64,000 bases of DNA, from contig OZ076419.1 of the NCBI GenBank assembly GCA_964187785.1, forward strand, positions 54,002,001 to 54,066,000. Reading direction: 5' to 3'. Positions 1-64,000 of this stretch are shown here, piece by piece. Positions within the stretch are counted from its first letter, which is position 1; the number at the start of each line of letters is the position of its first letter. This DNA is from Amphiscolops sp. MND2022 (lineage: Eukaryota). The notes under the pieces were generated by a model. The model saw nothing but the letters and a program-made list of their open reading frames with translations, did not search any database and was not told the DNA's origin. The position numbers and the translations under genes are program-made.

Positions 1-1672
1 GTTTTATGTTTAGCTGATCTACTAGGCATCGAAGTAGTTACTGACCTAAGAAGAGGAAACCAGTGTGCAGTGTGAATACTTGCCTGTCTTGCAAAGAGGA
101 CGAAACGCGCAAACTTTGTTTTAATCAATAGCAGAGCAGAACCGTTCTCAGAGGCAAAGACAAAAGGCCGTTTATGGCTTGAATCGTAGCTCAAGTGGTA
201 ACGCTAAAACAAGTATTAATCTTCTGAGAAGAAGGCTTTTGGTTCTTTTGACTTTTTGCCCTACGGGTTGAGTATTATCCAAACGAATAACGTCTAACTG
301 GAATCACAGGCCATTGCGACCGAAAACTGGCACCCATTGATGCGAAAACTAACAATGGTTGCCAAAATGGCAACAAGCTCTAACGCTCAAAAACGACAGT
401 CTCATCGACTCAAACAATGGCGTTCAAGTTCCAGATCAGGCCGAACAACCTCCAAAAAGCTTGACTCAAAAAGTTTTCCGCCCTGACTTCGAAAACGTGA
501 ACCAACGTCGATACGACAGTAAGCTGGAAGCTGCAATTGTTAAAGACGGAAAATTCCAACAGGACACGAATGGAAACGGACACATAGACACTTGGCAGCA
601 ACGGATACATAGGGAATGTGTTGAAACATTCAAAATTGTCCATTAAAACAGACCAGACCCAAGTGACTACACTAATGGCTTTGAAACTCACTTTACACGA
701 CTCCAAATAATCCAAGATATACCCCTTACATTATCCCCAAATATGATCAAAATCAAAAAATATTGGGAAACGTGTCTTCGCGTCTAATGAAATTTCCGAA
801 TCAAATGTGACGAATATCGCCTTCAGACGACGAAAATGAATGTGAATTAGTCGACACTAAAATGTTCAAAGCCTTCATTGGGCCATAGCTCATCTCATAG
901 CCAATCTCATAGCCAAACTCATAATTGAGATCAATCGAACAGCTGAAATTTGAAGAGGTGCATACAAGTAAGGACATGAATGCCACACCCGTCCTACTAG
1001 ACGAAATTGCTTTCATCAGAGTCCTGGTAACCAAATTAGGAGAACCAGCATTGTGGTGATCTCCCTCTCCCTCACAAACCTGGGACTCAAGTAAAAAGAC
1101 GTGTGCTGTATCCTTCGACGGACTGTGGGGACCATTGGCAGCCACTGGTTCTTATAAAAGGAGGTCCTGCTTCAAAGTTTTTCAAACAAGGGTCTCCAAA
1201 GGGCAATTAGTATCCCCAAATGCACTGTCCAATCGAAGATCTTTGTAGGAGTTAGAATTCCATGGAATCTTCTTGGCAATGGAGAAAATATCTGGACCTA
1301 ATTTCGAACTGATGTTCCGACAACGCAACCACACAGTTTTGGACACGCCTCAATGCATCCTCACCTTTCCGTAATTCTCAGTGCATTTAAAGTCGACTGA
1401 TCAGAAACACTCTAAAGTGATGGAACCCATTCAAAACCTTTACGATGATACACTTCCACCTAAAGACCGAGTAGTCGTTATGATACAATGCCAAATCTAA
1501 TCTGCTAACACGGCCACGGGGTTTTACAATTAAGCGACATACTCGATGAAGAAGGGAAAATAACATTTTGTACCAAAACTGTATCATTTTCCGAAGCGAC
1601 GGAAAACATTCCTATTAACACCTTCAGATCGCAGAATACCTTAGGCAAGATCCAATAACACAAGAAACATGT

Positions 1673-2330
1673 GTGCCAATCTTCTCAGCAATCGCACCCA
1701 AGCGCAAAAAGAAAATGTTGTTTGCACCCATGGATTCCCAGAACCTCACATTAGTTGCACTGATCGACTCAGGTGCATTAGTAAGCTGCATATCCGAAGC
1801 CGATTACAGGAAGATCCACAAGATGTCCCCTAAAGACATCGTTAAAGAAATGGAGCCACCACCCTTCTAACTCCAAGTCGCAAATGGCGACATCGAAGCT
1901 CCAATAAAAACAATACTCCTCCAGTTTGAAATCGGGGATTGGAATTTTAAGGAGACGTTTAATGTCGCTCATCGGCCTCACATTCCTGAAAAACAACAGC
2001 GCTATACTAGATGTGAGTCACGGACTCTTACATTTCCCTCATCTCACGTACTCAATCGCCACGGATGAGAACACCAGAAACCGACAACTGTACAGAGTCC
2101 ATACCAAAACTCCCATCACCATACCTCCAGAAACAACCCAGACGATCACCGTCTATACAGAGATATCATCAAATATCGACACAACATTAATTCAGCCATC
2201 AACCACTGCAGCGGAAACACACTGGCTGTAGCTAGCTCCATTTCCACAAACTGGACATTCGGGTAACTAACACTGCCCACACCCCGTACACAATCAAGAA
2301 AAATACCACTGTAGCGGACTTTAAGATCAT
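1673..2330 (+). pseudogene. pol: Retroviral-type aspartic protease plus downstream beta-rich linker (element 1), with stops and frameshifts
   Basis: LIDSGALVSCIS active-site motif in ORF 1673-1870. The frame continues past a TAA as LQVANGDIEAPIKTILLQFEIG. Confidence 0.85.
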
Positions 2331-2693
2331 GCCATCCGAAGAAGCGAAAAAATTGAAACCACTAAACACAGCAGCACTCAAAGATGACTCAGACAGCAGC
2401 ACAGATGATGACCGCACCACAGAGGATGACTCAGAGGACGCCATCACATTTATAAACGAACTCCTCAAAACTTCAGACAGCCCGTCCTCAAACCAAAATT
2501 TCTGGTTCCCTACACCAGATCACCCCGGGGACCTAACCACCCATACCCCCATCCAAATCCGAATACTACGGGAAATCCAGGAATTGGAAGAAATCCAAAA
2601 ACTGGACCCCACTGTTAGCCTCGAGGACCGAGAAACATTCCTGAGACAGTTCAACTGGAATGATTCTCAACCCACACCCGAGCAAAATGGACA

Positions 2694-3583
2694 TTGAGCA
2701 AATCCTCGTCGAATTCAATGACATTTTTGCCAGACACAGGCTGGACATTGGCATCAATCACGAATTTAAGACAAATTAACCCCGAAGACAGAGGAACCAG
2801 TCTTTTCTCAGAGCCTGCCCTGTACCATCAACCTAAAAGTGGACCTGACGGTCGAACTAGCGTTGATGGATTACTTCGAGATTATAACAACCCTCCCGTT
2901 TAGCAAGCATGCCGGCCCAATCTTTGCTCAACGAAAGCCAAACGGCAGACTACGCCTGCTAGTAGACCTCAGAATGAACAATAACTTGATATCCGATGAT
3001 TACATCAACAAAAATGATCCCGTCTGTACACTAACGGACGCAGCACAACACCTCGCTGGCAAGAAGTTGTTTTGTAAGCTTGACTGCTCACAAGCTTATC
3101 ACGTACTGCAAATGGCAGACCAGAAGTCATTCCAACATTACCTCAGACTGGCCCAAGGACTGAGCTGCTCACTGTTATTGTTCTCCCGTTTAATGGGTCT
3201 CCAGGGAGTACCTGGACAAGGCCATAAAGGCGGACAAATGTGCACAGTATGTGGATGACATTGGGATAGCCACAATCACTCCCGAAGAGCTGAAAAACAA
3301 TTTGAGAGAGGTCTTCCAATGCGTCCGCTTAGCAGGACTCCAGCTCACAATGGCCAAATGCCAGTTCGGTTCCAAGAAAGTCGAATTCCTTGGACGAACG
3401 ATCTTTCCAGCAGGCGTGGCACCCCAGAGCCAGAAGATCGAAAAATACCTACAAACTCTCAAGTTTCCACGAACAAAAAAAGGGCTTCAAAGATACATCG
3501 GGTTTGTAAAATACTATCGAAATTACATCCCTCGATTGTCAGAGAAACTTGTTTTTTTTTCACGAGCTAATAAAGTCCGATAA
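2694..3583 (+). pseudogene. pol: Reverse transcriptase (element 1), frameshifted
   Basis: PIFAQRKPNGRLRLLVDLR, KLFCKLDCSQAYHVLQM, QYVDD (YVDD at 3248-3259), KCQFGSKKVEFLG, LQRYIGFVKYYRNYIP. Confidence 0.92.
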
Positions 3584-4095
3584 ACTAGCGAAAATTGACC
3601 AAGAGCCAATGAACAACTTCGAGGCCATGAACAAATCGTTCGACAATGCCTGTGGACTCTGGCTCAAACAGCTGCTGCCAAACAGGCAGTACGTACTGAT
3701 GACCGATGCCAATTTCAAGAACGCAGGTTACGCTCTAATGACCGAGGAGGACCAATAAGAAAAAATCACTTCCACCAAGAAGACGGATGCTCCAGTGGCC
3801 TTTGGCTCCAAACCTTTCTCTCCGTCACAATTGAAAATATCAATTTACGCCAAAGAACTTTTGCAATCTATTTTGCATTCATGGAGTACGTGGTGTTCCT
3901 CCAAGCCCACAATTGTCCTGGCAGACAACAAATCAGTCACCAAGTTTTTTGAAACCAAGATGATCCCACCTTCCTATTGGAACGCCTGTAACTTCGTCTT
4001 ACAATTTCATTTTAAAATCGCCCATGTCCCAGGTTGAATGAACACAGCGGTTGATTTCCTCTCTCGCCTGGACATCAACCCAAAAGACAAGGTTC
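3584..4095 (+). pseudogene. pol: RNase H (element 1), with stops and frameshifts
   Basis: VLMTDANFKNAGYAL, VAFGSK, LADNKS, FKIAHVPG*MNTAVDFLSRL. Confidence 0.88.
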
Positions 4096-4589
4096 TTCTC
4101 CCGAATTTTTCCCAACCACCAATGACTCCCCATTTGAAGTCAAACAACCCGAACCCAATGTCTCACACCCCGACCTAGGAAGAAAACAACTGCCGATATA
4201 TCCAGACCCCCAACCCCTGACCCAATGCAAGAACCCCAGGATATATTTGACGGCACAGACACCCGAGAAGATAGCCCAAACCCCAATACCCCACACCATC
4301 CTGAAGATGATATACAAACCCCTAATTAACCCCCCCTGAAAATCAAATTACAATCTTCAGCAGAACCCGACCTTAAACTGGAAGCCGGTTTTCGCATACT
4401 ACAATGCTCTAGAACCCAATTCAGCAAAATCGACAGATTCAAACATGAGCTCAGACAATGGCCCAGAAATACAAGTTTTGGCGGACCTCGGCCCAGACGG
4501 CGGCCCGAGATCAGAAAATTAACAATCTTGCCCCGAAGCACGCGGGGGTAAAGGGTCTACACAATTACAACCAAAGTTTCAGTCTTACT

Positions 4590-6623
4590 TCAGGTAACAC
4601 AGGCATACGGGCTATCGGCAGGAAGCATTATACGGAACTGCTTCCACAGGCGACGAAGCAACTTCTGGGAACCACCACTCCTTAACAGTTCAAACAGACA
4701 ACCAACTAGAGTCGTATGGGACACATTGAACGGGACGCCAACCAATGCATCCACCTCGCCCTCGAGAAAGATGTTCAATTTGCCCAGAAAGACTGGTGGG
4801 GTTTTCTCAATCTCAGCTCGTACTTCCAAAGACACTTCACCGACGGGGATGGCATCAAATTTTTCAGTGTAGATGTCCTCGTGATCAAACCGGTAACGCC
4901 GATCTTTTGCATAATGGCCTTTGCAATTACCTCGGGGCCCACGGGGCAGGATGGACACATCTTTCTGACATCTAGAGTAATTGAAACCATTAGGGCTTTT
5001 CTCGTTTCGCGGACTAACAAAAAGCTTCGGTGTTGGATGGTTGCTCATGGCTTCAGTTAGAACATGCCTCTCAGTCTGCTTCTTGGCACGCTCCTTGGCA
5101 CGAGCCAAAAACCACTCCTACCTGACTTCCATAGAGTCCACAACACGACCAGGATCATTAGCATCAATCCCTTTACGCTACAATATTAGCGACAGCTCCT
5201 CGAATTCTAGAAACAGAACACCTTCAATCAGTAACCCACCAATGAGGCAGAAGACAACAGAAAAACACATCACAAGACAAACAACAACAATCGACGAGAT
5301 AGCTGAGCAATCAACAATTCAAGATACCATCAACACCCACAAACAGAAGGCAAGGAAAATCTGGAGGAATACTCAAGTTTAGCCAAAGTCTTTGTCTCCG
5401 TCCGCTCAGCAGAGGCGGCTCTCCGGGCCAACATGACACACTGTGTGGCCGACATCATAACAGGAGTACCAGCGGGGACAGTTTCCAGGCCAGCTGTTAA
5501 AAAACAACATAAAGTATCACAAATCACCTTACAAACCACACAGAGCAGCCAACAACAAATAGACAAACAAAAACCCAATCAAACGATAGAGTACAAACAG
5601 AAGAAAGAAGAATATAGCAGGAGCTATACTTTTCTCCCAATCGTTGTAAACGACTGAGGGTTCCAACCCCACTGCTGCCCGTCCATGCTGAGTCCGAGAT
5701 TGCGGGATAACTCGTCAGGGAGTAAAGAAGCAGCGTCACTCTCCTGGACAGGCGTTTCAACAACAGCCACACACACAAATACATCACTATCAGTAGACGA
5801 CCCAGCTCCGGGCCCGGGCTCCAGATCAGCGACTTTAAAGCACGACATAGTCATACACAAAACGAAGTACCAGACCCTCACATACAAACTACTCCCGGAA
5901 AGTACATTATAGACAACAAGAAAGATGGAGGAATACCTACTTTCAAGAGTTCTAGAAGCAGAAATAGTCGGCGGTTCATAGTCCTCTCCAGAGCTGCCCA
6001 CCAATGTAGGAGGCTTCCGAATGACCCCCGCAACAAGATCAGCTAGCCGCACACGTTTAGCTGACCGGACACAGCTCGTTGAAAGCACCCAACTGGACCG
6101 GGAATTCTTTGTCTTCTTGTGCTGTGATTTTGACTTGATACTCGGACAATAATCCTCGTCCAGTACATCATCATCAGTAACTGTGAAAAATCAGACATAA
6201 AAAGAACGCGTTCGCACAAACCTAGAAAGGGCCGGCCACCCATTTAAATTTCTAGGAAAGTTTACCTTTCTTGCTTGCCAAATAATCTATGTCATGCCGA
6301 TCGTCGCTTGTGGCAGAGTGGTAAGACCCAGTCTCGGTACAGCTCTCAATATACGCTTCAATAACATCATCCTCGAGAACATCTTTCTCGCCAAATCCAC
6401 GTACTGTTGTCGCGACTACTGCATCCGAAACAACCTCTCCAGTTCCATCCCGACCACAAGTAACACTTGCCTCGTCACTCTCACCTCTGGCATCGCTGCC
6501 ACCTACTTTCTCCTCTCCAGGAATCACAGACTCCACCACAGATTCCACATCCACTTCACTATCCCTCACTCCTACTTCCTGACTCTGACGTAGTAAGGCA
6601 TTGTCTTCTTCAGTCGAACTCAT
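4590..6623 (-). pseudogene. Fragmented antisense accessory ORF of element 1, function unknown
   Basis: A chain of - strand ORFs (6252-6623, 6043-6243, 5624-6088, 5330-5578, 4590-5108) starts at an AAAAATG with an acidic N-terminus (MSSTEEDNALLRQSQEV...). It occupies the same position as the antisense ORF of element 2. Confidence 0.55.
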
Positions 6624-6820
6624 TTTTCAAACTTTTGAAAATAACAAACACAATAACGCAACGAAGAGGTGCGTAAAATCCAGAATTACTATTATGAAAA
6701 GTTATCTACTATTTAAGGAGAGTTGTTCAATCTGCCAGCTGAAGAACTCACAGCTTAACACAAACGGTGTGAATAAATTTTCTAAAAAGACATACGTCAG
6801 TTGTACTGCAAATTGACTAA

Positions 6821-7270
6821 TATTCAGCTGGCTATTGCAACTCAATAAAGAATACAATTAATAACGATCAAACCAACGAATATATATTTATTCTCGACCG
6901 TGATCAAACGCACAATACAGACCAAAGGCCTAGTACACCGACGCCGAAATATTTACTACTTCACCAGCAGCGAACGGCTATTACTTATGAAATTATCAAG
7001 ACGCAAGACCAAGACGTGGTCTCAGTTCATGAAGAACATCCTACCGACACTACAAACGCGGAGAACGAAAACAGAATCATAAGACGATTCACACAGGATA
7101 ATCCGGTAATTCCTGACGATACCTTCATAAGCCCAGTCAGGCAGTTCAACCAAGAAAACCCGTCCACCCCTGAAGATGGCTTCTACAGTCCTCCCATCAG
7201 CTTTTACAGCAGCTCGGAAGGATACTACTCCGGCAGCGATTGGGACACAGATTCCTCCTGGAGGTCATAA
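6821..7270 (+). pseudogene. Acidic S/D-rich ORF remnant just upstream of the element 1 LTR
   Basis: The frame of ORF 7016-7270 is open back to a stop at ~6818, giving ~150 codons. No ATG and no recognisable domain. Confidence 0.35.
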
Positions 7271-7483
7271 GATTCGATGAGCGACGATATACTATTGCTA
7301 TTCGAGACACCAATCCGCTCAATCTTCCAATTCCTTCTCCAAGAAGAGACATCGCAAAGAAGATGAGGACTGTCACAGCCCCAGCGGAGCTGTGAGAATT
7401 GCTACGAAACAAGCGGAGTCTACAGAGAAGGAAAATGGGAGTAAAATGAAAGAAAGAAACAAGTGGAACAATTGACATATAAC

Positions 7484-9233
7484 TGTTATGTGCTAATATA
7501 AAATTAATATGTTAAACTATCGGAGCTAAAATAACATATATTAATTATATACAATAATTACATACAATAATATATATTCTTATAGTGTACCAGCAAGCGG
7601 CCTGAGAAATTAATGGCAGAATTGCGGCCTGGCAGACGGCCTCAAATTCGTACAGCAAGGCCTCGGCCTGGCGTGAGGCTGAGATTGAAATACTCTGTAC
7701 GCTACTAATCAGCAGTAAATGCGGTACCATCGAATGTATATAAACTTGCTGAAGTGTTTCACTTACTATTTAAACGACACTATACATGTATTTGTGCTAA
7801 TGATTAAATAATACTGATGATTGTACAGTGATTACATACCGCGGCCTGGGACACGGCCTGGGATCGAAATACGTAAAAACCCCTTGAATAAATCGAAAAT
7901 GCTGATGCTAACGATGATTTCTTTTCCCGCATGATTTTTAAACCTGTCACCTATGACCATGAGTGATAACAGTTTGATTGGATTTAAAGTATACTATTAT
8001 TTTCCATGTAAATCGAATTAAATGTTAAGACAGCCCAGACCACGGCCTGGGACCAGGTTTTGTTGCTTTGTTAGAGACTGATGTTTATTAATACCACTTG
8101 AAGAATATTTTGAACCAATCACTATCTAATCGTGCAATATTAACCCAAACAACGTTTCCCGTGCAATTTCAACTCATGTGAACCTTAATTGCAGTTACGA
8201 TGATATTTCTGTTGTGCTAATCTACATGATTTTCCAAACATACTGAACCATGGCCTGGGACGAAGGTTTGCCTAGTTCTTCATTTTATCAACGTCATTAA
8301 CGATCCAAAGGCGAGATTATGAGCTCGCTTGCTAATTTGCTGATATTAACACTAGGTTGCGCAGTTTATTTGAAGTTGCTGAAATAAATTAAATTATTTT
8401 GTGAAAATTGAGTGTCATTGTCAAATTTTGTATTCATCAACTATAATTGATGAGTTAACCAAACGTTCATTGCCAAGTTCAGCTTTGGCGTCACGAAAAG
8501 GCGGGAATCGGAGGCGAAGGGAAGCGGGCGGCGAAGACAGGAAGTGGACGCTTGCCTTCCCCGGGAGGCACGAACAAACCTGAAGGTCCGAGTTCGACAA
8601 AGCTGAACGGGACTTTCGGTTTCCTTGCCTTGGAAGGACGCCGGGCTGAACGAAGCGTGAAAAGCGTGCCCATTTTACTCCGCTTTTGAGGGCGGAATGT
8701 ATATGTAGTAGAGAAATTTAAACTAATTTCAGTTGTTGTTGCTAAAATTCATATTTTGTGAAACTTTTGTCATTTCGCCTATGATATTCAACACAGAATA
8801 AAAATCTTCAATTTCTTTCTACTTAGTGAAAATCTTGAGATTAAAATCCTTCAAAAACTACAATATCCTAGTATTTGAAAATGCCAGAGAGATCTTCTAA
8901 GAAAAAAGCCAGGAGAGACTCCCTGACCAGTTCACTGGGTGAGCCAGAATCTTCGAGCCTAAGAAAGGAAAATATCCCTAGTATTTCTGATAGGGAGTTC
9001 TCTGAAATATCTGAGAAAATCAAAAAATCTATCTGCAGGAGAATAAATGATACTGAGACCGCACATAGAGAAATTCGCAAAATGATTGAAAACCTGTCCT
9101 CGAAGGTAGACTCTCTGTCAGGACAAACGTCTATTACCCTAGACCTAGATACGAACGAGAATTGCCCTGAAAGCCTAATATCCACTTCCAGACCGATTGA
9201 AGTAAATGAGTTGATCAGTAGAGAAGGTCAACA
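7484..9233 (+). repeat. 3' LTR of element 1 (start uncertain)
   Basis: Follows a purine-rich tract (GAAAGAAAGAAACAAGTGGAA) and reads TGTT...AACA. It contains a GC-rich promoter-like patch (8490-8700) and a gag-N-like ORF from ATG 8881, mirroring the architecture of the element 2 LTRs. The second LTR is not in the window. Confidence 0.6.
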
Positions 9234-9399
9234 CAACTATATTGAGTTCGACTGTTTTACACTCATGCATTTAACTGCTTTACACTTGTTTATCTATTTC
9301 ACACCACTCCGGCAGTTTTCCATCTTACGCTTTGAACTATGTGTATTTAGGGAAAGTACTCGTCTGTTGTTATACATCATACATATTATATTCACATAG
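8881..9399 (+). CDS. Open chimeric ORF: ~117 LTR-encoded gag-N-like codons reading out into flanking DNA
   Basis: MPERSSKKKARRDSLTSS...ELISREGQ, with the LTR end at 9233, then 55 further codons to the stop at 9399. Expression unknown. Confidence 0.35.
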   Translation: MPERSSKKKARRDSLTSSLGEPESSSLRKENIPSISDREFSEISEKIKKSICRRINDTETAHREIRKMIENLSSKVDSLSGQTSITLDLDTNENCPESLISTSRPIEVNELISREGQHNYIEFDCFTLMHLTALHLFIYFTPLRQFSILRFELCVFRESTRLLLYIIHIIFT

Positions 9400-9876
9400 T
9401 ATATTTTGCTTACGGATTACATATACACAGGACGTGTAACATTCGATCTGTATTACCATGTACTTTGTATTTAGGTGTTTCAAATGTTTGGTTACTGATA
9501 CCGTCACCTTATACTGTTCATAAATTCACATTGAATTGTACCTGATTGCAGCGCAATGTTTTCACTTTCCGTGTGCAAAATGGAGAATTGTCAAAGTGTA
9601 TAAGAGTAAAGAGTGTAAAGAATTCAGCTAAAAATATATCTCTCTTTCTTTTTGACTGTTAAGTAAACAAGCAAGATCTAGTCAGTTCGTTGCGCATATG
9701 CATCGTAATGGCGCCATCCGGTGACCAACCGCATAGTGCAACATCAAGATAGCAGCGTACGTACTAGAACTGGGATGATGCTAAGGTTGCTCAAACAGGA
9801 GATCATGGACTTACTACAACGGTAGACATCAGTTTTTGGTCCCAAAAGTGTCTCGTCTTTTACAAACGGCAAGGAG

Positions 9877-9952
9877 ACTCGTCATTTTAGAGGTCAGTGG
9901 TCCCACAAGTCTGTAAAAACTTGTGGGTCCACTGACCTCTAAAATGACGAGT
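9877..9952. repeat. Near-perfect palindrome: 34-bp stem with one T-T mismatch and an 8-nt loop
   Basis: ACTCGTCATTTTAGAGGTCAGTGGTCCCACAAGT - CTGTAAAA - ACTTGTGGGTCCACTGACCTCTAAAATGACGAGT. Confidence 0.95.
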
Positions 9953-9991
9953 AAAATTCCGACTCGGTGACCGCTGCTTCCATCTGCGATA

Positions 9992-12900
9992 TCACGAGCT
10001 CATCATGCAACGGGCTGGTGTTACCTGCCAAGAGAGGGGAATGAATTGTGGCCGGTCATTGAGGGGCGCTTTTTCAGTCATTTCCTCATTCATTTCCACA
10101 TTGGCAACTACCTGAACCTGAGAAGGGCGAGCTTGTCCCGACTCCGGGACTTGTATGGAAGAACTGCCATTGGAAGAAAGTTCCATTTGGTCCTTTGTAG
10201 GTCCCTCGATTCGAAAGGCCTCCAGGTTGTGGCTCGGGTAGACTGTCAGCAAAATGCTTTCGTCCGTACTGAGTGAAAGCTGTAAAGCTGTAAAATACAG
10301 GTTGCCTCGTTTTTTTTGCCTGGCTAGCAAGTCAAGGAATATCTCTTGCTAATGGACATTGCTTTGGTCTCGGGTGTTCGGACAATCAGCTGTATAGAAG
10401 CCTTTAGCTTTTGATAGTATTGTTGAAAAGTCTGGTACATTACCTCTGGTTCGGTCTCAGTTTTGCTGCAGCGTTGGTGTGGGGCTCAGTCCTTCCGCAT
10501 ATACATCCGTGTGGCATCGCATTAAGGGGATACTGTAGCTCGCTGGGCTTTAAGGTGTACTTTGTCTGGGCTTTTGGCTGTACTAAACGCTGTATTGCAG
10601 CAGTTGGGATCCCAGGATTGTGATGCGTGTCTTCCCAATTTGGGAAGTTTCTCGTTGCACCTATCCTAGGTTGTGTAGATCAAGTGGGTAGAGTTCTAAC
10701 GACATGGGGAGAGCGCACCGTGCTCGGGCTCTCATCACTGTTGTAAATTTGTTTTCCTTGTTTTTTGTCTTTAATGATGTGTAAGCCCTAGTGGTTTGAG
10801 GTAGGCAAACGTGTGTGTTAGGAAATGATAATTGAGAGCTTGTTGGGTGTCTTCCATGCTTACAAATCGCAGAGTTGACAGTGTTGGGTGCTAGCAGCAA
10901 CCCTCAAAGGTTGTGTTGGATTGCGTAACGCTATGACTGGACCAATTAGCGGCCAAACAATTTTAGCGATTGGAGGGATCAAGCATCAGGGGTTATCCAG
11001 TGGGTGCATTACTCGAGAAACAAGAACCCACCTCAACTAAATGCAGACCAGAATTGCTTCGATATTCATCTCGAACTGGGTTTGTCAAGGGTTCTCATGA
11101 AAGCGTGCACCCAGTTTCTTCGGTTCATGACAAATTTAATGAAGCTGAGCAGACAGGTGCTGGAGTTTTTCTGGACCATGTTTTGAATCAAGTGGGCTGG
11201 CGCTTGGTAGACTGAGTTCAGGCCTGCGGCTATCATAACATGTAAAAAGCCTATAGTTTTGTTTGATGATCGCCGAATTTATTTTTTTTCTTGGGCAGTC
11301 GTGGGAAGCCAAAAGTGGGAAATATGATAGAGAAAGATCGGAAACGGGATCTCAAATTGTTCTGTACTCGAACCTTGTTCCTCCATCACCTTGTACCGTG
11401 ATTGAAACGTTCGTTGGGGCGCATGCTAGTTCTCCTGTGCTACTTTTTGCGCGAACACCACTGGCAGTGCCAGCCTGAGGGAAACTGTACTCACCTGTGC
11501 GTCAACAGCTTGTGCTACAACGAGGGAAACTGTGCCATTGAATCGGTCCCGCATTATCGTATCTGTTTTCTTGAAGAGAGGTGCTATCAATTTGTGAAAC
11601 TTTGTCTCATGCGTTTTCTCATTTCGTGTCATCAATTAAGTTTGGGGTTCACGACTCTACTCCCCACGGGCAAATATTCTTTTTCGTTGAGATCATCATC
11701 ATTCAAATTTTTTCTTGAGACATTTTAAAGCTTTAATAAAAGCGTGTCGCCATGGTCTGAAATCACTGCACAGATTTGGATTATTCGTGTCTTCTGACAA
11801 CTCTGAAACTGAGGCATTGATCTCTTGACAATCTTCTGCTGTTTCATCAGGCTTCGATTCTTCTATTGAAGTCACTTCGAGATGGTACAATTTGTAAAAC
11901 CTCGGGTGATGTCACGTCCTTGTGTTCTTGCTCGAGCCGATCTTTCTTCTTCGTCATTTCCTTTGTACAGGTCTTCGATTCTTCCCATTTTTCATGTCGA
12001 GCGAGGTGTGTCACCGTAGACTAGTACTGTATCGCCTTCCGTGGCTGTCAATTGAGACCTCTTTCGTTCATTGCCTTCTTGGCTTTATCTAAGAGGTACA
12101 GTTTTTTAGGAGTATGATCCACCTAGTTTTTCCACCTAACAATTGCTACAAAAGGATTTGAATAGAAAAATTCTTTAATAGAGTAAGATCACAAACCCAT
12201 TTCTCTTGAACGACAACCTTTATCAGCCTTCTCATTTTATTTTATATTTGTTTTGAAACTCTATAATTTTCCATTGTACAAAGTTTCTCTTTTTTAAATC
12301 AAAATTCAACATAACGCAATCTTCTAATAATAAGAATTATTTTCTCATTGAGTGGGTTTATAAAATGGTCGATCACGTTATAATAGACGAGCAAGGATGG
12401 GAAGTTTCTGTGGCTGCTGGACCGAAGACCTTGTTGGTCAACTCGATCAGATTTCCAGTGATGAACATGGCGAGTTAGTACGGTCCTAGTTCTTTGATCG
12501 CCCTCTGCAGTCTGCAGCAACTGATCGGGCTGAGTCTCCTCTGGTGGAAATTCTTGTTGTTCATCTACTCGCACGTTTGTAGTCAACGTACACGTAAACT
12601 TGTTTTTCTGGAGATAGGTTGTTCGTAAAATAACTTGAGTTGATGGCAACTGCTGAACCATCGATGGTTCTACGTTCCCTGCGTGTAGCCTAAGAGGTAT
12701 CTCCTGATCCATGGGCGGCCTAGTAGGCTAACAGTTGGTCATCGAATGGGTGAGCTAGGTTGTGACCGCGCCCTATTCCGTTATGGATTTTTGCAGTGCC
12801 GCGGAACGAACCCAAACCACTGGAGATTGTAAAGACTAGATCCTGGTGTTTTGTTTTGACTGCTTTTGCGAAATGAACTTGACAATGCCCGCTACTAGCT

Positions 12901-15200
12901 TCGGCGTTGCACCCGCCGTTCTCAACGTGTTTGCCACCACAGCAACTTGGTTTATTCTGCCATGTGTCGCTTACGGGGACTACAGCAGTGGAGGTCCACG
13001 GTTTAGGTAGTTGCTGGTGGCTGCTTTGCAAGTTTTTAGGATGCCCTTGTTGAGGTGTTGTGGGGTCGGCAGTCGAATGCGGGAAGAGTTCTCCATGATA
13101 GCAGGTAGCACCATTATTGATACGCCGGAATGATGATGTGATTGATATGATGGCTGGGACTGTGATGGAGTGCCGCGAAAGGGCAATGGAACATGACACA
13201 ACTGAAAAACAAGTTTCATTAAATTATAACAGTCGGGGCCAGTTCAGGTTAAAAGCAGGTTACATAATGGATAAATTAGAGCCAAAAGGAGGCCTCAGCC
13301 TCATTAAAAAGATCTCTCACTTTCTGTACTAGTTTGGTAGGATGTTAATTGATCTTTACGGATCTTGTATGGGACAGCGTAATTATTATCTGTTTTATTT
13401 GCTTTTGCGAACTTTCATGACTAGGTCTGCAAGACATTGATGAATAATGCCGTGCAGTAGTTGGTGCTTGTCGGATGCTCTAGTAAAAAGAAGAAAGATA
13501 CCGTTATTCTATGATGCATTTGGCAATTTGGCTAGGTGTACTGCTTTTCCTACTGCCGGGCGTAGCCTGAACTTGTTTTCTTGGCCATATTGTCTGATCA
13601 CGTATCATGCCAATTCGGAGTTGGCGATTAAAACCGCCGGGCAACTTATCTACACCATACAACGTGGTTGCATGATGTCGGTGTTTTCGTACGTAATTCA
13701 GCATCAATGTAGTGAGCTATTTTTTTCTCATGTTGCTTGATGATCTTGCCATACAGTGCGGCGCAGCAACCGTTCTCCCATGTTCGTGCTTGCCCAGTCG
13801 TGAACTATAGAAAGTCCTTCAAGCACCATATAAGAAGGAATAAGTATGTTTGTCCAATACGCATAAACTTGCTTTGAGACAGAAAATTATACCTATCAGC
13901 TGTAGTAACTACTGACTGGGAACTTTTTCGCACAATAAATCTGCGATATGAAAACACAGTGTTTTGTAGAACGAAGGCGTTTTGTTTAGGTAAAATATCG
14001 TTCATGGTAGCACTGGTGATGTTTCGTCTAAGGGAGCGACTTGTAGCCACCAACTGTCGGTTGAGTGATGCACATCTCCAGGGGGACGTAATGCCGTATC
14101 GTTCTCAAACTTGATGTACAGTGACGTCCTTTCTACTTTTTCAACCCACAGTTTTCATTTCTGCTTTTCCATCGCCAGGATCTAATTTCCTAAATACCAT
14201 CAATCGTGGGAGTGAAGAAATGATTGCAGCTAGCATGAACTCTATTCCAGATTTTTCATGATATGCCCACACCTTACACCGATAAATGGAACAATCCGAT
14301 GGCGATGTGCAATGCATCGTTTGTAAAGTTGTTTCTAGTGGGGAACCACTCCTGGTTCATTGCTTCAAAATGGTTTCCCTACAGTTATTACTATGTGGTG
14401 TACTGCAGGAAGCTCTTGCTTCTTGGATGCAAGAACCTTGTCCTGGGGTTGCTCTTGCGTTTTTGGGTTCCAAACCTCCTGAGCAAGGCTCTCTGCTCTC
14501 CAGGCCAATCTCTTGCATGGTGTGCTTTCTTCCACTAGGTTGACACATCTACAATTATGGGAAACGCAGGTTCATCATATATATCTTGGTACTCGATTAC
14601 GACTGAGTTGATATGGTTGTGCTTGTTATGAGGTCTTTTGCTCTCAGGAATGTTTGTCAAATCATTGCCCGTTCTAAGTTCTCGACTGACCTGTGGTGCT
14701 AGTCCTGCCTCTTACTTCTCCTCTTGACCTAGTGATTGACCTGCTTGATGTTGCAGTAGTTCAACTTGATAAAGTAGTACTTCTTCTCCTGCGACCGATC
14801 TGGAGGTCGGCCTCTTTGTCTTCTGTTAATTATTGACCCACCGGGTGACTTAGATATTGTGGGGTATTGGGTGCCGACTACCACTTCTCTTTCGATCTTC
14901 TCCAGGGGTTCATTCTCGATCGCTAGTTCTGATCGTCTTGAGTCCCCATCTTGGCAACTGAAAACGAGGAAAAGTGGAAAACAGCAAGTGTACATGTAAT
15001 TGATGGGTTCGGAAGCAGTAAGACAGACGATCCGCATGGTGAATGTAAAAGACTACACTTGGGTTCTTATTGTAGCGCTCCTGGCTTGAAAATAGTGGTT
15101 CAAGATCAACAAGTTTCGGGAAAACTACTGGTTGTTGTAGTTCTGCCATTGGTTATTCAATGATCTCGTGGTCCGATTCAGATCCAAAGTGGCTAAACCG
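9992..15200 (-). pseudogene. Accessory coding region of element 3, probably two decayed sense-strand ORFs of unknown function
   Basis: Protein-like fragments in the element's sense strand, e.g. VIEYQDIYDEPAFPIIVDVST*WKKAHHARDWPGEQ, LYIKFENDTALRPPGDVHHSTDSWWLQVAPLDE and TKFHKLIAPLFKKTDTIMRDRFNGTVSLVVAQ. An AT-rich spacer at ~12100-12300 separates the two groups. Confidence 0.5.
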
Positions 15201-15202
15201 AC

Positions 15203-16990
15203 TCAGATGAATTCCTTGCTCCAGCCCAGTCTGAGTGCGCATTTGTTGTTTAAAAGATAGCTGTGGCAGTTGTTCCAGAAGGAAAGAGTCTCGCGATTGG
15301 TGTCTTCGTTACTTCCGTCTGCAACTGGGTCTGCTATGATAGCTACATTCGGGTCCAACCCGAAGGGTTGATATACTGCACAGTCACATTGTGCGGTCAC
15401 GTGTTTTTTCAAACTCAAGAAATGCACTTTTTGACCTGTGTGTAATGTGTATAACCTACCGTCTTGCATTACGTCAGATGGGAATTAGCGTGTGGGAACC
15501 AGTTTTTGGGATTATGTGGCAGAAAACCTCAACGATGTCGGCCACGACGTGTGCCTTCGCTTTTATATGTCTATCAAACTTATTTTTCTTCTGTATCTAA
15601 TGTGTGGTTCTGCGAATAAGCTCATGAAGTTCCAGCTGTATGGCTAAAAGACATTCTAAGATTTCTCCTTTAGACTGGAATCCTTGCGCTGCGAAGTCAC
15701 GGACTATGAATGAGAGTGGGATTGGTTTTCCGACCCTACCGTTGCGTGTCTAGGAACTGCAGTCACCTAAGACTCTGTATGTTCTCGTCCCAATCGAGCA
15801 CCCTGCGAGAAGTGTAGACACTGGGCAAGGTAAGTAATGTCAGGTTTCTACCAGACCATTACGTTGATCACGTTATCTGATTGCTTTCTGGCGGGAGTGC
15901 CGTGCCTGGCCAACCATTTTTTGGAAGGATTTTCGGTTTTGCCTCTGCGTCAAATTCGTCATGGGCCTGCAAACGTCACGGGATTGCCTCCGCAAACTCT
16001 GTAAAAAGATATCTGAAGAGTAGTATTTCAGTGTTTCCTGAAATCGTTTTGCATGGTTCCAATTGACCAAACTGAGCTAATTCATTACCGTTACTGATGT
16101 TGATGCTTTGCAGTGGATATCAGGAGTCCCAGAAGGAAGCTTTGTTTGTTGAAATGTCAAGCTTTTTTTTCTGGTTGACTACATTACGCTTGATGCAAGG
16201 GCACGTGTATCTCTCGTGTATCCTTGCTAACACCTTCCTTCCGCCCTGGTGCCCTCACTCATCATACACCCACAGGTGTTGACACAGTTGTGGCATGACT
16301 GTCGTGCGTGCATTGCACGTTGTTGCGGAACAAACCTGACAAGTATTATGTCGTCAGGATTCATGAGCAACCGGTCTTTCTTTTGGTGATAATATGTTTC
16401 GCGAAGTCCTGCACGTCGCCTAGGAACAAGACCTTTCTCAGTTAATGAAGAAGGACTTTTTCCAATTGTTTCTACAACGCCAAAGTCGCTAAAAGTTGTT
16501 CGTTTCTAAAAGTCCTTCAGACCACCCATTGTTGACGCTGAGGATGCAATTGTTGTGACGCTGAGGATGCAATTTGGTCTATAATCCTCGTTTGTTGTTG
16601 ATGTCGTTTTCCATTGCACTTCTGGGTACCATGGTATGTGTCCAAAAACAGATCTTGTGTCGGTTCTTCTTTTGGTCGTCTTTTTTTGAGAATGTATAAT
16701 TTGAGGAATTGCGCTTGAGTTTCCGCAAGACGCTCTGGGTTGTCTTGTATAAGCCGTCCATATTTTGCAAAATGGTGACATAAATTTGAAACCATTGCTC
16801 TTTTCGGGTATGGTTTCAAAAATTTTCTCCTGATGCACGTATTTGTTTGTTCTTTTGCAAAGGCCGTCCGCGTTTCGGTGTTGTGTGCGCGGCCTGTGGA
16901 TCGTTGTGAAGTGGTGCTGATCGACGCGTGATATCCAGCAGCTGATCATGGATTAATCCAAAGAGTGTGTCCTCAGGTCGGAAACTGGTT
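15203..16990 (-). pseudogene. pol: RNase H end plus integrase of element 3, heavily disrupted
   Basis: HRNADGL; DE*GHQGGRKVLARIHERY (~16250, zinc-binding region); PLQSI; FTEFAEAIP; QSDN (~15872-15883); C-terminal DGRLYTLHTGQKVHFLSLKKHV. Confidence 0.85.
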
Positions 16991-17122
16991 AACACTTTGT
17001 TTCACTGACTAATATTTGTGTTTGTTTTGATTTTCAGGTATTTGGAAACGTATGCTGTGCCAGATGCTTTTTTTGTATTACACTTGGTATTTTCTGCCAT
17101 ATGGCCATTTTCTGCCAAATAA

Positions 17123-17403
17123 TGGGGGAGGAAATCATATTCCGTTTTCCGTTTTTTTTCCGAATTCTGCCAAATCTCCCAGTTTTGGCATCGACCTCAC
17201 TCAGAGTTACTTGACTATTTTAGTTAATTGACTCTTCTAGTTACTAAGTAAATGGCGCAGTTGGTAGTGCGTCTGCCTGCAGACACAAGGTCGTGGGTTC
17301 GAACCCATGCTGATGCGTTCGTTACATTTTAGCGGAAAATATCCCGGTGCTTTGTGGACATCTGGTTTATTATAACGTATTTCAGACAGTTGCCCTTTTT
17401 AGA
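17123..17403 (+). repeat. ~280-bp block repeated at 19781-20059, carrying a tRNA-derived head
   Basis: GGAGGAAATCATATTCCG...GTTGCCCTTTTTAGA is present twice at ~98% identity, flanking the 17406-19780 duplicate. Confidence 0.95.
17246..17312 (+). pseudogene. tRNA-derived sequence (tRNA-Cys-like pseudogene or SINE head)
   Basis: A-box TGGCGCAGTTGG (17253-17264), D-arm GCGC/GTGC, anticodon loop CTGCAGA (GCA), B-box GGTTCGAACCC (17296-17306). Acceptor and anticodon stems do not pair, so it is not a functional tRNA. Confidence 0.7.
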
Positions 17404-17405
17404 TA

Positions 17406-19780
17406 TTGCTTGATGATCTTGCCATACAGTGCGGCGCAGCAACCGTTCTCCCATGTTCGTGCTTGCCCAGTCGTGAACTATAGAAAGTCCTTCAAGCACC
17501 ATATAAGAAGGAATAAGTATGTTTGTCCAATACGCATAAACTTGCTTTGAGACAGAAAATTCTACCTATCAGCTGTAGTAACTACTGACTGGGAACTTTT
17601 TTCGCAAAATAAATCTGCGATGTGAAAACACAGTGTTTTGTAGAACGAAGGCGTTTTGTTTAGGTAAAATATCGTTCATGGTAGCACTGGTGATGTTTCG
17701 TCTAAGGGAGCGACTTGTAGCCACCAACTGTCGGTTGAGTGATGCACATCTCCAGGGGGACGTAATGCCGTATCGTTCTCAAACTTGATGTACAGTGACG
17801 TCCTTTCTACTTTTTCAACCCACAGTTTTCATTTCTGCTTTTCCATCGCCAGGATCTAATTTCCTAAAAACCATCAATCGTGGGAGTGAAGAAATGATTG
17901 CAGCTAGCATGAACTCTATTCCAGATTTTTCATGATATGCCCACACTTTACACCGATAACTGGAACAATCCGATGGCGATGTGCAATGCATCGTTTGTAA
18001 AGTTGTTTCTAGTGGGGAACCACTCCTGGTTCAATGCTTCAAAATGGTTTCCCTACAGTTATTACTATGTGGTGTACTGCAGGAAGCTCTTGTTTCTTGC
18101 CCTGGATGCAAGAACCTTGTCCCGGGGTTGCTCTTGCGTTTTTGAGTTCCAAACCTCCTGAGCAAGGCTCTCTGCTCTCCAGGCCAATCTCTTGCATGGT
18201 GTGCTTTCTTCCACTAGGTTGACACATCTACAATTATGGGAAACGCAGGTTCATCATATATATCTTGGTACTCGATTACGACTGAGTTGATATGGCTGTG
18301 CTTGTTATGAGGTCTTTTGCTCTCGGGAATGTTTGTCAAATCATTGCCCGTTCTAAGTTCTCGACTGACCTGTGGTGCTAGTCCTGCCTCTTACTTCTCC
18401 TCTTGACCTAGTGATTGACCTGCTTGATGTTGCTGTAGTTCAACTTGATAAAGTAGTACTTTTTCTCCTGCGACCGATCTGGAGGTCGGCCTCTTTGTCT
18501 TCTGTTAATTATTGACCCACCGGGTGACTTAGATATTGTGGGGTATTGGGTGCCGACTACCACTTCTCTTTCGATCTTCTCCAGGGGTTCATTCTCGATC
18601 GCTGGTTCTGATCGTCTTGAGTCCCCATCTTGGCAACTGAAAACGAGGAAAAGTGGAAAACAGCAAGTGTACATGTAATTGATGGGTTCGGAAGCAGTAA
18701 GACAGACGATCCGCATGGTGAATGTAAAAGACTACACTTGGGTTCTTATTGTAGCGCTCCTGGCTTGAAAATAGTGGTTCAAGATCAACAAGTTTCGGGA
18801 AAACTACTGGTTGTTGTAGTTCTGCCATTGGTTATTCATTGATCTCGTGGTCCGATTCAGATCCAAAGTGGCTAAACCGACTCAGATGAATTCCTTGCTC
18901 CAGCCCAGTCTGAGTGCGCATTTGTTGTTTAAAAGATAGCTGTGGCAGTTGTTCCAGAAGGAAAGAGTCTCGCGATTGGAGTCTTCGTTACTTCCGTCTG
19001 CAACTGGGTCTGCTATGATAGCTACATTCGGGTCCAACCCGAAGGGTTGATATACTGCACAGTCACATTGTGCGGTCACGTGTTTTTTCAAACTCAAGAA
19101 ATGCACTTTTTGACCTGTGTGTAATGTGTATAACCTACCGTCTTTCATTACGTCAGATGGGAATTAGCGTGTGGGAACCAGTTTTTGGGATTATGTGGCA
19201 GAAAACCTCAACGATGTCGGCCACGATGTGTGCCTTCGCTTTTATATGTCTATCAAACTTTTTCTTCTGTATCTAATGTGTGGTTCTGCGAATAAGCTCA
19301 TGAAGTTCCTGCCGTATGGCTAAAAGACATTCTAAGATTTCTCCTTTAGACTGGAATCCTTGCGCTGCGAAGTTACAGACTATGAATGAGAGTGGGATTG
19401 GTTTTCCGACCCTACCGTTGCGTGTCTAGGAACTGCAGTCACCTAAGACTCTGTATGTTCTCGTCCCAATCGGGCACCCTGCGAGAAGTGTAGACACTGG
19501 GCAAGGTAAGTAATGTCAGGTTTCTACCAGACCATTACGTTGGTCACGTTATCTGATTGCTTTCTGGCGGAAGTGCCGTGCCTGGCCAACCATTTTTGGA
19601 AGGATTTTCGGTTTTGCCTCTGCGTCAAATTCGTCATGGGCCTGCAAACGTCACGGGATTGCCTCCGCAAACTCTGTAAAAAGATATCTGAAGAGTAGTA
19701 TTTCAGTGTTTCCTGAAATCGTTTTGCATGGTTCCAATTGACCAAACTGAGCTAATTCATTACCGTTACCGATGTTGATG
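17406..19780 (+). repeat. Direct duplicate (~97-98%) of 13733-16105 (element 3 accessory and integrase part)
   Basis: Co-linear sequence and matching ORF tracks (e.g. 14729-15037 vs 18408-18716). Shared from TTGCTTGATGATCTTGCC to GATGTTGATG. Confidence 0.97.
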
Positions 19781-19901
19781 TGGGAGGAAATCATATTCCG
19801 TTTTGCGTTTTTTTTCCGAATTCTGCCAAATCTCCCAGTTTTGGCATCGACCTCACTCAGAGTTACTTGACTATTTTAGTTAATTGACTCTTCTAGTTAC
19901 T

Positions 19902-19968
19902 AAGTAAATGGCGCAGTTGGTAGTGCGTCTGTCTGCAGACACAAGGTCGTGGGTTCGAACCCATGCTG
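19902..19968 (+). pseudogene. Second copy of the tRNA-derived head
   Basis: Same A-box, CTGCAGA loop and B-box within the duplicated block. Confidence 0.7.
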
Positions 19969-20455
19969 ATGCGTTCGCTACATTTTAGCGGAAACTATCC
20001 CGGTGCTTTGTGGACATCTTGTTTATTATAACGTATTTCAGACAGTTGCCCTTTTTAGACCTTGGAAGTTTGCTTGTGGTCTAAGGTATCCAGATATATA
20101 ATTCTGGACTTTGAGTGTGCCAGCAAGTCACCGCGGAGCTCTAACGTTTGGAATGTCCCGACGTTTGAATAGCCCCCAGGGAGACCACGTCTGGGGAAAA
20201 ACTTGTGTTCAGGGTTTTATATCGAAATTGGTCTCTCCTCTCTAAGCAACCTAAGCGTTTTCGCAGCTCTAGCATGCGCTCCATTTGCTGCACTCTGCGC
20301 GTTGCTCGGGTTCTCTCTCGACCAAACTCGGTGATATTGAACTAAAAAGTGTAATTTTTTTTAGTTTTTTGACGACTACATCCATAAATTGAAGTCTTGC
20401 ACTTTTTCCCAAACATTATTTTGCAACGCGTTCATGTACTATAAGGTGAATATTG

Positions 20456-20783
20456 TCAAAAATGCTTGTCTAGGTAACAGAACCTCCATTTGGTGTTTCT
20501 ATCAAAGAGATTGTATTTATTGGCTATTTGCATTGAAGTGAGGAGGTAATTAGGAAGCCAGCAAACAATCCACAGAAGCCAGCTCAAGAAGAAAGCCAGA
20601 GTTAAAACTCGGTTCCGTTTGGCTCTTCGTTCTTGTCGCAGAAGCCTGTATCCAAGGTTGGCATACAAGAAACAACACGCTAGTACTGGCAGAATGAAGT
20701 GAAGCGCCAGCTCGGTCCAAAATCTCGGAGGCGATCGTCTGGTCTGAGAAGCGCACATGTTAGCGAAACTCTCAAATTGCAGA
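20456..20783 (-). CDS. Class A (rhodopsin-like) GPCR, exon encoding the end of ECL2, TM5, ICL3 and TM6. TM7 is not found intact.
   Basis: NMCASQ (ECL2 Cys), LHFILPVLACCFLY (TM5 P...Y), basic ICL3 RQERRAKRNR, FFLSWLLWIVCWLPNY (CWxP). Acceptor TTTGTTTCAG at 20785-20784 (alternative CCCTAG at 20842-20841); both are phase 2. Confidence 0.75.
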
Positions 20784-20909
20784 CTGAAACAAAGAGCTTT
20801 TTCCACATCATTGATGTCATGCGAACTTATAAACAACAATCTAGGGTGAAACTAGACTTTTGGGAAATTTGAGGAAAGCGTTTTGCTGATTCAAGTAATG
20901 ATTACGGAG

Positions 20910-21205
20910 ATTTTGTACTTTTCGTTTTTCAAGAGGAGCGTTACCAAAAACGTGCTTTGAGATTTTTTGCTTAGAGTCTTGTAGCTTTACATTAAGAGGT
21001 CCTACCAACCCCAAACGTTTTTCGCCCTGAATTTCATACGGTTTCAGTCTATCTAGACAACTCGATGAGGGCAGATTGTCACTGCTTCTGGTTGCGTCTT
21101 CAGTACTGTGTGGAAGCTTCATTTTTTTCACACAATCATTGTAAGCAAAATATCTCAAAGCACGTTTTTGGTAACGCTCCTCTCGAAAAACCAAACGTAC
21201 AAAAT
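20910..21205. repeat. ~63-bp inverted repeat pair enclosing ~170 bp (MITE-like or fold-back)
   Basis: 20910-20973 ATTTTGTAC...GAGGAGCGTTACCAAAAACGTGCTTTGAGAT..TTTGCTTA is the reverse complement of 21142-21205 with ~4 mismatches. No TSD seen. Confidence 0.85.
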
Positions 21206-22327
21206 TAAAGTAGTTTCAAATTCCAAACTACTAAAAAACACAATGAAAACCATGATGCTCAGTGGTGCTTTTTGAAGACGCACACGAAAAAAGTAGGTAG
21301 CACAACACCAAAAAAACGCCACTGATGAGAACACTTTGGTCTTATTCAGCAATTTAGAATTGTTTTTAAAAATCGAGGTATCAACGAGATGCATTTAGAA
21401 CTGCAGTGGGCGTGGAAGGAACGGAGTACTACGTTTTTGGTATAACACTCATCAGTCTAACGAGACTAACGAAGGTTCAACGTTTTGAATTGTTTCGAGA
21501 AGTTTTTGCAGGTATTACTTTTTGTCAACGTTCTGCTGTGAGCGGAATTTGAAACACCAGCTTTTTGGTATTTCTTAGTGTATGACAGAGACAGCTTCTC
21601 TTTGAAGGTGTATCTCAGAACGGATGAGTTTGCAAAATGTTTTCACAATTTAACCACGTAGTGTTCGATTGAAAGTTTTTTTTTGTTCAGAGCTGAAATG
21701 CCGATGTTTGATCCACAGTGTTTGAGGATAAAGATCGCTCATTGAAACAAGATTTTTGATTTCTTTCGGGCATTCCCCATTCCGCTGAGAAACAATGGCA
21801 ACATTACAAGCGAAACGCTCCGACCATCTTGGAACAAGATATAAACTCCTGGGAGGTGCAAAAAACTAAGGCTTGCAAAGTCGCTCCACAACTTGTTTTC
21901 GAAAACACGTTAGCATAGAAACATGCACTATAATCGCTAGTTCTGTAGGTGTGCTAACTTTCGAGGTTTTGCGAGTAACGGTTTTTGAACTCGTTTTGAA
22001 AAGTGCACTTTTTTCTTGTTTTTTTTTTGGAAATCTATCGACATAGTGCCCTGCCTATTGTCCTTTGGGATTTCTTCTTCCCACTAAGTGATTTTAACAA
22101 TTTTGCGAAAAATTCCAGCAGTACCTAAGTTGTTTGTAATCCATCTGAATTTCTGATCGTGAATAAATTTCCACTCATTGTAAATTGCAAGCTTCTCCGG
22201 AAAACAGCATTTCCATTTTCTCTCGTTTAATTCTCTCAATCTTGGCACTCAAAATTGTAAGGATTCTTGAAGGTTGTATGAAGGAATTCTTCTTGAACCC
22301 CATCATGTTTCAAGATAGGTTATATCC

Positions 22328-22790
22328 GTTCGGCTCGATCTGAGTGCCGAGAAGGGTCTTCCCAGTCCACGACTCGCTTCTCGAGTGGTGCTGGAGGTTT
22401 GTCTCGTGCTGTCGACTCGGGTCGTGCTCGACTCTAATTGGTTGACCTTGACTCAATGTATAAAGGTTATGTAGCCGAATTGTTTACAATGTGTAAAGGT
22501 GTGTTCAAGGTATTAAGATAGGAAATAGCTTCGGCAAGGGGGTGCAACATAATAGCTTCATTTTTGGCAGGTGCAACAGCTCGCGGGAAAAATTTTACAA
22601 GCCCCGCAATATTTTATCCGCCCTCGCAAGATTTTTCCGACTGTGTAATTTTTTATCCGGCACCGGAATAAATCATTCGCCATAGAGGTTGAGCTAATTA
22701 CTTGAGTACAATGTGTTTGGGGACAAATCATGTTTAAATAGAGAAGAATATATATAATTTGTATAAATTTAACACACCTACTTGAAAGAA
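22328..22790 (+). repeat. Left terminal inverted repeat of the Polinton
   Basis: Reverse complement of ~45670-46136, e.g. GAGAAGGGTCTTCCCAGTCC and CATAGAGGTTGAGCTAATTACTTGAGTAC. About 17 mismatches in the outer ~119 bp by hand count. Confidence 0.88.
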
Positions 22791-22822
22791 AATATCATAT
22801 TTCGAAATAGTCTTTTATATGA

Positions 22823-25800
22823 TCAGGGAACCGTGGGGATTCCATCCTCCTCCACTATTCTCTGTGGGTGAAAGTAAGAGGGTCCCTTCTTTAACTGTTC
22901 GTGTGTTGCAATACTGTATTTAGTACGGAAACCTCTGTTAGCGCTCGTTACATTACCTTGATCAAATAGGACTTTTTGATATTCAGCCATTGGTCCATCG
23001 CTACAGTCTTCAATGATACGCTTATTCAGTCTTTTGCTACTGACTTTGTACTCGTTCGACTTTGCATCATAGCAACAATACGTTTTGCTACAAAGACACA
23101 ACATTTCAGTGCAGCTGAATTCCTCTTTGAAAAGACCTGGTTTTCTCTTGGCGTGCCTTTTGTGCTTTTCACAGCATGTGCGTGGGAAAAAATTACCACT
23201 GGAATCCGCTACAAAATTGTCATTGTTGTCTTCACTGCGGAGAAATTCTCATACTTCCTTCTTGTCTTCTTGAATACATTCATACAAGTTGCTTTCAGCT
23301 ATGGCTAGATAGAGTGACTCCGTGCCCATTTCCATTTCTCCATACACGTCGTCATTGCAGAACTCTCTAAAGAAACGGTAGTAGAGTTCAAGCATTCTCA
23401 GTGTTGCGTATTGCGGAAAACAATGATGGGCTCTATGTGCTCTACCTCAGCTTTAGCAAGTTCAACCTCGTATAAAGTGTCATTTATGCATTTCAGTCAT
23501 TTGAACATTTTGTTGTTTATTGCTGCATGGGTTTTTTCAGCGTTCAGAAGCTTTGTGACTGTGTGGCGACTACTATCCACAATCTCATAACCATAGGAAC
23601 TGTTGGCAAGCAGCTTCACCGTCTCTGCCACAACAGTTGAATTTGAATTTTCATCACCTTCTCTTCTAGCGTTCACTGCTGATTGTACAAACTTGTTGGA
23701 GCATTTCATTGGAGTAAACTCCACAAAGCGGTATATTTTTGTACAGACCAGTCCCAAATGCGAATAAAATGAAAACAGCGGAGTAATCAAAGTACTTTTC
23801 CATAGATGGAAAGTAGATATCAACATTCGACGAGGTTGAGAATTTTTCCACAATTTTGTATCCTTTTCCGCCATTTATGTAATCTCTCCTCATTTCGTCT
23901 CATTTCGCGAAATAACCGGTCGTTTCTAACTGCGCTCTACTTCTTTGTCGCTCTTTGTCCTTTTTGGACGCGTATCCTGACAGGGACAGTGGTGACCGTA
24001 GCATCTCGTTGCTTGAAAGACAGTATTGCAGTGACTACAAAAACCGTCCGTACTAAAGGATTTGTATTTCCTTTGCGTTCCGGTAGTAATGTTGCTCTCA
24101 ATTTTACAGTCGGGACGAAGCCGTTGAAAACAAAAGATGACCATATTTTGAAAGCTGCGGGTTCGGTTTTTACAAGGCTTCAATCATTGCGAGTCAGAGG
24201 CCTATTCATATCGACTGTATTACCTGATAGGCACGGGTTGACACATTGGAACCGGGTTAAGTTGACTATCATCAATGTCAACAATGATTTTGCACACATC
24301 TTGTGATTCGCGGATAAACGTCTCGTCCACTACGGCTCTGCGTTTAAAAACAATATAGGACCACCAACCATATCCTCTCTAATATTCTCCTGCAGGTCCT
24401 TGTCAGTCTCAGTGAAGGGATAGAATTCGGGATGAGTAGACTTAGGTAGACAAATGTTTGCTCAACTTGGGAGAGTACCACCCAAATTGAGCATATCAAT
24501 TCCTTTATTGTGGCAAAAGCCAATATTTTTGTGCATGACTTCAAGTGTGGGCACCACATCTTTGTTGATGTACCGGCGCAAGAAAACGTTGAAAATTGTC
24601 GTTTTTTCTTTCTCCCATATTTCAACGAGATACGCATAATTTTGTTCTCCCGTAGGTGGTGAACAAAGTATGTACAACTTTTGCATTGCAGACTCTTGTG
24701 ACAAACCAGTCTGCACTAGCTTCTCTAATCCAGATACTGCTTTTCTAAAGGATTACAATTGCGCAGTTGGCTGTAAAAGCATTTATACGGTGAAAGATGA
24801 TCAAGTGATAGTTTCTCAGCGTAGTCGAACCATTGTCAGGGGAAGAAACATTTTGTCTCCTCAGTTTTGTATGCCTTAAAAAATGAGTCAATGTTTGTTG
24901 CGCTTCCAAGAAAGTTTAAACTCTCCAATAAATGTACATCACCAAACTTGAATGACACGTACCTGTTCGCCTTTATGATCACAAAAGGTTCACGAGCATC
25001 GGCAAGAAAGACGTCTTGATCAGGGTAATATCAAATTCACCGCTGTTGAATCCAAACACTGGTAGTACATTATTTCTTACAAAAAGATCCTGCAATTCAA
25101 TCAATTCCTTCTTTTGCATATGTAGAAACTTTGTAGATACTGACTCTTTTCCCTCTGACTCTGCTTCACCGCACTCAACTTCAAGTGTAAATGTAGCTTC
25201 TGGCCTCAATCGACGCTCATTCAGCAGTTCTATTAAATGTGAGAGCTTACTCTTCATTGCAGTTTCTACCTCATGGAGACTCATTCGCATCTGAGCTTTG
25301 CTCTGAGCTGCCAAACTCTCCAATGCATCCAGAAATGATGACGCTAGATCACGAGGGTTGCAATTACAAATGGAACTGGAATTTTGTAGTAAGTTGGAGG
25401 AGATTGATACATATATCGGATCATGTTGTCCAATCCATTTTGCTGACTCTGTGTCTTTGAAGACATCTTCTCGTACAGAAATTGATTTGAAATCAAAGAG
25501 TGCAACATTTTGAAAGAGTTGCTGCTCGTCCATGTAAGGTATATTGAAGAAATCCAACTTGTCAAAAAGCGTTTCTTTTAACTGGGATACAGTTATTCCA
25601 TACACGTGTTTCGCTCTTCCGTGGCAAGTGGTTTATTGACGTTCAAGATTGCCTGGTCGATTAAAGTAACAATCACACCTCGGACAACGGAAAGCGTTAA
25701 ACAGTGCGTGGATGTTTGCTACATAGCAAATGTGACTGTTATAGCGTAACGACCTAACAGTATTGGAATGCTTCTTCTGCCCACTCCTTCTTGTCAGCTC

Positions 25801-25960
25801 ACCGAAAAGAGGTCATTCCACAATGTTAACATCGTAAAGTAAAATATTGATCCCAGTGCTTTCCTCCACAGTTGGTATATCGTCCATGCAATCACCTTGA
25901 AATGACTCTGGGTAAATTTTTTCTTTCGTTCGCAGGTGAGGGTAAACAGTTTGTTTGTCT
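22823..25960 (-). pseudogene. polB: Protein-primed family B DNA polymerase (pPolB), central and C-terminal part, fragmented
   Basis: Exo-like LFDFKSI and LPVFGFNSGEFDI; RYINKDVVPTLE; DGFCSHCNTVF; motif B KLLANSSYG; CSKTYCC; C-terminal KKGPSYFHPQRIVEEDGI. Confidence 0.9.
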
Positions 25961-27597
25961 CCTCTTCTAGCCCTTCTTTTCCGTGCAAGTGTAAGCACAA
26001 GGCTCTGAACAAGCAAAAAATGTCATTATCAGGTTGCCTTGTGTTTTGCTCAAGTGTGAGGCAGTTGACAGTTCGTACAGGTTCAGGCAGCACTGTATCT
26101 TCCCAACCCATTGGAATATATTTGAGTAGAGCTGCAAAGATTGTTACATTTGTCAGTTTAAGAAAATTCAACATGGTGTTGACTCGTTTACGGGTGCAAG
26201 TCTCAATGGCATCTGTTCCAGCAAGCAAGGTTTCTATGTGTTCCAAGTCGTCTCCGGTACTCAGAATTTTAGACTTCTCCTACAGAGTGTTATTCTCGTG
26301 TGCATAAAAATAACCACAGCTACGGTCTACGATATCTTTTAAAACAATTCCAACAGCCAGATAAATATTAGCAGCACCTTTGAGTTGTCGAAAAACAGAA
26401 TCCAGCGTTGAGTTAACTATTTCAGCACTAAAAGATTTCAATGCGAAATTGAAAACTCTTTGACGACTGCGGGCTTGGGAGCTCCATGCATCTTTGCAAT
26501 GTGGTTATTCAAGTCATTTTTGGACTTGATTGAGAAATTTGGGCATTGAAAGCAATATAATGTCCCAATTGAGCAATTCTTTTTGTGTTTTGTCAGGTTG
26601 TGTTTGGATAATAGAGTTCAAGGCAACTTTCGCATTTCGACCAAGGGCAGTCACTTTGAGCAGAGAAGTGTAGCAAGTCTCTATCTGGAAACGAGCAAAT
26701 AGAAAGGTAACAAAAATTGTAAGTATCTGAAAAAAAGCATGTAGATTTGTAACAGAAAATTGTAACAAGTTTTACTCTTACTGCAAGCAACTACATCGAA
26801 GTATTGTGAAATGAAAAATGAAATGGAAATGTTTAAAACCGGTTTCATGTAATTGGGCAACCATATACGGAAGGTGTGAGTCGCTCAACCATAAAAGGAA
26901 CATTTAACCTACCGTAAATAGATACAGCAAAGATGTACTAACATTAGAGTACACTTCCAAGTACCTGACAGTCACTTTTAATCTCTCTGAACGTTATTTG
27001 CTCAAGTGGGACACGTGTCCTTGCATGGGACGCCGCATTGTGTGAGAACATCACTCCAGGGAAATATATTCCATCAGAAAGATGCGTCTGGGAAAACGGC
27101 TCAAGTGGAAGATTTATCCGACCAGAAAAGATTAGTAGCGTAGGCAGCTGGCAGCAGCTTGTTACCCTTTCATCTTGCATTCCTTGACAATTTACAACGG
27201 TAGACGTAAACTTTGCTTTTGGATACACTTGTTTTAATTTGATACACTTGTTTCACTCTCTTTTGGCAAGTGGTTCATTGACGTCCAAGATTGCATAGTC
27301 GATCGAAGTAACAATCACACGTCGGGTAACGGAAAGCGTTAAGCAGTGCGTGGCTGTTTGCTACATAGCAAATGTGACTATTATAGCGTAACAACCTAAC
27401 AGTATTGGGATGCTTCTGTACACTCCTTCTTTCGAGTTCACTGACAAATATTGATCCCAGTAATTTCCTCCACGGTTGGTATTTCGTCCATGCGAACTCC
27501 TCGAAATGACACTGGCTCAATTCCGTCTTTCCTTTGCAGGTAGAGGTTAAACGGTTTGTCTGTCTCCTCTTCTAGCCCTTCTTTTCCGTGCAAGTGT
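25956..27597. repeat. Circularly permuted copy of 32452-34066
   Basis: 25956-27184 matches 32830-34066 and 27184-27597 matches 32452-32866 (~96%). Novel junction CTTGCATTCC|TTGACAATTT at ~27184. Confidence 0.9.
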
Positions 27598-28400
27598 GAG
27601 CACAAGGCTCTGAACAAGCATAAACTTTCATTATATGGTTGCCTTGTGTTTTGCTCAAAAGTGATGCAGTTGACAGTTCGATTGTTTAGTAGAGATTCAG
27701 GCACTACTGCATCTTCACAACCCATTTGAATATCTTTGAGTAGCGTTCCAAAATTGTCCCATTTGTCAGTTTGAAAAGTTTCCACTTTGTGTTGACTAGT
27801 TCACTGGTACAAGTCTCAATGACATCTTTTCCAGCAAGCAATGTTTTAATGTGTTCCAAGTCGTCTCCAATACTCAGAATTTTCGTCTGTTTTTCTCGTG
27901 TGCAAAAAATTACCGACAGCTAGCGTCTTCGATGATGTTTTGAAACACTTAAAATCAAATCCAACTGCCAGATTACTTTCAGCAGCATATCCGAGTTGTT
28001 GTAACACATAATCCAGCTTTCAGTTAGTTTTTTCAGCACCAAGAGAATTCATTGCGAACTTGAAAATTCTCTGACTCCCTTTTACCAATTGCGAATCAAC
28101 AAAGAAGTGCTGGCATTCAAGTTGTTCTTCTTTGAGGTTGTCATCGTCGATAACATCGAGAAGGGGAGAAGAATCAGCCTTTGTTTTAAAAGTGTGTCCA
28201 TGCAATCGACTTTCAGGTTAACGTATTGCATATAAGCCAGTAAATTTGTCTGCGCCAATCATACAATTTTGGGCAACTGCGGGCTTGGGAGCTCCATGCT
28301 TTTTTGCAATGTGGTAATTCAAGTCACTTTGGGACTTGGTTGAGAAATTGGGGCATTGAGAGCAATATTATTTCCAAACTGAACATTTTTTTTGTTTTGC
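27580..28400 (-). pseudogene. polB: pPolB N-terminal region (resident continuation of 25600-25960)
   Basis: LLKDIQMGCEDAVVPESLLNNRTVNCITFEQNTRQPYNESLCLFRAL. Homologous to 25960-26500 and 32840-33400 but retains ~215 bp that those two copies lack. Confidence 0.75.
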
Positions 28401-30442
28401 CAGGTTTTGTTTGGATGCTAGAGTTTCACAATTGTCGCAGGCAATCTTTGCATTTCGATCAAGGGTAGGCACTTTGAGCAAAAAAGTGTAAAAGTCTCTA
28501 TCTGGAAGCAAACAAAGAGATTTGTAACAAAACATTGTAGGTTTCTGAAAGCTAGCAAGTAGATTTGTAACAGAAAATTGTAACAAGTTTTAGTCTGACA
28601 GCAAACAAATAAATTGACGAAATGTGAAAGGAAAAACGAACCGAATATCCCTAAAACTGATTTCATGTAATTGGTCAACCACATACGGAAGGTGTGAGTC
28701 ACTGAACCATAAACGGAATAGTTAACCTACCATATAAAGAAAAAGTAATTACGCACTAGCGTTAGAGTACCTTTTCAAGTACCTGACAGTCATTTTTAAT
28801 GTCTCGGAACGTTATTTGATCAATAATTGAGTTACTTGGAGCGCCGCATTGTCTGTGAAAACCACTTAAGTGGAACAAGTTTCCTTCAAGGGTCGCCATA
28901 TTCTCTGAGGAAATCAATCACGTGGATCACATTCTCTCAAAAAAACGCCTAAACGTCTGTAAAAACGTCTCAAGTGGAGCAATTATCCGACCATAAAAGA
29001 TTAGTAGCGTGGGTAGCTGACAGCTGGATACCCTTTCATAATTGGAGCAGTTCATGTCTGTTAAATAGCAAGTTCCATCTCTATTTTTGCGGTATTCAAT
29101 TAAAGAAGACGTTCCGGAACAACCTTCGGACGAAGCTGACGTTGACTCGTACTTTTATTGCAACATATTGGACGTTACAAAGACGAAAAATTGGATCGTA
29201 CGAGTCAGCAAGACATCCAAAAAAAGTTATTTGCAATCAAAATCTTTAAATTTTGCCACTTGAAAACTCAACAACGTTTCTTTCTTGACAAAAAACTTTC
29301 CATCACGAAAAAAGAGCTCACGTCGGTGCGAAACAGACTGCGTCACTTTTTGAAACAGTACGACCACGCACGAAAGGCAACTCAATATCCTACCAAAACC
29401 GTTACACTGATTGGCTACACGCTGTGGAAGGACGAACTCGTCTCCAACTGTTATCTAGATATTGAAGAACACACTGATCGTCAACCAAGAACGGAAGCAT
29501 TGAAAGGAACTACGACGTCTCATGGAGACAAAGTCAACCAATAAACGCTCAAAAGAACCAAAAACAAAACGAAGAAGTCCCTAGAGGTGAATGACCGACT
29601 CAGTTTGCTATTGGCAGTTCAATATCACTACAAAGTCAATTTTCAAGCAACTAGAAATCATTTCGTTTCAAAACTAAACTACAATCGAGACACACTACAA
29701 CAAAAACCATGTTCTTCACAGTCTCCAACTACGGAACCCAACCAGCAAGGCACGAGGGAGATGGAAGATGAGGTACGAGCAAGCGTTGGTGATCACGATG
29801 TAATCAGTGACGATGTTCAGTTCCACTGAGAGAATCGGAACTAGAGGTGGACGCAGTGTATTGACCATGCATTGGTACTCTCTTGCCTCCGTCACTATTT
29901 GAAAACTTTCTTTTTGCTGTTAGCGCAGACTAACCCATAGAAATTGACGATTAACAAGATAAAGAGAACGAGTAACCCACGACACCCGAGTAGCAGGGAC
30001 CGATCCAACCGCCACCGCTGCATAGATCTCTGAGTTGTCCATTTGGGACACGACTGGAAATTATACCAAACTCTGTGTATCGTAGCTTGTTTGAATAATT
30101 GTATTTGTTTTGCGTAATCAAATAAATTCTCAATATTCACAATTTCTCTTTGGGCTCGGTCGTATTGTGTGAGACCCTAGCAAAACTAAAAGTTACCTTA
30201 AATATTGCCATGACTGTTAGTTTGTTTATTTCTCAAGTAAAGACTACAGAAAAACTGGGACAAAATCTCAATCCCTGCGTCAAAGATATCAAGGACTAGT
30301 TTATGAAAGGGGAGAATGTTTTAGCAATTTTGAAGAAAACATTATAGGTTGTCTCTGTCCACCACTCTAGGGGTGAACGCTGTGATATATGCTTGTGGTG
30401 GTATTAGGAATGTTAGTCTTGTTCAAAGCGTTTCTCAATTGA

Positions 30443-30857
30443 AATCTGACGTGATGTAAAATTTTTACTTTATAATCTGACGTGACGTAAAAATTTTACT
30501 TTGAATTCTGACACGATGTAAAAGTTTTACTTTAAAATCTGACACGTTACAAAAATTTCACTTCCAAATCTGACACGTTCTAAATATTTTACTTTGGAAT
30601 GTGACAAGGTGAAAATTTTTTTCTTTCAAACCTGTCTTTTTAATAATGTATCGCAAAAAATTGGTTATTTTTTTTGTGTAAAACGGGAAGAAACTTGTCT
30701 TTTTACAAATAGAAACGCATCTCGATCCTGTATTTTTATTGTTTTTTGTATCTCGTTTAATATCTGACAGTTGTAAACATTTGGCAAAAAATTTGACACA
30801 TTTTGTAACATCTGACAGTTGTAAACATTTGGCAAAAAATTTGACACTTTTTGTAAA
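30443..30857 (+). repeat. Non-coding TGAC-core arrays: six 31-bp units (30443-~30625) and a 48-bp tandem pair (30762-30857)
   Basis: Unit consensus AATCTGAC(G/A)(T/C)G...AAAA..TT(T)ACTTT, with starts at 30443, 30474, 30505, 30536, 30567 and 30598. A paralogous array lies at ~37208-37330 and 37420-37500. Confidence 0.9.
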
Positions 30858-31481
30858 ATTTTTCAAAAAATCACACGAATTATAATTTTTTCTGCAAAAG
30901 TGTGCATTTTACCTTCAGTCAATCCCTATCGATCTCTTGTGGCGTTGATTGAATCGTACAGCTCGTTCAACCTTCTCAAATACTTTTCCATTTTTGGTAA
31001 CAATCTCTCCACCAAAAAGATACGTGAACAATGTGGAAATACAGTCGACTAACTGAAATGTAAAACAAAACCTGGACATTTTTCGCTTCAAGTCATTGTT
31101 ATCATTCTCTGCAATGAGCAAAATGTTATATTTACAATTGGGAACACTGCATTGAGAATTATTGTGTTTAGCCACGGAATAGTCTTTGCTGAAAAGATAC
31201 TTTTCATATGTCTTTGCACAAATGTGTACACTCTTTCTAGATTATACAGACTAGAAACTTGGTACAACTTGCATCATCATGCAGACATTTGAACGTTGTG
31301 TTAAACAAAATTAATCTGTTGATTGTTAGCCTAAAAAGAATACTCACGAGACTTCCATGAAAAGAAATGCAATCAATACCTGAAAAGGAAAGGTTATTTG
31401 AATGACAGCACAAAAATTACTTTCAACGAAATGTCTTTCTTCTATGGAAAACGAGGCGTAAACATTTCCAAAATTGGAACA

Positions 31482-31512
31482 GTCACGTGACCATATAATA
31501 GTAGTATATAAG
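31482..31512. promoter_or_regulatory. Palindromic E-box GTCACGTGAC plus TATATAAG between divergent Polinton ORF starts
   Basis: GTCACGTGAC at 31482-31491, TATA at 31505-31512, + strand ATG at 31560, - strand ATG at 31465. The paralog CTCACGTGAC is at 38556-38565. Confidence 0.5.
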
Positions 31513-32499
31513 CAAACGCAATTTCAACCATAGTTTCGTTAAATCAGAATCGCTAAAAAATGTCTGTTCCAGAACCCAACACAGACTCTGGCGATTATAA
31601 CCATCAAACCTACTTCACCCAGAACTCACTCTTGACAAGAACCAGCAGCGAAATGTCGGTCGAAATTGAATCTGCAAAGAATGCAATTTTGGACAAACTT
31701 TGTGGACTTTGGCAAGCACCAACCCATATTTGGACAATTTTTGAAGTCCTAAGCAAAAAATATACTTGGAGGTGCAATTCAAAAATTTTAAAATGGATAT
31801 TGCCAACGAATTCAAGCAATAGCAATGTGTTTCGCTGGGGCAATACAACTTTAAGCAGTTCTTGAGGTTGCGAAATTAGTTGATTGTTGTTGCAGACAAC
31901 TTTACAAAGAAGGAATGTTCGCCTCAGGTCAATGTTATCAAGACACATTGACGAACAACTGAAGCACGTTCACAAAGTGATCGGTATTGCAGAGGGGGTT
32001 AAGTGCAAAACGTGTGTTACATTGCTGCAGTACGAGGAAGACATTCCTGAAACATCCTACCCGCAGATACTACGCTTTATACGCAGGACGGCGGTAGAAA
32101 ATTTCTAACAGTTTGTCTAAGTGAACTATAGAATTGATGAAATTATTTTTTTGTTAGATATATTGATTTCTGCTTGTGATAAAGTACTTGATAATGAACA
32201 ACTCTAAAAGATTGTTTGAATAAAATGCAAACTCTTCTTCACAATTTTCATTTTTCCAATCAACTTAGTGAGAATGAGTTGGAACTTTGGAGAAACTAGA
32301 AACTTGTTTAATAAATTACGAACACAATTGGGACATTTTCACGTTGTCCCTATAACACCAAAATCTTCTCTCAACAAAATTACTCTAACGATAGCTAAAC
32401 TGCAACAATTATCAGAGCTCAAACAATGCGGAGACGAAATTTCTTGCGTTGTTGACAATTTACAACAGTAGACGTAAACTTTGCTTTTGGATACACTTG

Positions 32500-35400
32500 T
32501 TTTAAATTGATACACTTGTTTCACTCTCTTTTGGCAAGTGGTTCATTGACGTCCAAGATTGCCTAGTCGATCGAAGTAACAATCACACGTCGGGTAACGG
32601 AAAGCGTTAAGCAGTGCGTGGCTGTTTGCTACATAGCAAATGTGACTATTATAGCGTAACAACTTAACAGTATTGGGATGCTTCTGTACACTCCTTCTTG
32701 CGAGCTCACTGACAGATATTGATCCCAGTAATTTCCTCCACGGTTGGTATTTCATCCATGCGAACTCCTCGAATTGACACTGCCTCAATTCCGTCTTTCC
32801 TTTGCAGGTAGAGGTTAAACGGTTTGTCTGTCTCCTCTTCTAGCCCTTCTTTTCCGTGCAAGTGTAAGCACAAGGCTCTGAACAAGCATAAAATGTCATT
32901 ATCAGGTTGCCTTATGTTTTGCTCAAGTGTGAGGCAGTTGAAAAATCGTACAGGTTCAGGCAGCACTGTATCTTCCCAACCCATTGGAATATATTTGAGT
33001 AGAGCTGCAAAAATTGTTACATTTGTCAGTTTAAGAAAATTCAACATAGTGTTGACTCGTTTACGGGTGTAAGTCTCAATGACGTCTGTTCCAGCAAGCA
33101 AGGTTTCAAAGTGTTCCAAGTCGTCTCCAGTACTCAGAATTTTAGACTTCTCCTACAGAGTGTTATTCTCGGTATTCTCGTGTGCATAAAAATAACCACA
33201 GCTACAGTCTTCGATATCTTTTAAAACAATTCCAACAGCCAGATAAATATTAGCAGCACCTTTGAGTTGTCGAAGAACATAATCCAGCGTTGAGTTAACT
33301 ATTTCAGCACTAAAAGATTTCAATGCGAATATGAAAACTCTTTGACGACTGCGGGCTTGGGAGCTCCATGCGTCTTTGCAATGTGGTTATTCAAGTCATT
33401 TTTGGACTTGATTGAGAAATTTGGCCATTGAGAGCAATATAATGTCCCAATTGAGCAATTCTTTTTGTGTTTTGTCAGGTTGTGTTTGGATAATAGAGTT
33501 CAAGGCAACCTTTGCATTTCGATCAAGGGCAGTCACTTTGAGCAGAGAATTGTAGCAAGTTTTTATCTGGAAACGAGCAAAAAGAAAGGTAACAAAAATT
33601 GTAAGTATCTGAAAGAAAGCAGGTAGATTTGTAACAGAAAATTGTAACAAGTTCCACTCTTACTGCAAGCAACTACATCGAAGTATTGTGAAATGAAAAA
33701 TGAAATGGAAATGTTTAAAACCGGTTTTATGTAATTGGGCAACCATATACGGAAGGTGTGAGTCGCTCAACCAAAAAAGGAACATTTAACCTACCGTAAA
33801 TAGAGACAGCAAAGACGTACTAGCATTAGAGTACACTTCCAAGTACCTGACAGTCACTTTTAATCTCTCTGAACGTTATTTTCTCAAGTGGGACACGTGT
33901 CCCTGCATGGGACGCCGCATTGTGTGAGAACATCACTCCAGGGGATTATATTCCATCGAAAAGATGCGTCTGGGAAAACGGCTCAAGTGGAATATTTATC
34001 CGACCAGAAAAGATTAGTAGCGTAGGCAGCTGGCAGCAGCTTGTTACCCTTTCATCTTGCATTCCTTTAATTAATTTCCAATATTGGAAATAAACAACAC
34101 TGTTAGCATAATGGTTAAAATCAAAATCACGTGTTCTTCAAACGTAAAGTCACGTACTGTTCATCGCATTATCATTTTATTGCACAGTTGAAGGCCTTGC
34201 TTTTATCCACTACACTAAATTACACAAATCGCTTTAAAACAAACTTTCTTTTAGAGCAGTTCACATCTGGTAAACAACAACAACTTCCGTATCTATTTTT
34301 GCTGTATTCATGTTATGACGACGTTCCGGAACAGCCTTTGGACGAAGCTGACGTTGACGTGTACTTTTATTGCGACAAATTGGACGTTACAAAGACGAAA
34401 ATTGGATCGTACGAGTCAGCAAGTGATCCAATAAAAAATTATTTCCATTCAAAAATTTAACCTTTTGCGACTTTTCCATTCAAAACTAAACAACGCTTTT
34501 TTCATGACGAGAATAATTCCGTCACGAAAACAGAGACCAAACAGACTGTGTCACTGTTTGTTTAAAACAGTAAGAGCACGCACGAAAGGCCACTCTATAT
34601 CCCTACCAAAACCGGTATATGAGATTGGCTTCACGCTGTGGAAGGGCGAGCTTTTCTGACACTGTTATCTAGAGAATAAAGAACACACTGATCTTCAATT
34701 GCGTTTGTCTTTCCGCTTTGCAAAAGACAAAAATTGTTTTGTTTCATTGGAAAAGTTTCTGTATAGTGGAAATCAGTTTGTAGTGACAGAAATTAACAAC
34801 TTCAATCACTACGAACTGTTAGAACTGTATAAGGACTGCTAACATATATCGACCAAGAACAGAATTATTGAAAAGAACTACGGCCCTTGATTGACAACAA
34901 AGACAACCAATTAACGCTCAAAAGAACTACCAACAAAAAGAACAAGTCCATTTAGGAAAATGATCGTGTCAGTTTCCTATTGGTTGTTCAATATCACTAC
35001 AAAGACATTTTCCAAGCAACTAGAAGTAATTTCAATTCAAAACTAACTACAATCAAGACACTCTACAAGAAAAACAATGTTCTTTTTAGTCTCTAACAAC
35101 GGAACCCTGGCGACTTTGGACTTCTCACCAGACTCTGTCACACTCATAGTTAGAGATATCGTCTAAGGCTTGACAATTTCCTCCTTGGAATTTCCAATCG
35201 CAGCCTCCAACGCTTTGATAAAACAAAGACAATAGTTCCTGGACAACCATTTAGCTCGCGTCCTCATAACTCTCAACCAGCAAGGCGGGTGAGAGATGCA
35301 AGACGAGGTACGAGTCAGCGTTGGTGAGCATGATGTGAGCAGTGAAATTGCTCCAAGCGACCTGGACAATGGTCAGTTTCACTGGGAGAATCAGAACGTA

Positions 35401-38400
35401 GAGATGGATGCAGTGTATCGACCAAGGATTGATACTCCCTTCCCTCCGTCACTGTTTGAAAACTTTCCTTTTGCTGGTAGCGGAGACTACCCCAAAGAAA
35501 CTGACTATGAACAAAATAAAGAAAATGAGTAACCCACAACACCCGAGTCGCAGAAGCCATCCAACCGCCACCGCTGCATAGATCTCTGAGTTGTCCATTT
35601 GGGACACGACTGGAAATTATACCAAACTCTGTGTATCGTAGCTTGTTTGAATAATTCTATTTGTTTTGCGTAATCAAATAAATTCTCAATATTCACAATT
35701 TCTCTTTGGGCTCGGTCGTATTGTGTGAGACCCTAGCAAAACTAAAAGTTACCTTAAATATTGCCATGACTGTTAGTTTGTTTATTTCTCAAGTAAAGAC
35801 TACAGAAAAACTGGGACAAAATCTCAATCCCTGCGTCAAAGATATCAAGGACTAGTTTATGAAAGGGGAGAATGTTTTAGCAATTTTGAAGAAAACATTT
35901 TAGGTTGTCTCTGTCCGCCACTCTAGGGGTGAACGCTGTGATAAATTCTTGTGGTGATAAATTCTTCTTCATCCAAAAAAAGTTATTTGCAATCAAAATC
36001 TTTAAATTTTGCCACTTGAAAACTCAACAACGTTTCTTTCTTGACAAAAAACTTTCCATCACGAAAAAAGAGCTCACGTCGGTGCGAAACAGACTGCGTC
36101 ACTTTTTGAAACAGTACGACCACGCACGAAAGGCAACTCAATATCCTACCAAAACCGTTACACTGATTGGCTACACGCTGTGGAAGGACGAACTCGTCTC
36201 CAACTGTTATCTAGATATTGAAGAACACACTGATCGTCAACCAAGAACGGACGCATTGAAAGGAACTACGACGTCTCATGGAGACAAAGTCAACCAATAA
36301 ACGCTCAAAAGAACCAAAAACAAAACGAAGAAGTCCCTAGAGGTGAATGACCGACTCAGTTTGCTATTGGCAGTTCAATATCACTACAAAGTCATTTTTC
36401 AAGCAACTAGAAATCATTTCGTTTCAAAACTAAACTACAATCGAGACACACTACAACAAAAACCATGTTCTTCACAGTCTCCAACTACGGAACCCAACCA
36501 GCAAGGCACGAGGGAGATGGAAGATGAGGTACGAGCAAGCGTTGGTGATCACGATGTAATCAGTGACGATGTTCAGTTCCACTGAGAGAATCGGAACTAG
36601 AGGTGGACGCAGTGTATTGACCATGCATTGGTACTCTCTTGCCTCCGTCACTATTTGAAAACTTTCTTTTTGCTGTTAGCGCAGACTAACCCATAGAAAT
36701 TGACGATTAACAAGATAAAGAGAACGAGTAACCCACGACACCCGAGTAGCAGGGACCGATCCAACCGCCACCGCTGCATAGATCTCTGAGTTGTCCATGT
36801 GGGACTCGTTTGGAAAATATACCAAACTCTGTGTATCGTAGCTTGTTTGAATAATTGTATTTGTTTTGCGTAATCAATTAATTTTTCATTATTCACAATT
36901 TCTTTTTCAGTTCTGTCATAGTGTGTCGTATGTGTGAGACTGTAGCAAACTTAGTAGTTGCTTTGAGTAGTGTCATGACTGTTAGCGTGTTTATTTATTA
37001 GGTAAAGACTACAGAAAAAATTGGAGGAAATCTCAATCCCTGCGTCAGAGAGTACCAGAACAATCGTATGAACGAGAGAGACTGTTTTTGCTATGTTGAA
37101 GAAAATATTATAGGTTGTCTCTGTCCACCACTTAAGGGGGAGAAACTATGTGAGAAATTCTTGTTGTTGTATTAGGAACGTTAGTCTTTTCAAAATTTTT
37201 CGCAATTGAAATCTGACGTGACATAAGAATATTACTTCAATGTCTGACACAGTGTAAACTTTTTACTTCAAAACTTGACAGGTAGCGAAAATTTTACTAT
37301 AAAATCTGACGAGAATAAAAAAATTTTCTTCCGAACCCGTCTTTTCAACTCAAACGGAGTAAAATGGGTAAAAACATGTCTTTTTACAAGTATAAACGCA
37401 TTCGAAATCTGTTTTTTTTTTATTCTGACGTTTTGTAAAAATTTGACAAAAAAATGACACGTTGTAAAAGCTTGGCAAAAAATTATGACACGTCGAAAAA
37501 TTTTTCCACAAAAAATGAGAGAACTTAAAGCTTTATTTGCAAAAGTGTGCTGGTTACTGTCAGTCATGTATGTGCAAGTGTTCCGACATTCGTCATTTAG
37601 TATATGGTACATTGTTTTTCACTATTGGAGCATTCTTGTTGCTCGTACTAGCTGTCGCTGCAATCGCGGCTCTCTTTGTTCTTATGATTTGAATTCCTAT
37701 CGATCTCTACAAATCTCTTTTTGCTGGAGACACCGTGGTTACTTTACAAAGATTTTTTTAAAGATACTAAATTACTATCATAAAAACCGTAGTTATGTAA
37801 AAAACATCCTACAATTTTTACCAACTGTACTTCAATGTTAGTCTTTGCTAACTTGTTCAATCCTGTCTGCAAAAACTGATCCTTTCCTGTGTGTTGAAAT
37901 TGTCTTTTGCAAAGGACTCAGTAAAAGTCTTTTGTATTTTTCACGCAACAACCTCTTTTTCGCTATACTCGGCATCTTTCTAACTGTGTTGTGACGTTGA
38001 TTGAATCGTATAGCCTGTTCAACCTTGTCAAATCCTTTTCCATTTTTGGTATCAATCTTTCCAACAAAGCGATACTTTAAAAATGAGTGATTGCAGTCGA
38101 CTAAATGACATGTACAACAAAAGTGTGCAACTTTTGCATCAAGTCGTTATTATCCTTCTCTGCAATTAGCAAAATGTGATAATTTCAATTGGAAACACTA
38201 CACATGGAACCATCGTGTTTAGCAACACAAAAGTCTTGACTGACAAAATACTTTTCCTTTGTGTTTGCACAAGTGTGTGTATACACACTTTCTAGAGTAT
38301 ACAGAGTTGAAACTAGAAACAACGTGCATCATCATGGCAGCCATCTGAATGTTGTGTTTTTGGTAAACAAAATGAATGTGAAAAGATGGAATTGTTACCC

Positions 38401-39350
38401 TAAAAGGAATAATCACATGACTTCCATAAAAGGAATTGCAATCATTACATTGGAAAGATGACGTAATAGTTTTGAATGACAGCACAAATATTACCTTAAG
38501 AGAAATGTCCTCCTTTTTTGGAAAACGAGGCGTAAGCATTTCCAAATATGGAATACTCACGTGACCATATCAGTACATAAGCAAACGCAGTTTCATTTCC
38601 AACCATGATTTCATTTCGAATCGCTCAGTTATTTTTGGCATCATGCTTGCAATGAGTTGCCTAAATAAAAGTGGCCTGTTCCACAATCCAACAGCGACTC
38701 AGACGATTAATACGATCAACCCTACTTCACCCAGAACTCACTCCTGACAAGAACCAGCAGCGAAATGAAACTGCTTTGCACCGATTTTGTGGACTTTGGC
38801 AAGCACCAAGCAATAGTTGGACAATTTTCGTGGTCCAAAAATTAAAATAGTTACTTCGAGGTGCTTTTCAAAGTCTTCAAAAAGGATATTGCCAACGAAT
38901 TCAAGCATTAGCAATGTGTTTCGCTGGGGCAATTTGACTTCAAGCAGTTCTTGAGGTTGAGAAATCAGTTGATTGTTGCTGAAGACAACTTTACGAAAGA
39001 GGAAAGTTTGCCTTGTTTCAATGTTGCAGAGGGGACAGTTTGTCTATGCCAACAATGAAATTGACGAAATTCTTTAATTACTATATGTAATGAATTCGGT
39101 TTGTGATTGTATACCTTTTTTTTACAACTTTGGTTTTTTCAATCAACCTAGTGAGATTGAGTTGGAGAAAGTAGAAACGTGTTTTTTAATTTAAAAACAA
39201 AAATGGGACTTTATCACGTTTGTCCTTGTAAGATCAAAGTCTTCTCAGAAAAACTACTCTATCAGTAGCTGAATTGCAACCCTTGCCAGAGCTCGAACAA
39301 GGCGAGGACGAAAGGTCTTAATTTAAATGGACAGTTTACAGTGGTAAACG
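32500..39350. repeat. Diverged second unit (~75-85%) homologous to 25600-32500: pPolB N-terminus plus small Polinton ORFs
   Basis: Co-linear homology, e.g. 29080-29210 vs 34290-34430, 31440-31900 vs 38500-39000, 32250-32480 vs 39130-39350. The unit junction is marked by a 12-bp duplication GATACACTTGTT (32490-32501, 32509-32520). Confidence 0.85.
35559..36798. repeat. Circularly permuted copy of 29214-30400
   Basis: 35559-35957 matches 30003-30400 and 35970-36798 matches 29214-30042 (~99%). The junction carries a duplicated GTGATAAATTCTT. Confidence 0.9.
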
Positions 39351-39860
39351 TGAAATTTTCGTATGCTTGTTGCCTTGAATCGGCAGTGTATCGTTATCGC
39401 GAGAATACGTACATCAAGATACTGAATTTGAGTTTAAGCTAGAAGAAGACAAGACGCTACTTGCTAATTGATTGTATCCTTTAGGCTACATGGGTACATT
39501 CTACAAGCGGTGCATCGTTTTGGATGAACCCACATTTTATAAATGGGTTTTTTCTTACATGAAATGGTCGTACTGTTTCTAGTCAACGTATCTCGCTTTC
39601 GCTTTTACTTCGGGTTGCTCCGCTTTTTAAAAACTAATGTGCGTTAAAACTTACTTCTTTTAAAAACATTTCGCACCACAAAACGGACCAAAAATTTCTT
39701 TTTGGAGAATTTATTGTGTATACAGACTCTCACTCGGGCAAAATCTTTCGTTTTTCCAAAGTGTTCAAACTACATGACGCTGCCGGCGCTATTTGTTTGC
39801 ACAACGGTAAAGGACCGGAAAACTGTTACACTGGTCGAGGTCCAAACTCGTGTTTGTTGG

Positions 39861-39870
39861 GTCACGTGAC
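39861..39870. promoter_or_regulatory. Palindromic E-box GTCACGTGAC between divergent ORF starts
   Basis: A - strand ORF remnant starts at ~39776 and a + strand ORF starts at ~39940. Confidence 0.45.
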
Positions 39871-39939
39871 TGGACTTTTCTATTGTCTGTTTTTGTAATA
39901 GTTTCATCCCTCCATTTTCAATTTAGTGGTTTTTCAGTC

Positions 39940-40430
39940 ATGTCGCCTATAGTGTTGGATATTGATTTTTCGGAAAGATATGTAGTTGAGGAATTGGGTG
40001 TTTACGTTGATGGACAAGATTTGGATATTCTTTCAAACCACCCAAGAAATATCAACTAACGCATCAAACACTCGGATTTACCAAAACGGGCACAAAAGTC
40101 ATTGGAAAAGAGGCTCACTGAACTATAGCCGTATCAACACCATGTTGGCTGAATTGCGGCAACACAGAGCCGAATACTTTGCAAAACGATAGGAAAAGGG
40201 CATATTTTTGAGCACTTTACTGGGTAAAGAAGTGAAAAACTTAGATGACTTTAGTTGCCCCAAGTTTCAACATTAAAACACTGACTGGCTATGCACTAGC
40301 TATCCCTACACACACAAGACTAATCTACACTGTGCTGAGCGGGAAGCAAAAGGGTTTGGAGAATAGACTGTGCAACATTTCACTTTGTCATATTATTGTT
40401 TGTTTTTGTATTACTGATTCATATTAATTT
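39940..40430 (+). pseudogene. Small Polinton ORF with an acidic nuclease-like N-terminus (possibly DEDD-type), frameshifted
   Basis: MSPIVLDIDFSERYVVEELGVYVDG, a pattern I recall from Polinton accessory genes. The assignment is inference. Confidence 0.4.
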
Positions 40431-40797
40431 AAACGTTTTGTTCATTTTACATTTTTTTCTTAAAAAGATATTCATTTATAAAGATACACTCAGGCTAGCA
40501 AACTAGATGACTGAGACTAACCTCAACTTGAAAAAATTGTTTTTGACGGAAATAACAGTGAACGAAAATCGTGGAGGTGCATGGGACAATCCTGCTCTAG
40601 ATACTTAATTTTGTTCTTGTCCCAACTTTTCATCGTTTTTTTGTTTATAGCTTTGGGTAGCTTTCGGAGAATTAGTTCGGCAACAAGCTGTGAAGAATAT
40701 ACAGTACGGGTTGGAACTTTGGGGTAGCGCAGCAGGACTTATTGTTTCAACGCCGAGGCTATGAACTTGTTGATATCCCGCTAAAAAGCGCGTCTTT

Positions 40798-41440
40798 ATG
40801 TCCATGGTTGGACCCAGTCAATCTGGTGAAACTCAGTTGATTTACGAGTGGTTAACCAATGGAACTTTTCAACCCAACTTTGACGAGATTTATTTCTTTT
40901 ACCAATATTATCAATCAGTATACGACAAGATGCAAAAAGATATTGATTGTATCGAGTTTGTAAATAAACAAAAAAGTATCCTCTCACTTTTNNNNNNNNN
41001 NNNNNNNNNNNNNNNNNNNNNNNNNNNNNNNNNNNNNNNNNNNNNNNNNNNNNNNNNNNNNNNNNNNNNNNNNNNNNNNNNNNNNNNNNNNNNNNNNNNN
41101 NNNNNNNNNNNNNNNNNNNNNNNNNNNNNNNNNNNNNNNNNNNNNNNNNNNNNNNNNNNNNNNNNNNNNNNNNNNNNNNNNNNNNNNNNNNATATATATA
41201 TATATCAATCACAACTTGTTTCACAAGAGCAATCTCGGACACGACATTGAGCTACAAACTCCACACATAGCATTGTTCAAGTCGCCTCGGGATGTTATGC
41301 AAACATATGCTTTTAGTATTCATTTAGGACTAGGTTCCTCACTGGTGGGTTGTTACGGAGATGCAACGTGTGTTCTGTTTGGTAATTTGCTCAGCGATTT
41401 ATCGCCACGAACGGATGATAGATTACGTTACTGACAAATA
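40798..41440 (+). pseudogene. FtsK/HerA-family (A32-like) packaging ATPase, split by the scaffold gap
   Basis: Degenerate Walker A GPSQSGET (K to E), FQPNFDEIYFFYQYYQ. After the gap: IYINHNLFHK, HIALFKSPRD, DLSPRTDDRLRY. Confidence 0.88.
40992..41191. other. Assembly gap (200 N)
   Basis: A run of exactly 200 N, followed by (AT)n. Confidence 1.
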
Positions 41441-42149
41441 GTGGAAAGACTACATCAAGGTTTTACGTACCAAAAAGTTTGAAGCAATTGACATACTTGG
41501 ACGATGAGCACACAAAATCTCTCTATTCTCCACGCGTTCTTTTTCCCGCAAGTGCAAAAGTCAATTTCTCCAATTGTATCCGAGATATTTTTCGGTTTCT
41601 AAGCGAGTGCATAGTAAGCGTACTCCAAGGAAACTTGCACAGCGTAAAATGACATCACGTTATTAAATATAAACGGGAGTTGCACTTAATCTCTTTAAAG
41701 CGGACTACATGGAAGCAAAAACTAGATCTATTGACTCCAGAGAGTTTGTCCCAGTACCATCTTCACATCTCAACAAGCTAAACACAACATCGTGTTTGCT
41801 GTTAAAAGTGGATCTACCTAAATATCAACGTCAACAAACTCCTACGTCCCAAGTTGATTCGCTGAAAAAAAGAGTAACAAAAAGTTGTTTGCCAATGCAA
41901 GTTCATTCATTCAAACTTTTTCAGCATCCTCATTCGTAAAATAGTCCCGCTCTAACACTATCGTGCCATATGGTACAGATACCGGAGTTTTGTTGCAAGA
42001 TTTTGCACAACAATTGCGTAGAAAGGACGCTGACAAACCCTACATATACTTTATTTTACTGGACGCAACCGACAATTCTCTTAGTATAGTGCACAATCAG
42101 AATGCCAAAGCAAAAGAGAGAAGAAACTGGATATCATTCTGAGCAACAA

Positions 42150-42975
42150 AAGCTTCAAAGAATATATACACGAGGTACAGCAGCATATGGCTCAGTGCTA
42201 AATCTGGCAAATGCCACCAAGCTACCCTTTTCCAAGGTTAGACAGTTTTTACATTCAAAAGATTCTTATACAAAATTTACACTTGCAACACGCAAATTTA
42301 GATTTATGAGAGCATCGGCTAGATACAAGAATGAACTTTGGTGCAAGGACTCAGCATATGCATATGTTGATAAACTAGCTAACGATAACAGAGGAACAAC
42401 GTACTTGCTTGTTCGCCAGGAAGTGTTCGACAAAACAAAAGATGTGAAGCGATTGAAAACAAAGGACTCTAAGCAGGCATTTAGAGCCTTTGAGCAAAGG
42501 AGTTCAAAGCGGAAAAGATCTCAAAGTTTTGGGTTGACAAGGGAAAAGGAAATGCTGGTGAATTTAAAAAGAGACGAAATACAAATTCACTCAACATTGA
42601 GTGAACCTCAAGCAGCAACCAACGAGAGAGCTATTCGTTCATTGAAAAAGTATTATATCGCTACAATGAAGACTGTGGATACAAGTATAATCACAAATTG
42701 CCTCAACTTGTTACTACGCTGGATACGAGAAGGAATAGATCAATAGATATGAAATTCAGCAATTCTAACTTTATGGCTGCTGTGCTTTACAGTAAGTCAA
42801 TCAGATACTTAACAAACCAATAATCAAACTTGTACACCGCGTCCGAATTTCCAAGCAAGATTGACCGTTCAGAAAAAGATCAAACCGCAATATACAAACG
42901 AATTTTTTAAAAATGTTGCTAATACTACACGCAAACCACCCACTTATAATGTACATGATGAACAAGGCGAAGGGA
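42150..42975 (+). pseudogene. int: Retroviral-like DDE integrase of the Polinton, frameshifted
   Basis: AAYGSVLNL, NELWCKDSAY (D), WVDKG-like region (D) out of frame, ERAIRSLK (E), and KPPTYNVHDEQGE near the C-terminus. Confidence 0.87.
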
Positions 42976-42979
42976 AATT

Positions 42980-43590
42980 TTCATTTTATGACGCACTTTA
43001 CTCCAAGACGACAGCTGCTTAATACTTAGAACCTGGATTGTATTCGTCCGTAACCGACATTGTGGAAGCTATGACTTTGCTAGAAGAGGAACAATTACAC
43101 CAAAAATTGCTTTACTGTTAAAGTATCTTCTCGCACAGAAAAAATTGTACTTTCACTCAGTAGTGACAACTCTAGCCTCGTCATAGTCACTAGAGACTCG
43201 GGACATATCTTTGGTGGCGATGTTGGAGATGACAAGAGATTTGATTCTAGGTAAGGGACCTCATGGACCACAGTTTGCGTACGATAATGTTCGTATTCAT
43301 TCGTTAATGCTTTTCACTGATATTGTGGAGTACAACCTTGTTGGAGACACAAAAGCATCCTTTTACGTTGCTTTCCTTTCATTTCAAAGCTGAAATCCGG
43401 AGACATAATCACTACTGTACAATGCATGAATTACCAAACTTTCAGTATCATTCAATTTTGTCGCTAATTGAAATATTCCTTTCATAGTATACATATTGAT
43501 CTGAGGGATACCTCGAGTGAAAAGGTTCACTTGCATTGGTCTCTGTTGGCATCACATGTCTTGTGCTACTGTTTAGAAGAATTTCTGACA
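42980..43590 (+). pseudogene. Minor capsid (penton-like) protein remnants
   Basis: LEPGLYSSVTDIVEAM, IHSLMLFTDIVEYNLVGDTKA, FHSIHIDLRDTS. Confidence 0.75.
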
Positions 43591-43619
43591 TTCATTACTA
43601 ACAAAAAACACTGTGCGAA

Positions 43620-43935
43620 ATGGTTGCGTCAAGAGAACTTGAACTACCGTATTTCAGAGGAGTGACAAGACAACGCGCAAGAGGATTGGAGCTCTTGCGA
43701 ACTTTATTGGGAGAATCACAGATCCTTTTGTAAGAAAAATTATCGCTCCAGCAGCACGAAGAGTTGGAGCTGACTTGTTAGAGTATCCTGTAGCTGAAAT
43801 GGCTACAGTATCCTGTAGCTGAAAAGTAATTAGTGGAAGGAAATAATGAGAAATCGGTTTGAAGAAGTGTTGGCAAAAAGACGTTGAGAAAACAACTAGG
43901 TGGCAGTAGCAAGAGAACACGCAATTTCATTTTTA
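43620..43935 (+). pseudogene. Small basic, amphipathic virion-core-like protein, frameshifted
   Basis: MVASRELELPYFRGVTRQRARG, then in a shifted frame GALANFIGRITDPFVRKIIAPAARRVGADLLEY. It lies between the minor and major capsid genes. Confidence 0.6.
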
Positions 43936-44018
43936 CAAAACCCACCATCAAAAACAATGGCTCGCGCAAATACATTTTCACAAACAGTTCACGCTAAACA
44001 TGAAGGCACAAAACAATT

Positions 44019-45243
44019 TTCGGTATCAACATTTTGTGGGCGTTTCTGGTAGTATTAGCGGTAATTTCCCAGTTGTCGATGACGCACTTTCCTCGCATGA
44101 ACAACAAATTTATCCTACAACGTCACTGGATGACAACAGTTTCGAGTTTGAAACTCAAACAAATCGCAACAAGTTCACTGATTTGCGTCAAACGTATTTG
44201 TCTTCGGTACTCAATTTGGTGAAACATCGTGGATTTGATTCGTCAGAAAAAAGTCAAAAAGGAACTCAATGAGACAGAAGATAGAGAGTCTGATGCCGAC
44301 AACAACAATTTTCCCATAATTACCCATCTGAACAACATTTCGCACTCCATTTTCTCCAATGTGGAAGTCAAGTTTAAAGAAACAATCAGCAACTTTACAA
44401 TTCAATTGGACTTTATGGTCATAAATCTTACAAGTCCAACAATTTTAAACAAGTCATCTCTGAGTATAAGGGAGTGCTACATTGTGAAGGCTATGACTTG
44501 GAATCAAACACAGAAGACGCTATGGATACACCGTTGGAGTATCCGTTCATTACAATGGTAAATTGGGGGTTGATTTTTCACTACTTCAGATCTCTTGTAT
44601 CCAAACATGAAAGTTGAAATCCGACTGAATAAAGCACGAGCTAATTTTCACATGATTGGTAGTGACAATCCTAACGTTAGCCTTGTATTTGTGGATTGTT
44701 CGCTTTATACTCGCCGTATTACACTCAGAGACGATTATCACAAAAAGCGAACAAATATGCTAGTATACAGTCCAGTAGAATACAACTGCTTGTAAACATG
44801 TGCCAAGACTTTTATCATTCCCGTCCCGGCAGAATCAATTTATACAAGAAAATTATTTCAACAATGCACCCATCCGATGTATCGCCATAGCAATGAACAC
44901 AAATTCTGCCTTCACGGGTTCGTTCACTGAAAATCCATACTGTATCAACAGTTTGGACTGAGACACATTAGAATACTACGCAGCGGTCAATCTGTTGTTG
45001 GCAATACTTACAATAATTGTCATCTCTATGTTACAACAATACGAGCATTGAATGTTGTTCATGACGATATACCGTCAGTCCTCATTGACAAATTGAAGGA
45101 TCATTATGTGCTCGTGTTTGATTTGACATCAATGCAAGATGAACCTTGCAGCACTCGAAAGTGTAACAGAAGTCATTATATTGGATGAACGACTTTCGTC
45201 GGTTGGAGTCGACAAGTTTGGCGTTGTTTGCAAAAATATTTAA
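44019..45243 (+). pseudogene. Double-jelly-roll major capsid protein remnants
   Basis: PVVDDALSSHEQQIYPTTSLDDNSFEFE..TNRNKFTDLRQTYL, HSIFSNVEV, LYPNMKVEIRL..ARANF, IAIAMNTNSAFTGSFTENP, DHYVLVFDLTSMQD. The stop TAA is followed after 1 nt by the protease ATG. Confidence 0.88.
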
Positions 45244-45244
45244 T

Positions 45245-45634
45245 ATGGATAACATTGCATTGCAACAGATTATTGATCGTCTTCCTCTCCTTTTGTGTCG
45301 GTACCTCGGTTCATTTCCTTCTCATCGTGTCCCTATGGTTCTAAATGATACGTTTGCTATCGTCAATACCGAACCAAGCTACTTGTTTGGCGAGCACTGT
45401 GTTTTGATTGCCAATTTTAAACAGCAGTTGTATTTTGCAGACTCTTTCGGTGGATCATGCAATTTTCTCAAGCAAAACTATCAGAAGATGATTCCAGTAA
45501 AGTTGCAGTCACATCTCAGCGTGTGCGGATTCTTTGCAATATATTCAGCTTTTCATCTTTTCAAGTTCCAGCCAGAGCAACTCACAGGAGTTCACAATGT
45601 AAATGTGCTCTCTTTTGATAATAATTATATATAA
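45245..45634 (+). CDS. Adenain-like (peptidase C5) cysteine protease, open reading frame of 129 aa
   Basis: MDNIALQQII...YLGSFP...GEH(C)...YFADSFG...LQS...VCGFF. The catalytic His, Asp, Gln and Cys are all present. Confidence 0.88.
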   Translation: MDNIALQQIIDRLPLLLCRYLGSFPSHRVPMVLNDTFAIVNTEPSYLFGEHCVLIANFKQQLYFADSFGGSCNFLKQNYQKMIPVKLQSHLSVCGFFAIYSAFHLFKFQPEQLTGVHNVNVLSFDNNYI

Positions 45635-45669
45635 CTCTAATGCTAGTTGTAAAGTGCAGTTTATACATG

Positions 45670-46136
45670 TGATTGTTTTACATTTATACATAATATTTCA
45701 ATTTTTTAACATGATTTTTTCTCTCAACACAGAGTACTCAAGTAATTAGCTCAACCTCTATGGCGGATAAATTATTCCGGTGGCGGTTAAAATGTTCCGC
45801 AGGCGGATAAAATATTGTGAGGGCGAATAATATACTGCGGGGCGTGTGAAATATTTCACGCGTGCAGTTGCACCCACTAAAAACGAAAATTTACCCAAAG
45901 TCTCACAGTGCTCATCTTAATGCATTGCCGAAGCCATTCCCTATCTTTATACATTGAACACACCTTTATACATTGGAAACAAGTGGGCTACAGAACCTTT
46001 ATACATTGAGTCAAATCGTCAGCCAATCAGAGTCGAGTGCGACTCGAGCCTGCAGCACGAGACAAACCACCAGCACTCCTCGAGAAGCGAGTCATGGACT
46101 GGGAAGACCCTTCTCGGCTCTCGGATTGATCCTAAC
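45670..46136 (-). repeat. Right terminal inverted repeat of the Polinton
   Basis: Inverted counterpart of 22328-22790. It contains five 20-bp-period GGCGGATAAAAT-like units (45761-45860) and three CTTTATACATTG copies (45945-46008). Confidence 0.88.
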
Positions 46137-46745
46137 ATGTGGGTCTTCCACCTCCCCCACATGTCTGCTCATCATCTTACCACTTATGATATTTGATAGC
46201 ATTACAAAATGCAGTCATGGTGCTGATAGTTTTTTTGATCACGATCAAATTTTTTCGTGAAGGTATACCAACATAGATATCTTTGCTGAATATTTTGACG
46301 GTTGGTGACCAATGTTAGTTTTTTCAATCGCATTTTTCGGAATTCTATATCGGACGTGGCTTTCAGTTTATATATCTATGAATGATCTGAAAACGATTGA
46401 AAACCTATGAATCCATTGCAGCTCAGTGAAACAATGGAACGATTCAATTCAATTTAATACTACAGCGTCAACTAACATGTAGAGCCTCACTTTGTCAGTT
46501 CCGGAGCTTCAACGTTGCTTTCACTTCACCACCAAAAAATTTGTCTTTGCCCAAGCAATGCGATTTTTTCTGTTTTTATGAAACAAAAACGTTCATCACA
46601 TCTGGCAATAAGACCTTCTTTCTTCAAAAATGTCTTGCATTCTGGAGAAATCTTTTACGAAAGTGGAAGAAAGCTTTGTTTGAATAAAAAGAAACACTTT
46701 CGATAGCTCTCAATATCTTACTAGAAAATTTTCAAGGAAACTCAC

Positions 46746-47395
46746 TCAGTTTCTGTGTCTGCGGAATAATAGTTGTTGTAGCGCACTTCCACGACCCCCA
46801 GAGTCATTGAGATTGACGTGATTGTAATCAAACCAGCAGCCAGTACTTTATGGTGATTCGGCGTTAGCTTTAGAGATGGTTGGCAAACTAGCATATATCT
46901 CACAAAAGCCGTGGCTGTCAAGCAAAACCCAGTACTGTATTCATTTAGAAAAGTTCTTAGCTCCAGAAGAACACAACCTAGTAACCCACCAATCCGGTGG
47001 AAGATTTCAAACTCCATGATAGGAACATACGGAGAACCACGGTAACCATCGCTGGCAAAATATTTCGCAATTGCATCGTATTTTTCCATTAGTTTCCACT
47101 CATAGACCACATTCGCAATTCCCGGGCCGCAGATGTCGATGAAACCTTGCATTATGACAGGAAAAAATTTCCAAGATCGGAAGTCTTTATGTCTCAGGAG
47201 AAACGCAAGAAGCAGCATGTTAAAAACTACAGATTGAATACTGAAAAAAGTGCTTAGACCGAGTTTCATTTTCATCATCTTAATGAAGAACCCATCCACG
47301 TGAAGTCCGTTTTTATTTTCCATGACATAGAACCATTCATCCTGCAGATGGAGGTTAGCAACTGGGGTAACCTCCGAGCTGGTATTTATACCCAT
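46746..47395 (-). CDS. Class A (rhodopsin-like) GPCR, exon encoding the N-terminus and TM1-TM4
   Basis: ATG at 47395; N-glycosylation site NTS; TM1 ...SVVFNMLLL; TM2 MQGFIDI; TM3 GC...TAFVRYMLVCQP (DRY-like); TM4 VLAAGLITITSISM. It ends at a consensus donor GA|GTGAGT (46745). About 217 open codons. Confidence 0.85.
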
Positions 47396-48391
47396 GATTG
47401 CCAATCATACAAGCATGGAAGTTTTGGCAGTAGAAAACTCTCAAAGAAGTAGATAATCGATCTGCGCGTAATAGACTGGTGGGGTTCAGTTTAAAGCACA
47501 CTCGAGATAACGACAGCCTCTTCTTATTGGTAGGCGCTGTTCAACGTTAACGGTGTTTGTGCCTGTTCATAGTTTGTTGGTTCAAAAACGTTTATTAATA
47601 GTTTAGAAATGCGAGGTTTTTGATCTATTTGACGTACTGGGTCAATCTGCAATCTTCAAAAACTACAAAATTGAAACTCAATGGTACATCTGTTTGAGCG
47701 TTGCTCCATAGCAATTCAAAAGCTGCAAACTTGTTAGGGACTCTCTGAACTCACTTTGCGGTGACCCAATCATGATGGATGAAAAATATGGGTACAATGA
47801 ATGCTCAACAGTTCGAAGATTTGTTTTGAAAAAGTGCATAGCTTTTGTATCTGGACCGGCCAGAAAAATCTTGAGTTTCGGAACAGATTTTGACCATTTC
47901 TGACAAAGTTTCCACATACGTAAAAAATTCGTTGTATGTGAAAAAGGATGACATCGGTAACTGAAAAACGCCTAGTGACTGACATGTTGTCACAAATCTC
48001 CTTAACGCAAGATAACGTATAACTATAAAACACAAAAGCACATATGAGCCCATATTCACATCACATCGAGGCGTTCCGTTCCTTTGTCACGTGATTTATA
48101 CATAGTCAACATAACAGCACAAAATTAGTTCGTACCAACTGCATGAGCAAGTTACAGTACCCGCATGAGGAAAAAATTTGAAAAAAATCCCGAAAGTTTT
48201 TTTGATTTTTTTTGAAATTTTTTTTGGTCTCCGATAAGTGTCATAGTTCCGAAAAATGTAAAAGGGGGGCCTTTGGTGAATTTTTGAATATCCATTCTTT
48301 TGCAAAATTGAAGGGGGAGACTATGGAGTTATTTAAAAAAATTGAGAAAAAAGTCTCACAAAGCCGAAAAAAACCTGTACAAAAAAACTTT

Positions 48392-48421
48392 TGGTCATGG
48401 GCGGGACTCGAACCCACGTCC
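48392..48421 (-). repeat. tRNA 3'-half fragment (T-arm, B-box, CCA and oligo-T) within a degenerate interspersed repeat
   Basis: - strand GGACGTGGGTTCGAGTCCCGCCCATGACCA followed by AAAGTTTTTTT. No 5' half. Confidence 0.55.
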
Positions 48422-48639
48422 CTCAAAAAAACCTAATTAACCTTTATGTCAAGTGCCAGTGGAAGTAGTGTGGCATTTAGTGTTAGTGCAAGTCAGCCTA
48501 TAAAGCTTATAAAATCTAGTCACTACAATACTCTGCGTTTTCTACGAAAAGCGCCGACTAAAAAAACATGACAGAATCAAAAGATTGGCGGGTTAGTTCA
48601 TAATCGTGTTAGAACATAAACAAAATATTTGCTTTCTAC

Positions 48640-50762
48640 TTGGATTCTAATTCAGACTGGCAGTTACTAGTTTTTTTTTCTAGATTCGACCCACAGTATC
48701 AACTCAACTGTGTGGATCTGACAGAATAAGAACATGGATAACAGTTTTGAGAATTGGTTTGGAAATAACATCTTTATGAGGGTCCTTTTTTCTCAATTGT
48801 CGATGCTTTGCTTTTTTTCATTGGAATTACTCAGTTAAACAAACAAACCAACAAACGAGAGCACGTTGTTTTTATAGCTTATTAAATCTACAAGCAGGTC
48901 TGGAGAACGTCTGAAGAAACATAGACTGTGATAGAGAAGAGCAAAAATAAATGTGCTTAGCAATTCGGTCGCTGAGAGTAATTACTCAACTGACTGAGCC
49001 TTGGTCAGCAAAAATTTTTATTGAAGAAGCTCAAAAATGCAATTTATTGTTTCCCAGAAGCTCCGCGAAAAAATTTCCTGAAAAATCTGTACGGAAAATC
49101 TTTGAACATCCTTAAAGATCCTTGCAGATCTGCAGTTGTCCTTACGTAGCAGTGGCACGATCTTTACAGATCCTCAAGGAAAAAAGGCTCACAGATCTGT
49201 ACAGATTCTCAAGGAAAGCTCAACATGGGAATACTGGCTTCAAAAACAAAAAGAACAAAAGTTTCATTTGATGGAGCGGCCTGTCAAAAATTTTAAATGA
49301 AATGAAATTGAATACTGATAAGTGAAAGAAAAATACAGCACGTTCAAAAGAGAGGTCTCATCATTGTTTCGGAATTCAATTTTTCCAATACCATGTTTTT
49401 TCCATACAGTTATTATTTTTAGTCGGCGCTTTATCCTTTCAAGTAAAAATGCCCGACTATAGCAATGACTTTTCTTCTTCAGACTACAATCCTCACACTG
49501 ATCGGTCCACTATTTAGAATTAATCCTGAAACCACCTAAGACCAAATCCCGCCAAGGCAAACTTAGTCCAAAGGTTCCCCCTTTCATTTTTTACTTTTTC
49601 AAGGTAACCCACAAATCCGGACGGGACTAAAAGAGTCCCCCCTTTTCGATTTTATTTCGGCACTGTGCGACTGTTTCAGAAAAAATTTCAAATGTCTCAT
49701 AAGGGTCCCTCCTTCGAGTTTTGCAACTGAATGAATGTTAATAAAACCAGAAGGGTCCTTTTACATCCTTTTAATTTTTCGGCACAATGCAACTTTTTTT
49801 GAAAGAATTTAAAAAAAATTCAAGTTTTTTTCCAATAAAATGTTTGAGCCTTAGATATTGCGCCGACTTTAGACGTTCTCGTCTTGTTTACTTTTCTTCA
49901 AATTTTTTTCTCACAAAAGTTCTGAGACTACTTAATAACTACATAAATAAATCATTTTCCCTGTGATTTGGCTCAATGCTTGTGTGTCATAGCTGTTTTC
50001 GCAAAGTTCAGTCAGCCGAAGTCATGTTATTCTCACCTAAACTTTCTAGACAATCAACAATTATAACTATTATTGTGCCTTTTGGGTCTCTAGTTCCTAC
50101 TGTTTGTCATCTACCTCAAGCAAAGAGAAGTTTTGGATGCGATAATGGTTTAAATTTGTCCTTGTCTCCAAAAACGGAGTTGTATAATAGTCAGCTATCA
50201 GAAAAATTTGTTTTACAAAGCAGATGAAGAGAGAAATGAAACACTGCTCGGCTTGAAAGGTTTTTGACTAGTGATAGCAATTCTGTCACTAATCATTTCC
50301 TAGCATGTCAGTCGATTTTTGATCATCAGTTTTGTATGAAAAGATAAATCACATTGCGTCAAATGAGGTTTTTCTATTGAGAGATTACAATTTCATAGCT
50401 GCATGACAACCAAAAAAACATAAGTCACGTACTGTTATTTTTGCTGTTGTAAACTGGTCAAATTACGAAGCTGTGTCAACTAGTGTAACGTCCTATCAAT
50501 GCGTGTAATGTGTGACAAGTGTGAATCTTCCTAAAAACATTCGTTTTGGACGCACTGATTGGACGAAAATCGAACTAGCAGGATTCTGTTAGTTTTTACC
50601 GGCATGTGTTTCTTAATGATGGATAACAGTTTTGAGACTTGTTTTGGAAGTAATGTTTTTTTGAGGGGCCATCTTTTTAACTTTTTCATGCATTGCGTTC
50701 TTCATTAGAATAGCTCAGTTAAACAAATAAAACGATACCAAGTTGAATTTGTTTTTTCCACC
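48640..50762. repeat. Degenerate non-autonomous repeat units that continue on the far side of element 2 (61853-62420)
   Basis: Shared blocks: ATGGATAACAGTTTTGAG (48734, 50618), TCAGTTAAAC (48831, 50716), CACGTTCAAA..AGAGGTCTCATC (49340, 61990), GATGATTTGGCTC-like (49963, 62159). An inverted AAAGCGCCGACTAAAAA pair lies at 48548 and 49416. Confidence 0.55.
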
Positions 50763-52934
50763 TGTCACCACCCGCTCCCCTTCGAAAAGTCACTTGTTGC
50801 TCAGAGATACCCGGATTCAGGAATGGAGCTGGTCACGGCAAATACTATTAAGTATTTCAATTCAACTAATTCTACTTACAGTACAGCTAACAAACCTGTA
50901 GATAATTTTTCCGAATAACAAATTTGACGCCACGTTTTCACACGTAACGTTATTCTTTATTTCCGGTTTCGTCTTCTGAAATTTCCATACTAATCTAAAT
51001 ACTAAGACAGAAACACTTTCCAAAATGGGATCATTTCTTGCTTCTCAACACTAAAAAGAAACATTGAAAATAATATTTAACTCCGCGATCCCAACGGAGT
51101 TCATACAATCTAAAGTGAAAAGGACATACAAAATAGTATAGAGGAATTGTTTTCCAGTATTGAAGTAGTTGTCAATATCCACTTGAAATCTCAGTCAAGT
51201 GATTTTAAGCATATGTTTACAACGTTATGACAGCGTCACTCAACCAAGCTGGCAACCGGTGTTTCTAATTTTACGGACCAATACCGTCGCTTCTCAACTG
51301 AATTATTTGAGCTCAAGCTAATAGAATCGTGCTTGGTTGCCCCTAGCAACGCCGACTAGCCGAGAGAAATAGAATGAAATCGACTAAGCTCTCTGCTTTT
51401 CCTCCGCCAGCCACCGCTGCTCAACTATACCTAATCGTAATACGTACGGAGCGACTACGATGCAGATTGTAAAATTGTACTCCGTTGCTCAGCTGTAACT
51501 AATCTTAATACGTACGGAGCATCTACGGAGCGGATTGTAAAATGATGAATATGAAAAGAAGCTTGTTGGTAATCCTAAGAATGATTTTACAGAACAACGC
51601 ACTTTGTGAATATGATCCAACATATCAAAACTGTACTATAAGATAGAATATGATGAAAGTATCATTGAATTGTGTGCTATATTGAATTACATTTTGGTGG
51701 TAATTACAAGGGCTACGTTTACCTTACGTTGCGAATAACCTGGTTCAAAGAAAGTTATAATCAGATATCTTATCATATGTATAACTTATAATGCAGTTGA
51801 AGGACCGAAATCACAACGTGAGGTCATTAGTTTTTTAATCTGCAAATACTTGAGCCAAGGCCTCTATGCTTACTTTACAATTGATCTTAATCATGCGGTG
51901 CTACTAATGCTGTGTTTGTTTTGTTGTTTGGACTTTTGGATTCGTATCATCTCAAAGTAACGGAGTGTTTTCGTTGATGTCAAGTTTTGTTGTTGTTTAT
52001 TTAATCACGTAGAATAGTACAATTTGATATTAGTTTGAAAACTGTATCTTAACCAGTGCAATATCATTTCATGTCATTAACAATTAGTGTAGTACGTTAT
52101 CCCAGCATCGTTTGTTCCTTTCAATGTCTAAATGTTTCCAATTCCAAATTTCTTTGCTCCGCTTTAGTTCCGTCATCATTTTTCCGAGTCATACCTTTGC
52201 TTGAACGAAAAAGATTGCAACAAAGTTTTACGGAATAGTGACGCAACTAGGATTTTTAATGCTTAGTTTTTTATGACGCGGGACTGAAATAATTTGAATC
52301 ATTAGCACTTTTTGATGAACAAATCCGTTTTTTAGATACCTAGGAAGTTTTAGGTGAAGAACAAATGATGCTAGGAAACTATAAATAGGTAGAGACATGT
52401 AAAATTAGTTAGTCAATCTTGTAATCGTTTTCACGTTCAATTGTTCTGTTGTATCAACGAAAACTGTCGTTGCCGATTTCACCAATTCCAAGGACCCTCT
52501 TTCTTTTCTATTCAAAAATGACAACCAGAAGTCAAAAGTGAAAAGCTGTAGACGAATTAGTTTCCGGAGAATTTGAAGCTTTCGTAGCTGAAAATAATTC
52601 ATCTGATAACCTAGTTGCTGGACCTTGCAAAACTCTTGAGTTGAACCCGATAATCTTGACGAGATAAAAACATTTCTGATAAAGTGATAAAAACATTTCT
52701 GAGAGAAAAAACTTTCTAAAAAAGAAATCATTTCTGATTTACCAAAGATATTAGCCGAAAATCAAAAAGAAATGCTTAAGTTGATAGCACCTTTGAGTAA
52801 AAAACATCCTGAACATCTGAACATTCAAGACTCTGATTCTGAGCTAGAAAACATCTCCGTTGCCAGAACGTCCACACCTGTGAAAATAACAATTGCGACT
52901 AACTCTAAAACAAGTCGGACCAGGAGTCGTAACA
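50763..52934 (+). repeat. 5' LTR of element 2 (2172 bp)
   Basis: Co-linear with 59541-61852, ~89% identical in a 120-bp sample. Lacks ~135 bp present at ~61045-61170. Internal 68-bp tandem pair at ~51419-51545. Confidence 0.95.
51336..51350. promoter_or_regulatory. RFX X-box in the LTR (copy at 60172-60186)
   Basis: GTTGCC-CCT-AGCAAC fits the consensus GTNRCC(N0-3)RGYAAC and is identical in both LTRs. A CCAAT box lies ~55 bp upstream. Confidence 0.5.
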
Positions 52935-53990
52935 TAGTGACAGTAGTCCTGGATGACTCTACGAACCAACCTACAAAAAGGCCACAGTCCCTCAACATCT
53001 AAAATCCTGTTCGCACCTCAACCGCAATGTTTCCCATCCACCAACTTGTTCCCAATGCCGAAAGCTCTTACAGCTTCGCTACCCGTTTCCGATGGTAAGT
53101 CCGAAAAATTTGAACTTTTTAAGGACTTATTCCGAAATGACATCAAAATATATCGTCATCTAACTGAGATACGAAAAATCAAATACCTCCATTCGCTACT
53201 ACAAGGAAACGCACTTCAAGCGTACCGCAACCTTAAGGATGCTAAAAACGACAATCTAGAAGAAGTTATAACGGCATTCAAACGTCGTTTTGTGGATTTC
53301 CAACCCTCCGCAAAGGCAAGATGCGAATGGGATGCGCTGCACTTCAATCCCACAAAACAAAAACTGTATGAATTCCTTGATATCCTGCAGAAAACTGCTG
53401 AAGAAGCGTTCGGTTTTGAAGCGCAAAGGTTCATTGACAAAGCCATATACGCCAAAAAGCCCGAACACGTTAAAAAAGATTCTCAACCAGGCTTACCTAG
53501 AAGACAAGCGCTACAACGATACCGTTCTGCATCTTGAGCGAGAGATGCGATTAAACGGACCAGGAGCGCCTGATGAAACGACCTTAGTCCCTCTCAACAC
53601 AGTGCACGCAGTAGTGACGGAAGACAAGAAGGAACAATAACAAAGAGGTTATTGCTTCCGTTGTGGTAAGTATTGCCACTACAAAGCACAGTGTTGCCGG
53701 CTCCGAAAAGAACGATACTACGCATCTAAAACGAGCACTACCAACACAAACCAAGCAGATGCACCAAAACGCCAGTGTAATACGTGCGGCGGAATGCACA
53801 TTACCGAGAATTGGTGGTACGGAGTTAACGCGGCAAAAAATCCAAGAAAGAACAAACGAGAGTTTGCTATACCAACCGATAAATTCAACGAACAACCCGC
53901 ACCCACATCACAACCAAAAGCTAAAAGCGCCGCGCCTACGCTTCGGGGAAAAAGTAGACGCGAGGGCATACATCATCGAAAATCCCCCAA
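52518..53990 (+). pseudogene. gag: gag of element 2, beginning inside the LTR, frameshifted
   Basis: ATG ACA ACC AGA AGT CAA at 52518. The frame crosses the LTR/PBS (RSRN|IVTVVLDD). Capsid-like DGKSEKFELFKDLF...YLHSLLQGNALQ; CCHC knuckle CFRCGKYCHYKAQC (~53655); second degenerate knuckle CNTCGGMH. Confidence 0.88.
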
Positions 53991-54424
53991 ATAATTTCGA
54001 AGATTTTCTAACCTACTGAAGAACCTACTGAAGATTGGCAACGACGCTGAAACGTAGGTATGATTCTTCGACACAACGCCAGACGTCCGGATGATCCAAA
54101 ACTACTTCCACAATGGATAACTGAGTCACCTGATAACTATGCAACACTTAAAAGACCACTACCAGAATCGAAAACTGACAGGATTTGCGTTTACGATAAA
54201 GACTACCGCTGGGATCCGTGAGATGAACCAACGATCTACGATGCAAACACTATCTTTCGAATTACAAATCCCCAACCCACAAACATGCTCAGAAACGGAA
54301 CCAACATATCTTCATCACCATCACTTATCCCAAAAACGTCAGAACCAACGCCAACAGAACCCGTCACGATAACGTCCACACCATTAGATGCAGAGAACAT
54401 CATCTGCATAGAAGACAAAACGAT

Positions 54425-57400
54425 ATGGTTACGACAAGCAAGACAACAAGAGAAGACACACTTTTTGCCCCACCACCGCCACAAACGGCACCCGCCACGG
54501 AAGCACCAGACAACAATGACGAAACAACGGAGTGTCCCTCATCACTACCCGAAGATCTAAATGTCATCAAAGAATTCATCCAACACGATAAAGATGACGA
54601 CTTCATCCCGTTAATGTCTGCAATAACCCTAAAGAAGAAGAAGAGAATGCTTTTCCGACCGGTTGAAGTTCATGATGTCAAGATTGACGCGTTAGTAGAT
54701 TCAGGTGCATACATTAACGCCATTAGTGAAGGGGATGCCGAAAAAAACACAATGCAAGCCAATGCACATCCACCCTTCAAAGTAAACTACGCTAATGCCG
54801 AACTACAACAACCACTTGCTACGTACACACTACGGTTCAAATTTGGGGATTACACCTTCGAAGAAATGTTCATCATCATTAACCAGACGTCATTACCCAT
54901 AATGGGATTGGCGTTCCTACGGAAACATGCTGCAATCCACGATACTGCCCAAGGTACCATCGACTTCCCGAAGATCCAGATTACAATCGCGCTATCTGAT
55001 GAAATGCAAAAATGCAACCTAAAACCCATCACCGTCAAGACGGAAGGTAAACATACTATACCCGCACAATCCACGCGTATCATATACGCGTCACTCCCTG
55101 TGGGTAATGATCACCCAATCACTGGGACTATACAACCCCTACCACAGTTTGACGAGTGTGCAAAACTCATAGTAGCGCCGGCATTAACAACCGCCAGAGA
55201 CAAGAAGGTAGCTATAAAAAATGCCAATACAACGGATTTTCCCTACACAAGAACTGCAGACACCAAGCTGGCCGATGTGCAGATTTTGAAACCAGAAGAA
55301 ACGAAAAAGATCCGTCAAGTCGACATAGCTGCACTCAATCTCTTAACAGAACACGACGACGTCGTAACGTACATCAATGCTTTGAAGCAAGTAGAACGAC
55401 CTGAAGACAACGAATAAAAGTTCTGGTTCCCAACTCCGGAAAACTCTGGAAATACAGAAGAACTCACCGATACAAAAACGGATTCTGAAAGCATTACGGG
55501 AATTAGCCGAACTTGAAAAACTTGACCCAATTGAAAACGACGATTCCTGGAAAAAGTTCCTTGCAATGTTCCAATGGACCGACCTACTCATCTCGGGGAA
55601 GGACCGAGAAAACCTCGAAAACACAATAGTAGAATTCGACGACATCATCGCCCGCCATACACTCGACATTGGCATGAATACGCAATTCAAGGTCAGCTTA
55701 ACCCCAAAAGATGACAAACACGTATACACTCAAATTCTACCAGTTCCGAACAATCTCGAGGAAGACCTGACAGTAGAGTTAGCCCTCATGCACCGATACG
55801 GAATCATCACGAGACTACCTTTACAAGCCCTAACATCGCCCAACGAAAACTCAGCGGCAAGCTGAGACTATTGGTGGATCTGCGCAAGATCAAAGCACTC
55901 ATCGCAGATGACTACATCAACAACAACCACATGTCAGCACCCTTTCAGATGCGGCACAACGTCTAGCAGGGAAAAACTGTTCTGCAAACTCGATTGCTCC
56001 CAAGACTACCACTGCCTTCAGATTGCAGTTCAAAGGTCAATAGACTTACTTCCTTTTAACTTTGCTAAAAGGACGTTTGCCTATCGGAGACTAGCCAAGG
56101 ACTCAGAAGGGCTCTGTCAGCCTTTTCGAGTTTCATTAGTGAGTACCGTGACTCAGGTCATCAAATCAGACTAATGTGCCCAGTACGTCGATGACAATGG
56201 GAACGTCGCAAATACAACGGATCAGCTCATCAAAATTAGGAGAGCAGTTTTCAAGTGCATCAGAGAAGCGGCGTTGAAGCTGACAATTGAAAAATGCCAC
56301 TTTTCAGTAACTCGAATTTCTCGGCAGAACAATCACCCCAGATGGAATAGCGCCGCAAGACCAAAAAGTCAAAAATTTCATGTCCAAGGTACGTTTTCCA
56401 AAATCAAAGAAACAAGTTCAAAAATTCGTTGGTTTTGTGAACTATTACCGAACTTACATACCACGCCTATCAGAAAAACTTATCGGCATGTACGAAAACC
56501 TCAAAGCGGACGCCAAAAATAGAATCTCAGAAGAACTCGTCGACAATTTCAAAGAAATCAACGCCAGCCTAGCGGAAGCCTGTGGATTAGCACTACGACA
56601 GCCCGTAGCTGGAAAACAATACGTCCTTTTGACCGAGGCGAGCTTCCGTGCATCAGGTTATGCACTCATGATAGAGGAAATTGAAGAACAGAAACTCCTC
56701 TCAAAACGGAAAACCTTCGCACAAGTAGCGTTCGGATCACGTGTCTTCTTACCAGCCCAACTAAAGATGTCCATGTATTGCAAACAATATCTGGCCATGT
56801 ACCATGCTTTTTTTGAATACAGACACATCTTGTGGGAAACAACGATACCAACACTCGTATTAACAGACAACAGATCAGTAACCAGGTTCTTCCAAACGAA
56901 AACAACACCACCTGCATTATGCAATGCCTGTGACTACGTCTTACAGTTCAAATTCCGTATCATGCACGTAGCAGGCTCCCAAAATACGGCAGCAGATTTC
57001 CTTTCCCGACTGGAACCAACACCCAAGGAAAAAGTACAACTGAAGTTACGGGACGACATCCTAACATCACCGATCGAAGTCAATCTCCAATCGACAGACG
57101 TCGCGGACGAAGAACAACTTTTCTTCTTACCAGATGAAGAAGAAGAATCGGAACAGGAAATTGTTGCCAGGAAAGCCCATAGCAAACAACGCGCTATCGA
57201 TGACCACGAGAAAGAACTGTCTACAAAAGTAACCCAAGTAATCAAGATGCCACTCAACTCCGCGGTTTACACGTTGGGAGCAATCAAAGAAAATGCGCGC
57301 TTCAGAAACGAACATAATGCGGATCCTCTCCTCAAAGCACTTAAACGACCGATACTACACGAAGAGTACCACAAACACCTTCTCAGAACAGAGCCGCGAG

Positions 57401-58010
57401 GAAGAAGTCTACTACGAAATGGAGACAGAATAAGCATGAAAGATTGCGTACTCATGGCACAAATACGTTCAGATTGCAGTCATGAACTATAACACCCGCT
57501 ATCATGAGAGCTTAGGCTGCGAATCATCGACAGTATTCCACGGACGTATCCCGTATAACATCCTGGACATCAAACTGGGATTGGAGGCAGAATGGTGGAA
57601 GGATAACAGCGAAGACCTAACGGACGAACTGCAAAAACAAATTGCCGAAATATTTCAGGCTGCTAAAAAAATCTGATGCAATCCTACGTCAAGTACAAAC
57701 AGTATTACGACAAGAAAGCGACTGCTACGCCACTCAAAGTCAACGATTACTGTTAAGTTCTCAATCCGAAAGCAGACAACCAATCAATGAAATTCGCTTT
57801 CAAAAATTGAATGGGGACTGGACCTCATGTAGTAGTCAAAGTAGTTTCGAGTAACAACATCGTCGTAAGAAGAACGGGTACAAGGTATACTCAAACCCTC
57901 CATAAAATTCGCCTAAAGCTATATGCACCCAATCAGCGAGTACCTGACGTAACAGTCAGAAGGGAAGATTATCTTCCAGACCCATAGATTAAAACAACCC
58001 ACAGTGATTG
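54425..58010 (+). pseudogene. pol: pol of element 2: protease, RT, RNase H, and an integrase lacking its HHCC and DDE core
   Basis: ALVDSGAYIN; KLFCKLDCSQ; QYVDD (56184-56195); LLTEASFRASGY, TDNRS, AADFLSRLE. A jump at ~57455 leads from KDCVLM to WHKYVQIAVMNYNT; GPY/F-type WTGPHVV near 57815. Confidence 0.92.
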
Positions 58011-58631
58011 GTACACGCAGGCTTGGGAAACCGAATTCGGAGAAGTCCTGTTCGGAAATACCATAGAAAATTCATCAGAAGAAATCATAGTTACAGAAGT
58101 CACGAACAAAACACAAGATGGCGGACAAAACGAACGGGCAACTACAACGGAAAATAATGTGGTTAAAACAGCCACAGTTGAAAATTGTGATGGGGATAAA
58201 ACATCCTCCGATAACGTAATGTCATTTAATCTGAACGTCAGTGACAATCCCTATAATTTGACCCAACGGCCTATCGAAAGCTCTCCCAAAACTCCAAATT
58301 GCCATCTGTCGTCGTTGGATATAACCCTAGGAAGACTGTAAGATACAGCATACGTCCTAATCCTAGACCTGATGAACATCCCGATTTTGGGATGCTTGAT
58401 GCTGTCACTACGGTGGAGACGTCTCAATCTGAAAGTTGAACAAAAATAGTTAGCAGACCAGACAGAACCGTAATAGCTAAGTTAATTTTTTTCCTCTCTT
58501 CTCTCCTCTAAAGAATAAATACAGAAGACAACAAAAATGACGCAAACTCCAAAGATTTCAAATACAATAATAATTGAAATAAACTATCCAAAGATCAAAA
58601 TGAAGAACAAAGAGAAAGGACTACAACTTTT

Positions 58632-59717
58632 TCAACTTGTGATAAACATCAGGGTCTTCATCATCACTCCTTTCCCTTTCTTAGGTTTCTTTTTATTCTT
58701 TTGCTGGATGCTGCAACTTGTTGAAGCTTCCTTCTGGAGACTTGACTTCTCTGCGAGCCCAGAACGTTGACCCCCACCTTTGCCTTTCACTGACCCAGAA
58801 ACCTCAATACTGGTCGTCACTGATGCGGATACACCTTTCTGAGCACGGGCAAGACGATTACTCTTTTTGATGTCCACATAACGAGCCTCGAATGACTGCC
58901 GGCGTTCCAATAAAATGACCCATACAAGCTGCAAAATAGAGACACAAACGCTTCAGCAAATCCACCACAAGAAGTCCGTCCACAGATTGAAATTGGGAGC
59001 TACATTAAACGCCTCAGCATTGAGGATAGGAAACATAGTGGGAAGGCTTGACCTGAGTGATTCCTCTGTGGAGGTTTGGAGAGGCAGCGAGGTTGACCTC
59101 GATTCAACAGCAACATCAATTTCTTCATCCGAATCCGAAGCCTCCCTGCGCAAATGGGGAATAGCTAAATCTAACGAGAACTCTGCGCCCAACGATAATG
59201 GAAAATCATTCCTGGAAAAACTCATAAGGAGGAATCTACGTCAAGTTATTTTGAAGAACCAGACTCACCTCGTGCAATGCCGCCCTTACAGCCAGCACCT
59301 CTACTCTGAGGGACATAACCAATGCAAGCCCCACAAGCTACCTGCCGCCTACTAAGGTGAACAAACTAAACGTTCTTTCCGATGATGAACCGTCAGTCAC
59401 CGAAATAGAAGAAGTCTGGGGCATTAGCATCAAGAACCCGCTAACAGACCATCAGCAAACCGGACGAGGGAACAAGTTTTCATCGGCGAATGAAGGCCCA
59501 CACTGTACTGGAATGCCAGCATTTCGAGCGAGATGGGCAATGTCACGACCCACTCCCGGTCGAAACATCACTTGTTGCTCAGGTATACTCGGATTCAGGA
59601 ATGGAGCTGGCCACGGCTACAGCAAATACTATTAAGTCTTTCAATTCAACTAATTCTACTTACTGTACAGCTAACAAACCTGTAGATATTTGTTTTCGAA
59701 TAACAAATTTGACGCAT
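58632..59717 (-). pseudogene. Antisense accessory ORF of element 2, starting in the 3' LTR and probably containing a 47-nt intron
   Basis: ATG at 59717, 18 codons, donor GTAAGT (59663), acceptor TTTGCTGTAG (59617), in-frame exon PWPAPFLNPSIPEQQVMFRPGVGRDI crossing the LTR edge. ORFs 58953-59225 and 58632-58934 are in one frame separated by a single stop. Confidence 0.6.
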
Positions 59718-61852
59718 CCGTTACGGAGTAGTTTTGGAAATGACTTTAGACCTAATTAAAACTTCCTGTTTAATGATCTCACACGTAACGTTATTCTTTG
59801 TTTCCGGTTCCGTCTTCTGAAATTTCCATACTCATCTAAATATTAAAACAAACATTTTCGAAAAGGAGTCATTTCTTCATTCTGCACACGAAAATGAAAC
59901 ATTGAAAAGACTATTTAACCGCGATCCCAACGGAGTTCAAACAATCTAAAATGAAAAGATTATACAAAATAGTAAAGAGGAATTGTTTTCCAGTATTAGA
60001 GTAGTTGTCAATATCCACCTAAAATCTCAGTCAAGTGATTTTAAGCAAATGTTTACAACGATATGACAGCGTCACTCAACTACGCTAGCAACCAGTGTTC
60101 CTATTTTTACGGACCAATAGCGCCGCTTCTTATTTGAAATATTTGAGCTCAAGCTAATAGAATCGTGCTTGGTTGCCCCTAGCAACGCCAACTAGCCGAG
60201 AAAAATAGAATGAAATTGACTAAGCTCTCCGCTTTCTCTCCGTCAGCCACCGCTGCTCAGCTATACCTAATCTTAAAATGTACGGGGCGACCACGGAGCG
60301 AAATGTAAAATTGTATTCCGTTGCTCAGCTATAAATAAGCTTAATACGTACGGAGCGACCACGGAGCGGAATGTAAAATGAAGAAGATTAAATGAAACTT
60401 GTTGGTAATCCTAAGAATGATTTGACAGGAGAATAACGCACTTTGTGAATATGATCCAACATAACAAAACTGTACTATAAGTTAGAATATGATGAAAGTA
60501 TCCTCGAATCGTGTGCCATTTTGAATTGCAATTTTAGTGTAATTACAAGGGCTACACTTACCTTACGTTGCGAACAACCTGTTTCAAAGAAAGTTATAAC
60601 CAGATAACTTATCAAGTGTGTAACTTATAATGCAGTTGAAGGAACGAAATCACAACGTAGGGTCTTTATTGTTGCAAAGTGTATTTACTTGAGCCAAGGA
60701 CTCTATGCTTACTATGCAATTGATCATAATCATGCAGCTACTAATGCTGTGTTTGTTTTGTTATTTGGATTTGTATCATCTCAAAATAATCAAACATCAA
60801 ACGAGTATTTTCGTTAATGTCAGGTTATGTTGTTGTTTTGTTAATCACGTAGAACAGTACACTTTGGTATTGGTCTGAAAAGTGTATCTTAACTAGTGCA
60901 ATAGTATTTCATGTCATTACCAATAAGTGAAGTACGTTATCCCAGCATCGTTTGTTACTTCCAATGTCTAAGTGCGTCCATTTCCGAATATCTTTGCTCC
61001 GCTTTAGTTCCGTCATCATTTTTGCGAAACATACTTTTGCTTCGAATCTCAGCTATCCTAAGTTGGGAATTGTCTAATTGATAACGTCGGCGTGCCTATG
61101 CTGTTGAAAATGTCAACTAGACTTTTTTTGCCGCAATTTTGAAGCTCAAACAGGAAATGGGATCGCCTGAACAAAAATGATTTCAACAAACATTTAAGGA
61201 CGCAACTAGGAATTTCTATGCCTTGTTTTATGATGCCGTACTGAAATAATTTGAATCATTAGCACTTTTTGATGAACAAACCCGTTTTTTTGATACCTAG
61301 AAAGTTTCAGGTGAAGAACAAATGATGCTAGGAAACTATAAATAGGTAGAGACATGTAAATTTAGTTAGTCAATCTTGTAATCGTTTTCACGTTCAATTG
61401 TTCCGCTGTATCAACGAAAACTTTCGTTGACGATTTCATCATTTCCATGGACACTCTTTCTTCTCTATTCAAAAATGACAACCAGAAGTCAAAAGCGAAA
61501 AGCTGTAGCCTAATTAGTTTCCGGAGACTTTGAAGCTTCCGTAGCTGAAAATAACTCATCTGAAAACCTAGAAGCTGGACCTAGCAAAAATCTTGAGTTG
61601 AACCCGATAATCTTGACGAGATAAAAACATCTTTGAGAAAAGAAATCATTTCTGATCTACCAAAGATATTAGCCGAAAATCAAAAGGAAATGCTTAAGTT
61701 GATAGCACCTTAGAGTAAAAAACAGATTGTACATCTGAACATTCAAGACTCTGATTCTGAGCTAGAAAACATCTCCGTTGCCAGAACGTCCACACCTGTA
61801 AAAATAAAAATTGCGATTAACTCTAAAACAAGTCGGACCAATAGTCGTAACA
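59541..61852 (+). repeat. 3' LTR of element 2 (2312 bp)
   Basis: See the 5' LTR. Gag-N ATG at 61475, 126 codons before the LTR end. Confidence 0.95.
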
Positions 61853-64000
61853 CCACATTCACGTTTTCTTGTGTAGGGGGAGTAAAAATATATTCTTTCT
61901 AGCGTTTTTCCTAAAATTTTTCGCGACCTAATGTCAAAAATCCTAAACTTATTTTTATTGAAATCAAAAAAGTAAACGAAACGTATGACACGTTCAAAGA
62001 AAGAGGTCTCATCTTTAATTCGGAACTCAGTTTTTGGACTCGAGAAAGTTTCCCAAAAACCGTGTTTTTTCTAAACACTCTTTTTTTCCTTTGAATACTT
62101 TTTCCTCAAAAAGTTAGGGGTCTACTAGTAATAACTAATCAAACAAAATCACCTTGTTGATGATTTGGCTCTATGTGTGTGTTTTTGTTTGCTTTTTTGG
62201 CTTTTTGCTAAGTATCGTCAAGTGGTTTTTCATTCTCACCTAATTTTTTTTAGACAGTCAACAATTTTAACTAAAACCTAATTATCTTTATTTGGTGTCC
62301 TTACTTGAGTAAAGGTCTACTAAGTCTTTTGGGTCCCTTATTCTCTTTGTTTGCTATCTATCCCAACTGAAAAGTAGTTTTGGGTTCGAAAAAAGTTCGG
62401 GTTTATCAATGTCGTCTATACTTATCTTATATTACCTATTCCATCACTCATTTAATCGTCTAAACACTGATGCACTTTTTTCGCATATCAATGTAACCTA
62501 GTTTGTATTCAAATTGTATTCTACTCTATAATTGTAAAGCTATTTTGATTTACACTCCCCTCAAAAAAACTACAGCAGCTGTATCAGCGTTTTCCTTTAA
62601 AGTAATTAGTCAGCATAATTCATCTTTATCTCGTCTCTCTCTATCCGACCATGTTTCTGTACCAGCCAATAATTTTGTTCAATAAATTCAATCGATACGC
62701 ATCGTCTCGCAAAAGTGATTCGACCCTGTGTCGGTACATCTCCGATCTGTACTAACCAATACCCTTGGTTAGACATCCTTGTCGGCACACACATAACTTC
62801 TTGTAATGATCAAACTTCTTCCTACCGTCATTTCCGTCGGTACAAGAAAATTAAAATCATCATTTCTATTCCAATGCCTTCTGTCATTGACTGTGTTTGT
62901 ATTTCAATGATAATTTTATTTCCTTTTGCTTTTTGCAATAATCGCTCTTATTGTCGACAAATTGTTATTTTTTCTCGCCAAAAAAATGTCACAATTAATT
63001 TTTTTTTCATTACAAGTCTTTGCGATGATGGTTGTTTGAATGCTTGTTATCAAAAAGTGTCGTTTCTCTGATTTACTTATTCTCTTCGCTCCATGTTCTA
63101 TCTCAAACTATACTAATTTTTAACCATTATTCTCACACTCTCTCCTCAGTTTCAAATAATGAACTCTATCTCCAATTCCAACAAACCTTTTCTCCCATTC
63201 CTCAATTAACCTTAACGCTTTCGAAAACCTCTCCTCACTCTTTACATTTTCTAATTTAAGTGAAAACAACTCTCATGTTTTAAAAAAAACATTCGTGTTT
63301 ACATACATCCTTTCATTTTGAATCATAACTCCAAATATACCTCATACTCAGATAGCTTTAAAACCTTTTTCTTGTAATCCACTACACAAAACTCTTTCAA
63401 TGAGTTTCATTTTCATTTCGTGCTCGTTTTCTGTTTGGACCCTAACCCTTTCATCGCTTCATTACAACTTTCGCCATGTCTATAAATATCCTTTCAACCA
63501 ACACTATACCCCATTTTATCTTAGGGTGCCTTTGTTATTGTTCCAAACACCGTCATTCCTAATAACTACCTCCTTTCGTCCTTTAACCCCTTCCTTTCAC
63601 TTTCCATGACACTGAAAGGTGACTCATGACATCTGAACGGAAATTGAAACATCTCTTTCTAAGTTTTTAGACAATCGTATCTATATTTCCACTGTTCCTT
63701 TTCATTTTGGATCTCACCTCGAAGATAGTTATATCCTCTTGTGATACCAGAACACGATGACTCCTACCTATGCTTTAAAGGCACTTACTCCTTAACCGAA
63801 ACTCAAGATAAACTTCCATTTTTACTGCTTTCAAAACGCCTTTTAATTACATCGGAACCCATACACAAAAACACTTATCCCTCTAACATATACAACATAC
63901 TCATTGCTCAAGTTTTTAAGCAACTTTACCACAGAAATAACCTCTATCCTAAGCATGGTTATACTCTTTTAGCTCTACAAGCAATGCTCCAAAAAATTGT

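What the first reader, a model, noticed from the sequence alone, without database searches (positions are those of the whole stretch)
20456..47395. One GPCR gene split by a ~26-kb intron that contains a whole Polinton
Seen: a TM1-4 exon (47395-46746) ends GA|GTGAGT. 26 kb away on the same strand, a TM5-6 exon begins after TTTGTTTCAG (20784) with one leftover base. Both sides are phase 2, so splicing gives ...YSADTETD-LQFESFANMCASQTRRSPPRFWTELALHFILP..., a normal-length ECL2 with the Cys that would pair with the TM3 Cys. Established: these are class A GPCR motifs (N1.50, D2.50, xRY, TM5 Pro, CWxP). Inference: they form one gene hosting a 24-kb viral-type element in its intron. Both exons are fully open while neighbouring TEs are riddled with stops, suggesting selection. 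TM7 appears only as a frameshifted trace (...YST.NAL, ~20400-20440), so the gene may be truncated or have a further exon.
Basis: partly seen in the sequence, partly recalled or inferred. Interest (0 to 1): 0.75.

Follow-up and report, generated by a model that had tools for sequence, protein, structure and literature searches.

The report
Fossil Polinton inside old GPCR intron
Two intact halves of a receptor (GPCR) gene flank a 24-kb decayed virus-like transposon (Polinton) across an assembly gap; they are likely one gene whose older intron was inflated to about 26 kb and is probably still spliced out, which is a large but ordinary case of a transposon sitting in an intron.

Summary
The core observation holds. 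A 650-nt exon (TM1-4) and a 300-nt exon (TM5-6) join in phase without a stop. Of 23 long relatives of the first half, 22 also carry the second half, so both halves belong to one receptor family.

Four corrections:
(1) The intron is older than the Polinton. All 18 sampled members of this clade stop near the same loop, while intronless relatives lie outside it.
(2) The Polinton is a fossil: longest open stretch 218 codons, terminal repeats 17% diverged, no end motif or target duplication, about 13 kb of internal duplications.
(3) The exons sit on different contigs in both contig sets, so the link is a scaffold join. It is probably right, because one ATPase gene runs in order across the gap.
(4) The 'TM7 trace' scores as background. 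TM7 probably lies on a third exon outside the window.

Neutral decay would rarely leave both exons open (0.05-2.4%), but allele polymorphism is as high as in dead transposon frames. No RNA was available. There is precedent in C. elegans eri-6/7. The better lead is that distant relatives carry an eighth helix and a lectin-like tail.

The parts
46746..47395 (-). GPCR exon A: N-terminus, TM1-TM4 and start of ECL2; ends at phase-2 donor GA|GTGAGT
   Evidence: 6 paralogues at 68-80% identity stop resembling it at the same codon
20784..46745 (-). inferred intron 1, 25,962 nt, GT...TTTCAG; about 2.15 kb without the Polinton (609 + 1544 nt of flank)
   Evidence: splicing inferred, not observed
20484..20783 (-). 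GPCR exon B: ECL2 Cys, TM5, ICL3, TM6, ECL3; probably ends at a phase-2 AG|GT donor
   Evidence: paralogue P0013 (81%) stops matching at the same codon
20478..20483 (-). probable weak donor (GTTCTG) of a second intron; the TM7 exon is not in the window
   Evidence: inference
22328..22820 (.). left terminal inverted repeat of the Polinton; outer end eroded
   Evidence: 365 matches, 76 mismatches, 6 gaps against the right repeat
22823..26279 (-). decayed protein-primed DNA polymerase B; at least 4 frame switches in 2 kb and a stop inside a motif
   Evidence: Pfam DNA_pol_B_2 E 0.031 on one piece; motif order from recalled motifs
25600..39025 (.). internal duplications (75-91% overall, some 300-nt stretches 100% identical), including three copies of the segment upstream of the polymerase core
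40780..41669 (+). decayed A32-type packaging ATPase spanning the N gap; residues 1-53 left, 103-262 right of a near-intact copy
   Evidence: Pox_A32 on relatives, best E 4.8e-7
40992..41191 (.). 200-N scaffold gap at a contig boundary; the right edge starts with (AT)6
42102..42900 (+). probable decayed retroviral-type integrase
   Evidence: recalled motifs only; no Pfam integrase hit
42950..45150 (+). probable decayed minor and major capsid protein genes; boundaries approximate
   Evidence: recalled motifs only, spread over several frames; no library hit
45167..45634 (+). adenain-like cysteine protease, open for 155 codons
   Evidence: Atlas feature match 0.96 to a Peptidase_C5 cluster; no Pfam or PDB hit
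45629..46136 (.). right terminal inverted repeat

Best explanation
The two open exons are likely parts of one class A GPCR gene whose pre-existing ECL2 intron probably received a Polinton long ago, and the spliceosome would remove the whole 26-kb intron, fossil included. Shown: the exons, the in-phase junction, their membership of one family, and the decayed element between them. Inferred: the intron was gained at the base of an 18-member clade of an otherwise intronless family, the family then expanded into a paralogue cluster, and a Polinton inserted about 0.6 kb behind the donor of this copy. The element then decayed neutrally (about 5-10% per site) and duplicated internally, while selection kept both exons open. 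TM7 and the tail would lie on a third exon more than 20 kb further on, beyond LTR retroelements and outside the window.
For: One family: 22 of 23 relatives of exon A of 320 aa or more also match exon B, at E 1e-9 or better in a 107-protein set; P0040 carries both in order. No second A-type or B-type exon lies in the window. Old intron: 6 of 6 paralogues lose similarity at the same codon, and these plus 11 more ORFs that end near ECL2 form one clade (100/99) with the long intronless proteins outside it. Join: ATPase residues 1-53 and 103-262 lie in order on either side of the gap; two unrelated copies would abut like this about 0.3-0.6% of the time. The repeats face each other, and paralogues occur on contigs of both lengths (P0002 at 311,064; P0006 and P0013 at 161,322). 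Both contig sets carry the element. Past selection: both exons stay open in 0.05-2.4% of neutral simulations that include frameshifts (2.6-16% with substitutions only). Positions conserved in distant relatives are mostly invariant among the paralogues (37 of 46 against 45 of 124, p 3e-7).
Against: No read or contig spans the junction; both contig sets break between 37,841 and 42,102, so the second set is no independent check. TM7 is absent from the window, and the second donor (GTTCTG) is weak. Allele differences in exon A of five paralogues (17 of 1047 residues) are not lower than in five dead transposon frames (9 of 670, p 0.69), and 2 of the 4 differences in this gene hit positions invariant among paralogues. 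The intron holds 8 GTRAGT sites, 15 TTTCAG sites and 17 AATAAA sites on the transcribed strand, which could divert splicing or end transcripts early. Dating by terminal repeats assumes that both come from one insertion.
Confidence: 0.6

Rival explanations
1. It is one gene, but recently disabled. It tolerated the Polinton for a long time, then lost TM7 or its expression, perhaps when young LTR elements inserted behind exon B, and the exons have not yet had time to break.
For: No TM7 in 20 kb downstream. A 98%-identical 2.4-kb duplication starts about 700 nt behind exon B. Allele polymorphism is at the neutral level and touches conserved positions.
Against: Paralogue P0013 ends at the same codon, which fits a shared splice site rather than a private truncation. 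All five allele pairs keep the exon open. High polymorphism also fits diversifying selection on a sensory or immune receptor (inference). The neutral baseline is biased low because only frames that stayed intact were found.
Confidence: 0.25
2. The scaffold join is wrong or hides a large collapsed segment, so exon A and exon B belong to different paralogues of the cluster, each beside part of a Polinton.
For: The exons lie on different contigs in both contig sets. The ATPase family has many similar copies (14 hits at 72-89%). Paralogues lie on both contigs, and 17% divergence between the repeats could mean two copies.
Against: Only 49 ATPase codons are missing at the gap, in the right order and orientation. 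An (AT)n edge offers a recalled, ordinary reason for a break. A wrong join would have to bring two complementary orphan exons together by chance.
Confidence: 0.1
3. The insertion uncoupled the halves: transcripts mostly stop or splice inside the Polinton, giving a 4-TM product, and exon B is reached rarely or by trans-splicing, as at C. elegans eri-6/7.
For: Precedent: Polinton remnants of about 5 kb lower downstream eri-7 expression (bioRxiv 10.1101/2024.01.15.575659, passage and section 11). There are many cryptic sites in the intron.
Against: Both exons are on one strand in the normal order, with no direct repeats flanking them. Exon B is open and 81% identical to its paralogue.
Confidence: 0.05

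Closest known systems
Polinton insertion in C. elegans eri-6/7 (Zhang, Felix, Andersen; bioRxiv 10.1101/2024.01.15.575659; abstract, sections on direct repeats, multiple copies and history, and two passages seen)
   Same: A Polinton inserted between exons of a host gene, with remnants lying in an intron.
   Different: There the remnant is about 5 kb with no full element kept, it is polymorphic and tied to inversions and trans-splicing, and expression was measured. Here a 24-kb element with both repeats is in both contig sets, there is no inversion, and there are no RNA data.
Degraded Mavericks/Polintons of animals (Barreat and Katzourakis 2021, PMC8097293; passages and the architecture section seen)
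   Same: Terminal repeats of about 500 nt (their range 46-1,447), size near the top of their 12.7-24.6 kb range, and the block integrase, minor capsid, major capsid, protease in their order. 96% of their loci are eroded, like this one.
   Different: Here the ATPase lies on the integrase strand and the polymerase points outwards, unlike the inward-facing vertebrate modules. There is no end motif or 6-bp duplication, and about 13 kb of internal duplication.
Rhodopsin-like (class A) GPCRs, Pfam PF00001; nearest solved structures are peptide and chemokine receptors (neurotensin receptor 1, E 1.8e-7 for the family profile)
   Same: TM1 Asn, TM2 Asp, xRY, TM3 and ECL2 Cys, TM5 Pro, CWxP.
   Different: An unnamed, divergent, lineage-expanded family with no known ligand. 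Its TM7 motif is YSHLNP. Many intronless relatives continue into an eighth helix and a lectin-like domain.

Membership tests
Class A GPCR | 7tm_1 similarity and TM1-6 motifs | tested here: met
   Pfam E 0.0019 and 2e-5, both under the curated cut-off; relatives reach E 7e-15 and 5 of 18 pass the cut-off; PDB profile hits are class A receptors
Class A GPCR | seventh helix present in the gene | tested here: inconclusive
   not in the window; sequence beyond the window was not available
Class A GPCR | spliced transcript, G-protein coupling, ligand | not testable with these tools
   no run was listed
Polinton/Maverick | terminal inverted repeats | tested here: met
   about 500 nt, 17% mismatches
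Polinton/Maverick | protein-primed polymerase B | tested here: met
   Pfam DNA_pol_B_2 E 0.031 on one fragment (weak) plus recalled motifs in the expected order; decayed
Polinton/Maverick | A32-type packaging ATPase | tested here: met
   87% identical over 53 residues to P0129; relatives hit Pox_A32
Polinton/Maverick | adenain-type protease | tested here: met
   Atlas 0.96 to a Peptidase_C5 cluster, 206 of 256 features shared; no Pfam or PDB hit
Polinton/Maverick | retroviral-type integrase and two capsid proteins | tested here: inconclusive
   recalled motifs only; library searches were blank
Intact Polinton (Barreat and Katzourakis definition) | open core ORFs, (AG)3 or (AGT)2 ends, 6-bp target-site duplication | tested here: not met
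   longest open stretch 218 codons; no end motif and no convincing duplication

The most novel reading that the evidence does not exclude
This gene is a living, intron-split member of an undescribed family of eight-helix receptors that fuse a class A GPCR to an extracellular C-type-lectin-like domain at the C-terminus (a GPCR joined to a type II lectin receptor). It would be spliced across two transposon-filled introns of more than 20 kb, one holding a whole Polinton. The lectin-tailed architecture is seen in 9 distant relatives; that this gene has it is untested.
Probability: 0.2. Interest if true: 0.65.

Novelty: new member of a known kind. Interest (0 to 1): 0.33.

Why it matters
As a Polinton-in-intron case it shows that a gene can probably tolerate a tenfold intron expansion by a virus-like element for a long time. 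It is also a caution for annotation: ORF callers list such genes as 217-aa fragments. That is modest, since transposons in introns are routine and a Polinton precedent exists. The more useful by-product is the receptor family itself: an expanded, unnamed class A family in which one clade gained an intron and many members carry an extra helix and a lectin-like tail. If that tail is real, it would couple sugar or microbe recognition directly to G-protein signalling.

Tried and rejected
No whole genome was held. No sequencing run was listed for exon A, so no RNA holder was listed and no reads were laid; this is no evidence either way.
The TM7 trace at 20400-20440 was rejected as background. A family HMM found no TM7 or tail in any frame of the window, and a scan of acceptors below 20483 gave 3 hydrophobic frames, none TM7-like by eye.
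The alternative acceptor 20840 is open but scores lower, 264.1 against 272.6 bits.
That the Polinton created the intron was rejected by the clade-wide intron position.
An empty allele was not seen: the second contig set has Polinton frames on both sides.
That the breaks in the Polinton genes are small introns, as earlier notes of this scan report for other Polintons, is unlikely: the ATPase shifts frame against a near-intact copy without inserted sequence, and a stop sits inside a polymerase motif. I did not test this for every break.
Exact look-ups found 3 of 10 and 3 of 10 frames; the exon-B frame was not in the collection.
No related loci were found in viral contigs (5 scans), metagenome contigs or phages. 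No tRNA or Rfam hits.
The host was not determined. Two acoel genome papers (PMC6451197, PMC9911081; passages only) were checked on a recalled hunch about Gypsy- and Maverick-rich genomes, and nothing ties the window to them.
Paper searches for Polinton + intron + GPCR and for GPCR + C-terminal lectin or eighth helix listed no description of this locus or architecture; only open-licence papers are covered and supplements were not read.
Full report
THE OBSERVATION. The minus strand holds a 650-nt frame (47395-46746) that ends GA|GTGAGT and a second frame that starts after ...CTCTTTGTTTCAG at 20783. Joined inside a script, they give 950 nt without a stop; the intron is 25,962 nt. Each half hits Pfam 7tm_1 below the curated cut-off (E 0.0019 and 2e-5).

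ONE FAMILY. A full HMMER search with exon A gave 95 proteins. Of 23 stored proteins of 320 aa or more, 22 also match exon B; the exception, P0022, matches weakly. P0040 carries A-like residues 55-218 and B-like residues 259-341 in one chain. The family profile's best solved relatives are class A peptide and chemokine receptors. No other A-type or B-type exon lies in the window.

THE INTRON IS OLDER THAN THE POLINTON. Six close paralogues (68-80% identical) stop resembling exon A at the same codon. In a tree of 35 N-terminal halves, chosen from the hits that cover most of exon A, these, exon A itself and 11 further ORFs that end near ECL2 form one clade (100/99). The long intronless proteins lie outside it, as does one short ORF, P0031 (midpoint root). 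The simplest reading is one intron gain at the base of that clade. Without the element, the intron would be about 2.15 kb (609 + 1544 nt). That the paralogues lack the Polinton is a prediction; I could not fetch their DNA.

THE POLINTON IS A FOSSIL. The terminal inverted repeats span 22328-22820 and 45629-46136, with 365 matches, 76 mismatches and 6 gaps over the core. There is no (AG)3 or (AGT)2 end and no convincing target-site duplication, which Barreat and Katzourakis (PMC8097293, passages and architecture section) require of intact elements; 96% of their loci are eroded. Tool-supported genes are the polymerase (weak Pfam hit), the A32 ATPase and the adenain-like protease (Atlas 0.96). The integrase and capsid genes rest on recalled motifs. 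The longest open stretch is 218 codons, and the polymerase changes frame at least four times in 2 kb. About 13 kb (25.6-39.0 kb) consists largely of internal duplications at 75-91% identity. 'Whole' is true of the layout only.

THE GAP. The 200 N at 40992-41191 mark a contig boundary. Frames at 8881, 12302, 23806 and 37485 lie on a 161,322-bp contig; frames at 42102, 44000 and exon A lie on a 311,064-bp contig (3 of 10 look-ups found in each of the last two calls). Their roughly 98%-identical counterparts, which I take to be the other haplotype, lie on contigs of 122,707 and 232,518 bp. Both sets therefore break between 37,841 and 42,102, neither proves the join, and no empty allele is seen. 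The join is still probably right. The ATPase has residues 1-53 left of the gap and 103-262 right of it, in order, which two unrelated copies would give about 0.3-0.6% of the time. The right edge begins with an AT repeat, a recalled cause of assembly breaks. Paralogues sit on contigs of both lengths, so a gene cluster appears to span the gap.

TM7. The family's TM7 reads LxYSHLNP...KPF. Paralogue P0013 stops matching exon B at KWR, exactly where the window has AG|GT at 20484/20483. A second phase-2 intron is therefore likely, with TM7 more than 20 kb away beyond LTR retroelements, or lost.

SELECTION. At decay rates taken from the terminal repeats or lowered to fit the ATPase, the two exons stay open in 0.05-2.4% of simulations with frameshifts (0 of 5000 at the highest rate) and 2.6-16% with substitutions alone. 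Paralogue changes avoid family-conserved positions (p 3e-7). Against this, differences between contig sets in exon A of five paralogues (17 of 1047 residues) equal those in five dead transposon frames (9 of 670; p 0.69), and 2 of the 4 in this gene hit positions invariant among paralogues. This fits recent relaxation or diversifying selection. Without DNA for the alleles I cannot tell which.

MECHANISM. The most likely history (0.6) is intron gain, then family expansion, then Polinton insertion into this copy's intron, then neutral decay of the element while ordinary cis-splicing removes it. The steps from insertion onward are inferred. The rivals are a recently disabled gene (0.25), a wrong or collapsed join (0.1), and uncoupled halves as at eri-6/7 (0.05).

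COMPARISON AND NOVELTY. A Polinton between the exons of a host gene is published for C. elegans eri-6/7, where remnants of about 5 kb lower downstream expression (bioRxiv 10.1101/2024.01.15.575659; abstract, three sections and two passages seen). Searches for a Polinton in a GPCR intron listed no such case (open-licence papers only). This is a larger example of a known kind.

A SIDE LEAD. Of 16 long relatives examined, 12 have a further hydrophobic helix after TM7 (three could not be scored by the pattern used and one has none), and 9 have a Cys-rich tail motif. Three weak tests agree on a C-type-lectin-like domain: Atlas 0.93 to clusters with 40% Lectin_C members, Pfam Lectin_C E 0.007 in 1 of 6 tails, and mannose-binding protein as top PDB hit at E about 0.5. 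The fold prediction did not finish. Three paper searches listed no such architecture. Whether the window's gene has this tail is unknown.

VERDICT. Interest 0.33; new member of a known kind.

Noticed in passing
proteins P0018, P0025, P0028, P0038, P0039, P0040, P0054, P0094, P0102 (relatives of window 46746-47395): Intronless class A receptors that continue after TM7 into an eighth hydrophobic helix and a Cys-rich, C-type-lectin-like domain, predicted to be extracellular. Three weak tests agree; no paper was found.
   Followed up: partly
window 46746-47395 and paralogues P0002-P0012: At least seven paralogues (68-80% identical). At least two lie on contigs of the same lengths as those of this window, so a receptor gene cluster probably spans the scaffold gap. 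Allele-level amino-acid differences are as frequent as in dead transposon frames.
   Followed up: partly
window 20910-21205: A 296-nt MITE-like element with 64-nt inverted arms (94%) lies 126 nt upstream of the exon B acceptor.
   Followed up: no
window 50763-61852: Ty3/gypsy retroelement with 2.2-kb LTRs (86-88% identical, TG...CA ends) and gag, protease and RNase H hits, about 3.4 kb upstream of the GPCR start codon.
   Followed up: partly
window 10000-20059: Decayed element, probably BEL/Pao-type (DUF5641 E 0.023), with a 2.4-kb segment duplicated at 98% (13730-16105 / 17403-19780). The second copy is flanked by 282-nt direct repeats that hold a tRNA-like stretch seen by eye, possibly a SINE.
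   Followed up: no
window 1-7500: A second decayed LTR retroelement on the plus strand (RVT_1 E 0.0017).
   Followed up: no
window 25600-39025: Nested internal duplications of the Polinton with a period of about 6.8 kb. Some 300-nt stretches are 100% identical, so part may be very recent or an assembly artefact.
   Followed up: partly
protein P0121 against window 40130-40387 and 40780-41326: Another copy of this Polinton family fuses the ATPase front to sequence that lies upstream of the ATPase in the window, so copies of the family differ by rearrangement.
   Followed up: no
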